Source: Azolla caroliniana
Taxonomy: Eukaryota; Plantae; Polypodiophyta
NCBI GenBank assembly: GCA_043228905.1
Contig: JBHGNT010000022.1
Location: 8,928,001-8,992,000 of the forward strand
Length of the DNA: 64,000 nucleotides
Direction: 5' to 3'
The translations under genes were made by a program, and so were the position numbers. How positions within the stretch are numbered: the stretch's first letter is position 1; every line of letters starts with the position of its first letter. A model generated the notes under the pieces. The model was given only the letters and a program-made list of their open reading frames with translations, had not been told where the DNA came from and did not search any database. Below, piece by piece: positions 1 to 64,000 of this stretch.

Positions 1-2770
1 ATATTACGAACAACAATAGAAAAGTTGGGAAAGATCTTGGTGCCTCCTAGTGATAATGCTCAAAATTGATATCGGATGTGTATTCTTTGGAATACTACTA
101 TAAAGAGGCCATGTTGTTTACAAATTGCATGCTCTGGTATGCCTCCTATTTATTTTCGTCTTAAATGGGGTACATTTGCAAGACATTGTTTCCATCATGG
201 TGTGTTGGGGGCCGAGGCATTTTATGGCCTAGGAAGAGCCTAAAAAGCATTATCAGATTCAAACTGACAATTTTAGCACAAATAAAGGAACCACAAATTG
301 TGAATGGCATGGATGGAAAGGCTCTAGAGGATGAAGGGCAATGGTCAATAGTTTCTGGAAAGATGAAGAAGTTTCATAAGAATGTTGGGCATAATGTATC
401 GATGGAGAAGGTAACACTGATTCAATAAACAAATTCCATGCTGAATAGACCATGGGGTCATCAAGAGGACTATCCAAAGAAATTGTCTTTTGATGATAAA
501 GGTAATTTGTATGTTCCTTGGAATAAACGAAAACTGGTGCCTCATTCACATGAGGAGCCATCGGGGTCTAGAGTTTTGCATTCCCATAGTAATTCGTATG
601 CAATCTTAGGGGATTTATTCCACGATATGGCAGAAACATTAGCAGTGAAAGAGAAGGAGATTTCTCGAATTAAAGGGGAAAATAAAGTATGAAGATCACT
701 ACATGGAATGTGAAGGGATTGTGTTTTAGATTTAGAATGCATGAGGTTTAAAGGATTGTGTTAAGTGAGAGATGGGATGTTTTATGTGCAATAGAGCATA
801 AAGATCATCGTAATGCTGGATTAATTAGTTATTCTAAGAGTTATACATTATGTTATGCTTGCAATATTCATGGAGATTATTCTGGGATTGGCATGTTCAT
901 AAGTGATAAATTTCACCCAAAAGTAATTGCGTAAAATGAATTTAGAATTATCGTGTTAGAGATATGTTATTAAGGGTAAGTTCTTTGGTTAGTTGTCACA
1001 TATGCATCAAAAGTTTCACAAGAACGAAAGTTGTTATGGAGATCTCTAAATTCAGTGCTTGATAATGGTAGACCGGGTTTATTGATGGGAGATTTTAATG
1101 TTTGTTGTGAGACCGATCAATCAACATCTATCCACTCTATTATGGATGGACTAGAGGCTCAAGAATGGGGAGATTTTGAGACTCAAGTCATGTTAAGGGA
1201 TGTATGGAAATGGATCAAGGGAGATGAACGTGGTCATACCTTTCAATCGACTCAAGATAAGGATACTTGGAGTAGGTTGGATTAAATGTATGTAATGCAT
1301 ACCGAAGGGTTTTTACTAGAGATTTTGGATATTTCAGTGTCTTATGTGTCAATTATATCAGATCATTTCCCATTAATTTTTGAATTCAATCGCCATTCAA
1401 TTAGAGCTTTTCATGAGTTTTTAGGAAAATTGTCGTTGATTTTTAATTCCTCAATTTTGGATCATGAGGTCTTCCATGCCTATATGTGTCAATTGATTGA
1501 TGCATTTCCTTATTGTGTTCAATTTAATGGGTATGAAGCGTGGGAAGTATTTGTTGCAAATGTTCAGAGGTTAACTAGGTATTATGGAATTCACCATGCT
1601 TTTAAAAGGAGAAAGAAATTAAGTCTCCTAGTTCATTTGCTTGATAAATACAACTCATTGTTAACTTATTGGCCAACAGATGTAGAGTTGATGGGATATC
1701 ATGAGGTATTAATTTCTGTGATTCATGATCTTACAACGAAGACAAGAAATGGAGGTTGTTAATTGTCAATCACATAAGTTTTTTCATGACCTTCATGAAT
1801 CACATGCACGACATAATGTGGTAAGGTTAGAGGAAAATGGTATCATGTGTTCTAATCCTCAAGAAATTGTGAAAAAATGCATAGAATATTATACACAATT
1901 GTTGGATGTACAAGTGTGTCTCAATGATAATGTTGAAAAGGATAGAGAGGTATTTTTTAATGGAGTGAAAAATCATGTATCACAATCATTAGATGCTAAT
2001 ATTTCAGAGGATGAGGTAGAACATGTCATGTCACATCTTGCTAATGATAGGAGTCCTGGGTGAGATGGATTAACAAATGAACTTTTTAAGAAATATGTGA
2101 TTAAAGGGGCCTATTACGGTGTCGTGCCTTTCGGCATGGGATCGTTGTGTGAGTCAGGTGGGAACCGCATGGGTTTTGGACTAGGAGGAGGAGAATATTA
2201 AGACGAGTCTAGTTATGAATAGATTGCAAGAAAGAGATAGAAATTCGTGAATCCCACGAATATAGTGAATTAGTTTAACCTAATATTTAAAATCATAGTA
2301 ATAAATTGAAACAGTTTAGAATAGATTAGATTAGATTGAGAAAAAGATCAAAACTTGTGAATCCACAAGTATTATATTAATCAATATTTAGACCATAATA
2401 AAAAACCCAAGAATCCATCATCCTCAATACATCTTCTGTTTTTCCACAAAGTGTGATGGAAGAGGCTAAGTATGACTTCCTACATGGAAAGCATCATGCT
2501 TCTTCTAAAGTGTTCATGCACACTAGATGTGCATGAATCACTTTATCTATCATGCATTTCTTCTAATTATAGTGTTCATTCTTGCTAGGTGTGCATGAGT
2601 AGCTTTTTCTATAAAGCTTTTCCTTTTACTAAAGCTTTTTCTTAGAAAATATGCATGAAATAACGTTTGTATCTGGGACATCTATTTTTTAAATATCCAT
2701 GATGTGTTAGTGTGATGGTAAGGCTCTAATTTATTAATGTGGAGGTATAGGGTTTGAATCCTGCCCTATA

Positions 2771-4127
2771 CAGTAACCATTCGGTTAAGTGTGTGTCCAC
2801 TTAAGTGCACCATTCTATTAAGTGCACTTTTTATAGGGGTCAAAATCTAGATCAAGAAAATTACATTGTTTCATGATAAAATTACATCAAACATAATTGG
2901 AACTATGTTCCAAACTTTCAAAAACAAGAAAATCATCAATAAAAATAGAAATTATGTTCCATACATTATTTCTACCTCTCCAATCATTAGGAATGCCAAA
3001 GCACTAGGAAAAATCCCTCACAAATAAGTGCTATCATATTAGATGCACAAGCAAAATTCCCTATTAGAAGGTTGATTTTGTATGTTGAGGATCCAACTGA
3101 CACACAACAAGAAAAATGTTCTATTTGAAGGTTGATTTCTTATGTTTGAGGAGCTAATTTCATGTAAAAAGATCGATCATCATGAAAAAAAACACGATTT
3201 CTTATGTTAGAGGAGCTAATTTCATGTAAAAAGCCCGATCATCATAAAAAACAATTCATGATTTCTTATGTTAGAGAAGCTAATTTCATGTAAAAAGCCT
3301 GATCATCATAAAAAACAATCCATGATTTCTTATGTTAAAGAAGCTAATTTCATGTAAAAAGCCCGATCATCATAAAAAACAATCCATGATTTCTTATGTT
3401 AGAGAAGCTAATTTCATGTAAAAAGCCCGATCATCATAAAAAAATCATGATTTCCTATATTAGAGGAGTCAATTTATAAATGAATCTGATGATTAAAATA
3501 ACATTGACAAAGGTTTACATATCAATCTTTGAAGAGAACCAACAATTTATTCAATTATTGCAATGTTTATTTTGAAATTCATGTTACAAATCAATGCTTT
3601 CATAGAAACCTTCACAAATGTTTATAAAAAGCTTCACAAATTTCTATTACAAATCAATTTTTAATAGAAACCTCCATAAATATTTGTAAAAACATTCATA
3701 AATTTTTGTTACAAATCATTTTTTTAAAAGAAACCTTCACAATGTTTTCCAAATATTGACCAATTTCTGTTATAATTATACATATTTTCAGAAAACATGC
3801 ATGATACAAATTTCTGCTATAATTATGCATATTTTCAAAAAACATGATTTAGAAATAGTTTGCAACAAAATCGGGCAGCGATGTATGCATCAACAGTGAA
3901 CAGCATCGTGGGGAGCAACAACATGGGAGTGATTAGAGTATCAACTTGGGTATGATCATAATCATGGAGTGATTAGAGTGGATGTGTGGTTGGTGTTTTC
4001 TGAAAATGTGCAGAGAAAAACATTTTGGGGGAAAAAAATTTCATGTAAAAAGCCCTAAGTGCATGGCTCGATTAAGTGTGCACTTTTTCCTTGAGATCAA
4101 AGTGCGCACTTAACCGAATGGTTACTG
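2771..4127. mobile_element. Non-autonomous Tc1/mariner-type DNA transposon nested in LTR-A
   Basis: TIRs CAGTAACCATTCGGTTAAGTG / CACTTAACCGAATGGTTACTG with TA on both sides. The site is empty in LTR-B. Confidence 0.85.
3135..3475. repeat. Minisatellite of about 63 bp, 5-6 copies, inside the MITE
   Basis: Repeated GATTTCTTATGTTAGAGAAGCTAATTTCATGTAAAAAGCCCGATCATCATAAAAAA. Confidence 0.85.
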
Positions 4128-7100
4128 TACATGTAATATATATTTTAATATTGTCTTCTATTTCTTCATATTTATTGAATCCGGTACTTTATACGTTTTT
4201 CACATAGTGTACGAAATACACTACGACACTACCAAATTGTGTCCGGTCTTTTAGCGTCAGATCGTTGTGTGAGTTAGGTGGAAACCGCTGAGGTTATGGA
4301 CTAGGAGGAGGAGAATGTTAAGGCAAATAACAATATGAATATATTGCAAGAGAGAGATATAGAAACTCGTGAATCCCACAAGTATATTAGTTTTATTAAT
4401 ATTTAAAACCCTAATAATAAATTAGAATAGATTGGAATAGGTAGATCGAAAATTCGTGAATCCCACGAGTATTATATTAATCAATATTTAGATCGTAATC
4501 AAAAACCCAAGAATCCATTATCCTCAATATATCTTCTCTTTTTCCACATAGCGTGATGGAAGAGGCTATCTATTATGCTTTTTCTTCTAATAATAGTGTT
4601 CATGCACACGTGAGATGTGCATGAATAGCTTTTTGATCATGCGTTTTCTTCTAACTAATGTTTTTTTCCTAGAAAATATGCGTGAAAGAAGCTTTCTATG
4701 TGGGATATCTAGTTTTTTAACACTTATGATGTGTTAGTATAATCTTAAGGCTTCAAATTATTAACATGGAGGTACAAGGTTTGAATCTTGCCTTATGGAT
4801 GTAATATATATTTTAATATTGTCTTCTATTTCTTCATATTTATTGAATCGGGTACTTTATGCGTTTTTCACGTAGTGTACGAAATACACTACGACAACAG
4901 TTTTATTTTAGAAGATGTGGGCATCAGGGGAAATGCCTCATTTTTGGAAGATTGGTTTGAAAATTTAGCTTTTGTCGAAGGTGCCTTCTCCATTGTCCTT
5001 TGCTCAATGGAGGCCTATTTCATTGATGGGGGGAATGTATAAGATTTTTGCAAAAGTGATGGCCAATAGGTTGCATAAGGTTTTACCTTCTATTATTCAT
5101 AATGCTCAATATGGGTTCTTAGCAAAAAGAGACATTTTACATAATATTTTAAATGTTCAACTAGCAATTGACTATGCAAAGGAGTCTAAACAACAATTAG
5201 TGTTACTACAATTGGATATCGAGGAAGCCTATGATAATGTGGATTGGTCATTTGTAAATCAATTGATGTCTCATATGGGTTTTGGTGATCATATGTCTAA
5301 GTTGATATACACATTAGAGGAGGGTTTGGTTTCACATGTGATGTTTAATGGAGAAGTAACACAACTTATTTCTATTCGGAGATCCATTAGACAAGGATGC
5401 TCGGTTATTCCTTTACTATTCACTATTGTGACACATCCTATTCTTGTTAAGTTATACACTATAGCTATGGAGAAAGAATTGCTTGGACTAAGGTTGCCAT
5501 TAAGGAAGTCATGTATTGTTTAAGCTCTCGCAAATGACCATATTATGTTTTTGGTACCTAATCGGGAAAATATTAGTAAGACAAGAGATGTGTGGAAATT
5601 GTTTTCAAATGCTTCAGGGTTGAGAATTAATATGCATAAATCTGTCCTCATTTCATGTACAGAACAAGATGTGTTAGGGTTGGGTGGTCAGGAAAGATAG
5701 TACATCGTGGTATGATTTTTCATCACCTTGGATATCCAATTGGGGTGGAAGTTTCTCATGTGAAACTTATTGATGGGTATCCAAAAGGTTGGAAGATAAG
5801 TTTATGTATTGGAGGTCTCAATTTTGGCCTTTTCATGTACAACTTAAGGTTGTCCAATCGATTATGATCTCTATGGTGTCTTATTATCTTCCTTTGCTCC
5901 CATGGTCGAAGAAAGCTCTTGAAATGTTGTCACACTCAATGCGAATGTCGTTATGGAAAAGAAAAGGGAAAAGTGCCTTGTCGTGGTTCACATGGGATTA
6001 TGTTTGTACTCTAAAGCGTCTTGGTGGGGCGTCAATATTGAATCTATATGAGCATATGGTGGCTCATCAATTTATTTTCATTCGATTTATGTTTGAAGAT
6101 GTACAACCTTGGACAGAAATGGTGGCGTACTTTATAGAGAAGAACAGAATTAAGCTTGGAAACATGAAGGTTGAAGCTAATTGGCGAAATGTAATTAATT
6201 CTGGTAGTGATGTCAAATGTGTTGGATCTATGATGGTCAATCATTTGTTGACATCTTGGCAAAGTATGTTGGATTTTGTGGAATGACATCCTCCACAAGA
6301 AAGGAGATGTGCCAATTACAAATGGAGGTTTTGATGACATCAAGGTTGTTGAGGTGGGAAGGTAAACAAATTCTTAACCTTCAATTTAATCGGATGGTTA
6401 GATTGGGTTTGGTAACAATCAAGGATGTTATGTTGGTGTCGCAAAGAATATTAATGGCCTTTCGAACAACAAGATCAACATTTCGTATTCCAAAAGATTA
6501 TACCTTTATTTGGGATAAGTTGCGAGAATTGTTATCTTCGTATGAACCAATTCCTGATTTAGATGGGCAATCTCAAGAGCTTGATTGGAGGTTTGTTGGA
6601 AATAAGAGATTGACTATGATTTCAACAAAGGTTGCTTATCACAAGTTGATTGACAAACATAAGTGGTCTAAAGATATGGGGTTTTCATAAGCCCATTACT
6701 TGGTACCTTCATGTGATCAAGGCAAGTTGGTGTTCTCGATTGATGCTACGAGCTAACGTATTTATTTGGAGAGCTATGGTTGGAGCTTTACCATTGGGGG
6801 ATGCATTAAAAAAAAGAAACATTAGTAAAGAATCGTGTTTCTTTTGTTCTATGGAATTGGAATATAGTAGCCATCGATTTCTTTCATGCCCAATAGCAAG
6901 GATGGTTTGGAGGTGTATCAGTTTAGTGTGGATATCTCTAACTAGAGTAAGCCTATATTCCTTCAATTGGGTTTTTGCACGTATGGAGAACAATGAATCA
7001 ACGCCTCATTTCCAAATTATTTTTGAGTTCTTGAGGTATTGGGGGCTATGGTTTAATTGGAATATGCAGAATGCCATCACTTTTGATTCGCAAGTTGGGG

Positions 7101-7359
7101 TGAGAAAATATGTTCTAAAGTTAAAAAGACTTCTTTTGTGGCAGTTGACAGTGCTAGAGAAGTCACAAAATCTCAACCATGAAGAGAGAGAACTCTGCAA
7201 TGTTACATATCATCATATTCGCCATTTGAATTGGTGTGTAGGGTGGCATTGAGTTTTGAGTCATAGTAGTCTTTAGATCCCTAGATAGATAGAAGGGTTC
7301 TATACTTTGTAGTTACTTTGTCATGGTGGTGTTTTTCTTTCGTAATGAAAGCCATTATT

Positions 7360-7362
<3 letters not shown>

Positions 7363-7398
<36 letters not shown>
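7363..7398. repeat. (GA)n microsatellite
   Basis: Seen directly. Confidence 0.95.
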
Positions 7399-7400
<2 letters not shown>

Positions 7401-7863
7401 CAGATGGATGTAGCTCAGTTGGTAAGGTTGCTCAATCGAGACCAGGTGGTCATGGGTTCAACCCCTACATTCCATAGTGGCATCTAGTGAAATAGAGATA
7501 TATATGAAGTATATAATAGAGAGGTGAGGAAATTGGGTTTTGAACCCAAGACACAATGCTTGTAGTGTTATCGACTTACCACTAGGGTAAGGTAATTACG
7601 ATAATAAAAAAGAGAGAGAGACCCGCCCAAATGGATGTAGCTCAGTTGGTAAAGTTGCCCAATGGAGACCAGGTGGTCATGGGTTCAACCCCTACATTCC
7701 ACAATGGCATCTAGTGAATTAGGAGATATATAAGAAGTATATATAATAGAGAGGTGAGGAAGTTGGGTTTCGAACCCACAACACAGTGCTTGTAGTGCTA
7801 ACAACTTATCACTAGGGTAAAGTAATTACGATAATAAAAAAAGAGAGAGACCCCTCCCAAATG
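7399..7863 (+). repeat. Two tandem copies (about 227 bp) of a tRNA-derived, SINE-like repeat
   Basis: A box TAGCTCAGTTGG and B box GGTTCAACCCC at 7406-7474 and again from 7633. Each unit has a second tRNA-like module on the opposite strand. Confidence 0.7.
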
Positions 7864-8316
7864 CAATATCATACTTCTCTTCTAAACACAAGAGAGGAAA
7901 AAGAAAAGGTTATTTAAGCTCGAACAAAAACTAGCATAAAGATATCAAAGGTGAATTGACAATTCAAGAGATGCTAGAATATATACGGAGTCTATATATG
8001 AATGAGGCAATTCTCTTATGGTTAAGAACATTGAAACACCTTGTTGAGAATCAAACTCAACTTCCCGTGTGTGGGAACACATTCTAGAATACTCAAGTGT
8101 GTGAACACCCCACCTCCTTGTATAGTAACTAGTGTGTCATAGAAGTCAATGTTCTATGACACATATTCTTTAAATAGTTAAGACACGACCTCTTTCCCAA
8201 GAGGCGATACTTGTGAGAGAACGTAGAGAGAAGGTGACTACATAAGCACCTTCTCCTTCTCCTTGTAACGATTGGTCATTCTTATGTTTCTAGTAATACA
8301 ATTTTCTGTTTTTCTG

Positions 8317-8358
<42 letters not shown>

Positions 8359-8429
8359 CACATACACACACAGTTCTTCCGTTGCATAGAATCATCACCA
8401 ATTCTTCACACACCTTGTAATACATATAT

Positions 8430-10115
8430 TGAAATGAGCTTTTAAAATGGACATTGCCACATACTTGTCATTGGATAATGACTTTTATGGATCAAGCTAT
8501 TAAACAAGATTTGTTGAATGATCGGCTCATGAATTGGATTAGGCCAATTTCCAAAGAAGGAGATAAGAATCAAGTATCGAATTATCATACAATCATGGTG
8601 AGCTCAACTATTTCTAAATTGTATAATATTATCATTGAGCAAAAGGTAAGTCCATGGACTGAAAGTCGAAACAAACGAGCACTTGGCAACTAGGTTTTAA
8701 ACCAAAACATTTCGTAGTGGATCATTTGGTTACATTCAAAGTAACTATGGAAGAAAGTCAACTACAAGGAAAGACACTCATTTTTGTTTTGTTGATTTTA
8801 AAAAAGCTTTCGATATAGTACCGAGAAATGAGCTTTGGAATAAAGTGGTGGAAATTGGCATGCCATTAATGTATTCAGTTGTTATTGCATGATTATCTAG
8901 GAAATTTAGATGCCAACTAAAAACTCAGAATGGATTCTCAAAATACCTTTTAAATGATATTGGGGTTAAGCAAGGATGCCCATTATCACCTACACTCTTT
9001 GGTTTATGCATTCATAAATCAAAAAAAGTGGTGAATCGTGTTGCAAGAGAAGAAATATTAGATGCTCCAAAACTTATGCAACAAAGCATCTTATTGCTTT
9101 GATATGTGGATGACGTGGTTATCATTTCATATGAAGTTGATGGCATGCAACATTTACTTGGAGCGTTCGAAGATTTTTGCTAAAGTAGTGAACTGTAGAG
9201 TGAATAAAACATGGTGGTAGTGTGAACCATCCAACCACATTGATACCCTACGCTTACATATAAGGGAGAACATGTATGATTTTTGCAAACCTTTAAGTAT
9301 CATGGTATCCATGAACGTGTCACAAATAAATAGAGTATATACTTTGAGTCTAAACTTCAATCTGGTTGGAAAAGTTATCATATGTTGGAAAATCAATGGA
9401 ACTAGAGTGATACTCATGGATGGGAAGTGAAACTAATGTTATTTAATGTCATGGTAACCCAACTTTTGCTTTATGGAGTTGAGGTGTGGGGAGGCACTAT
9501 CCCTCTTAATGCATGGAATGAGATTGAGAAGATTCAAACAATGTTTTTAAGGAGACAATTCAAATTATGTGTTTAAGAAGATCTCTTAGACCTTTGACTA
9601 ATGCTATGAAATATGTAGTTATCGAAGAAAGGTTAATGGAACCACTAAGGAAGAATCGGGAAGCTGCCAAAAGGACAAAATTAGAATATTACATTGCAAA
9701 CATCACCCCTAGCGTTGAATGTAATATAAGGCAACCTTATCTCATTACTAACATGAGTATTAACTCTCATAGAGATAACACTCATTTGCACTAAATCAAA
9801 CAAGCTAGGTACTAAACTCGCATTATGGCATCAAAATCAACCAAATATAAGGACATGTAAGATATGAAGAAAGGGCTAATAGAGGTTGAGTATCACTTGC
9901 TTTTTACATGCTCTACTTATAATGCAATTTGTGAAAGCTATGATGACATATTAAGAGGGGGTGATGACTTGAGTGTCACACTAAAGAGAACACCTAGAAG
10001 GTTTAGCTCATATGTGTACGCCTTATTTACAAATCGAGATTGTGCTTTGAAGTATGAATATCCGTCCCTGCTTAGGAAGGAGACACACATCAAGAAAATT
10101 TGTTTGGTCCACTAG
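8430..10115 (+). mobile_element. Degenerate non-LTR retrotransposon RT region
   Basis: Fragmented motifs NYHTIMV, FVDFKKAFD, GVKQGCPLSPTLF, YVDDVV and LLYGVEVWG. Confidence 0.8.
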
Positions 10116-10479
10116 GTTAAATTTGGCCTCTCTATGGATGCTAAAAAATGTCTAATATGTAATATCTTTCTTTCGAATATCCTCTCTACTTCTACATCTT
10201 CTTTTGTCCCATCATTAGTCTTTGAACCCCTCTTTATCTTTGTTCATTCCCCATGGCAAAGGTTAATTTTGAGTTTTTATGCTTTATCAGTGACCTCTCT
10301 TGGGTTGCGGATGATAAAAGCCTTCGCATTAACCTCCAGCCCTATTGAGAAATTGTGGACTCTAAGGTATGATGGAATTCTTGCCACATGCTCTTCCCTC
10401 AATTATTGGCGTGCCTGTAAAGACTATTGTGAGCCTTAACACGCAAGCAAGCAATAGAGAGAGACAGAGAGAGAGAGAG

Positions 10480-11215
10480 AGATTATTGTTTTCGAAGGTC
10501 AAATATGACCTATGAGACCAAAAATATTACATTTCACGTGATACATATGAAAGTGAGTGGCAGCTCTCGATGTTCAAGAACTTTACCAATGAATGTTGCA
10601 ATCAAGAGTGCACATCGTGGTTGTTAGAGAAATTCGTGCAAGGATTGGGCTTGGTTGAAGATGCATCTAATCGTAACACAAAATTTTGTTTTCATACATC
10701 TTCTGGATATTTTTGCTTGCTTCTTATGCAATTCTAGGAAGTCGAGTGAGGGGCTTTTTTGAACCTTAGGCATGTATTCGACAACCCTTTCCATGGCCAT
10801 TATCTCAATGGGAAGTTATTCCATCTCAAATAGGACTTTGTAAGAAAATTCTTTTGGACATTTTCAAACTCTTTCCACGTAGATTTTGGGATTCTACCAC
10901 CCCATACTTCCACCCCATAGAGAAGCACCGGTGTCACCAAAGTGTCAAAAAGATATTTCTTGAGGACCCAACACTTAATATCTTCACAATTGCATGTGTA
11001 CGTGATTTCTTTCCGGCCTCTCGGCAACATGTAGCACATTCATTCCATCTATTATTTGAAGGGACTTCAAGGCCAAGTTATTTGAAGCTTTCTAGACAAT
11101 CAACTAACTCATTATTGTACATAATGCGTGGTTTATCTTTTTCTTGGCTCTTTACAAGCATAATCTTTGTTTTAGAGCTATTAACACTTAATCTTTGTTT
11201 TCCAATACCTTCATA
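10480..11215 (-). mobile_element. 3-prime fragment of a non-LTR retrotransposon, same family as 50830-52180
   Basis: LFDTLVTPVLLYGVEVWGG motif. 10490-10670 is the reverse complement of about 51980-52160. Confidence 0.7.
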
Positions 11216-11216
11216 A

Positions 11217-11499
11217 GTGCGTGTGTGCGTGCATACGCACCCACGCACGCACGCACGTGGGCGTGGGCGTGGGCGTGGGCGGGTGCACGTGGGCGGGCGT
11301 GGGCGTGTGTGTGTGTGCGCGCGCGGGCATTACGGGCGGGTGCGCATGCGCGTGCGCGCGTGTGTGTGGGCGTGTGTGTGTGTGTGTGTGGGCGTGTGTG
11401 TGGGCGTGTGCCTGTGCGTGGGCGTGGGCGTGGGCGTGGGCGTGGGCGTGTGCGTGTGCGTGTGCGTGTGCGTGTGGGTGTGGGTGTGGGTGTGGGTGT

Positions 11500-11596
<97 letters not shown>
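11217..11596. repeat. Compound (GT)n / (GGCGTG)n microsatellite
   Basis: Seen directly. Confidence 0.95.
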
Positions 11597-11597
<1 letters not shown>

Positions 11598-12418
11598 TTT
11601 CTTATAGAAATCTTGGGGTTTGTATTGTCTCTTTTATGTTATTTTCTCATATAAGGTGACCTTTTCTTTGTCTATTCTTAGGGTTTGTTTTGTTTTATAT
11701 ATGGTCTTTGTCTTGTCTTCCCTTAGAGAAAGATGTTTGAGGCTTTGTTAATATATAGTTATGTTTTAGAGGTCCTAAAGATAATATGTGTCCTCTTTTA
11801 ATCAAGCTTCGAGACTTTACGTCCTACATTGGTTTTCCTGGTTGTTTAACTTGTTTCAAAAATGATGATGGAGAATTTATAACAAAGAAAACTCTGAATT
11901 TTGATTGTGTCAGTGCCTTTTCTCCTTTTGTTCAAAGGAAGAAATTAGACAATTCTTCTATGTTCTTTGTTTTTTGTTATCGCTTGATTGTAGCTTTTTC
12001 ATAGATCCAAGTAACACTAAGATTTCTTGTTTCTTAGTACTTGTGTTAAGTACCTGCCATCCAAGACAATGACCATGAGGACATCGGCACCGAAATACAT
12101 AGGAAGCTCAAAAGGAACATTGGAAAAAAGCAAGATATAGTAAATCTCACCCAAAACTAGAAGGCAAATGGCATTCTAATGTATGAGAGGCCCAATCCCA
12201 ATGTAAAAAGCTATAGAGGTCGCCCTTTGGTGGTTTTGGTAGTTATTCTTCCTTCCAAGCTTTTCTCCTTTCATATAGTCTTATTTAGAGGTCTTACTCC
12301 ACATCCTCAATCTTTCACTTGAGTTTAAGTGTGATTAAGGTTAAGCACTAATTAACTAAACCCTAATCAGTCTACCTCTTGTATGTGTGTCGTATACTTT
12401 CTTTATAATAGAATTGGT

Positions 12419-12694
12419 TAAAGGTAAAGAGGGATGTTTGACAGATCAGCCATTTAGAGATGACGTTCAGCAAACAGGACTGTAGTAGAGATGAGAGTAG
12501 AGACACGCAGATCTTTGGTGTACCCAACCGCCTTGATTGGTACACAAGAAAAAAGAAGGTTATTATATTAGTTAAACTTACATAGAAAGTGGTGTGTTCA
12601 CATTATAAAAGGAGGTGTCCTGTCCAAGTGAACAATGTGTTCACATATATGAATAATTACCTAATTTGTGAACTACGGGCCTTTACACCTAACA
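12419..12694 (-). repeat. Copia 3-prime LTR
   Basis: Direct repeat of 17080-17355. Confidence 0.95.
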
Positions 12695-12724
12695 ACCTCC
12701 CACTTAAAGGTCCGATGTGAACAT

Positions 12725-15700
12725 TCAAGTAACTCCCACTAACTGTATGCAATGCTCATATTGAGCTTTGCCAAGACTTTTAGTGAGAATATCTGCAGGA
12801 TTATCCTGTGTTTTGATCTTGGTCAATGTGACTAGACCATCCTCCAAAACTTGTCTGATAAAGTGATGTCGCACATCAATGTGTTTGGTGCGCGAATGAA
12901 ACATGGCATTCTTAGCCAGATACACAGCACTCTGGCTATCACATCCTAACACAGGAGTACTAACAGACATGCCAAGATCTTCACCAAGTCTGCTGAGCCA
13001 TATAGCTTCCTTTGAAGCTTCTGTAGCTGAAATATATTCAGCTTCAGTAGTACTCAGTGCTACAATCTTTTGCAATTTGGAGCACCAAGACACTGCTCCA
13101 CCAGCAACTGTAAATATATACCCGCTAGTAGACTTACGTGTATCCAAGTCACCTGCCATGTCTGCATCACAATATCCCTGCAAATTTAATGCACCCTTCC
13201 CATAGCATAAACATTTTCTCTGTGTACCTTTAAGATACCTGAAAACACACTTGACAGCCTCCCAATGTGCATTCCCGGGATTAGACATATAGCGACTAAC
13301 AACTCCCACTGCATAAGCAATATCTGGACGAGTAGCTACCATAGCATACATTAGAGAACCACATGTTGATGCATAAGGAATTCCCTTCATAGCATTGATT
13401 TCCATCTCATCCTTTGGACAATCAGCCTTGCTGAGTTTAAGATATGACGGCAAAGGAACTCCAAGAGACTTTGCTTCTGCCATATTAAATCTGTTAAGCA
13501 CTTTTTCAATGTACTTTTCTTGTGACAAAAATAACAATTTGTCTTTTCTGTTTCTATTGATTCTCATGCCCAAAATATGCTCTGCATTTCCCAAATCTTT
13601 CATAGAGAAGACCAATTTCAGTTGATCTTTTAGAGCATCAAGACTAGTCTTTCTTTTCCCAGCTAGCAACATATCATCCACATATAGAACAAGTATGATA
13701 GGACTGTCATCGATATCCTTTTTCGTGTATAAACAATGATCTGCATAGCTACGATCAAAGCCTTGAGAAAGCATAAAAGTATCAAACTTCTTATACCACT
13801 GTCGTGGTGCTTGTTTTAGGCCATACAAGCTACGTTTTAGTTTGCATACCAAATGCTCTTTGTTAGAGACTACAAAACCCTTAGGTTGTTTCATGTAGAT
13901 CTCTTCATCAATATCACCATGCAAAAAAGCGGTCTTTACATCCATTTGGTACAACTCCAAATTAAGCATTGCAGTGAGAGCAAATAGCACACGAAGTGTG
14001 GTCATCTTCACAACAGGAGAGAAGACCTCTTGGAAGTCAATACCTTCCTTCTGTGCATAACCCTTGGCAACTAATCTTGCCTTGTATTTTGGTTTCCCTT
14101 CAATTTCCTTTACCTTATAAACCCACTTATTTGGAAGAGCTTTCCTTCCTTGAGGTAAGGACACAAGATCCCATGTATCATTTGCATATAAAGATTTTAT
14201 TTCTTCTTGCATTGCAAGCTCCCACTTACTACTAAGTTCACATGACATTGCCTCCTTATAAGTAAGAGGTTCACCCTCATCTGACAGCATGACATAATGC
14301 AAAGAGGGGTCATATCTATATACCTGCCTCCTTGAACGATTAGACCTACGTACCCAATGATTAGTATTTTCTGGGATTGGTTCTAAATCTGGAGGAAAAT
14401 CATTTTCAGCACTTTCTGGCTGTTGCGAACCATGTCCAACATGTTGTTCGACATCTATATTTTGTTCTTCAGTACCTTCATCTCGTTGACCAATATCTTC
14501 ATGAGCATCTCTTTGCTGTCCAACTTCTTCTGGCTCAAAGATAACCGGTTGACCATCATATTCAACCTTTGGTATAGCATCATGAGGTTTATTTTCAGGT
14601 TTTGTGGATGGCTGTAATTGCTGAAATGTAACGCTCTTAGAGTTCCCAACAGAGGAACAAGCATTTTTCAGCAATTTTTCTTCATTAAAAACAACATCCC
14701 GACTGCGTACAATTTTTCTGGACTGAGGTAACCAAATCCTATAGCCCATTTCACCTTCATCACCATAGCCCATAAAAATGCCCATGGTGGACTTAGCATC
14801 GAGCTTATTTCTCAGCTCACTTCTAATGTGTACAAACGCATCACAACCGAAAATTCGTAAATGGTCATATGAAGCTGGTTTGCCAGACCAAACCTCCTCA
14901 GGGATTCCATTTTTTAAGGACTTGTTGGGAGAACGATTACATATATGAACCGCGGTTTTTAATGCTTCTCCCCAAAATTCATGAGGGAGATTAGTTGTGG
15001 ACAGCATGCATCGTACTCGCTCACACAAGGTCCTATTATACCTTTCTGCCACCCCATTTGATGAAGGGTTATATGGAGCAGTAAGCTCTCTTTTAATACC
15101 ATGTAAGTCACAATAAGACTTAAATTCTGCAGATGTAAACTCACCCCCATTATCTGTTCTGAGACATTTCAGTTTTGTCCCTTTTTGAGTAGTCACAAAT
15201 GCATGAAAAGATTTAAATGCATCAAATGCATCACCTTTTCTTTTCATCAAGTACACCCAAATCTTCCTAGAATAATCATCGATAAAGGAAATAAAATATG
15301 CAGCACCGCCCAAGGATTTTACAAGCATGCTACATACATCAGAATGCACCAAATCTAGCACATTTGGTTTATGAGAGATACCAGAATAATAAGAATTTCT
15401 CACTTGTTTGCCAAATAGACAATCATTACAAAAAACCAGATTTGATCCTTTAACATCAAATCTTTTTAAAGCAGAAAGGACTTCAAGTCCTTTTTGGCTC
15501 ATATGTCCTAATCTCTTATGCCAAAGCTCTAAACGAGAGTCGAATTCAGCAATAGCAAGAAACTTTCCAGGTAAAGCTTTACATTGCAAACAGTACAAAG
15601 TGCCCTTTTTGCAACCTTTCACAATAACCATAGATCCTTTCTTTAGTTTCCATAATCCACCACCGAATAATGTGGTGTAACCATGCAAATCCATTTGTCC

Positions 15701-16903
15701 TACAGATAGCAAACTTTTCTTAATGCCAGGTACATACCTAACATCTTTGAGCACAAGCTCTTGACCATTATCCAAAGACAAGTGTATGGTTCCAATACCA
15801 TCAATATTGCAAGCACTATTGTTACCAAGATAAACTTTTCCATAACTGCCTACATCAAATGTGGTAAAGCACTCCAAACATGGAGTAACATGAAAAGAAG
15901 CCCCAGAGTCTACTATCCATGTCTGTGTCAATCCATCATCGATTGACAATAAAGCATCAATAACATCTGTTTTGGTGATTTGCATGTCTTGAACATGAGC
16001 TATAAAGGCATCACCTGTAATACAAAGTACATTACCATCTTCACCAGATAGGTCTTCAATGATAACATTTGAAGCCATATTAGCTTTCTCTGTTGTATTA
16101 AACTTATCATCTTTGTTTTTCTTCTCTCCTACATTCTTCTTCCTTTCTAGTTCCATCTTCCAATATCTACAATCAGGTTTCTTATGACCTTTACGGCCAC
16201 AATGATAGCAAGTGATATCTTGTTGTTTTCCTTTCCCTCTACTCTTACTTCTATTTCTTTGTCCTACATTTGGGTTCCTCTTATCATATCTCCCCCTAAT
16301 ATTGTATGTTGAACCACTACCTTCTCCGCTAGATTGTCTTCTAATCTCTTCACTGAGAATAGAGCCCCGCACACCATCGAAGGTCAAGGTGGGGCTATTA
16401 GATAGTGAAACAACTAATGTTTCCCACGAATCCGGTAAAGTCATAAGTAGGAAGATAGCTTTGAGCTTGTCATCAAAAGTTGGTAATCCTGAATCTTGTA
16501 GTTGGGAGAGAGTACCTGTGAATAAAGATAGATGCTCTGTTGCACCTTTCGACTCATCAAGCCTCATACTGACAAGTTTTCTCATCAAATGCACCTGATT
16601 CACAGGAGAAGTATTCTCGTAAGTTTTCTTAAGTTTCTCCCAAACTTGATGGGCAGTAGTCAAGCCCTTTACATCTACAAGAATTTCATCAGAAACAGCC
16701 ATTTTAATATATGTAATGGCTTTCTTATTCAGAGTGTTCCAAGCATCATTCTCCATGCTCTCTGGTTTCTTTTCTACAAGAGCATCTTCACAATCTCTTA
16801 GAAAGAGGATGCCCAGCATACGCTCTTTCCACAATTCGAAACCTTTTCCATCAAATCTCTTGATTTCAAAGAGGTTTTTCACTTCAGCTGAAGTGGAGGC
16901 CAT
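12725..16903 (-). CDS. Copia gag-pol polyprotein (Gag CCHC, protease, integrase, RT, RNase H)
   Basis: Uninterrupted ORF. First ATG is at 16903; the ORF track starts at the TTG at 16912. Motifs CYHCGRKGHKKPDC, WIVDSGAS, HKRLGH, RTDNGGEF, YVDDML and ADILTK. Confidence 0.95.
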   Translation of the reverse strand: MASTSAEVKNLFEIKRFDGKGFELWKERMLGILFLRDCEDALVEKKPESMENDAWNTLNKKAITYIKMAVSDEILVDVKGLTTAHQVWEKLKKTYENTSPVNQVHLMRKLVSMRLDESKGATEHLSLFTGTLSQLQDSGLPTFDDKLKAIFLLMTLPDSWETLVVSLSNSPTLTFDGVRGSILSEEIRRQSSGEGSGSTYNIRGRYDKRNPNVGQRNRSKSRGKGKQQDITCYHCGRKGHKKPDCRYWKMELERKKNVGEKKNKDDKFNTTEKANMASNVIIEDLSGEDGNVLCITGDAFIAHVQDMQITKTDVIDALLSIDDGLTQTWIVDSGASFHVTPCLECFTTFDVGSYGKVYLGNNSACNIDGIGTIHLSLDNGQELVLKDVRYVPGIKKSLLSVGQMDLHGYTTLFGGGLWKLKKGSMVIVKGCKKGTLYCLQCKALPGKFLAIAEFDSRLELWHKRLGHMSQKGLEVLSALKRFDVKGSNLVFCNDCLFGKQVRNSYYSGISHKPNVLDLVHSDVCSMLVKSLGGAAYFISFIDDYSRKIWVYLMKRKGDAFDAFKSFHAFVTTQKGTKLKCLRTDNGGEFTSAEFKSYCDLHGIKRELTAPYNPSSNGVAERYNRTLCERVRCMLSTTNLPHEFWGEALKTAVHICNRSPNKSLKNGIPEEVWSGKPASYDHLRIFGCDAFVHIRSELRNKLDAKSTMGIFMGYGDEGEMGYRIWLPQSRKIVRSRDVVFNEEKLLKNACSSVGNSKSVTFQQLQPSTKPENKPHDAIPKVEYDGQPVIFEPEEVGQQRDAHEDIGQRDEGTEEQNIDVEQHVGHGSQQPESAENDFPPDLEPIPENTNHWVRRSNRSRRQVYRYDPSLHYVMLSDEGEPLTYKEAMSCELSSKWELAMQEEIKSLYANDTWDLVSLPQGRKALPNKWVYKVKEIEGKPKYKARLVAKGYAQKEGIDFQEVFSPVVKMTTLRVLFALTAMLNLELYQMDVKTAFLHGDIDEEIYMKQPKGFVVSNKEHLVCKLKRSLYGLKQAPRQWYKKFDTFMLSQGFDRSYADHCLYTKKDIDDSPIILVLYVDDMLLAGKRKTSLDALKDQLKLVFSMKDLGNAEHILGMRINRNRKDKLLFLSQEKYIEKVLNRFNMAEAKSLGVPLPSYLKLSKADCPKDEMEINAMKGIPYASTCGSLMYAMVATRPDIAYAVGVVSRYMSNPGNAHWEAVKCVFRYLKGTQRKCLCYGKGALNLQGYCDADMAGDLDTRKSTSGYIFTVAGGAVSWCSKLQKIVALSTTEAEYISATEASKEAIWLSRLGEDLGMSVSTPVLGCDSQSAVYLAKNAMFHSRTKHIDVRHHFIRQVLEDGLVTLTKIKTQDNPADILTKSLGKAQYEHCIQLVGVT

Positions 16904-17079
16904 TGCTCCCAAGATTTATGATAGATGCCTTCAGAAATTGAGCAGAATACCAATAGGAAAGGGTCTGACAGATTTTTTATTTTATTTTATTTTATTTTTT
17001 TAAATCTGTGTTTTCTGCTGATTCTGAATCTAAAGAAAAACAGCAAAGTAGAGGAAAGAGATTTGGCTCTGATACCAGT

Positions 17080-17355
17080 TAAAGGTAAAGAGGGATGTTT
17101 GACAGATCAGCCATTTAGAGATGACATTCAGCAAACAGGACTGTAGTAGAGATGAGAGTAGAGACACGCAGATCTTTGGTGTACCCAACCGCCTTGATTG
17201 GTACACAAGAAAAAAGAAGGTTATTATATTAGTTAACCTTACATAGAAAGTGGTGTGTTCACATTATAAAAGGAGGTGTCCTGTCCAAGTGAACAATGTG
17301 TTCACATATACGAATAATTACCTAATTTGTGAACTACGGGCCTTTACACCTAACA
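17080..17355 (-). repeat. Copia 5-prime LTR
   Basis: Adjacent to the PBS; repeated at 43849-44124. Confidence 0.95.
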
Positions 17356-17753
17356 TTGGTGATGGTTTTTCTTATATACTTGTCTTCTTTACAATGTGCC
17401 TAACTATGATAATCTATTAAGAGAGTAAATTAGCACAAAAGAGAGTGAGTATGAGAACTATTAAGATAAGAATTTCCAAACTAGAGGCTCAAAAGTGATT
17501 GACAACCACTCAATCCTTATTCACCTCTTTCTACTCCCTCATCTGTCTTATCACCCTATCAATCTTCCATTCACCAGCCCATTTTGTTTCCCCCCCCATA
17601 TCACCACCCCCTCTATCATCAAGATCTTCCAACTTAAAACCTCACAGCCCTCCATCTATTTACATTGTTATTGTACCCCACTCACTATGATTATACATTC
17701 TCCTCCCTTCCCCATCCTCAACATCCTATATAAACCACCTTTTGTATGTACAT

Positions 17754-17812
17754 GACCTTTTGCACTGATGAGCTCTACCTAAAAGAGCGAAACTAGTTTG
17801 CTGCATAAGGTC
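17754..17812 (+). ncRNA. Type I hammerhead ribozyme, copy 1
   Basis: GACCTTTTGCA-CTGATGA-GCTC(loop)GAGC-GAAA-CTAGTT-TGCTGCATAAGGTC. Conserved core, with helices I and II pairing. Confidence 0.88.
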
Positions 17813-17841
17813 TTTCCTTTTATTTTAATGGAATTTTCCTG

Positions 17842-17894
<53 letters not shown>

Positions 17895-17931
17895 GTGTGC
17901 TTAGAATCTTTTCTTATTACATTATCTATGT

Positions 17932-18070
17932 AAACCCTAGACCTAATCCCGAAACCCTAATCCTGAAACCCTAATCTCGAAACCCAAAACCCTAATCCCA
18001 AAACCCTAATCCCGAAGCCCTAAACCCTAATCCCAAAACCCTAAACCCTAATCCGGAAACCCTAAACCCT
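17932..18070 (+). repeat. Plant-telomere-like heptamer block in the PLE pseudo-LTR (also at 23511-23649, 29092-29230, 34673-34811 and 40254-40392)
   Basis: About 20 phased 7-mers: AAACCCT alternating with AATCCCG/AATCCCA variants. Preceded by a (CT)n tract. Confidence 0.85.
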
Positions 18071-18160
18071 TTCCTATTACATTATCTACCATATCTAAAA
18101 GTCGCTCGCACTCCTTGTATCAACCTTACGGTTAATAAACAAAGCTAGATCGTGTTTTCT

Positions 18161-20701
18161 ATGGAGGGCTTATCATCGGAGTTTGGAACCCATAATAGTG
18201 ATAGTTCGACTCGCATCGAATCACCATTCAATGCCGAGTTCCCTCCACAAGAGATGATGACTTTTGCAGCGGCTACTTCCACTACACCTACCCCAACGAA
18301 ACCTAGAAGCGCCAACAAACGTCCAACTAAAAGACCGCGAGCTCCAGTAGTCTCAACTACTCCGACCCCTGCAAAAACTACTAGTACCCAGGTAATCTCC
18401 AATGAATCACCGCTAATTTCCCAACACTTTGAAGATTACAAGTGTAGAATAATCGCAGAGTTTAAAAACCTCTATCGAAAAGCTCAAAAAGCTAAAAAAA
18501 CATATAGTCGTATGTCAAACCTTAATTCTCAGAATATAGCCCCTCATAGCTTGAGAATCCAGCCCCCAAGACTAATTATTGAGCACGAAGATATAAATAA
18601 AAGCCTACAACTAGAGTTTGCTTCCATCACAACACAATATAGTAAAGATCTCACTACCACATATGTCAAGCATTTAGATAGTCTTGTCCATTACTACACA
18701 AAAACAGTAGATGATTTTCCTATGACTGTACGAGCTGATATTCTCAAGATTGCTAATCTCCTAAAAGCCCCTGTTTGTTTTGACGAAGTAGAGGAATCCG
18801 ATTCAAGTCCAAACTCATTTAGCAAACAGCTTGAAATTTTCCAAGAAGAGTTAGCAACTAATATTCTAAAAGAATGTAATACTATAGCTCTCTCATTCAC
18901 TTATAGGGAAGCCTTTAAAGTTGCTGCTATGCAAAGAAAAGATAAAGCCCAATCACTAAATGAGAACACTCAAAGCACAAGTAAGCACCATATTAGAGAG
19001 ATAGACATAGATATGGAGTCAGATGATGATATTGAAGATGATATTGAAAAAGTTGTCGACAGTTTTGAGAAAGTACAATATAATAAATTTCAGTATAAAG
19101 ATAAAGACTATAATCCTAACTCGAGAATTAACCCTAACCTTAATTTGAGAACAACCCCTAAGCCCAACCCTAACCCTAACCCGAATCCCAACCCTAACCC
19201 TAATTTGAGAACAAACCCGAATCCCAACCCTAACCCTAACTTGAGAACAAACCCGAAACCCAACCCTAACCCTAACTTGAGAAAAGAACCCAACCCTAAC
19301 CCTAACCCTAACCCTAACCCTAACCCTAACCCTAATTTCAGAACACACCCTAACCCTAACCCTAATCCTAACACTAACCCAAACCCTAACCCTCGGCCTC
19401 CATCAGCAAACCCGAAGCCTCCTCCACCACATTTTCACCGCGGACCATCCAACCACCGCAACCACCGCGGACCATCCAACCACCGCAACCACCCTCACTT
19501 CATCCGCGACCATCCTCAATTCATCTGCAACATGAATAACAATGAAGTTAGCATCAACCCGAACCTCAACCATCAAAACCCACAAGTACTTTTCTATAGA
19601 TCGAACGAGCTTTCGGCAGGCCCGAACATAAACTCGGCCTACCGCCACCATAACCCGAACTCCAATTTCACGACACATGCTTCCCTTCGTACAGGTTCTT
19701 GGCTTCATCCACCACAAGATCACCCACACCGACCACCATCATCACTCTTCGGCGGCAACACGGACATCAACCACTTTAATCATCCACCACGAGATCTCCA
19801 TCAACTACCACCATCATCACTTTTCGATGGCCACAGAGACACGAGCCACCATACACATGCTTGGTCACAGGCTGCACACCGAGGACCCCCGTCTCTGGTC
19901 CATAGCTTCTACTCTTCGGCTGCACCTGCTAGTTTCTCGTCGGCCCAACATAGCCATCCACAACAGGACGAGATTAATTCACAGGCGGGCCATAACGCTG
20001 TCCCAAACTCAGGTCCTGCGCTCGACTACAATAGAAAGCATCTCCCCCATTCTCACCTTCCCCCTCTACTCTCCAACCCTCCTCCATATACTAAGCCCCT
20101 CGATACCTCTCCCCCTCAATTTTCTTTCCCTCCTCCTACGCTAGGGCAGCAACATAGCCCATCCCTTTACCCATATCCCACTCACTCTCAAAACCTTCCC
20201 CCTACACTTCTTAATAATTCTCTGTATACCCCCCCGTTACTTTCCAATATTCCCCTCCATAACCCCATGCCCCTTTTTTGTAATGATCCCCACCCTAATT
20301 ACCCCCCTAACATTTTGTATAATTTTGGTCTTGCCCCTTCCCCAATCTCTAATATAGCCCCAAACCCCCTCAATATTTTCACAAACCCCCCCAATATTTT
20401 CACACACTCCTCCCATACCCCCCTCTCTTTTCCTAATAATTCCACACACGGCAACCCCCTCTTATTTCCACATAATATAAATAAGAACCCCTCCCCATTT
20501 ACGTCTAATACCCCTTTCCATTTTCCTGTTAGTAACCCCTCCCTATTTACATCTAATACCCCTTCCCTTTTTTGTAATTCTAACCCATCTGCCCCAGCCA
20601 CCCACCCACATAATAAATCAAACCCACACAACTCTTACAAACCCCCCTATCAACCCCCATCTAAAACTCCAACTCATGTGTCGAAACCAAAAAACGTGTA
20701 G
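18161..20701 (+). CDS. PLE ORF1, copy 1: helical N-terminal region, acidic patch, Pro-Asn repeats and a long P/N/H/S-rich low-complexity tail
   Basis: 849-codon ORF counted from the GTG at 18152; first ATG at 18161. The protein is identical in all four units. Confidence 0.85.
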   Translation: MEGLSSEFGTHNSDSSTRIESPFNAEFPPQEMMTFAAATSTTPTPTKPRSANKRPTKRPRAPVVSTTPTPAKTTSTQVISNESPLISQHFEDYKCRIIAEFKNLYRKAQKAKKTYSRMSNLNSQNIAPHSLRIQPPRLIIEHEDINKSLQLEFASITTQYSKDLTTTYVKHLDSLVHYYTKTVDDFPMTVRADILKIANLLKAPVCFDEVEESDSSPNSFSKQLEIFQEELATNILKECNTIALSFTYREAFKVAAMQRKDKAQSLNENTQSTSKHHIREIDIDMESDDDIEDDIEKVVDSFEKVQYNKFQYKDKDYNPNSRINPNLNLRTTPKPNPNPNPNPNPNPNLRTNPNPNPNPNLRTNPKPNPNPNLRKEPNPNPNPNPNPNPNPNFRTHPNPNPNPNTNPNPNPRPPSANPKPPPPHFHRGPSNHRNHRGPSNHRNHPHFIRDHPQFICNMNNNEVSINPNLNHQNPQVLFYRSNELSAGPNINSAYRHHNPNSNFTTHASLRTGSWLHPPQDHPHRPPSSLFGGNTDINHFNHPPRDLHQLPPSSLFDGHRDTSHHTHAWSQAAHRGPPSLVHSFYSSAAPASFSSAQHSHPQQDEINSQAGHNAVPNSGPALDYNRKHLPHSHLPPLLSNPPPYTKPLDTSPPQFSFPPPTLGQQHSPSLYPYPTHSQNLPPTLLNNSLYTPPLLSNIPLHNPMPLFCNDPHPNYPPNILYNFGLAPSPISNIAPNPLNIFTNPPNIFTHSSHTPLSFPNNSTHGNPLLFPHNINKNPSPFTSNTPFHFPVSNPSLFTSNTPSLFCNSNPSAPATHPHNKSNPHNSYKPPYQPPSKTPTHVSKPKNV

Positions 20702-20746
20702 TGAGGCGTGCTAAACGAATTAGTAAACGGTTTAAGCACGCCTTAC
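20689..20746 (+). promoter_or_regulatory. Putative -1 programmed ribosomal frameshift signal (also at 26268-26325, 31849-31906 and 37430-37487)
   Basis: A AAA AAC in the ORF1 frame, a 5-nt spacer, then a 12-bp stem GTGAGGCGTGCT / AGCACGCCTTAC. The -1 frame is the RT frame. Confidence 0.8.
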
Positions 20747-22669
20747 ACCCTTGTAAGCGTCTTTTTTACATACTAGATAGGCCCCCTTTGACACGTGATA
20801 CGTACATGTGGCTAGGTAAAGAAAACTCCCACTTCCCTTTCTCCCCTTATACTAAATCACGCCCTAAAAGGCTTAGATACAAGTTTTGGAAACCACTTAC
20901 TCCCACCATAGACACTACTTCCATCTTACAAAGTAAAATTCATAATCTTTCAAGTTACACCCTTAGTAAACTAGAAATGAAACTTTTAAACCTAGGACTT
21001 AAGTTTATACCCCCTTGCCCCCCACCTACTAACCAATCCATTCTTCAAGAATACCAAAACCTAAGTAGATCCTTGAGACTTAAACATTTCTTTAGAAAAT
21101 CCAACTCTCCTCCCTCTAATCCCTTCAAACTACCCAACCCGAATTGGAACCCTCCTACTAAATATCCACCATTAGAATCTATACTCCATAAACACAATAT
21201 CTCTCTCTCCACAAACCTCCATGATAATATATTACCTAATATCAAAATACCACTACACCTCCAATTAGCAATAACTAGCCTTAAAAATAATAATAAAATA
21301 ACCATCCTACCAGCGGACAAAAACATTGGAGTTTGTGTCCTCGATAAAAAAACATACTTAGATAAAGCCCTAGAACATTTATCCGACATCACTACATATA
21401 AAAAAGTTGATAGTCTCCCATTAGAAGAACTTTTAAGTCGACTACAAGACATAGTCAATTGTAATCGTAATATCTTATCTCTCATAGAAATAGAATTTAT
21501 CCTACACAAACCTCCTAAAGGTTACTCAATACCTAATATGTACTTCTTGCCAAAAGTACATAAAAGTCCTGTTAGCTATAGACCGATTTGCTCATATAAC
21601 GGTTCATTATTTGAACAAACGTCTAAATGGCTTCACCATCAACTCCTCCCCATACTTCTAGTTCAAAAACAGTATCTTAGGGACTCCCATTCCCTTGTCC
21701 AAACTTTAGAACAACTTATAACACCACCCAATAGCTTCATTTTTTCTTTTGATGTTGAATCCCTCTACCAGCATCCCACCTAAACTAGGACTCTCTGCCC
21801 TAAAAAACCTTATTGCCCCCCACTTTTCTAACCAAAAAACCAATTTGATTTACACCCTTAGTGCCCTCACCTTAGAATACCACTTCCTTAAATTTAACAA
21901 CCAAATTTATCAACAGGTAAAAGGAACAGCCATGGGTAGTAATTTTTCCGTCGTGTATGCATGTCTCTTCCTCTCATATCTAGAAAATTCCAATCCATCA
22001 CCCCACCTTTTCTATTTCACTAGGTATATTGATGATGCCTTTGGCGTCTGGACTGGTACTAAAATCCAACTTCTCGAATACCTAAACTTCTATAGTAACT
22101 CTACTCAAAACTCTATAAAACTAACCATACACACTTCTTACACGAAACTACCCTTTTTAGACCTTTGGATTAGATTAGATAATAATAGATTCACCTTTAA
22201 TTGCTTTCAAAAAACACTTAACACATATCAATACATCCCTTATTCCTCCAATCACCCTCTACATGTGAAAAATAGTTTTGTTTCAAATGAACTTAAAAGA
22301 TATATGGTTAGAGAAAGCACGGCCCTAGGTTATTTAAATATGCAAAAAAAATTCTTTACGAGACTTAGAGCCCGAGGTTATCCCACACATTTTATTCTAA
22401 ATAACTTTCGAAAACACCCTTACTCCCTTAGACACACTCTCCTTTTCAAAGAAAAAACTAAAAAGACCACCCCACCCACTATCTTTAAACTTAGATATAC
22501 TCGCCATACCCCCACACTAATTATTAAGAAAATACTAACTAACCTACACTATGATATCCAATTAGATCCCCAACTACAACATATCCCTAAACCCATTATT
22601 TGTTGGACTAAATCCAAAAACCTCCACTCCCTTCTAGTAAAAACTAAAAACATCCTAGAGCCACTATAA
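20701..22669 (+). pseudogene. PLE RT ORF2, copy 1, broken by a 2-bp deletion after 21769
   Basis: CTCTACCAGC here versus CTCTACCCTAGC in copies 2-4. This splits the ORF into 360-aa and 306-aa pieces (real mutation or consensus error). Confidence 0.85.
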
Positions 22670-23330
22670 ACATATTTTCTCACCCTTCATTTAATCTATC
22701 CCCCTTCCTTGTTCCTCTCTCCTTCCCCCTTACTTTTATTTTGTAGTCACACACATCTACTTTTTTCCCCCAATATTTCCCTTATATCTCACTAAAAACT
22801 ATATTCTATCTCCCCCTCCCTTTTTTTCCCCCCCAATATTTCCCTTATATCTCACTAAAAACTATATTCCATCTCCCCCTCCCCCCTTTTTTTCCATTTC
22901 TCATCCCCTCTTCCTCTCACTACCTTTTTTTCCATTTCTCATCCCCTCTTCCTCTCACTACCTTTTTATACACTCTCTCTCTTCCCTCTTCCCTCAACCC
23001 CTCTCCCTAATACCTCTTATTAACTTCCTTTAACTTTCCCTTCTTTCTTTTATTTACATATAATTACACACCCTACCACTCATTCATTTCCCCTTATTCA
23101 CCTCTTTCTACTCCCTCATCTGTCTTATCACCCTATCAATCTTCCATTCACCAGCCCATTTTGTTTCCCCCCCCATATCACCACCCCCTCTATCATCAAG
23201 ATCTTCCAACTTAAAACCTCACAGCCCTCCATCTATTTACATTGTTATTGTACCCCACTCACTATGATTATACATTCTCCTCCCTTCCCCATCCTCAACA
23301 TCCTATATAAACCACCTTTTGTATGTACAT

Positions 23331-23389
23331 GACCTTTTGCACTGATGAGCTCTACCTAAAAGAGCGAAACTAGTTTGCTGCATAAGGTC
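23331..23389 (+). ncRNA. Type I hammerhead ribozyme, copy 2
   Basis: Identical to 17754-17812. Confidence 0.88.
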
Positions 23390-23418
23390 TTTCCTTTTAT
23401 TTTAATGGAATTTTCCTG

Positions 23419-23473
<55 letters not shown>

Positions 23474-23739
23474 GTGTGCTTAGAATCTTTTCTTATTACA
23501 TTATCTATGTAAACCCTAGACCTAATCCCGAAACCCTAATCCTGAAACCCTAATCTCGAAACCCAAAACCCTAATCCCAAAACCCTAATCCCGAAGCCCT
23601 AAACCCTAATCCCAAAACCCTAAACCCTAATCCGGAAACCCTAAACCCTTTCCTATTACATTATCTACCATATCTAAAAGTCGCTCGCACTCCTTGTATC
23701 AACCTTACGGTTAATAAACAAAGCTAGATCGTGTTTTCT

Positions 23740-26280
23740 ATGGAGGGCTTATCATCGGAGTTTGGAACCCATAATAGTGATAGTTCGACTCGCATCGAAT
23801 CACCATTCAATGCCGAGTTCCCTCCACAAGAGATGATGACTTTTGCAGCGGCTACTTCCACTACACCTACCCCAACGAAACCTAGAAGCGCCAACAAACG
23901 TCCAACTAAAAGACCGCGAGCTCCAGTAGTCTCAACTACTCCGACCCCTGCAAAAACTACTAGTACCCAGGTAATCTCCAATGAATCACCGCTAATTTCC
24001 CAACACTTTGAAGATTACAAGTGTAGAATAATCGCAGAGTTTAAAAACCTCTATCGAAAAGCTCAAAAAGCTAAAAAAACATATAGTCGTATGTCAAACC
24101 TTAATTCTCAGAATATAGCCCCTCATAGCTTGAGAATCCAGCCCCCAAGACTAATTATTGAGCACGAAGATATAAATAAAAGCCTACAACTAGAGTTTGC
24201 TTCCATCACAACACAATATAGTAAAGATCTCACTACCACATATGTCAAGCATTTAGATAGTCTTGTCCATTACTACACAAAAACAGTAGATGATTTTCCT
24301 ATGACTGTACGAGCTGATATTCTCAAGATTGCTAATCTCCTAAAAGCCCCTGTTTGTTTTGACGAAGTAGAGGAATCCGATTCAAGTCCAAACTCATTTA
24401 GCAAACAGCTTGAAATTTTCCAAGAAGAGTTAGCAACTAATATTCTAAAAGAATGTAATACTATAGCTCTCTCATTCACTTATAGGGAAGCCTTTAAAGT
24501 TGCTGCTATGCAAAGAAAAGATAAAGCCCAATCACTAAATGAGAACACTCAAAGCACAAGTAAGCACCATATTAGAGAGATAGACATAGATATGGAGTCA
24601 GATGATGATATTGAAGATGATATTGAAAAAGTTGTCGACAGTTTTGAGAAAGTACAATATAATAAATTTCAGTATAAAGATAAAGACTATAATCCTAACT
24701 CGAGAATTAACCCTAACCTTAATTTGAGAACAACCCCTAAGCCCAACCCTAACCCTAACCCGAATCCCAACCCTAACCCTAATTTGAGAACAAACCCGAA
24801 TCCCAACCCTAACCCTAACTTGAGAACAAACCCGAAACCCAACCCTAACCCTAACTTGAGAAAAGAACCCAACCCTAACCCTAACCCTAACCCTAACCCT
24901 AACCCTAACCCTAATTTCAGAACACACCCTAACCCTAACCCTAATCCTAACACTAACCCAAACCCTAACCCTCGGCCTCCATCAGCAAACCCGAAGCCTC
25001 CTCCACCACATTTTCACCGCGGACCATCCAACCACCGCAACCACCGCGGACCATCCAACCACCGCAACCACCCTCACTTCATCCGCGACCATCCTCAATT
25101 CATCTGCAACATGAATAACAATGAAGTTAGCATCAACCCGAACCTCAACCATCAAAACCCACAAGTACTTTTCTATAGATCGAACGAGCTTTCGGCAGGC
25201 CCGAACATAAACTCGGCCTACCGCCACCATAACCCGAACTCCAATTTCACGACACATGCTTCCCTTCGTACAGGTTCTTGGCTTCATCCACCACAAGATC
25301 ACCCACACCGACCACCATCATCACTCTTCGGCGGCAACACGGACATCAACCACTTTAATCATCCACCACGAGATCTCCATCAACTACCACCATCATCACT
25401 TTTCGATGGCCACAGAGACACGAGCCACCATACACATGCTTGGTCACAGGCTGCACACCGAGGACCCCCGTCTCTGGTCCATAGCTTCTACTCTTCGGCT
25501 GCACCTGCTAGTTTCTCGTCGGCCCAACATAGCCATCCACAACAGGACGAGATTAATTCACAGGCGGGCCATAACGCTGTCCCAAACTCAGGTCCTGCGC
25601 TCGACTACAATAGAAAGCATCTCCCCCATTCTCACCTTCCCCCTCTGCTCTCCAACCCTCCTCCATATACTAAGCCCCTCGATACCTCTCCCCCTCAATT
25701 TTCTTTCCCTCCTCCTACGCTAGGGCAGCAACATAGCCCATCCCTTTACCCATATCCCACTCACTCTCAAAACCTTCCCCCTACACTTCTTAATAATTCT
25801 CTGTATACCCCCCCGTTACTTTCCAATATTCCCCTCCATAACCCCATGCCCCTTTTTTGTAATGATCCCCACCCTAATTACCCCCCTAACATTTTGTATA
25901 ATTTTGGTCTTGCCCCTTCCCCAATCTCTAATATAGCCCCAAACCCCCTCAATATTTTCACAAACCCCCCCAATATTTTCACACACTCCTCCCATACCCC
26001 CCTCTCTTTTCCTAATAATTCCACACACGGCAACCCCCTCTTATTTCCACATAATATAAATAAGAACCCCTCCCCATTTACGTCTAATACCCCTTTCCAT
26101 TTTCCTGTTAGTAACCCCTCCCTATTTACATCTAATACCCCTTCCCTTTTTTGTAATTCTAACCCATCTGCCCCAGCCACCCACCCACATAATAAATCAA
26201 ACCCACACAACTCTTACAAACCCCCCTATCAACCCCCATCTAAAACTCCAACTCATGTGTCGAAACCAAAAAACGTGTAG
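23740..26280 (+). CDS. PLE ORF1, copy 2
   Basis: Same protein as copy 1. Confidence 0.85.
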   Translation: MEGLSSEFGTHNSDSSTRIESPFNAEFPPQEMMTFAAATSTTPTPTKPRSANKRPTKRPRAPVVSTTPTPAKTTSTQVISNESPLISQHFEDYKCRIIAEFKNLYRKAQKAKKTYSRMSNLNSQNIAPHSLRIQPPRLIIEHEDINKSLQLEFASITTQYSKDLTTTYVKHLDSLVHYYTKTVDDFPMTVRADILKIANLLKAPVCFDEVEESDSSPNSFSKQLEIFQEELATNILKECNTIALSFTYREAFKVAAMQRKDKAQSLNENTQSTSKHHIREIDIDMESDDDIEDDIEKVVDSFEKVQYNKFQYKDKDYNPNSRINPNLNLRTTPKPNPNPNPNPNPNPNLRTNPNPNPNPNLRTNPKPNPNPNLRKEPNPNPNPNPNPNPNPNFRTHPNPNPNPNTNPNPNPRPPSANPKPPPPHFHRGPSNHRNHRGPSNHRNHPHFIRDHPQFICNMNNNEVSINPNLNHQNPQVLFYRSNELSAGPNINSAYRHHNPNSNFTTHASLRTGSWLHPPQDHPHRPPSSLFGGNTDINHFNHPPRDLHQLPPSSLFDGHRDTSHHTHAWSQAAHRGPPSLVHSFYSSAAPASFSSAQHSHPQQDEINSQAGHNAVPNSGPALDYNRKHLPHSHLPPLLSNPPPYTKPLDTSPPQFSFPPPTLGQQHSPSLYPYPTHSQNLPPTLLNNSLYTPPLLSNIPLHNPMPLFCNDPHPNYPPNILYNFGLAPSPISNIAPNPLNIFTNPPNIFTHSSHTPLSFPNNSTHGNPLLFPHNINKNPSPFTSNTPFHFPVSNPSLFTSNTPSLFCNSNPSAPATHPHNKSNPHNSYKPPYQPPSKTPTHVSKPKNV

Positions 26281-28250
26281 TGAGGCGTGCTAAACGAATT
26301 AGTAAACGGTTTAAGCACGCCTTACACCCTTGTAAGCGTCTTTTTTACATACTAGATAGGCCCCCTTTGACACGTGATACGTACATGTGGCTAGGTAAAG
26401 AAAACTCCCACTTCCCTTTCTCCCCTTATACTAAATCACGCCCTAAAAGGCTTAGATACAAGTTTTGGAAACCACTTACTCCCACCATAGACACTACTTC
26501 CATCTTACAAAGTAAAATTCATAATCTTTCAAGTTACACCCTTAGTAAACTAGAAATGAAACTTTTAAACCTAGGACTTAAGTTTATACCCCCTTGCCCC
26601 CCACCTACTAACCAATCCATTCTTCAAGAATACCAAAACCTAAGTAGATCCTTGAGACTTAAACATTTCTTTAGAAAATCCAACTCTCCTCCCTCTAATC
26701 CCTTCAAACTACCCAACCCGAATTGGAACCCTCCTACTAAATATCCACCATTAGAATCTATACTCCATAAACACAATATCTCTCTCTCCACAAACCTCCA
26801 TGATAATATATTACCTAATATCAAAATACCACTACACCTCCAATTAGCAATAACTAGCCTTAAAAATAATAATAAAATAACCATCCTACCAGCGGACAAA
26901 AACATTGGAGTTTGTGTCCTCGATAAAAAAACATACTTAGATAAAGCCCTAGAACATTTATCCGACATCACTACATATAAAAAAGTTGATAGTCTCCCAT
27001 TAGAAGAACTTTTAAGTCGACTACAAGACATAGTCAATTGTAATCGTAATATCTTATCTCTCATAGAAATAGAATTTATCCTACACAAACCTCCTAAAGG
27101 TTACTCAATACCTAATATGTACTTCTTGCCAAAAGTACATAAAAGTCCTGTTAGCTATAGACCGATTTGCTCATATAACGGTTCATTATTTGAACAAACG
27201 TCTAAATGGCTTCACCATCAACTCCTCCCCATACTTCTAGTTCAAAAACAGTATCTTAGGGACTCCCATTCCCTTGTCCAAACTTTAGAACAACTTATAA
27301 CACCACCCAATAGCTTCATTTTTTCTTTTGATGTTGAATCCCTCTACCCTAGCATCCCACCTAAACTAGGACTCTCTGCCCTAAAAAACCTTATTGCCCC
27401 CCACTTTTCTAACCAAAAAACCAATTTGATTTACACCCTTAGTGCCCTCACCTTAGAATACCACTTCCTTAAATTTAACAACCAAATTTATCAACAGGTA
27501 AAAGGAACAGCCATGGGTAGTAATTTTTCCGTCGTGTATGCATGTCTCTTCCTCTCATATCTAGAAAATTCCAATCCATCACCCCACCTTTTCTATTTCA
27601 CTAGGTATATTGATGATGCCTTTGGCGTCTGGACTGGTACTAAAATCCAACTTCTCGAATACCTAAACTTCTATAGTAACTCTACTCAAAACTCTATAAA
27701 ACTAACCATACACACTTCTTACACGAAACTACCCTTTTTAGACCTTTGGATTAGATTAGATAATAATAGATTCACCTTTAATTGCTTTCAAAAAACACTT
27801 AACACATATCAATACATCCCTTATTCCTCCAATCACCCTCTACATGTGAAAAATAGTTTTGTTTCAAATGAACTTAAAAGATATATGGTTAGAGAAAGCA
27901 CGGCCCTAGGTTATTTAAATATGCAAAAAAAATTCTTTACGAGACTTAGAGCCCGAGGTTATCCCACACATTTTATTCTAAATAACTTTCGAAAACACCC
28001 TTACTCCCTTAGACACACTCTCCTTTTCAAAGAAAAAACTAAAAAGACCACCCCACCCACTATCTTTAAACTTAGATATACTCGCCATACCCCCACACTA
28101 ATTATTAAGAAAATACTAACTAACCTACACTATGATATCCAATTAGATCCCCAACTACAACATATCCCTAAACCCATTATTTGTTGGACTAAATCCAAAA
28201 ACCTCCACTCCCTTCTAGTAAAAACTAAAAACATCCTAGAGCCACTATAA
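26280..28250 (+). CDS. Penelope-like reverse transcriptase without endonuclease, copy 2 (probably translated as a -1 frameshift fusion to ORF1)
   Basis: Motifs ILPADKN, LPKVHK..YRPICS, SFDVESLYPSIP, QQVKGTAMGS, RYIDD, LPFLDL, SNHP and RGYP. The ORF ends just after KSKNLHSLLV with no GIY-YIG domain. Confidence 0.93.
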   Translation: MRRAKRISKRFKHALHPCKRLFYILDRPPLTRDTYMWLGKENSHFPFSPYTKSRPKRLRYKFWKPLTPTIDTTSILQSKIHNLSSYTLSKLEMKLLNLGLKFIPPCPPPTNQSILQEYQNLSRSLRLKHFFRKSNSPPSNPFKLPNPNWNPPTKYPPLESILHKHNISLSTNLHDNILPNIKIPLHLQLAITSLKNNNKITILPADKNIGVCVLDKKTYLDKALEHLSDITTYKKVDSLPLEELLSRLQDIVNCNRNILSLIEIEFILHKPPKGYSIPNMYFLPKVHKSPVSYRPICSYNGSLFEQTSKWLHHQLLPILLVQKQYLRDSHSLVQTLEQLITPPNSFIFSFDVESLYPSIPPKLGLSALKNLIAPHFSNQKTNLIYTLSALTLEYHFLKFNNQIYQQVKGTAMGSNFSVVYACLFLSYLENSNPSPHLFYFTRYIDDAFGVWTGTKIQLLEYLNFYSNSTQNSIKLTIHTSYTKLPFLDLWIRLDNNRFTFNCFQKTLNTYQYIPYSSNHPLHVKNSFVSNELKRYMVRESTALGYLNMQKKFFTRLRARGYPTHFILNNFRKHPYSLRHTLLFKEKTKKTTPPTIFKLRYTRHTPTLIIKKILTNLHYDIQLDPQLQHIPKPIICWTKSKNLHSLLVKTKNILEPL

Positions 28251-28911
28251 ACATATTTTCTCACCCTTCATTTAATCTATCCCCCTTCCTTGTTCCTCTC
28301 TCCTTCCCCCTTACTTTTATTTTGTAGTCACACACATCTACTTTTTTCCCCCAATATTTCCCTTATATCTCACTAAAAACTATATTCTATCTCCCCCTCC
28401 CTTTTTTTCCCCCCCAATATTTCCCTTATATCTCACTAAAAACTATATTCCATCTCCCCCTCCCCCCTTTTTTTCCATTTCTCATCCCCTCTTCCTCTCA
28501 CTACCTTTTTTTCCATTTCTCATCCCCTCTTCCTCTCACTACCTTTTTATACACTCTCTCTCTTCCCTCTTCCCTCAACCCCTCTCCCTAATACCTCTTA
28601 TTAACTTCCTTTAACTTTCCCTTCTTTCTTTTATTTACATATAATTACACACCCTACCACTCATTCATTTCCCCTTATTCACCTCTTTCTACTCCCTCAT
28701 CTGTCTTATCACCCTATCAATCTTCCATTCACCAGCCCATTTTGTTTCCCCCCCCATATCACCACCCCCTCTATCATCAAGATCTTCCAACTTAAAACCT
28801 CACAGCCCTCCATCTATTTACATTGTTATTGTACCCCACTCACTATGATTATACATTCTCCTCCCTTCCCCATCCTCAACATCCTATATAAACCACCTTT
28901 TGTATGTACAT

Positions 28912-28970
28912 GACCTTTTGCACTGATGAGCTCTACCTAAAAGAGCGAAACTAGTTTGCTGCATAAGGTC
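28912..28970 (+). ncRNA. Type I hammerhead ribozyme, copy 3
   Basis: Identical to 17754-17812. Confidence 0.88.
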
Positions 28971-28999
28971 TTTCCTTTTATTTTAATGGAATTTTCCTG

Positions 29000-29054
<55 letters not shown>

Positions 29055-29320
29055 GTGTGCTTAGAATCTTTTCTTATTACATTATCTATGTAAACCCTAG
29101 ACCTAATCCCGAAACCCTAATCCTGAAACCCTAATCTCGAAACCCAAAACCCTAATCCCAAAACCCTAATCCCGAAGCCCTAAACCCTAATCCCAAAACC
29201 CTAAACCCTAATCCGGAAACCCTAAACCCTTTCCTATTACATTATCTACCATATCTAAAAGTCGCTCGCACTCCTTGTATCAACCTTACGGTTAATAAAC
29301 AAAGCTAGATCGTGTTTTCT

Positions 29321-31861
29321 ATGGAGGGCTTATCATCGGAGTTTGGAACCCATAATAGTGATAGTTCGACTCGCATCGAATCACCATTCAATGCCGAGTT
29401 CCCTCCACAAGAGATGATGACTTTTGCAGCGGCTACTTCCACTACACCTACCCCAACGAAACCTAGAAGCGCCAACAAACGTCCAACTAAAAGACCGCGA
29501 GCTCCAGTAGTCTCAACTACTCCGACCCCTGCAAAAACTACTAGTACCCAGGTAATCTCCAATGAATCACCGCTAATTTCCCAACACTTTGAAGATTACA
29601 AGTGTAGAATAATCGCAGAGTTTAAAAACCTCTATCGAAAAGCTCAAAAAGCTAAAAAAACATATAGTCGTATGTCAAACCTTAATTCTCAGAATATAGC
29701 CCCTCATAGCTTGAGAATCCAGCCCCCAAGACTAATTATTGAGCACGAAGATATAAATAAAAGCCTACAACTAGAGTTTGCTTCCATCACAACACAATAT
29801 AGTAAAGATCTCACTACCACATATGTCAAGCATTTAGATAGTCTTGTCCATTACTACACAAAAACAGTAGATGATTTTCCTATGACTGTACGAGCTGATA
29901 TTCTCAAGATTGCTAATCTCCTAAAAGCCCCTGTTTGTTTTGACGAAGTAGAGGAATCCGATTCAAGTCCAAACTCATTTAGCAAACAGCTTGAAATTTT
30001 CCAAGAAGAGTTAGCAACTAATATTCTAAAAGAATGTAATACTATAGCTCTCTCATTCACTTATAGGGAAGCCTTTAAAGTTGCTGCTATGCAAAGAAAA
30101 GATAAAGCCCAATCACTAAATGAGAACACTCAAAGCACAAGTAAGCACCATATTAGAGAGATAGACATAGATATGGAGTCAGATGATGATATTGAAGATG
30201 ATATTGAAAAAGTTGTCGACAGTTTTGAGAAAGTACAATATAATAAATTTCAGTATAAAGATAAAGACTATAATCCTAACTCGAGAATTAACCCTAACCT
30301 TAATTTGAGAACAACCCCTAAGCCCAACCCTAACCCTAACCCGAATCCCAACCCTAACCCTAATTTGAGAACAAACCCGAATCCCAACCCTAACCCTAAC
30401 TTGAGAACAAACCCGAAACCCAACCCTAACCCTAACTTGAGAAAAGAACCCAACCCTAACCCTAACCCTAACCCTAACCCTAACCCTAACCCTAATTTCA
30501 GAACACACCCTAACCCTAACCCTAATCCTAACACTAACCCAAACCCTAACCCTCGGCCTCCATCAGCAAACCCGAAGCCTCCTCCACCACATTTTCACCG
30601 CGGACCATCCAACCACCGCAACCACCGCGGACCATCCAACCACCGCAACCACCCTCACTTCATCCGCGACCATCCTCAATTCATCTGCAACATGAATAAC
30701 AATGAAGTTAGCATCAACCCGAACCTCAACCATCAAAACCCACAAGTACTTTTCTATAGATCGAACGAGCTTTCGGCAGGCCCGAACATAAACTCGGCCT
30801 ACCGCCACCATAACCCGAACTCCAATTTCACGACACATGCTTCCCTTCGTACAGGTTCTTGGCTTCATCCACCACAAGATCACCCACACCGACCACCATC
30901 ATCACTCTTCGGCGGCAACACGGACATCAACCACTTTAATCATCCACCACGAGATCTCCATCAACTACCACCATCATCACTTTTCGATGGCCACAGAGAC
31001 ACGAGCCACCATACACATGCTTGGTCACAGGCTGCACACCGAGGACCCCCGTCTCTGGTCCATAGCTTCTACTCTTCGGCTGCACCTGCTAGTTTCTCGT
31101 CGGCCCAACATAGCCATCCACAACAGGACGAGATTAATTCACAGGCGGGCCATAACGCTGTCCCAAACTCAGGTCCTGCGCTCGACTACAATAGAAAGCA
31201 TCTCCCCCATTCTCACCTTCCCCCTCTGCTCTCCAACCCTCCTCCATATACTAAGCCCCTCGATACCTCTCCCCCTCAATTTTCTTTCCCTCCTCCTACG
31301 CTAGGGCAGCAACATAGCCCATCCCTTTACCCATATCCCACTCACTCTCAAAACCTTCCCCCTACACTTCTTAATAATTCTCTGTATACCCCCCCGTTAC
31401 TTTCCAATATTCCCCTCCATAACCCCATGCCCCTTTTTTGTAATGATCCCCACCCTAATTACCCCCCTAACATTTTGTATAATTTTGGTCTTGCCCCTTC
31501 CCCAATCTCTAATATAGCCCCAAACCCCCTCAATATTTTCACAAACCCCCCCAATATTTTCACACACTCCTCCCATACCCCCCTCTCTTTTCCTAATAAT
31601 TCCACACACGGCAACCCCCTCTTATTTCCACATAATATAAATAAGAACCCCTCCCCATTTACGTCTAATACCCCTTTCCATTTTCCTGTTAGTAACCCCT
31701 CCCTATTTACATCTAATACCCCTTCCCTTTTTTGTAATTCTAACCCATCTGCCCCAGCCACCCACCCACATAATAAATCAAACCCACACAACTCTTACAA
31801 ACCCCCCTATCAACCCCCATCTAAAACTCCAACTCATGTGTCGAAACCAAAAAACGTGTAG
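29321..31861 (+). CDS. PLE ORF1, copy 3
   Basis: Same protein as copy 1. Confidence 0.85.
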   Translation: MEGLSSEFGTHNSDSSTRIESPFNAEFPPQEMMTFAAATSTTPTPTKPRSANKRPTKRPRAPVVSTTPTPAKTTSTQVISNESPLISQHFEDYKCRIIAEFKNLYRKAQKAKKTYSRMSNLNSQNIAPHSLRIQPPRLIIEHEDINKSLQLEFASITTQYSKDLTTTYVKHLDSLVHYYTKTVDDFPMTVRADILKIANLLKAPVCFDEVEESDSSPNSFSKQLEIFQEELATNILKECNTIALSFTYREAFKVAAMQRKDKAQSLNENTQSTSKHHIREIDIDMESDDDIEDDIEKVVDSFEKVQYNKFQYKDKDYNPNSRINPNLNLRTTPKPNPNPNPNPNPNPNLRTNPNPNPNPNLRTNPKPNPNPNLRKEPNPNPNPNPNPNPNPNFRTHPNPNPNPNTNPNPNPRPPSANPKPPPPHFHRGPSNHRNHRGPSNHRNHPHFIRDHPQFICNMNNNEVSINPNLNHQNPQVLFYRSNELSAGPNINSAYRHHNPNSNFTTHASLRTGSWLHPPQDHPHRPPSSLFGGNTDINHFNHPPRDLHQLPPSSLFDGHRDTSHHTHAWSQAAHRGPPSLVHSFYSSAAPASFSSAQHSHPQQDEINSQAGHNAVPNSGPALDYNRKHLPHSHLPPLLSNPPPYTKPLDTSPPQFSFPPPTLGQQHSPSLYPYPTHSQNLPPTLLNNSLYTPPLLSNIPLHNPMPLFCNDPHPNYPPNILYNFGLAPSPISNIAPNPLNIFTNPPNIFTHSSHTPLSFPNNSTHGNPLLFPHNINKNPSPFTSNTPFHFPVSNPSLFTSNTPSLFCNSNPSAPATHPHNKSNPHNSYKPPYQPPSKTPTHVSKPKNV

Positions 31862-33831
31862 TGAGGCGTGCTAAACGAATTAGTAAACGGTTTAAGCACG
31901 CCTTACACCCTTGTAAGCGTCTTTTTTACATACTAGATAGGCCCCCTTTGACACGTGATACGTACATGTGGCTAGGTAAAGAAAACTCCCACTTCCCTTT
32001 CTCCCCTTATACTAAATCACGCCCTAAAAGGCTTAGATACAAGTTTTGGAAACCACTTACTCCCACCATAGACACTACTTCCATCTTACAAAGTAAAATT
32101 CATAATCTTTCAAGTTACACCCTTAGTAAACTAGAAATGAAACTTTTAAACCTAGGACTTAAGTTTATACCCCCTTGCCCCCCACCTACTAACCAATCCA
32201 TTCTTCAAGAATACCAAAACCTAAGTAGATCCTTGAGACTTAAACATTTCTTTAGAAAATCCAACTCTCCTCCCTCTAATCCCTTCAAACTACCCAACCC
32301 GAATTGGAACCCTCCTACTAAATATCCACCATTAGAATCTATACTCCATAAACACAATATCTCTCTCTCCACAAACCTCCATGATAATATATTACCTAAT
32401 ATCAAAATACCACTACACCTCCAATTAGCAATAACTAGCCTTAAAAATAATAATAAAATAACCATCCTACCAGCGGACAAAAACATTGGAGTTTGTGTCC
32501 TCGATAAAAAAACATACTTAGATAAAGCCCTAGAACATTTATCCGACATCACTACATATAAAAAAGTTGATAGTCTCCCATTAGAAGAACTTTTAAGTCG
32601 ACTACAAGACATAGTCAATTGTAATCGTAATATCTTATCTCTCATAGAAATAGAATTTATCCTACACAAACCTCCTAAAGGTTACTCAATACCTAATATG
32701 TACTTCTTGCCAAAAGTACATAAAAGTCCTGTTAGCTATAGACCGATTTGCTCATATAACGGTTCATTATTTGAACAAACGTCTAAATGGCTTCACCATC
32801 AACTCCTCCCCATACTTCTAGTTCAAAAACAGTATCTTAGGGACTCCCATTCCCTTGTCCAAACTTTAGAACAACTTATAACACCACCCAATAGCTTCAT
32901 TTTTTCTTTTGATGTTGAATCCCTCTACCCTAGCATCCCACCTAAACTAGGACTCTCTGCCCTAAAAAACCTTATTGCCCCCCACTTTTCTAACCAAAAA
33001 ACCAATTTGATTTACACCCTTAGTGCCCTCACCTTAGAATACCACTTCCTTAAATTTAACAACCAAATTTATCAACAGGTAAAAGGAACAGCCATGGGTA
33101 GTAATTTTTCCGTCGTGTATGCATGTCTCTTCCTCTCATATCTAGAAAATTCCAATCCATCACCCCACCTTTTCTATTTCACTAGGTATATTGATGATGC
33201 CTTTGGCGTCTGGACTGGTACTAAAATCCAACTTCTCGAATACCTAAACTTCTATAGTAACTCTACTCAAAACTCTATAAAACTAACCATACACACTTCT
33301 TACACGAAACTACCCTTTTTAGACCTTTGGATTAGATTAGATAATAATAGATTCACCTTTAATTGCTTTCAAAAAACACTTAACACATATCAATACATCC
33401 CTTATTCCTCCAATCACCCTCTACATGTGAAAAATAGTTTTGTTTCAAATGAACTTAAAAGATATATGGTTAGAGAAAGCACGGCCCTAGGTTATTTAAA
33501 TATGCAAAAAAAATTCTTTACGAGACTTAGAGCCCGAGGTTATCCCACACATTTTATTCTAAATAACTTTCGAAAACACCCTTACTCCCTTAGACACACT
33601 CTCCTTTTCAAAGAAAAAACTAAAAAGACCACCCCACCCACTATCTTTAAACTTAGATATACTCGCCATACCCCCACACTAATTATTAAGAAAATACTAA
33701 CTAACCTACACTATGATATCCAATTAGATCCCCAACTACAACATATCCCTAAACCCATTATTTGTTGGACTAAATCCAAAAACCTCCACTCCCTTCTAGT
33801 AAAAACTAAAAACATCCTAGAGCCACTATAA
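31861..33831 (+). CDS. Penelope-like reverse transcriptase, copy 3
   Basis: Same 656-aa ORF as copy 2. Confidence 0.93.
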   Translation: MRRAKRISKRFKHALHPCKRLFYILDRPPLTRDTYMWLGKENSHFPFSPYTKSRPKRLRYKFWKPLTPTIDTTSILQSKIHNLSSYTLSKLEMKLLNLGLKFIPPCPPPTNQSILQEYQNLSRSLRLKHFFRKSNSPPSNPFKLPNPNWNPPTKYPPLESILHKHNISLSTNLHDNILPNIKIPLHLQLAITSLKNNNKITILPADKNIGVCVLDKKTYLDKALEHLSDITTYKKVDSLPLEELLSRLQDIVNCNRNILSLIEIEFILHKPPKGYSIPNMYFLPKVHKSPVSYRPICSYNGSLFEQTSKWLHHQLLPILLVQKQYLRDSHSLVQTLEQLITPPNSFIFSFDVESLYPSIPPKLGLSALKNLIAPHFSNQKTNLIYTLSALTLEYHFLKFNNQIYQQVKGTAMGSNFSVVYACLFLSYLENSNPSPHLFYFTRYIDDAFGVWTGTKIQLLEYLNFYSNSTQNSIKLTIHTSYTKLPFLDLWIRLDNNRFTFNCFQKTLNTYQYIPYSSNHPLHVKNSFVSNELKRYMVRESTALGYLNMQKKFFTRLRARGYPTHFILNNFRKHPYSLRHTLLFKEKTKKTTPPTIFKLRYTRHTPTLIIKKILTNLHYDIQLDPQLQHIPKPIICWTKSKNLHSLLVKTKNILEPL

Positions 33832-34492
33832 ACATATTTTCTCACCCTTCATTTAATCTATCCCCCTTCCTTGTTCCTCTCTCCTTCCCCCTTACTTTTA
33901 TTTTGTAGTCACACACATCTACTTTTTTCCCCCAATATTTCCCTTATATCTCACTAAAAACTATATTCTATCTCCCCCTCCCTTTTTTTCCCCCCCAATA
34001 TTTCCCTTATATCTCACTAAAAACTATATTCCATCTCCCCCTCCCCCCTTTTTTTCCATTTCTCATCCCCTCTTCCTCTCACTACCTTTTTTTCCATTTC
34101 TCATCCCCTCTTCCTCTCACTACCTTTTTATACACTCTCTCTCTTCCCTCTTCCCTCAACCCCTCTCCCTAATACCTCTTATTAACTTCCTTTAACTTTC
34201 CCTTCTTTCTTTTATTTACATATAATTACACACCCTACCACTCATTCATTTCCCCTTATTCACCTCTTTCTACTCCCTCATCTGTCTTATCACCCTATCA
34301 ATCTTCCATTCACCAGCCCATTTTGTTTCCCCCCCCATATCACCACCCCCTCTATCATCAAGATCTTCCAACTTAAAACCTCACAGCCCTCCATCTATTT
34401 ACATTGTTATTGTACCCCACTCACTATGATTATACATTCTCCTCCCTTCCCCATCCTCAACATCCTATATAAACCACCTTTTGTATGTACAT

Positions 34493-34551
34493 GACCTTTT
34501 GCACTGATGAGCTCTACCTAAAAGAGCGAAACTAGTTTGCTGCATAAGGTC
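34493..34551 (+). ncRNA. Type I hammerhead ribozyme, copy 4
   Basis: Identical to 17754-17812. Confidence 0.88.
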
Positions 34552-34580
34552 TTTCCTTTTATTTTAATGGAATTTTCCTG

Positions 34581-34635
<55 letters not shown>

Positions 34636-34901
34636 GTGTGCTTAGAATCTTTTCTTATTACATTATCTATGTAAACCCTAGACCTAATCCCGAAACCCTA
34701 ATCCTGAAACCCTAATCTCGAAACCCAAAACCCTAATCCCAAAACCCTAATCCCGAAGCCCTAAACCCTAATCCCAAAACCCTAAACCCTAATCCGGAAA
34801 CCCTAAACCCTTTCCTATTACATTATCTACCATATCTAAAAGTCGCTCGCACTCCTTGTATCAACCTTACGGTTAATAAACAAAGCTAGATCGTGTTTTC
34901 T

Positions 34902-37442
34902 ATGGAGGGCTTATCATCGGAGTTTGGAACCCATAATAGTGATAGTTCGACTCGCATCGAATCACCATTCAATGCCGAGTTCCCTCCACAAGAGATGATG
35001 ACTTTTGCAGCGGCTACTTCCACTACACCTACCCCAACGAAACCTAGAAGCGCCAACAAACGTCCAACTAAAAGACCGCGAGCTCCAGTAGTCTCAACTA
35101 CTCCGACCCCTGCAAAAACTACTAGTACCCAGGTAATCTCCAATGAATCACCGCTAATTTCCCAACACTTTGAAGATTACAAGTGTAGAATAATCGCAGA
35201 GTTTAAAAACCTCTATCGAAAAGCTCAAAAAGCTAAAAAAACATATAGTCGTATGTCAAACCTTAATTCTCAGAATATAGCCCCTCATAGCTTGAGAATC
35301 CAGCCCCCAAGACTAATTATTGAGCACGAAGATATAAATAAAAGCCTACAACTAGAGTTTGCTTCCATCACAACACAATATAGTAAAGATCTCACTACCA
35401 CATATGTCAAGCATTTAGATAGTCTTGTCCATTACTACACAAAAACAGTAGATGATTTTCCTATGACTGTACGAGCTGATATTCTCAAGATTGCTAATCT
35501 CCTAAAAGCCCCTGTTTGTTTTGACGAAGTAGAGGAATCCGATTCAAGTCCAAACTCATTTAGCAAACAGCTTGAAATTTTCCAAGAAGAGTTAGCAACT
35601 AATATTCTAAAAGAATGTAATACTATAGCTCTCTCATTCACTTATAGGGAAGCCTTTAAAGTTGCTGCTATGCAAAGAAAAGATAAAGCCCAATCACTAA
35701 ATGAGAACACTCAAAGCACAAGTAAGCACCATATTAGAGAGATAGACATAGATATGGAGTCAGATGATGATATTGAAGATGATATTGAAAAAGTTGTCGA
35801 CAGTTTTGAGAAAGTACAATATAATAAATTTCAGTATAAAGATAAAGACTATAATCCTAACTCGAGAATTAACCCTAACCTTAATTTGAGAACAACCCCT
35901 AAGCCCAACCCTAACCCTAACCCGAATCCCAACCCTAACCCTAATTTGAGAACAAACCCGAATCCCAACCCTAACCCTAACTTGAGAACAAACCCGAAAC
36001 CCAACCCTAACCCTAACTTGAGAAAAGAACCCAACCCTAACCCTAACCCTAACCCTAACCCTAACCCTAACCCTAATTTCAGAACACACCCTAACCCTAA
36101 CCCTAATCCTAACACTAACCCAAACCCTAACCCTCGGCCTCCATCAGCAAACCCGAAGCCTCCTCCACCACATTTTCACCGCGGACCATCCAACCACCGC
36201 AACCACCGCGGACCATCCAACCACCGCAACCACCCTCACTTCATCCGCGACCATCCTCAATTCATCTGCAACATGAATAACAATGAAGTTAGCATCAACC
36301 CGAACCTCAACCATCAAAACCCACAAGTACTTTTCTATAGATCGAACGAGCTTTCGGCAGGCCCGAACATAAACTCGGCCTACCGCCACCATAACCCGAA
36401 CTCCAATTTCACGACACATGCTTCCCTTCGTACAGGTTCTTGGCTTCATCCACCACAAGATCACCCACACCGACCACCATCATCACTCTTCGGCGGCAAC
36501 ACGGACATCAACCACTTTAATCATCCACCACGAGATCTCCATCAACTACCACCATCATCACTTTTCGATGGCCACAGAGACACGAGCCACCATACACATG
36601 CTTGGTCACAGGCTGCACACCGAGGACCCCCGTCTCTGGTCCATAGCTTCTACTCTTCGGCTGCACCTGCTAGTTTCTCGTCGGCCCAACATAGCCATCC
36701 ACAACAGGACGAGATTAATTCACAGGCGGGCCATAACGCTGTCCCAAACTCAGGTCCTGCGCTCGACTACAATAGAAAGCATCTCCCCCATTCTCACCTT
36801 CCCCCTCTGCTCTCCAACCCTCCTCCATATACTAAGCCCCTCGATACCTCTCCCCCTCAATTTTCTTTCCCTCCTCCTACGCTAGGGCAGCAACATAGCC
36901 CATCCCTTTACCCATATCCCACTCACTCTCAAAACCTTCCCCCTACACTTCTTAATAATTCTCTGTATACCCCCCCGTTACTTTCCAATATTCCCCTCCA
37001 TAACCCCATGCCCCTTTTTTGTAATGATCCCCACCCTAATTACCCCCCTAACATTTTGTATAATTTTGGTCTTGCCCCTTCCCCAATCTCTAATATAGCC
37101 CCAAACCCCCTCAATATTTTCACAAACCCCCCCAATATTTTCACACACTCCTCCCATACCCCCCTCTCTTTTCCTAATAATTCCACACACGGCAACCCCC
37201 TCTTATTTCCACATAATATAAATAAGAACCCCTCCCCATTTACGTCTAATACCCCTTTCCATTTTCCTGTTAGTAACCCCTCCCTATTTACATCTAATAC
37301 CCCTTCCCTTTTTTGTAATTCTAACCCATCTGCCCCAGCCACCCACCCACATAATAAATCAAACCCACACAACTCTTACAAACCCCCCTATCAACCCCCA
37401 TCTAAAACTCCAACTCATGTGTCGAAACCAAAAAACGTGTAG
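34902..37442 (+). CDS. PLE ORF1, copy 4
   Basis: Same protein as copy 1. Confidence 0.85.
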   Translation: MEGLSSEFGTHNSDSSTRIESPFNAEFPPQEMMTFAAATSTTPTPTKPRSANKRPTKRPRAPVVSTTPTPAKTTSTQVISNESPLISQHFEDYKCRIIAEFKNLYRKAQKAKKTYSRMSNLNSQNIAPHSLRIQPPRLIIEHEDINKSLQLEFASITTQYSKDLTTTYVKHLDSLVHYYTKTVDDFPMTVRADILKIANLLKAPVCFDEVEESDSSPNSFSKQLEIFQEELATNILKECNTIALSFTYREAFKVAAMQRKDKAQSLNENTQSTSKHHIREIDIDMESDDDIEDDIEKVVDSFEKVQYNKFQYKDKDYNPNSRINPNLNLRTTPKPNPNPNPNPNPNPNLRTNPNPNPNPNLRTNPKPNPNPNLRKEPNPNPNPNPNPNPNPNFRTHPNPNPNPNTNPNPNPRPPSANPKPPPPHFHRGPSNHRNHRGPSNHRNHPHFIRDHPQFICNMNNNEVSINPNLNHQNPQVLFYRSNELSAGPNINSAYRHHNPNSNFTTHASLRTGSWLHPPQDHPHRPPSSLFGGNTDINHFNHPPRDLHQLPPSSLFDGHRDTSHHTHAWSQAAHRGPPSLVHSFYSSAAPASFSSAQHSHPQQDEINSQAGHNAVPNSGPALDYNRKHLPHSHLPPLLSNPPPYTKPLDTSPPQFSFPPPTLGQQHSPSLYPYPTHSQNLPPTLLNNSLYTPPLLSNIPLHNPMPLFCNDPHPNYPPNILYNFGLAPSPISNIAPNPLNIFTNPPNIFTHSSHTPLSFPNNSTHGNPLLFPHNINKNPSPFTSNTPFHFPVSNPSLFTSNTPSLFCNSNPSAPATHPHNKSNPHNSYKPPYQPPSKTPTHVSKPKNV

Positions 37443-39412
37443 TGAGGCGTGCTAAACGAATTAGTAAACGGTTTAAGCACGCCTTACACCCTTGTAAGCG
37501 TCTTTTTTACATACTAGATAGGCCCCCTTTGACACGTGATACGTACATGTGGCTAGGTAAAGAAAACTCCCACTTCCCTTTCTCCCCTTATACTAAATCA
37601 CGCCCTAAAAGGCTTAGATACAAGTTTTGGAAACCACTTACTCCCACCATAGACACTACTTCCATCTTACAAAGTAAAATTCATAATCTTTCAAGTTACA
37701 CCCTTAGTAAACTAGAAATGAAACTTTTAAACCTAGGACTTAAGTTTATACCCCCTTGCCCCCCACCTACTAACCAATCCATTCTTCAAGAATACCAAAA
37801 CCTAAGTAGATCCTTGAGACTTAAACATTTCTTTAGAAAATCCAACTCTCCTCCCTCTAATCCCTTCAAACTACCCAACCCGAATTGGAACCCTCCTACT
37901 AAATATCCACCATTAGAATCTATACTCCATAAACACAATATCTCTCTCTCCACAAACCTCCATGATAATATATTACCTAATATCAAAATACCACTACACC
38001 TCCAATTAGCAATAACTAGCCTTAAAAATAATAATAAAATAACCATCCTACCAGCGGACAAAAACATTGGAGTTTGTGTCCTCGATAAAAAAACATACTT
38101 AGATAAAGCCCTAGAACATTTATCCGACATCACTACATATAAAAAAGTTGATAGTCTCCCATTAGAAGAACTTTTAAGTCGACTACAAGACATAGTCAAT
38201 TGTAATCGTAATATCTTATCTCTCATAGAAATAGAATTTATCCTACACAAACCTCCTAAAGGTTACTCAATACCTAATATGTACTTCTTGCCAAAAGTAC
38301 ATAAAAGTCCTGTTAGCTATAGACCGATTTGCTCATATAACGGTTCATTATTTGAACAAACGTCTAAATGGCTTCACCATCAACTCCTCCCCATACTTCT
38401 AGTTCAAAAACAGTATCTTAGGGACTCCCATTCCCTTGTCCAAACTTTAGAACAACTTATAACACCACCCAATAGCTTCATTTTTTCTTTTGATGTTGAA
38501 TCCCTCTACCCTAGCATCCCACCTAAACTAGGACTCTCTGCCCTAAAAAACCTTATTGCCCCCCACTTTTCTAACCAAAAAACCAATTTGATTTACACCC
38601 TTAGTGCCCTCACCTTAGAATACCACTTCCTTAAATTTAACAACCAAATTTATCAACAGGTAAAAGGAACAGCCATGGGTAGTAATTTTTCCGTCGTGTA
38701 TGCATGTCTCTTCCTCTCATATCTAGAAAATTCCAATCCATCACCCCACCTTTTCTATTTCACTAGGTATATTGATGATGCCTTTGGCGTCTGGACTGGT
38801 ACTAAAATCCAACTTCTCGAATACCTAAACTTCTATAGTAACTCTACTCAAAACTCTATAAAACTAACCATACACACTTCTTACACGAAACTACCCTTTT
38901 TAGACCTTTGGATTAGATTAGATAATAATAGATTCACCTTTAATTGCTTTCAAAAAACACTTAACACATATCAATACATCCCTTATTCCTCCAATCACCC
39001 TCTACATGTGAAAAATAGTTTTGTTTCAAATGAACTTAAAAGATATATGGTTAGAGAAAGCACGGCCCTAGGTTATTTAAATATGCAAAAAAAATTCTTT
39101 ACGAGACTTAGAGCCCGAGGTTATCCCACACATTTTATTCTAAATAACTTTCGAAAACACCCTTACTCCCTTAGACACACTCTCCTTTTCAAAGAAAAAA
39201 CTAAAAAGACCACCCCACCCACTATCTTTAAACTTAGATATACTCGCCATACCCCCACACTAATTATTAAGAAAATACTAACTAACCTACACTATGATAT
39301 CCAATTAGATCCCCAACTACAACATATCCCTAAACCCATTATTTGTTGGACTAAATCCAAAAACCTCCACTCCCTTCTAGTAAAAACTAAAAACATCCTA
39401 GAGCCACTATAA
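37442..39412 (+). CDS. Penelope-like reverse transcriptase, copy 4
   Basis: Same 656-aa ORF as copy 2. Confidence 0.93.
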   Translation: MRRAKRISKRFKHALHPCKRLFYILDRPPLTRDTYMWLGKENSHFPFSPYTKSRPKRLRYKFWKPLTPTIDTTSILQSKIHNLSSYTLSKLEMKLLNLGLKFIPPCPPPTNQSILQEYQNLSRSLRLKHFFRKSNSPPSNPFKLPNPNWNPPTKYPPLESILHKHNISLSTNLHDNILPNIKIPLHLQLAITSLKNNNKITILPADKNIGVCVLDKKTYLDKALEHLSDITTYKKVDSLPLEELLSRLQDIVNCNRNILSLIEIEFILHKPPKGYSIPNMYFLPKVHKSPVSYRPICSYNGSLFEQTSKWLHHQLLPILLVQKQYLRDSHSLVQTLEQLITPPNSFIFSFDVESLYPSIPPKLGLSALKNLIAPHFSNQKTNLIYTLSALTLEYHFLKFNNQIYQQVKGTAMGSNFSVVYACLFLSYLENSNPSPHLFYFTRYIDDAFGVWTGTKIQLLEYLNFYSNSTQNSIKLTIHTSYTKLPFLDLWIRLDNNRFTFNCFQKTLNTYQYIPYSSNHPLHVKNSFVSNELKRYMVRESTALGYLNMQKKFFTRLRARGYPTHFILNNFRKHPYSLRHTLLFKEKTKKTTPPTIFKLRYTRHTPTLIIKKILTNLHYDIQLDPQLQHIPKPIICWTKSKNLHSLLVKTKNILEPL

Positions 39413-40073
39413 ACATATTTTCTCACCCTTCATTTAATCTATCCCCCTTCCTTGTTCCTCTCTCCTTCCCCCTTACTTTTATTTTGTAGTCACACACATC
39501 TACTTTTTTCCCCCAATATTTCCCTTATATCTCACTAAAAACTATATTCTATCTCCCCCTCCCTTTTTTTCCCCCCCAATATTTCCCTTATATCTCACTA
39601 AAAACTATATTCCATCTCCCCCTCCCCCCTTTTTTTCCATTTCTCATCCCCTCTTCCTCTCACTACCTTTTTTTCCATTTCTCATCCCCTCTTCCTCTCA
39701 CTACCTTTTTATACACTCTCTCTCTTCCCTCTTCCCTCAACCCCTCTCCCTAATACCTCTTATTAACTTCCTTTAACTTTCCCTTCTTTCTTTTATTTAC
39801 ATATAATTACACACCCTACCACTCATTCATTTCCCCTTATTCACCTCTTTCTACTCCCTCATCTGTCTTATCACCCTATCAATCTTCCATTCACCAGCCC
39901 ATTTTGTTTCCCCCCCCATATCACCACCCCCTCTATCATCAAGATCTTCCAACTTAAAACCTCACAGCCCTCCATCTATTTACATTGTTATTGTACCCCA
40001 CTCACTATGATTATACATTCTCCTCCCTTCCCCATCCTCAACATCCTATATAAACCACCTTTTGTATGTACAT

Positions 40074-40132
40074 GACCTTTTGCACTGATGAGCTCTACCT
40101 AAAAGAGCGAAACTAGTTTGCTGCATAAGGTC
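40074..40132 (+). ncRNA. Type I hammerhead ribozyme, copy 5
   Basis: Identical to 17754-17812. Confidence 0.88.
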
Positions 40133-40161
40133 TTTCCTTTTATTTTAATGGAATTTTCCTG

Positions 40162-40216
<55 letters not shown>

Positions 40217-40467
40217 GTGTGCTTAGAATCTTTTCTTATTACATTATCTATGTAAACCCTAGACCTAATCCCGAAACCCTAATCCTGAAACCCTAATCTC
40301 GAAACCCAAAACCCTAATCCCAAAACCCTAATCCCGAAGCCCTAAACCCTAATCCCAAAACCCTAAACCCTAATCCGGAAACCCTAAACCCTTTCCTATT
40401 ACATTATCTACCATATCTAAAAGTCGCTCGCACTCCTTGTATCAACCTTACGGTTAATAAACAAAGC

Positions 40468-43400
40468 TAGGACTGTCATCGATATCCTTTTTCGTGTATA
40501 AACAATGATCTGCATAGCTACGATCAAAGCCTTGAGAAAGCATAAAAGTATCAAACTTCTTATACCACTGTCGTGGTGCTTGTTTTAGGCCATACAAGCT
40601 ACGTTTTAGTTTGCATACCAAATGCTCTTTGTTAGAGACTACAAAACCCTTAGGTTGTTTCATGTAGATCTCTTCATCAATATCACCATGCAAAAAAGCG
40701 GTCTTTACATCCATTTGGTACAACTCCAAATTAAGCATTGCAGTGAGAGCAAATAGCACACGAAGTGTGGTCATCTTCACAACAGGAGAGAAGACCTCTT
40801 GGAAGTCAATACCTTCCTTCTGTGCATAACCCTTGGCAACTAATCTTGCCTTGTATTTTGGTTTCCCTTCAATTTCCTTTACCTTATAAACCCACTTATT
40901 TGGAAGAGCTTTCCTTCCTTGAGGTAAGGACACAAGATCCCATGTATCATTTGCATATAAAGATTTTATTTCTTCTTGCATTGCAAGCTCCCACTTACTA
41001 CTAAGTTCACATGACATTGCCTCCTTATAAGTAAGAGGTTCACCCTCATCTGACAGCATGACATAATGCAAAGAGGGGTCATATCTATATACCTGCCTCC
41101 TTGAACGATTAGACCTACGTACCCAATGATTAGTATTTTCTGGGATTGGTTCTAAATCTGGAGGAAAATCATTTTCAGCACTTTCTGGCTGTTGCGAACC
41201 ATGTCCAACATGTTGTTCGACATCTATATTTTGTTCTTCAGTACCTTCATCTCGTTGACCAATATCTTCATGAGCATCTCTTTGCTGTCCAACTTCTTCT
41301 GGCTCAAAGATAACCGGTTGACCATCATATTCAACCTTTGGTATAGCATCATGAGGTTTATTTTCAGGTTTTGTGGATGGCTGTAATTGCTGAAATGTAA
41401 CGCTCTTAGAGTTCCCAACAGAGGAACAAGCATTTTTCAGCAATTTTTCTTCATTAAAAACAACATCCCGACTGCGTACAATTTTTCTGGACTGAGGTAA
41501 CCAAATCCTATAGCCCATTTCACCTTCATCACCATAGCCCATAAAAATGCCCATGGTGGACTTAGCATCGAGCTTATTTCTCAGCTCACTTCTAATGTGT
41601 ACAAACGCATCACAACCGAAAATTCGTAAATGGTCATATGAAGCTGGTTTGCCAGACCAAACCTCCTCAGGGATTCCATTTTTTAAGGACTTGTTGGGAG
41701 AACGATTACATATATGAACCGCGGTTTTTAATGCTTCTCCCCAAAATTCATGAGGGAGATTAGTTGTGGACAGCATGCATCGTACTCGCTCACACAAGGT
41801 CCTATTATACCTTTCTGCCACCCCATTTGATGAAGGGTTATATGGAGCAGTAAGCTCTCTTTTAATACCATGTAAGTCACAATAAGACTTAAATTCTGCA
41901 GATGTAAACTCACCCCCATTATCTGTTCTGAGACATTTCAGTTTTGTCCCTTTTTGAGTAGTCACAAATGCATGAAAAGATTTAAATGCATCAAATGCAT
42001 CACCTTTTCTTTTCATCAAGTACACCCAAATCTTCCTAGAATAATCATCGATAAAGGAAATAAAATATGCAGCACCGCCCAAGGATTTTACAAGCATGCT
42101 ACATACATCAGAATGCACCAAATCTAGCACATTTGGTTTATGAGAGATACCAGAATAATAAGAATTTCTCACTTGTTTGCCAAATAGACAATCATTACAA
42201 AAAACCAGATTTGATCCTTTAACATCAAATCTTTTTAAAGCAGAAAGGACTTCAAGTCCTTTTTGGCTCATATGTCCTAATCTCTTATGCCAAAGCTCTA
42301 AACGAGAGTCGAATTCAGCAATAGCAAGAAACTTTCCAGGTAAAGCTTTACATTGCAAACAGTACAAAGTGCCCTTTTTGCAACCTTTCACAATAACCAT
42401 AGATCCTTTCTTTAGTTTCCATAATCCACCACCGAATAATGTGGTGTAACCATGCAAATCCATTTGTCCTACAGATAGCAAACTTTTCTTAATGCCAGGT
42501 ACATACCTAACATCTTTGAGCACAAGCTCTTGACCATTATCCAAAGACAAGTGTATGGTTCCAATACCATCAATATTGCAAGCACTATTGTTACCAAGAT
42601 AAACTTTTCCATAACTGCCTACATCAAATGTGGTAAAGCACTCCAAACATGGAGTAACATGAAAAGAAGCCCCAGAGTCTACTATCCATGTCTGTGTCAA
42701 TCCATCATCGATTGACAATAAAGCATCAATAACATCTGTTTTGGTGATTTGCATGTCTTGAACATGAGCTATAAAGGCATCACCTGTAATACAAAGTACA
42801 TTACCATCTTCACCAGATAGGTCTTCAATGATAACATTTGAAGCCATATTAGCTTTCTCTGTTGTATTAAACTTATCATCTTTGTTTTTCTTCTCTCCTA
42901 CATTCTTCTTCCTTTCTAGTTCCATCTTCCAATATCTACAATCAGGTTTCTTATGACCTTTACGGCCACAATGATAGCAAGTGATATCTTGTTGTTTTCC
43001 TTTCCCTCTACTCTTACTTCTATTTCTTTGTCCTACATTTGGGTTCCTCTTATCATATCTCCCCCTAATATTGTATGTTGAACCACTACCTTCTCCGCTA
43101 GATTGTCTTCTAATCTCTTCACTGAGAATAGAGCCCCGCACACCATCGAAGGTCAAGGTGGGGCTATTAGATAGTGAAACAACTAATGTTTCCCACGAAT
43201 CCGGTAAAGTCATAAGTAGGAAGATAGCTTTGAGCTTGTCATCAAAAGTTGGTAATCCTGAATCTTGTAGTTGGGAGAGAGTACCTGTGAATAAAGATAG
43301 ATGCTCTGTTGCACCTTTCGACTCATCAAGCCTCATACTGACAAGTTTTCTCATCAAATGCACCTGATTCACAGGAGAAGTATTCTCGTAAGTTTTCTTA

Positions 43401-43672
43401 AGTTTCTCCCAAACTTGATGGGCAGTAGTCAAGCCCTTTACATCTACAAGAATTTCATCAGAAACAGCCATTTTAATATATGTAATGGCTTTCTTATTCA
43501 GAGTGTTCCAAGCATCATTCTCCATGCTCTCTGGTTTCTTTTCTACAAGAGCATCTTCACAATCTCTTAGAAAGAGGATGCCCAGCATACGCTCTTTCCA
43601 CAATTCGAAACCTTTTCCATCAAATCTCTTGATTTCAAAGAGGTTTTTCACTTCAGCTGAAGTGGAGGCCAT
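40468..43672 (-). pseudogene. Copia gag-pol copy truncated within RT, just before YVDD
   Basis: Matches the intact ORF up to DIDDSP, then runs into antisense PLE sequence and stops at 40454. Confidence 0.9.
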
Positions 43673-44286
43673 TGCTCCCAAGATTTATGATAGATGCCTT
43701 CAGAAATTGAGCAGAATACCAATAGGAAAGGGTCTGACAGATTTTTTATTTTATTTTATTTTATTTTTTTAAATCTGTGTTTTCTGCTGATTCTGAATCT
43801 AAAGAAAAACAGCAAAGTAGAGGAAAGAGATTTGGCTCTGATACCAGTTAAAGGTAAAGAGGGATGTTTGACAGATCAGCCATTTAGAGATGACATTCAG
43901 CAAACAGGACTGTAGTAGAGATGAGAGTAGAGACACGCAGATCTTTGGTGTACCCAACCGCCTTGATTGGTACACAAGAAAAAAGAAGGTTATTATATTA
44001 GTTAACCTTACATAGAAAGTGGTGTGTTCACATTATAAAAGGAGGTGTCCTGTCCAAGTGAACAATGTGTTCACATATACGAATAATTACCTAATTTGTG
44101 AACTACGGGCCTTTACACCTAACATTGGTGATGGTTTTTCTTATATACTTGTCTTCTTTACAATGTGCCTAACTATGATAATCTATTAAGAGAGTAAATT
44201 AGCACAAAAGAGAGTGAGTATGAGAACTATTAAGATAAGAATTTCCAAACTAGAGGCTCAAAAGTGATTGACAACCACTCAATCCT
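40468..44286. repeat. 3819-bp direct duplication of 13699-17517 flanking the PLE array (truncated copia, its 5-prime LTR and 162 bp of host flank)
   Basis: Constant offset of 26769. Carries the same LTR variants and the same downstream flank as the first copy. Confidence 0.95.
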
Positions 44287-45289
44287 AATTCACTACTAAT
44301 AGGGTAAACAAGGGACGGATCCTTTGGCGAACAATATCGACATGGAGGTAGCACACTTTGTTGATTCATAGAAGTATTTTGGTATCATGCACAAGGATGC
44401 CACACATCTATTTGGTGCCGCTACCAAGGATAAGACCAATGCTTGAAGCCATCAATGAGCTTTTCGTAAGCTCTCAAGCAATGAGTCCGAAGATTTCCTC
44501 AATTCACATGCTCAACTCAAAATTTTCCTCGCCTCAAAGTTTCCTTGAGTTTGAAGATTTCCGCGACTGAAAAGCTCAACTCAAATGTTTCCTAGCATCT
44601 ACACCCGATTCCTCGATAACAATCCCTCGAGTCTAATGATTCATCAAGGTTGACAAACCCTCGAATATAAAAGTACTCTCGACAATACCACCCAATACCC
44701 CTCATCAATAACAAGAAATGAAATGCCCAAGTTAAAACGAGTACATCTAATCAAGCCCGAAGGTGCAAAAGGTGGTTGACATCTGGAAGGGGCCTAAACA
44801 TAAACCTAAGCCACAACCTCATGGGCAACACACCTCCAGCGCACACTAACAAATCTAAGCACCTGAATGGATCGAAAAACCTTCGATGCAACTAACATGA
44901 GTAGGATAATCACAAGTGATGACCATTAACAATGAAGCAGTAATTACATAATGAAAAGCGGCCTATAAAAATCTCTGTCAAAAACTCATGCTCCTTGAAA
45001 CATATTGCAAGATCAACAAGAGCAAAACTCACATGGCACTAGGTAAGAGTCAAACCCACATTCAAGCACAATTGGCAACAATATAAGACCATTTGAGGAG
45101 AGCCACGTGAAGGAAATAGGGACAATCAACAAGCTATGAACTTAGGCTGAAATCTACCTCCCAATGTTGAGCTAGCCATAGCATTATAGTCTAATTCAAA
45201 TTAGTCTCCTTGATGGAATGAGAATGGCGTCTAGCCAACACCTCCAACGAACCCACAAATGATTGTAGCAAAAACGTTTCCATCTCAAA

Positions 45290-45691
45290 ATGAGTCCCTT
45301 GCTTTCTAGGATACGAGGATGTTGTGACCATGTGGAACAATTTAAGCAATCATTAGATGCCATAAGAGTAGCGACTTTCAAGTTAACACTCGGTGACCAG
45401 GCAAGTATTTGTTTCCAAACCCGATCAAAAAACTTGTCGCCTAATGCCAACTACATCGTCAAGGACTTTTTGACAAATTTCACCCGGAGAGGAATAAATG
45501 GATTTAACCAATTCTTCTCACATAAACAAGAAGGAAAAGAAACAATCAAAGACTACATACATCACACCACACGTTTGCACAGTCCCTGCAATCCTGGTGA
45601 CAAGATGACTAATGATAAACTCATGAACCAGTTCATCAACAAGTTTTATAGCCCAACTCTACAAAAAAAATTAATAGCCCACGTGCGTTGA
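45290..45691 (+). pseudogene. Degenerate retrotransposon gag-like fragment
   Basis: KQEGKETIKDYIHHTTRL resembles the Q..E.V.DY..R gag motif; the surrounding sequence is decayed. Confidence 0.45.
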
Positions 45692-46929
45692 TCCATTATA
45701 AACACATGCTTGGTGGTGATAACACTTGAGGACTCCATGACATGACTCTAGGGTTAGAAGAGATGATATTAGAGTTTCAATCGGTTGATGACATGGTAAT
45801 TGCACCCACCGATACGAGAGGTGGCAAAGGTAGGAATGTTGTCACTTAAACGAACCAAACAAATAGGGATAAGCTATGCATGGTCATTCCATGTCCGCAC
45901 ACGTTAAGGATAATGGTTATAAAATTATTGAGTTTCCACTAAATTTCACAGTGTTCCTTCTTGCGGGTAGGTAAGACCCAACCCAAGGCCAACTCAAGTA
46001 CTAACCAACAAGTGTGAATAGCTTGAACCCACACCAAACCCAATCACCCACCTCAAAAGAGTTGAAAGGCCGCAAGGGTTTCAATAAGATAAATTGTCAA
46101 ATGTCCAACTTGCAATGGCCATCACACGAGGCATCAATGCCCATATTTATGCCAAAGAGGGCCCAATATTTTATGCACCACCCATACAACTATTGGGGGG
46201 CACCCAACGGGAGGTTTGGACAAGGGTCTATAGTAGAACATCCTAGGTCACCACCTAGAACAAGTCGTCTAATCCCACCCAAAATCCTACCTTAACAACC
46301 ACCTCTACCTCAAGTCAAGGCCCGACATGCAAAATTAGAGCATGACCTAGGTGAAAGAGCTGAAGTTAGACCCAGAAGAAAATGCAAAAGTTTAACATCT
46401 AACTAGCATTAGCTTGGAGACCTTTGAAGTGTAAAAGGAATGATATACTTGATGAGTTCGGCCATGAAGAGATGAAACAATATGTACATAAGCTTTACAA
46501 TGAGCTAATATCTATTGACATTATATGGAAACACCATATAATGCAAGTATCTCTATTGAAGATGTTAATACAAGGGCAAAAACTATGTCTAATGTCAAAG
46601 TGTTGGATGCAACTTTAATGACAAGTGAGCTCTTGCAATGGACAAGACCATAAACTTACTTACCAATGGACAGCAATTATAATTGATCAAGCTTTCAACC
46701 AAAGTTTTCAAAAAGATCGGATCATGAGTTAGACTAAACCAATCCACAAGGAGATCAAATCCAACTATAATGGCTAGGTCAATTATGGCCAAGTTATATA
46801 TGAATACCAATGCACAAAACATTAATTTATGTAGAAATAAAAAATGTGAATCAATTATTCCCATTCCAAGTAGACACTTCAAGGCCGAACCATAGCTATA
46901 TTCCATAACATTCTACTGTCAATCATTTG

Positions 46930-47060
46930 GTTACACACTAATAGGATGGAAAAAGGTCAACTTCAAGGGAAATTTTATATTGTTGTTTTGTGGGCTTCAA
47001 GAAGGCCTTTGACACTATACCAAGAATGAGCTTTGGAAAAGAGCAAAGAATGGTTAAATC
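46930..47060 (+). mobile_element. Small LINE RT fragment
   Basis: LYCCFVGFKKAFDTIPR. Confidence 0.55.
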
Positions 47061-48257
47061 ATATTGGCAAATGAGAGACCAACATCCTTGATAGCGGCCA
47101 ACGCACAAGGGATGTAGACATGCCATATCAAGGGCATTGTCTCACGACACAAGGATCATTCAAGCAACGATGGAGAAGCAAAGATGGAATGAGAGAACAT
47201 TGCATTCCCGTCTCAAATGCCAAAAATAAATATAAGACAATCTATATTGTTAAGCATCATGCCTAAATACTTGCTACTTGGCTCACAAGTGATACCCTAA
47301 CAAGCATGGACAAAGAAATAACTTGATAAATTGGTTCATTCACTAATGTAAATATTATGGAAGAAAGAGTCCACATTAGGCATGACTTGGATTTCATGGA
47401 GTCGTATATGCCGAAAGGCAAATAGGGGGAGTAGCTTATTAAACTTAGAAGATCATATGATCAGTTGAATATTCAATCTCTGAAAACATATATATGTTGA
47501 ACTCAACCTTGGGCAGAGATTTTTAAAGGTTAATATCAACACAATAAGAAGAGAATTGAAGCCTCATGATGCCATATTGTCAATATTGCTCAATCATTTC
47601 AGAGTTGAGAATATGGTATGGCACAACACTATCTGACATTAACTACACAATCCCCTCTAAAAGGTAAACTTAATTTTCAATAATGAAAAGGCACACACAG
47701 GCAATAAAGATCCAGATATGTAGTGGATGGTAAATGTATTTCTAGTTATTAATGCAGTTCAGTTAAATTTTCTTCAGTCATGGTTGCCTTTAGAATTTGA
47801 TATATAAATATTAACCATGCCATTGTTAACCTGTTCCTTCAACCTATATGTGAACATCCATACAACTAGCCGTAGTCACACACATGGCATCAGTTACAGT
47901 CACTTCATGTTATTTTTCCCTGAGTTTTATTTGGTTAAGTTACATACACAATCAATTAAAAAGGCAAAAAAAAACATTGTCTTGTGAGTTTAACCTTTAT
48001 CATACAGTATTCTAGTCCCAAACATCAATGTTAACATTGTTAAGGTTTAGAAAAAATGCACCTTAACGTCAAGCATGGGACTATTGACGAGGACTAATTA
48101 CTGCTTGCAAAGCTTATTGTTGCTTAAAATGAATGAGGAAAAAATACAATACTTCAGACTGCTGATTAGGGTAGCTGAAATTCCAAGGCAAGTCTTCACC
48201 TTAGAATGGAACAGGTTTTCACACTGTAAATACTTCAAGAAAACATGACTGCTCATC

Positions 48258-51200
48258 TCAATGGCATGATGGCAGTGTCATACCACCACAAACAATCGCC
48301 GACACAATATAAATTACAATCAGAAGAATTATAATTAATAGAAGCCTGCAAAAAGGTAGCATATTGTTGATTTTAATATGCATAAAAATCACATCAACAG
48401 GAAGTGCAAAATATTAACTTCACACATGAAAAATTAAAGTGATTCAGAACTTACACTAGTTTGCAATTCCTCCACCACAATGTGCTACGAAATTGACGTG
48501 TTTGTTTACGGAATTTAAATGCCTTGCTCTGAATATCAGCACTTTTGTCCACAAGTAATTCCAAACGCTCACCTCGTTCCAATACTTTGTCTATGTTTCC
48601 AAGCATTACATTTCGTACCTATTTTTAGCACATAAATGAGGAATTATACATTTCAGTATCATCGTGTCTCTTATCCAAATGGGCAGATTGAATATATGCA
48701 ATTATCTCATTAAAAATCTAACATGCATTTGCATTGTCGATTCATACAAACTATATTTGTTTATGAGAAGAATGTTCGTGTAAAAAGGTGCAAATAGAAC
48801 TCTTGGCTATGATGAGTCTTGCGTGCTCAGCATGTGAGAAAGATGCAAGTGTAATTGGACTGACCAGCCGATCATTACATGTTTCCAATCATTACATTTC
48901 GTACCTATTTTTAGCACATAAATGAAGAATTATACAGTTCAGTTTCATCGTGTCTCTTATCTAAATGGGCAGATTGAATATATGCAACTATCTCCGTAAA
49001 AATCTAACATGCATTTGCATTGTCGATTCATACAAACTATATTTGTTTATGAGAAGAATGTTGGTGTAAAAAGGTGCAAATAGAACTCTTGGCTATGATG
49101 AGTCTTGCGTGCTCAGCATGTGAGAAAGATGCAAGTGTAATTGGACTAACCAGCCGATCATTACATGTTTCCAATCATTACATTTCGTACCTATTTTTAG
49201 CACATAAATGAGGAATTATACATTTCAGTTTCATCGTGTCTCTTATCCAAATGGGCAGATTGAATATATGCAACTATCTCATTAAAAATCTAACATGCAT
49301 TTGCATTGTCAATTCATACAAACTATATTTGTTTATGAGAAGAATGTTGGTGTAAAAAGGTGCTAATAGAACTCTTGGCTACGATGAGTATTGCGTGCTC
49401 AGCATGTGAGAAAGATACAAGTGTAATTGGACTAACCAGCCGATACAGATCATGACTGCCAATGCATTCAAGGGAAAGTTGCACAAACAAACTATACACT
49501 GATGAAGTTCAAGATGACTAGCTTTTGGGATTTTCTAAGAGTTTCTCGACGTCATGCTTTAAGTGAATAAGGAGCAATTGGAATGCACCAACCAATTTGG
49601 TGCAGATATTGATCAAACACACGTCCAAGGAAATGAATGCTTGGAGAATTTTGGGAATCAATATGAGCCACAAAACAGGTGGGCAAATGTGTTATCATGT
49701 AGATAAATATCTTAGATGGCTGGGGTCAAGTTGGTGATGTGAGGAGAGAGCTGGTGTGGAGACATATTCCTACACTGCCTCTGAAGTTAGATGGCCTGGT
49801 GATGGCATTTACCTCTCAAAGGTGGGAATTGCCAACTTTCCTTTTGGGATGTTCTCAGCGTTACTCAAAAGGAAGAGCCATGGGATAGGGATTCAGATAG
49901 CTTATAGTTTGTGCATTTTCTACCAAGTAGAAAACCCAAGAGACTTTAGACAGAAAGTGTCACAAACATGGTAGATGCACATTCGTCCAAGGGACAGAAA
50001 TGTCAAAAAGCCGAGAGCATGAAGCTTCTGGTTCAGGATCAGGGAGCCAGCATACAATGAGTCAAAAAAGCTGGTTCTGGAACTTAAAAGAAACAATAAT
50101 GGGGTGTTTGTAACTGTGGCCCATAACCTGAAGTATCCAACAGAGGGAAGCTAATCAATGTCTGTGAAGACTCTGGCATGTTAAATGAAGTTCTTCATAG
50201 ATGTGCTTCTAGCTGCTGAGATCCAGCACAGTCTAGTGCCCATGGCAAAGTTGGCAGCCGTTGGATATGAAGCAATCTTTTGCAACATCACATGAAAGGT
50301 AGTTGAATCCGCATGTGAAATAGCAAGTTGTTTTAGCTAGTTGTATTAGTCGCAGAGGAGAGCAAGAGCATAATAGATACAAAGTGTGGTTAACAATCGG
50401 CAACAGTTCAGTTTGAAACAAACCGAACCGCAGCTTAACGGTTAAAACGGTTGGGTTTGGTTCAGGTTCAGGTTTTTTTTAACGGTTCAGTTCAGTTTCA
50501 ACAATTAGAAACTGCGGTTTAAACTGTTTAATGGTTTGTTATTTTCTTTTTCTTTTAAATTGTTTTTAAACAATCTTTTCATTTTCAGGCCTTATTCTCA
50601 CATTTTAGGAAACTCTTTAAAATTTTAAAATTTTAAAATAATGAAATATTTTTAATTTTAAAATTTTAAACATTTAAAACTTGAATTTTGACCTAAATTG
50701 AAAACCGAAACCGCGGTTTTAACGGTTTAATGGTTTTAAAAAATTTGAACGGTTTTGTGGTTCGGTTTGGTTTGGTGGATATCCTCCAAAATCAGGAGGA
50801 ACCGAGATGGAGAAAACAATACAAGATCTTAGCTGGAAGGTTTACTTCGAAAGAGTTTGAAAATGTCCAAAAATATTTTCTTACAAGGTTTCTACACATT
50901 AAGAAACAAAAGCCATACGCACTCCTCCCATTGGATCATGGCCATGGAAAGGGTTGTTGAATACACTTTAAGGTTCAAAACAGTCCCTTACATCAACTTC
51001 TTAGAATTGCATCAAAAGAAAACAAAAAGATCCAAAAGACACATAAAAGAAAAATTTTGGGTTCCAGTTAGATGCAAGATATGAAAAGATGGTTTGGTAG
51101 ATGGGATGCAACACACTTGCTTCATAATGCATCATTAGATGCATCTATAAATGAGGCCTTTTTGCAACACCAATGTATCATGACATGCAACAAATGTGGA

Positions 51201-54200
51201 GGTTCACGCTTCACACATTATACTACACATGTTGCACCTAACTACGAAACCATATTCTTCATAGAACGGGGAAACCGAACACATCGATAAATGTTAGAGC
51301 CTATCCCATTGTCTACCATTCAAACCATTGCTTCCATGTAACTTAGCTCACATGCACTGCGATGTGATGCAGGGCGTTGGGGCAAAAGTGATGAGAGTGG
51401 TCGACTATTCACACTTTGTCATAAACAATTTCGAGAGTTTAAGTATCACACTTTGATACAATGCTCTACCTTCGATCATATTTGACCATGTGTCATAGAC
51501 AGAATGCCACATGGAATGTAGGGGGTTGAACCCATGACCTCCTGGTCTTATTGGGCATCCTTACCAATTGAGCTACATCCATCTATGCATTATTGTATTG
51601 TATAAGATTCAACTTATTACATTGTAGATTAATCACTAGAACTTTCAAGAAACTTCTAGAGAATGCATCTTCATGCACTCTCTAAGTGTTTTCTGGCTTA
51701 CATGCATATCTCCACATTCTTGTATAAATACTCGGGTGCACCTTTATTACAATCAAGATGAACAACACCAGTTGCAGAAGCATAATTCAATTCTTGTTCT
51801 TTTGTCTATTTTCTCTCTCTCTTTCTTGTTCTCTTGTCTATGCTCTCTCTCTCTCTCTCTCTTTCTTAGTATCGAGCCTCATCTACTCGTTCGTGACAGT
51901 CTTGTTCTCTTGCTTATGCTCTCGCTCTCTCTTAGTATTTAGCCTCATTTACCCGTCCATGACACCATGCTTTCCACACATCTTCAACCAAGCCCAATCC
52001 TTGCACGAATTTCTCTTACAACGACAATGTGCACTCTCAATTGCAACATTCATTGGTAAAGTTCTTGAACATCGAGAGTCGCTACTCACTTTTACATATA
52101 TCACAAGAAATATAATATTTTTGGTCTCATAGTTCATATTTGACCTCTGAAAACGATAATCAAATCTATCTATCTATCCCTCCTCCCAAGTCAATAATAG
52201 AATCTATCTATCTATCTGTTTGTAAGCTCAAACTCTTTTTGTTCCGACATACTTTAGGATGAAGGGCGCTCTTTCTTGATATGGTTATACCCAAATATGC
52301 ATTGTCTACTAGGGAAATCTCAATCTTTGCTCCTTATTTTGTCCATCCTTGTATCTTAGTTTATGATTATAGTAATAAGCTCAACTTGTGGTTTGTTCTG
52401 AAGTGATTTAGGATGAAGGTGCTCTTTCTTGATATGGTTTTACGCAAATATGTCATTGTCTACTCGGAAAACCTCAATCTCTTCCATGTGGAGACAGTAT
52501 TCATATTCTACTTCATTAATTGTGAGCACAAATCCAAAAAAAATTGTGTATTGAATAAAAAATAACAACAATACCTGACTAAGCTCGCCTTTCATGCGGT
52601 TAATCTGGTCAGCATTTGGATTATTTGAGTAGTAGTCCATTTGCTGATTAAGGACTCTTGAAAACTCATCATTCATTGCATAAGCAAGAGCTGTTTGTGT
52701 TGACCTTCCATAGGCTTTCAAGAATTTGGAATGAATGTCTTCCAAGAACAAAAAGGGTACACGCCCTGTAGATTGCAAGAAAAGGGGTGCTTAAAATAGT
52801 ATGGGAATATCATAGACCACAGCAAAAGAAAATAACAAGACGAGGCAAGGAACTCCATTGTAACTATTGATTTATATATTGGGATTTGTGGCCTTGGAGG
52901 CGTCTTATCCAAGAAACTGAGATTTGCTAATGGAAAGCACAACTGAGAGAGAGAATGGCCATCCATTGTGACAATTGATTTATCCAAGAAACTGAGATTT
53001 GTGGCCTTGGAGGAGCCTTATCCAAGAAACAGCACAGAAAACCAGATCAAAAACATTAATTAGTGTCATACTCCCAATGACTTGGTTTTACATGTCATAT
53101 TGATAGAGCAGCATAGAAAATGGAGATCAAAGCCTTAAGGTCAATGGCTTGATTTTGCATGACATAATGGTATACAGCATGGCAAATTGAGATTGAATAC
53201 TAAAGATAATCAGGGCATAAAGGTTGATCATTTGGTTTTGCGTAATGTATTAATGGACGGCATAGAAAATGAAATCAAATCCTGAAGTTCAATCAAAGCC
53301 TAAAGACAATGGCTTGGTTTTACATGGTATACAATCAAATACTGAAGTTCAATCAAAGCCTGGGGACCATGGCTTGATTTTATAGAAAAGCCTGAAGTTC
53401 AATCGAAGCCTGAGGACAGCATAGAAAATGAAATCAAACCCTGAAGTTTAATCAAAGCCTAAAGACAATGGCTTGGTTTTACATGGTATACAATCAAATC
53501 CTGAAGTTCAATCAAAGCCCGAGGACCATGGCTTGATTTTATAGAAAAGCCTGAAGTTCAATCGAAGCCTGAGGACCATGTATTAATGGACAGCATAGAA
53601 AATGAAATCAAACCCTGAAGTTTAATCAAAGCCTAAAAACAATGGCTTGGTTTTACATGGTATACAATCAAATCCTGAAGTTCAATCAAAGCCCGAGGAT
53701 CATGGCTTGATTTTATATTGCGTATTGATAGACAGCACAGGAAATAGAGAACACAAAGAAAATAGAGATCCAAATCTGAAGAAAGAGATGTTTGAAATGA
53801 CCGGTTTTTCTGTGGCATATTGATTGAAAGATAGCAGAGTAAACAATCATTTTAAGGAAGATAGAGATTATCAAGACTCACTGAATATCACGAAATTCAA
53901 ATGGCTTGCTTTTATGTGGTACATTGAAAGGATACAGAAAACAAATTTGTAATCTGAAAGTATTGGAGTAAGAGTACAGAGAATTTGTGAAGGTCAAAGA
54001 GGTTTAAAAATGCCTTCTTTTAGATAGTACCGTGAAAAGACAGCAAAGAGGAACTGGAAATCAAGGAAGAGGTGAAAGAGAGCATTTCAAGAGAACTTAC
54101 GTCCGCAGGTGTCATCTGCCATACAGAGGAAAGTGAGGCCATCTGCCTTGGTGACATGGAAGATGTATCGATCCTGTGAATAGGAGAGGTTAGTGTCCAC

Positions 54201-54317
54201 GGCACTTGGCAATCTCTCAAGGATTTGACGTGCAACAGTGTTGGCATTAGAAGAATTAGAGCTATACTCCGCCAGAACAACTGGACCTCGAGCCACCATG
54301 GCATAGCGGATTGCCAT
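48258..54317 (-). CDS. VAMP7: Vesicle-associated membrane protein, VAMP7/VAMP71-type longin R-SNARE, 219 aa. Exons 54317-54101, 52765-52575, 48618-48455 and 48345-48258.
   Basis: Longin domain (MAIRYAMVARGPVVLAEY...RRVPFLFLEDIH), SNARE motif (NIDKVLERGERLELLVDK), WWRN and a C-terminal TM helix. All introns are GT-AG with consistent phase (217+191+164+88 = 660 nt). Confidence 0.93.
48593..49444. repeat. 286-bp tandem triplication spanning the VAMP7 intron 2 acceptor
   Basis: GTACCTATTTTTAGCAC at 48615, 48901 and 49187. Confidence 0.9.
50390..50785. mobile_element. AT-rich MITE-like element with AACCG/CGGTT subterminal motifs
   Basis: Degenerate inverted ends. The left end resembles the reverse complement of 61150-61177. 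Confidence 0.5.
50830..52180 (+). mobile_element. 3-prime part of a non-LTR retrotransposon inside VAMP7 intron 2, interrupted by a solo LTR
   Basis: KEFENVQKYFLT motif, homology to 10480-11215, and an (ATCT)n tail. Confidence 0.65.
51491..51964 (+). mobile_element. Solo LTR containing an antisense tRNA-like module
   Basis: Termini TGTCATAGAC...GTCCATGACA with a perfect 5-bp TSD CCATG. TATAAATA at about 51723, then a CT-rich region. 51512-51580 is the reverse complement of the tRNA-like head at 7406-7474. Confidence 0.75.
53260..53720. repeat. Complex tandem repeat (about 160-175 bp, 3 copies) in VAMP7 intron 1
   Basis: Recurrent CTGAAGTTCAATCAAAGCC...ATGGCTTG. Confidence 0.8.
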
Positions 54318-54539
54318 CTCCTCTCCTCTCTTCTCTCCTTTCTTCTTTTCTCTTTCTTAAATCTTCTTTTACCCTCTGTAATTAGGATCCTTTTTCTGCT
54401 AATCCTCCTCTTACTACTCCTTATTCTATGAAAGAAAACGTCTGAGAACCAGAAACTGCACTTCTTAAGGAAGGACCCTGTGGGAATTGAATATTATCTT
54501 CTCTCCAAAACCGAAGAAATAAGTAATTAAAACTATTAG

Positions 54540-54576
54540 TCTTCTTCTTCTTCTTCTTCTTCTTCTTCTTCTTCTT

Positions 54577-54605
<29 letters not shown>
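54540..54605. repeat. (CTT)n microsatellite upstream of the VAMP7 start codon
   Basis: Seen directly. Confidence 0.95.
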
Positions 54606-54607
<2 letters not shown>

Positions 54608-55069
54608 TTTTTCTTATTCTTTGAAATGCAGAAGAAATCTGAAAAGAAACTAAAAGTCTTCTTCTTCTTCACCTCCCCCTCGTCTGAGGAGATATGATCG
54701 GAGTTACAGAAACTATTCTTTTTCTTTCATTTTCTTTCTTCTTTCTTCCTACTCCTTCTTCTCCTCCGATTTTCTAGGAAGAAATCTGAGAGAGAGAAAA
54801 AGAAACGAACTTCTTCTTCTTCTTCTCGCTGTATCTCTTGTCTTCGTGCTTCTTTGCTTCCGCTTCTTCTTTGAAGAGAAGGAAGGAATCTGAGAAAGCC
54901 TTTTAAAAGAAGAGGAAATTACCACATGGAGATGAAGAAACTGAGGTGGAGGGGGGCCATGGATGGATGCGCACGTCTGCTGGAGATGGCGATCAGATCC
55001 GATCAAAATACCTGAGAAACAAGATGAAGAAAAACGAAGGAACCATCCGTCCGAGAGTCGGCCTTGTCT

Positions 55070-55445
<376 letters not shown>

Positions 55446-57093
55446 AATCGGCACATAATGACTACTAAATTCATTTTGAAATCATAATGCTTTTGGAATC
55501 ACATGACACTTTAAACTACGTTTAAATGCTCGATTACTATGTTTAGCTCAAATCAAATTAGCAAGAGTTATGGATTTAAACGTCAGTTAAGAGTAAATAT
55601 CATCGGATTGACCTTTACTAAATTCAAGCCACCCACACAATCTTATTGTTGAAGAAAATGCTTCACATTAAACGTAATGATTAGTAATTACATTGGAAGG
55701 TTCAATGTTTTAGCTCTTACATTTCCAGTTCTATGAGAGGTGCTACTAAATACTTCTAAAACTATAAGAGATGTATGTATCATGATTCATAAGTCCCCTC
55801 ATCTTTGTTTAAACGTGGCCAAATTTCACTCAATGAGCTTATGAGCTTGCATATACTAATAAGGAAACCAAGAATAGTTTGAAAAGTAATTGAAAAAACT
55901 TTGAAATACTTCATTAATGTGTTGTGCTGTCTACAATGTGAATGGTATTGTGAGGGGTTTGATTGTGCCAAGTGTTGCATATGTGTGTAGGTTCGAGAAT
56001 GCTTTGAAATATTTTGGGAACAAGGACATATATCAAGAACTTCAATGAAATACATATTTGAGAAGCATCCGTTAGCTCAAATGGGAAATGGGAATGGTAT
56101 ATGCGTTGTTAGTAGAGTGATGTGAGTTCAATATACACATGGGATAACCATCTCTATATGTATCACCAAAAGACAAGGGTCAAACTCAAAAACAATTCAT
56201 CTCTTCACTAAATTGATCCATTATCAGATCATAGAGGATGAATTATCATGAAAAAGGATAACGTAAGAATCAACAAATGGGATGAATTATCTTGATAAGA
56301 AGAGAGATAAGTTATAATGAAAAGAAATAATCCATGTAAACCTCTTTATAAGAGTCAATCAACAAAAGGGACCCTATATTGATCATGAATGAGCTATGCA
56401 TTCCATGGTGGAGTACATTTGGCTTCAGTTTAAAAATCAATCATGATCCATATTGATTATGAATCATCAAATATATATATATATATGCTTTCAATGGTAA
56501 AGGAATCACAATTCACATTTTGTACATGTCATGCAACACTTGTCTTTATAAAAACAATCAAGAATAGGACCCCATATTGATGACAACCACCTAAGCATTC
56601 CATAGTAACAGGAGTAACACTTGGCTTCACTTTATAAGGTCAATCAACAAATGGGATTCATTCTGATCATGAGTCGCCTACGCATTCCATGGTAAAGAAG
56701 AAAAAATTTTGACTCTCTGTTTATATCGGGTAGGATACTTTTCTAAGGTCAATCATTGAACGTGTCACCCATTCTACAGGATGGCTTTACACCTCACTTT
56801 AAACAACAATCTACAATTCCAAGAGAATTTCGCACTAATCTACCATTCTTTTATACCCTAAAATTGTCTATGACGAGATATTCACACTAATCTCATTGCA
56901 GTATTCAGAACAATTTCCATGGAGTAAGAGTCTTGCACAATCTTTCCTACTCTACCAAAACCATAAAACAAAGAAAGATAGAAGAGCTGATGCATTCTGC
57001 AGGAATTTGGTGGTGTAAAAATACACCGTTAATTGAATGGAAAAGCTAGGACATTGTCCCTTGATGCCTTTCTTTCACAGCCTTACTTTTATT

Positions 57094-57717
<624 letters not shown>

Positions 57718-57758
57718 TCATCCGACGGCCCTCCTTTCTCGATCCGCCTGCTCTCATC

Positions 57759-57788
57759 TCATTGGTTCGCACTTCGCCTTCGCGGATC
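57759..57788 (-). promoter_or_regulatory. Plant histone promoter type III element (octamer plus CCAAT)
   Basis: Minus strand reads GATCCGCG-N14-ACCAAT. TATA-like TATTTAA at about 57627-57633. Confidence 0.8.
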
Positions 57789-60700
57789 GTGAAGCTTTTT
57801 TTTTTATCCCCTTTCCAAAATCGTGCGTGTAATATATATATACAATGTGTAATAATATTGGCAAAAAGCCTCTTTCTCTCTTGCCCATTTTTTTCCTTCG
57901 TATAATTTAATTACTAGGATTCACTTCTTCACAAATCTCCTCGATGATGTCTCTTAAGTCCCGAAAACACACCCGAGGTTCGAATCTCAGCTCGTCTCTC
58001 TTTCAGTGTGCTTCTTTCAAGATCCAATCTTGAGAAATTTTGATGGTCTATCTGAGTCCCGAACACATGCATGAGGTTCGAATTTCAAATCGTCTCTCTC
58101 TATGTGTCGAATCCTTCTTACATATGTTCCTAGGCAACCATGGACGTCAGAAACTTCCGATCATTGTTTCAGTGAATACGGGGATACGTATAGCCATCTT
58201 TTTTCCTTTGTTACATAATAGAGGATTTTCCTATTGTCGAGTAGGATTTTATTTTAGAGGGTTTATATTTGTCTCGTAGCAAACTCTCGAGGCATTTGAA
58301 AGTTAAAGTACTTGAATTTTAATGTTCATAATCTTCGAATATATTGGTCCAAGTGTACATAAAAGAACCTAAGGTGTACAAGTAACAGATTCAATGAAAG
58401 GAAATAAGAATCAAGAATTGTGTTTAGGTTTTGATTATTGCATGAAATGGTCAAGGTCATGCTCTTCCAGGCAAATTGGTATTAGAATGGATATGGCTTG
58501 AACGAATTCACACTGACTTAGTCTTTTAGTGGGGCCAATAAATATTATAGGTAGAAATAACTCAAAACTAGTTTTAAAACTACACATAACGTTCCCAAAA
58601 AGTCACGATACGAACATTCAAAGCTTATGGCATGAACGAACTTGCTTTTGTTCACCGATGATTTTTTATTTTATTTTAAAGTCAAGATTCACCATGGTAT
58701 TAATGAAAAGATGAATTATTTTGTTCATCGATGATTTAGTGATTAATATGGAGGAAAAACCTAAAGAGTAAACAAGACATATCAGAATCATCAAAGTGAA
58801 GAAACATGAACAAATTGGAATGAATCTCAAAAGAAAATTAAAATGGAGTGATCCACAACAAGTATAGCAATGCCTGATGATGAATAATTTGAAAATGCAC
58901 TGATGATTGGCAACCACTATAGATCACACAAAACTGAAAACCATGAAAACTGCATAGCAAATTCTCATCTTTAGCGTGAATAAACACGAAAAAGTGCAAT
59001 AAATTTCAAAGAGATCCACATCCACGGTAGATCGGACAAAAAATTTTGATGCAAGCTAATGATGAATAAATTGAATGTGGATGGACGCATGGCAATTAGT
59101 AGATGCTATGAATTCAAAAGAATTTTGAAAAGGAGTGTTCCATAAACACTAAAGTCAGATGAAACTCGATGCGATGGATTTGGAAAGAATTTTGGATTGA
59201 TAGATCAATAATGAACTCGTCATGATAAGGAGTTGCTATCAACCCTAGAATTACACTGTTTGTTGAATCGTCATGATAAGGCTCAAGCTTGAACTGATTT
59301 CTTAAACCGTTTTAAAATTGTTTGTCGGTTTGCCTACCCGTAATGGAAAGAACATCATTTGATAATCTTGTTCGGGTAGATTCGAAGTGGGGTAACCCAA
59401 CGAGAGACGGATTCCCTGCAGGTTCTAATGAGATTGACAAGCCTATGACTTTTTTATCAACAATCAACAATCTAGACTCAACGATTAAACCATTTTCCCC
59501 CTCGAGAATCCTTCTTTTGAGGAAGGATATCTATGTTACCTTAGTTTTAATACCAAGTAATTTCGATGAGCGATTAAGCTTCGAAAGACCTATAGGATTC
59601 AACTCTCTCGATGTAATAATCAATCATATCTATCACAAAAATTTGGCGAGTAACTTCGGTAACAATCATTTTTTAAAGAAATAAAACATTGAAAAATCGA
59701 TGAGGATACTCCTCGTTATTCTGAGTGATTTTGTTGATACTAGTACCAACACTACCTAGTAGTTCACTTCTCGTTTTTGATACACTACAAATCGATTTAT
59801 CTAAGTCATACTTTAGTTTTAAAGATACTCTCTCGAAAGAGGAGAAAGAGGAATCTCCGATTGGATCGAGCCTCCATGCACATTTGATTGGACATCCCTA
59901 TACTCATCGATTTGAAATGCAAAAAATCCACGCTCTATGTTATCTTTCCATTCCAATAATCTTTCTTCAATTGCAATTCTTGTTACACCAGTGGATTCAA
60001 TGCTCCCCGCCCAGCCACCCAACCGATATTTCATCTGGAGGAGATATTTGCTAGCTAATCCATAGAAATAGTCATATAAAATAAGTGTGTAGTTTTCTCT
60101 CATTTTCCATGGAAATCTTTACATGATTTCTCTCTATTCTTAATACCAATAATTCTTGTCCGAATAGAAATAAGGTTGAGTCGCTATTCCTCATCGATCA
60201 AAAGAAATCAATCGAGTCGATATATTAAAGCATTCCTCATTTGTAGGATGGGAGGGTCTCTCCCGGTCGTTGGTTGAAAGAGGGATTGCAAATAAAAATA
60301 TTATATCTGTTTGAGTTGAAGGCTTGGCACACTTGTGACAAGAAGAAGCAATCAATTATTGGTAGAGAGAAGAGTTTGAAACCCATCCGAGATCAATCAT
60401 CAAGTAATGTTTATCACTTTTTGCAAGGAAGACCCCAATTTAGCTATTTAATGGCTTGGGGATTCCCAGCAGAGGCCCCTTTCGGGAAAATAAAAAAACA
60501 ATCTTCTTTTTGGAAGCCCATTAGGAAGGATATTTTTCGGATTTGGCAGAATAATTTTACGGGGCAAACTCGGTAGTTGTTTAGTTTATATACGAAACTT
60601 TCTCTTTTGTTTATTCCAAAATCTGGTGAATTTGGTGACTCAGTGCGTCAAATTGGAGTAGTTCCTAGAAATAACTCTAGTTATAAAAAAACCAAAAAGA

Positions 60701-60959
60701 TTGATAGAGATACGTTTACGATTGAGCATAAAAAATTGATAGAACTCAAGTGGAGTGTTGGTGGATCAGATAGGACATATTTTCGCACTAACAAGAAAAT
60801 TCAACCAGTTATTGATATTAATGAGTCACGAATATGTGATAGACCCAAGAACAGGGACAAAATTCTTGTTATTCCTTTGGGAATACGAAGAAAAGATATT
60901 GCAAGTTTTAGAGGAATTGGTCTGCAATTAAGCCTATTGGTTACTTCATGCTTGAGCTT

Positions 60960-61177
60960 CCTAAATCGGTTTGATTTCCTCAAGCCAAATCGAACCTCTT
61001 TGGACAAAACCAGTTCCCAAACCGGGTAAGGCTTAATCGGGTTGACTAATGTGGCTCGTAGACCGGTTTAAGCTTAATGAGTTTGACAAAACCAGTTAAG
61101 GATTAACTGGTGTAGGAACCGATTCGGTTCAAGTTGGAAACCGGTTAAGCCGAAACCGAACCGTTGCCGATTCCTAA
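60960..61177. mobile_element. Terminus of a DNA transposon or MITE rich in AACCG motifs
   Basis: Ends GAAACCGAACCGTTGCCGATTCCTA; related to 50390-50430. Confidence 0.5.
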
Positions 61178-61269
61178 GTTACTTCATTGCTGGCATGGAA
61201 AGAACTTTAGAAGAACATTTCACACTCTCAAAGTTAAGTGACTCCACAAAATTGAACAAGAAAATCAAA

Positions 61270-61430
61270 AGGAAACAAAATCTAGGGTTTCCGCAGAATA
61301 ATCAGGGAGACTGAAGCTTTTTCTTCATATAAATCTTCATGGGAGCTCCTCGTTGGTCTCTGTCTCTTGATAGATCCGAGAAGTAATGAATCTGTCGCTC
61401 CGTCTGCGTCGCGCCGCCCTACCAGGTAAA
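61270..61430 (+). other. Possible promoter and first exon of an unidentified host gene
   Basis: Telo-box TAGGGTTT motifs and ATG AAT CTG...CCA G followed by a GTAAAT donor-like site. Downstream exons could not be assembled. Confidence 0.3.
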
Positions 61431-62479
61431 TTTGCCTCCCCCCCAACCAGTCTCCTTCTGTATATTTTCACAGCTTTTTAGGGTTTTGAAGCCTGTTTAC
61501 CATCAGAAAAGGATTTTGAATGTACCGTCAAGGAAAAGAGAGGGAGTGGTTTAGGGTTTTAAACAGGCTGTTGTTGTAGCTCAGCTGCTAAGGCTTGTCC
61601 CATGGAGATCTGATGGTAATGTGTTCAAAACCATACAGGCTTTGGTGGCATCCAGTAAAGCAGTAACGCATACATATATAGTGAGATTTGAACCGGGCCA
61701 CATGGGGCTACCCAAAACCTGGCTTATCACTGGCGAGAAGGTTTAGAGTTTAGACTACAGAGGTCACATTGAGAGGAATCCCTCCATATTCCATCAAAAT
61801 GCCTGTTTCAATTCTCACTTCTATGGCATTGGTGTGATGGCTAACCTCACCCCGCTCCCACGCATTTGTACAAAAATGTGGTCTGGGCATAAAAAATCCA
61901 TCACCCATAACGTTCCCGGTATCAAGGATTTACACGGTGACAGTATTATTCGAATATATTCTTGGTCTTCCACTTATTGAGTGAGTGTTATGGCTGTCTA
62001 GCATGGACTGTGTAAAATTGATTATTTATGCTCTATCTATGGTCTTGTCCTCCTCGAGCTGGACGCGTGAGAACATTTCCAGCCTATCAAGAAACAGTTC
62101 GAAGTAAGAAAGTCAGATTTGTGTGGAGTGGGGTCTACCATGGTTTATCTTCTATTTCCTGCAGTCCTCTAGGCTGGGACTGTTGAGGAATAGTCTCAAC
62201 TCTCTGAATGTACACGAGTTACATTCATTTTAGAGCATAATATGGAGTTACACACACACTCTCTCTCTCCCGCTATGTCGGAAGTAAAACTTATCATGTA
62301 TTTTCTCTGTCTCATTTCAAGATTGTTCAAAATACTTCCCTTCCATACCATGACTCTTTATAAAATGCTTTGAACTGTCCATATGGAAAAATGCATAGCC
62401 CTGGTTTCAACTGTCCATATGGATAAATACATAGCCCTACTTTGAACTGTCCATATGACTCCTTTATGTGGTACCATGG

Positions 62480-62860
62480 TTTTTCATGTTCTTGACTGCA
62501 TAATACTACTTAGGGATACCTGCTTCCAATCTGTGTTGAGGCTTTTTTCCAAGTGTGGCTACTTGGAATATTGATTCCCAAGTATTTAAATTTGTCTACT
62601 ACCTCAAGAGCATGGCTATGTTTATGGAGTGTGCTGTTTATTGGGTTTATTAGGGCCAATAATGATCATATTGGTTTTGCCTGCATTTGTGGTCAGTCCA
62701 CAATACTCAGAGAAACTGTTTATAACATCGAGTAGTTTGTTATGTTTGTGATGTGGTAAGTCAATTATACAACATCATCTGCATAAATCAATAATAAGAT
62801 TGTAAAAAAATCCAATTGTTTGTTTTTGCATGTATTCTCCTCATGCCCCATTTTGATATT
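62480..62860 (-). mobile_element. LINE RT fragment
   Basis: LLLIYADDVV and FKYLGI on the minus strand. Confidence 0.7.
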
Positions 62861-64000
62861 GTTTTACACCCATGTTACTCATGAATTCCTTGAAGGAATC
62901 TCTTGCTGGTTTTTAGCCTACATCTCACAGTCCCGTGGAGTTGGGCTATCATCGCTCTCATGTGGAGTGGTCTCCTAGACATTCTATTCTAGTTCATAGT
63001 CGCTTGGTAAGCTGCGACAACATTTTAAAATCTACAAAGCAACAATATAGTGTTTGGCCTTTTAAAATATCTCTTAGTGGGGAAATTTCTTGACTGCGTA
63101 ATTTCATTTGGCTTGTTCCAGATGCCAAGGAAGTTCATTATATATAAGATTCTGGCTGCATCAGAGGATACATGATACCATTTCTCTGGACATAGCATGA
63201 TCCTCAATTGTTTTTAGTGGACATTGATGTTGTACATCATTCTATGAGAGCTTCCGTGGGGTGATTCATTCACATTTACGAAAGTGAACTTTGTTCCAAG
63301 AATGCAGAGGTTCGAGGCATAATGCAATGAAGAAGAGAGCTCATTGCATTTTTCAAAGATCATTTCTCAATGCGTAAACTTGGAGTGTATGGGTTTATTA
63401 GGTTGGTAAAAACACAGGGGAGTTTGTAGAATACTTGATATGTCGAAAAGGGCCGTAAACTTGGATCCGACCTGCATTCATTTAAAGGAACTGCCAGTGT
63501 AGCCTGCCATCTGGATATACGAAATCTAAGGAATTCCATTCTGTCAAATAATGAAATATGATCCGTGGGAACACCAAAATTACTAAATTGCTTTGCTAAA
63601 AGTGCTGGTCCGAGTGATATACATGGAAAATATTTCTTGGAACTAGATAGACTTGATCCTTTCAAAAGTCTATGTGAAGACACAACTACTGTAACGCAAG
63701 AACCAGAGGTATACAACCCCAACCAAGTTGAATCGTCTCACTGTAAAAGCGAAGCCCATTCTAACCCACAACTGTGTACAGAGGTAAACTGGCCAACCAT
63801 CTCTCCTTTCAGGGAAGGGCAAGATTAATCATACTAAATGGCTCACATGATCTCTGTAATAGTGAGTGTGCAATATGACCACTGGTCTCCAGAGACACAG
63901 TGCTATCTAAAAGGGAAAGGCTTTTGTCAGTTGAGCTCCATAGGAGATTGGATATGCATCTCAGATCGGGTTGTATGTATCCTGTTTGTGTAATAAGGTC

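What the first reader, a model, noticed from the sequence alone, without database searches (positions are those of the whole stretch)
17515..40470. Young tandem array of an endonuclease-less, telomerase-related Penelope-like retroelement at an interstitial, gene-proximal site in a plant
Seen: four almost identical 5.58-kb units plus about 635 bp of terminal redundancy. Each unit has ORF1, a PLE-type RT that stops where GIY-YIG would begin, a hammerhead, and telomere-like repeats. Ordinary genes (VAMP7, H3) lie 8-17 kb away and there is no terminal telomere tract in the window. Known: EN-deficient PLEs (Athena/Coprina type) are the sister group of TERT and are mostly described as head-to-tail chains at chromosome ends, with few plant examples. 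Inference: this is a recently active plant family that combines an RT, a ribozyme and telomere mimicry, and it can integrate internally without a nuclease of its own.
Basis: partly seen in the sequence, partly recalled or inferred. Interest (0 to 1): 0.92.

Follow-up and report, generated by a model that had tools for sequence, protein, structure and literature searches.

The report
Nuclease-free Penelope-like retroelement tandem array
A plant (possibly fern) chromosome segment holds four head-to-tail, almost identical copies of a telomerase-like retroelement that has no DNA-cutting enzyme, inserted away from any chromosome end at what looks like a repaired break; this kind of element is already known from spike moss and fungi, so it is a very well preserved new example, not a new kind.

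Summary
Positions 17515-40470 hold 4.11 head-to-tail units of 5,581 bp. Units 2-4 and the partial fifth are identical; unit 1 has three small differences, one of which breaks the RT frame. Each unit has a coiled-coil ORF1, a 656-aa Penelope-like RT, a type-I hammerhead and telomere-like repeats. The RT has an intact YIDD, ends before the GIY-YIG position, and best matches TERT by fold. No GIY-YIG is found in any frame. The hammerhead scores below Rfam's threshold but shows covariation in eight relatives. The RT sits in an all-nuclease-less clade with Selaginella, Ginkgo and Cryptomeria elements.

New findings:
- The array lies between two identical 3.8-kb direct copies of host DNA (part of a Copia element plus 169 bp), with 3-nt and 9/10-nt junction microhomologies.
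- Its right end is the family's normal 3' terminus, 12 nt before the ORF1 ATG. At that position relatives join real (CCCTAAA)n tracts.
- ORF2 is probably read by -1 frameshifting.

Best reading: the RT primed on a free 3' end at a break or stalled fork, without a nuclease. The element type is known (Coprina-like PLEs), so interest is moderate. An assembly artefact in copy number or in the duplication is not excluded.

The parts
17515..40470 (+). Tandem array of 4.11 units, period 5,581 bp. Unit 1 is 17515-23091, unit 2 is 23092-28672, unit 3 is 28673-34253, unit 4 is 34254-39834, and the partial fifth unit is 39835-40470.
17515..23091 (+). Unit 1, the only variant unit. It has (TC)24, a substitution at 20068, and a 2-bp deletion after 21769 that splits ORF2 into 20701-21783 and 21749-22669.
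23328..23398 (+). Type-I hammerhead ribozyme motif. Other copies are at 17751-17821, 28909-28979, 34490-34560 and 40071-40141. Helix III is the palindrome ACUAGU. Predicted cleavage in unit 3 is after 28956.
   Evidence: Rfam HH9 22.3 bits, below the gathering score. The motif is conserved in all related loci. 11 pairs are 91.8% paired, 7 of them with compensatory changes, against 29-41% in the slid controls.
23421..23471 (+). (TC)25 microsatellite between the hammerhead and the telomere-like tract. It is (TC)24 in unit 1 at 17844-17892. Other copies are at 29002-29052, 34583-34633 and 40164-40214.
23511..23648 (+). Degenerate heptamer tract of about 20 repeats of CCCTAAA/CCCTAAT/CCCGAAA, the C-strand of the plant telomere repeat on the sense strand. 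It is flanked by a 17/18 direct repeat TTCYTATTACATTATCTA. Other copies are at 17932-18069, 29092-29229, 34673-34810 and 40254-40391.
   Evidence: 82-85% match to the Cryptomeria and Selaginella (CCCTAAA)n tracts
23740..26280 (+). ORF1, 846 aa. Residues 1-83 are disordered, about 84-270 form a helical (coiled-coil-like) core, and the rest is a long Pro/Asn/His/Ser-rich tail. Other copies are at 18161-20701, 29321-31861 and 34902-37442.
   Evidence: (0 of 20,000 shuffles of the tail stay open)
24709..24972 (+). CCCTAA-like hexamer tract inside ORF1, read in frame as Pro-Asn repeats. Other copies are at 19130-19393, 30290-30553 and 35871-36134. A similar tract sits in ORF1 of the sister family (L002 1337-1417).
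26268..26327 (+). Putative -1 ribosomal frameshift signal. The slippery A_AAA_AAC is at 26268-26274, the ORF1 stop TAG at 26278-26280, and a stem-loop at about 26280-26327. ORF2 is in the -1 frame. The same signal lies at +5581 and +11162; in unit 1 the slippery site is at 20689-20695.
   Evidence: (-25.9 kcal/mol, z -3.9)
26280..28250 (+). ORF2, the PLE-type reverse transcriptase, 656 aa. It has the DKN motif (residues 206-208), YIDD (443-446) and a thumb, and no endonuclease. Other copies are at 31861-33831 and 37442-39412; the unit 1 copy at 20701-22669 is broken.
   Evidence: dN/dS 0.09-0.16 against sister families
13699..17524 (.). Left copy (A) of the flanking direct duplication: part of the Copia element plus 169 bp beyond its LTR. 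The last 10 bp (17515-17524) are the 9/10 junction microhomology.
40468..44293 (.). Right copy (A') of the flanking duplication, identical to A over 13699-17517. The first 3 bp (TAG, 40468-40470) are the junction microhomology. The Copia copy is cut inside its RT domain at this point.
12417..17355 (-). Complete Ty1/Copia LTR retrotransposon, the host context. LTRs are at 12417-12694 and 17078-17355 and are 98.9% alike. It is older than the array insertion.

Best explanation
What it is: a young tandem array of an autonomous, endonuclease-less Penelope-like retroelement of the Coprina-like plant lineage.

Each 5.58-kb unit runs in this order: short 5' leader; ORF1, a helical, probably RNA-binding or assembly protein with a disordered tail; a -1 frameshift signal; ORF2, a TERT-like reverse transcriptase; a G-poor 3' UTR; a dimer-type hammerhead; a (TC)n run; a degenerate C-strand telomere tract. 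The unit ends about 12 nt before the next ORF1 ATG.

Shown:
- the anatomy;
- absence of a nuclease;
- purifying selection on the RT;
- hammerhead covariation;
- relatives in the same host samples and in Cryptomeria that end at this same position against real (CCCTAAA)n tracts, in the orientation expected for cDNA primed on the telomeric G-overhang.

Inferred for this locus:
1. The element RNA was reverse-transcribed from its normal 3' end on a non-telomeric free 3'-OH inside a Copia element. This was a break or a nascent strand at a stalled fork, and 3 nt (UAG/CTA) of pairing were used.
2. Synthesis ran on for 4.1 units. The template was either a multimeric or circular RNA, or the enzyme made end-to-end template jumps.
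3. The cDNA end re-annealed through a 9/10-nt microhomology 3.8 kb behind the priming site.
4. Resumed DNA synthesis then duplicated 3.8 kb of host DNA.

The hammerhead needs two copies to form helix III. It probably trims longer-than-unit read-through transcripts and does not make the priming end.
For: Identity:
- The nearest 35 homologues lack PF01541. Named relatives are Cryptomeria, Selaginella and Ginkgo.
- The RT lies in a 25-row land-plant clade (support 99) inside a 39-row all-EN-minus clade (support 99).
- No EN in six frames.
- AF2 model pLDDT 88.4; the top six PDB fold matches are TERT, E down to 1.8e-12.
- dN/dS 0.09-0.16.
- Hammerhead covariation.

Tandem habit:
- L001 is a circular permutation of the unit with a k-mer overlap, from an independent data set.
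- Cryptomeria L007 has three 4.33-kb units.
- L016 and L021 are tandem.

Normal 3' end:
- L015 leaves the unit 7-24 nt before the ORF1 ATG and continues as (CCCTAAA)9.
- L007 does so 17 nt before the ATG.
- The window array ends 12 nt before the ATG position.
- A random breakpoint would fall within such a span in about 25 of 5,581 positions (my arithmetic).

Junctions: TAG microhomology on the right and 9/10 microhomology on the left; A and A' are identical over 3,819 bp.

Frameshift: the slippery site, a stop within two codons and a stem-loop are conserved in at least four sub-families, and the 35 codons before ORF2's first ATG are conserved.
Against: - A 3.8-kb target duplication is far larger than any usual target-primed insertion, and it is the classic footprint of DNA-level replicative template switching.
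- All three differences lie in the edge unit (chance about 0.014 if placed at random, my arithmetic). That pattern fits later homogenisation, a heterogeneous DNA donor, or assembly polishing better than one RNA template.
- There is no RNA evidence for the proposed 5' and 3' ends, for ribozyme cleavage or for frameshifting.
- In this family the telomere-like tract lies about 80 nt upstream of the 3' end, not at it.
- The hammerhead is below Rfam's curated threshold.
- A sequence profile against PDB finds only generic RTs, not TERT.
- The host genome could not be examined, so telomeric copies of this exact family and EN-bearing relatives in the same genome remain unknown.
Confidence: 0.6

Rival explanations
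1. DNA-level copying. A replication fork or broken end switched template (MMBIR/FoSTeS type) from position 17517 into a pre-existing PLE array elsewhere, for example at a telomere. It copied 22.96 kb and switched back at 13699, giving a duplication with a templated insert. No reverse transcription took place at this locus.
For: A kilobase-scale flanking duplication with microhomology at both junctions is the textbook footprint. The divergent edge unit would simply reflect heterogeneity in the donor array.
Against: The right end coincides within a few nucleotides with the family's normal 3' terminus, seen at telomere junctions in L015 and L007. A DNA template switch has no reason to stop there. 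No second copy or donor is available to examine.
Confidence: 0.2
2. Assembly artefact. The element is real, but the number of identical units and/or the 3.8-kb duplication were created by the assembler: repeat expansion, haplotype duplication, or polishing that homogenised inner units.
For: Units 2-4 and the two 3.8-kb copies are 100% identical, which is what collapsed or polished repeats look like. No reads are available.
Against: Both host-element junctions are specific, each with its own microhomology. Tandem units of the same family occur in independent assemblies (L001, L019) and in Cryptomeria. Unit 1 keeps its own variants.
Confidence: 0.12
3. A small insertion followed by local amplification. 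One or two units were inserted by any route, and unequal sister-chromatid exchange or replication slippage then expanded and homogenised the inner units.
For: All three differences are in the edge unit, as expected when inner repeats are homogenised. This is compatible with the main explanation for the first step.
Against: Nothing distinguishes it from multi-unit cDNA synthesis. Zero differences in 17.4 kb would require very recent expansion.
Confidence: 0.3
4. The cut was supplied in trans by another element's endonuclease, such as a LINE or an EN+ PLE, and this was followed by ordinary target-primed reverse transcription.
For: LINE fragments are present in the window (4972-7252).
Against: There is no short target-site duplication, no poly(A) and no recognisable nick-site motif. 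No EN+ PLE was seen among the host-derived contigs. The junctions look like microhomology-mediated repair.
Confidence: 0.05

Closest known systems
Coprina-type EN-deficient Penelope-like elements (fungi, diatom, Selaginella Sm1/Sm2)
   Same: RT without GIY-YIG, a hammerhead in the repeated flank, reverse-complement telomeric repeats, and head-to-tail organisation. The window's RT groups with a Selaginella EN-less PLE that has a hammerhead (41.5 bits) and CCCTAAA tracts. Literature: PMC8557442, PMC4209133, PMC13159263.
   Different: This copy is not at a telomere tract. It has two ORFs joined by a putative -1 frameshift, whereas Coprina is usually described with one ORF (PMC13159263). The telomere-like tract is degenerate and copied as part of the unit. 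The host lineage is probably new (possibly a fern).
Athena elements and Terminons of bdelloid rotifers
   Same: EN-less PLE RT, an upstream coiled-coil ORF1, a hammerhead next to C-rich telomere-complement repeats, and head-to-tail chains (PMC8557442, PMC12477314).
   Different: Athena is described as rotifer-specific and basal among PLEs. Terminon units can exceed 40 kb and capture genes. Here the unit is 5.6 kb and the RT groups with plant elements.
Neptune and other C-terminal EN+ PLEs
   Same: 32% identity over 585 aa, with the same DKN, RT and thumb layout. An EN+ clade is sister to the EN-less clade in my tree (support 92), as the literature reports for Neptune and Coprina (PMC8557442).
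   Different: Those carry a linker and a GIY-YIG nuclease after the thumb. Here the ORF stops about 60 aa after the last alignable residue and no EN exists in any frame.
Endonuclease-independent LINE-1 insertion and retroelement cDNA capture at double-strand breaks (from my own knowledge of the field; no paper read here)
   Same: A retroelement RT uses a pre-existing 3'-OH, the junctions show microhomology, and the normal short target duplication is missing.
   Different: Those events usually come with target deletions and single truncated copies. Here there is a multi-unit array and a 3.8-kb duplication.
Dryad (EN+ PLEs of conifers) and Chlamys/PLE-X of the green lineage
   Same: PLEs found in plants (PMC8557442).
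   Different: Dryad carries GIY-YIG and derives from arthropod-type PLEs. Chlamys has an N-terminal EN, and most Chlamys lack a canonical hammerhead. PLE-X targets 28S rDNA. None of these fits.

Membership tests
Penelope-like elements (PLE) | RT with the PLE-specific N-terminal DKG/DKN motif, RT motifs 1-7 (YxDD) and a thumb | tested here: met
   A205, D206 and K207 are nearly invariant, and D445, D446 (YIDD) are invariant, in a 63-protein alignment. 32% identity over 585 aa to EN+ PLE P0036, E 1e-64. Relatives carry the precomputed Pfam DUF8422 + RVT_1 + HTH_animal, as other PLE hits do.
Penelope-like elements (PLE) | Hammerhead ribozyme motif in the repeated flank (pLTR) | tested here: met
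   The type-I motif is below Rfam's gathering score (22.3 against 52). It is present in all related loci and shows covariation: 7 of 11 pairs have compensatory changes and 91.8% of cells are paired.
Penelope-like elements (PLE) | Partial or full tandem (pseudo-LTR) organisation | tested here: met
   4.11 units here. Tandem or permuted copies are seen in L001, L016, L019 and L007.
Penelope-like elements (PLE) | RT most closely related to telomerase RT | tested here: inconclusive
   The Foldseek top six PDB matches are TERT (E 1.8e-12 to 5e-10, TM about 0.4), ahead of LINE-1, R2 and group II RTs. The sequence profile finds only generic RTs. No tree with TERT could be built.
EN-deficient PLEs (Coprina/Athena type) | No GIY-YIG endonuclease, C-terminal or N-terminal | tested here: met
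   My EN profile recovered all held-out EN+ proteins but nothing in six frames of the window or of L001-L014. Pfam at E<=1 shows only RVT_1 in ORF2 and nothing credible in ORF1.
EN-deficient PLEs (Coprina/Athena type) | Reverse-complement telomeric repeats on the sense strand near the 3' end, next to the hammerhead | tested here: met
   A degenerate heptamer tract starts 136 nt after the predicted cleavage site and ends about 80 nt before the unit's 3' end. Sister families have AAACCCTAAACCC right at the 3' end.
EN-deficient PLEs (Coprina/Athena type) | Location at or next to telomeric repeats | tested here: not met
   This copy has no telomere-like 14-mer outside the units, with at least 17.5 kb and 23.5 kb of ordinary DNA on its two sides. 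Relatives do abut (CCCTAAA)n in the expected orientation: L015 and Cryptomeria L007. Genome-wide distribution is not testable here.
EN-deficient PLEs (Coprina/Athena type) | RT groups with named Coprina or Athena reference sequences | not testable with these tools
Indirectly, it groups (support 99) with a Selaginella EN-less PLE, and Selaginella Sm1/Sm2 are filed as Coprina in PMC13159263. The Rotaria hit P0111 matched my EN profile weakly (E 1.9e-9) and fell among EN+ rows in the other half of the tree on a long branch.
Dryad (conifer EN+ PLE) | C-terminal GIY-YIG nuclease | tested here: not met
Chlamys / PLE-X | N-terminal GIY-YIG (or descent from it), canonical hammerhead usually absent, rDNA target for PLE-X | tested here: not met
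   There is no N-terminal EN, a canonical hammerhead is present, and the target is a Copia element, not rDNA. The CxC motif was not examined.
Plant retrozymes | Small non-autonomous element without an RT, flanked by hammerheads, making circular RNA | tested here: not met
   The unit encodes its own RT and ORF1 and has one type-I hammerhead per 5.6 kb. RNA circularity was not tested.

The most novel reading that the evidence does not exclude
The telomerase-like RT of a nuclease-less PLE acts as a break or stalled-fork 'healer' inside plant chromosomes. It primes on any exposed 3' end with a few nucleotides of pairing and lays down several units in one event. The event is resolved by microhomology re-annealing behind the priming site, which creates kilobase-scale host duplications. 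This would be a direct footprint of how telomere-specialised retroelements colonise chromosome interiors, and it would be an RNA-templated route to segmental duplication.
Probability: 0.3. Interest if true: 0.75.

Novelty: new member of a known kind. Interest (0 to 1): 0.5.

Why it matters
EN-less PLEs are the closest living relatives of telomerase. They are thought to be confined to chromosome ends because they cannot cut DNA.

- This is a pristine internal insertion. It has the element's normal 3' end, microhomology at both junctions and an exact 3.8-kb host duplication. That gives a concrete, testable footprint for how such elements enter chromosome interiors and for what they do to the host locus.
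- The comparative data extend the group from Selaginella to gymnosperms and to a further, possibly fern, host that carries many families.
- The data define the 3' terminus of the transposition unit.
- They suggest gag-pol-like -1 frameshifting, which I did not find reported for PLEs in the searchable literature.
- None of this changes the known picture of what these elements are.

Tried and rejected
- Rfam at gathering thresholds on the whole window: nothing.
- phmmer of ORF2 against PDB: nothing. The profile against PDB found only generic RTs (DRT3, group II, retron) and no TERT.
- ORF1: no Pfam family; one homologue by word search; 57 unnamed representatives by exhaustive profile search; no significant fold match. 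Beyond 'helical, coiled-coil-like', its function stays open.
- Host identification failed by four routes. The Copia polyprotein search gave named hits only at 45-48% identity. Cluster members carried no organism names. A paper search for the ERZ accessions found nothing. The fern genome papers I opened do not mention Penelope. The only lead is that the exact H3 protein also occurs in assembly GCA_020310875.1. I recall this as Ceratopteris richardii, but I could not verify it.
- I tested whether the identity switch in the two-unit contig L019 falls at the inferred RNA ends. It falls near the end of ORF2 instead, so it is uninformative: either a recombinant or a graph chimera.
- Gladyshev & Arkhipova 2007 and Arkhipova et al. 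2017 are not held. Statements about them come from papers that cite them.
- ARAGORN found no tRNA.
- Retrozyme, Terminon, Dryad and Chlamys were considered and rejected on their defining features.
Unit 1's broken ORF2 and the ORF1/ORF2 frameshift product were never joined.
- No contig looked human.

Full report
OBSERVATION

The array is real. Self-BLAST aligns 17515-34889 with 23092-40470 at 99.97%. Repeat families show start-to-start spacings of 5577, 5579 and 5581 bp. A unit-by-unit alignment shows that units 2, 3, 4 and the 636-bp partial fifth unit are 100% identical. Unit 1 differs in three ways: (TC)24 instead of (TC)25, one substitution at 20068, and a 2-bp deletion after 21769 that splits its RT reading frame. 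Outside the array the window has no PLE remnant at protein or DNA level and no telomere-like 14-mer.

Histone H3 lies at 57094-57504(-) and a longin-domain, VAMP7-type exon at 52440-52778(-). I searched only that single exon by reference and assembled no spliced model.

ANATOMY OF A UNIT (coordinates of units 2 and 3)

- ORF1 (23740-26280) is 846 aa. Its tail stays open although 0 of 20,000 shuffles of that stretch do. A sister family has an 865-aa ORF1.
- The ORF1 core (about residues 86-290) is conserved as far as the Cryptomeria element. It is predicted as long helices with pLDDT above 90.
- ORF1 has no Pfam family, only 57 relatives among 1.84 billion representatives, and no significant fold match.
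- A CCCTAA-like hexamer tract (24709-24972) lies inside ORF1 and is read as Pro-Asn repeats. A similar tract sits in ORF1 of the sister family.
- ORF2 (26280-28250, 656 aa) is in the -1 frame of ORF1.
- The sequence CC_AAA_AAA_C puts a canonical A_AAA_AAC slippery site two codons before the ORF1 stop. A stem-loop follows (-25.9 kcal/mol, z -3.9).
- The slippery site, the stop and the stem are conserved in at least four sub-families, with one compensatory pair. The 35 codons before ORF2's first ATG are conserved.
- I therefore infer gag-pol-like -1 frameshifting. I never joined the two ORFs.
- After ORF2 comes a G-poor 3' UTR (2% G), then a hammerhead (28909-28979), (TC)25, and a 138-bp degenerate heptamer tract of CCCTAAA variants (29092-29229) flanked by a 17/18 direct repeat. 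About 90 nt further on is the next ORF1 ATG (29321).

REVERSE TRANSCRIPTASE AND NUCLEASE

- Pfam sees only RVT_1.
- The nearest 35 database relatives lack GIY-YIG. The named ones are from Cryptomeria japonica, Selaginella moellendorffii and Ginkgo. EN-bearing PLE proteins appear only from about 32% identity.
- ORF2 aligns with the EN+ protein P0036 over 585 aa (E 1e-64), up to residue 597 of ORF2 and 569 of P0036, and stops 59 aa later. P0036's GIY-YIG is at 691-773.
- I built a profile from the C-termini of ten EN+ hits. It recovered all nine held-out EN+ proteins (E<=2e-18). It found nothing in six frames of the window or of loci L001-L014.
- In a 108-protein tree the window's RT lies in an 8-row clade (support 100). 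That clade lies within a 25-row land-plant clade (99) with Selaginella basal and a Ginkgo+Cryptomeria group. This in turn lies within a 39-row clade without any EN+ member (99). An EN+ clade is sister (92). This matches the published loose association of Coprina with Neptune (PMC8557442).
- dN/dS against sister families is 0.09-0.16.
- The AlphaFold model is confident (pLDDT 88.4, pTM 0.84). Its six best PDB matches are TERTs, ahead of LINE-1 ORF2p, R2 and group II intron RTs. Sequence-only searches of PDB do not reach TERT.

HAMMERHEAD

Rfam's HH9 model scores 22.3 bits, below its gathering score of 52. However, a type-I motif with CUGAUGA...GAAA lies on the sense strand downstream of the RT in every related locus. 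In an eight-sequence alignment the three helices are 91.8% paired, 7 of 11 pairs have compensatory changes, and slid controls give 29-41%. Helix III is always a 6-nt palindrome (ACUAGU, ACCGGU, ACAUGU, AUGCAU). This is the dimer-forming architecture described for PLE and other eukaryotic hammerheads (PMC4209133).

RELATIVES AND HOST

- Families at 64-73% RT identity occur only in unnamed metagenome assemblies from two sample series.
- L001 is a circular permutation of the unit with a 119-bp k-mer overlap and 97-98% identity. L019 is about 100% identical to the window unit over 5.5 kb. So the same or a very close host was sampled independently, and the family is tandem there too.
- Cryptomeria L007 has three 4.33-kb tandem units followed by (CCCTAAA)n.
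- Selaginella L006 has a hammerhead at 41.5 bits, CCCTAAA tracts and 1.96-kb direct repeats.
- The host species could not be named. The exact H3 protein also occurs in GCA_020310875.1 on records of up to 207 Mb. I recall this as the fern Ceratopteris richardii, unverified. The RT clade's position as sister to the gymnosperm group, with Selaginella outside, would fit a fern.

CONTEXT OF THE INSERTION (new)

- The array lies between two direct copies of host DNA, 13699-17524 and 40468-44293.
- Each copy consists of part of a Copia element on the minus strand plus 169 bp beyond its LTR. The complete Copia is at 12417-17355. The right-hand copy is cut inside the RT domain.
- The single mismatch between the two copies lies inside the left junction. 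There the target reads CCTAATTCAC and the unit reads CCTTATTCAC, so the copies are identical over 3,819 bp and the left junction is a 9/10 microhomology. The right junction shares TAG.
- The Copia LTRs differ at 3 of 278 positions, so Copia is older than the array insertion.

THE RIGHT END IS THE NORMAL 3' TERMINUS

- In a sister family, contig L015 is identical to the tandem copies L016 and L021 for about 500 nt from the hammerhead. Then, 7-24 nt before the ORF1 ATG, it continues as perfect (CCCTAAA)9 to the contig end, while L016 and L021 continue into ORF1.
- The last Cryptomeria unit leaves the unit sequence 17 nt before the ATG and runs through a 17-mer satellite into (AAACCCT)n.
- The window's array ends 12 nt before the ATG position.
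- In all three cases the sense strand is followed by C-strand repeats or by the target. This is the orientation expected if cDNA is primed on a 3' end.
- A random DNA breakpoint would fall in such a span in roughly 25 of 5,581 positions (my arithmetic).

MECHANISM

Shown: an intact, selected, nuclease-less TERT-like RT; a conserved ribozyme; telomere-complement repeats; a defined 3' terminus; junction microhomologies; and an exact 3.8-kb duplication.

Inferred, in order:
1. The element's RNA was copied from its normal 3' end on a free 3'-OH on the minus strand at 40468-40471 (equivalent to 13699 in the left copy). This was a break or a nascent strand at a stalled fork.
2. Synthesis ran through 4.1 units, by multimeric or circular RNA or by end-to-end template jumps.
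3. The cDNA end re-annealed 3.8 kb behind the priming site.
4. Resumed DNA synthesis duplicated the intervening host DNA.

Rivals:
- DNA-level template switching into a donor array. It explains the duplication well but not the canonical 3' end.
- An assembly artefact in copy number or in the duplication.
- Later unequal exchange. This would explain why all three differences are in the edge unit (chance about 0.014, my arithmetic).
- A nuclease supplied in trans. No short target duplication or motif supports this.

COMPARISON AND NOVELTY

EN-less PLEs with hammerheads and telomere-complement repeats are established in rotifers (Athena), and in fungi, a diatom and Selaginella (Coprina) (PMC8557442, PMC4209133, PMC13159263, PMC12477314). 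Tandem organisation is a general PLE trait. This is therefore a new member of a known kind.

It adds some new details:
- a land-plant clade that includes gymnosperms and a further host with many families;
- a mapped 3' terminus;
- a probable -1 frameshift;
- an in-frame telomere-like tract in ORF1;
- a clean internal insertion with a kilobase-scale duplication.

I found no report of PLE frameshifting or of fern PLEs in the searchable library, which is not proof of absence.

LIMITS

There were no reads, no RNA data, no host genome and no named reference sequences. The two key papers were not held.

Noticed in passing
window 13699-17524 and 40468-44293: Exact 3.8-kb direct duplication of host DNA (partial Copia plus 169 bp) brackets the array. 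The only mismatch (17518 T against 44287 A) lies in the junction microhomology.
   Followed up: yes
window 26268-26327 (and +5581, +11162; slippery site 20689-20695 in unit 1): Putative -1 programmed frameshift signal between ORF1 and ORF2: A_AAA_AAC, a stop two codons later, and a strong stem-loop. It is conserved in sister families.
   Followed up: yes
L007 3767-3865, 8106-8204, 12445-12543; L006 19286-19374 and 19686-19774 (minus strand): Each Cryptomeria PLE unit carries a 5S-rRNA-like sequence (Rfam 33-38 bits, at or just below the gathering score of 38) between the RT and the hammerhead. Two 5S-like matches also lie near the Selaginella element.
   Followed up: no
window ORF1 23740-24729 versus L009/L010; RT versus the same loci: The ORF1 N-terminal part is 82% identical to that of family L009/L010, whereas the RTs are only 64-66% identical. 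This suggests modular recombination between families.
   Followed up: partly
L019 (whole contig, sense = minus strand): Two tandem units whose identity to the window unit is 75-95% up to about unit position 28100 and about 100% thereafter. It is either a recombinant array or a de Bruijn graph chimera.
   Followed up: partly
window 29071-29088 and 29231-29248 (same in every unit): A 17/18 direct repeat TTCYTATTACATTATCTA flanks the heptamer tract, as if the telomere-like tract had been captured between two copies of a terminal sequence.
   Followed up: no
window 60274-60576: An ORF matches the C-terminus of plastid Ycf1 (Pfam E 1.6e-9). This is probably a plastid-DNA insertion in the nuclear genome; neighbouring ORFs at 59.3-61.0 kb have no family.
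   Followed up: no
window 7384-7863: A 230-bp unit repeated 2.1 times carries a tRNA-like stretch (GTAGCTCAGTTGG...GGTTCAACCCC) next to (GA)n and (TC)n runs. ARAGORN and Rfam call no tRNA. It may be a tRNA-derived SINE.
   Followed up: no
window 4972-7252: Fragments of a non-LTR (LINE) retrotransposon: RVT_1 and zf-RVT in separate broken ORFs.
   Followed up: no
window 48593-49450; 3133-3465; 53253-53717: Small local tandem repeats: 286 bp x3, 64 bp x5.3 and 159 bp x2.8. The last lies close to the VAMP7-type exon.
   Followed up: no
window 57097-57504 (-): The exact H3 protein sequence also occurs many times in NCBI assembly GCA_020310875.1 on records of 110 kb to 207 Mb. From memory this is the fern Ceratopteris richardii (not verified), and it is a hint to the host lineage.
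   Followed up: partly
L013 2239-2245: In this copy the slippery site reads AAAATAC instead of AAAAAAC. It may be a defective copy.
   Followed up: no
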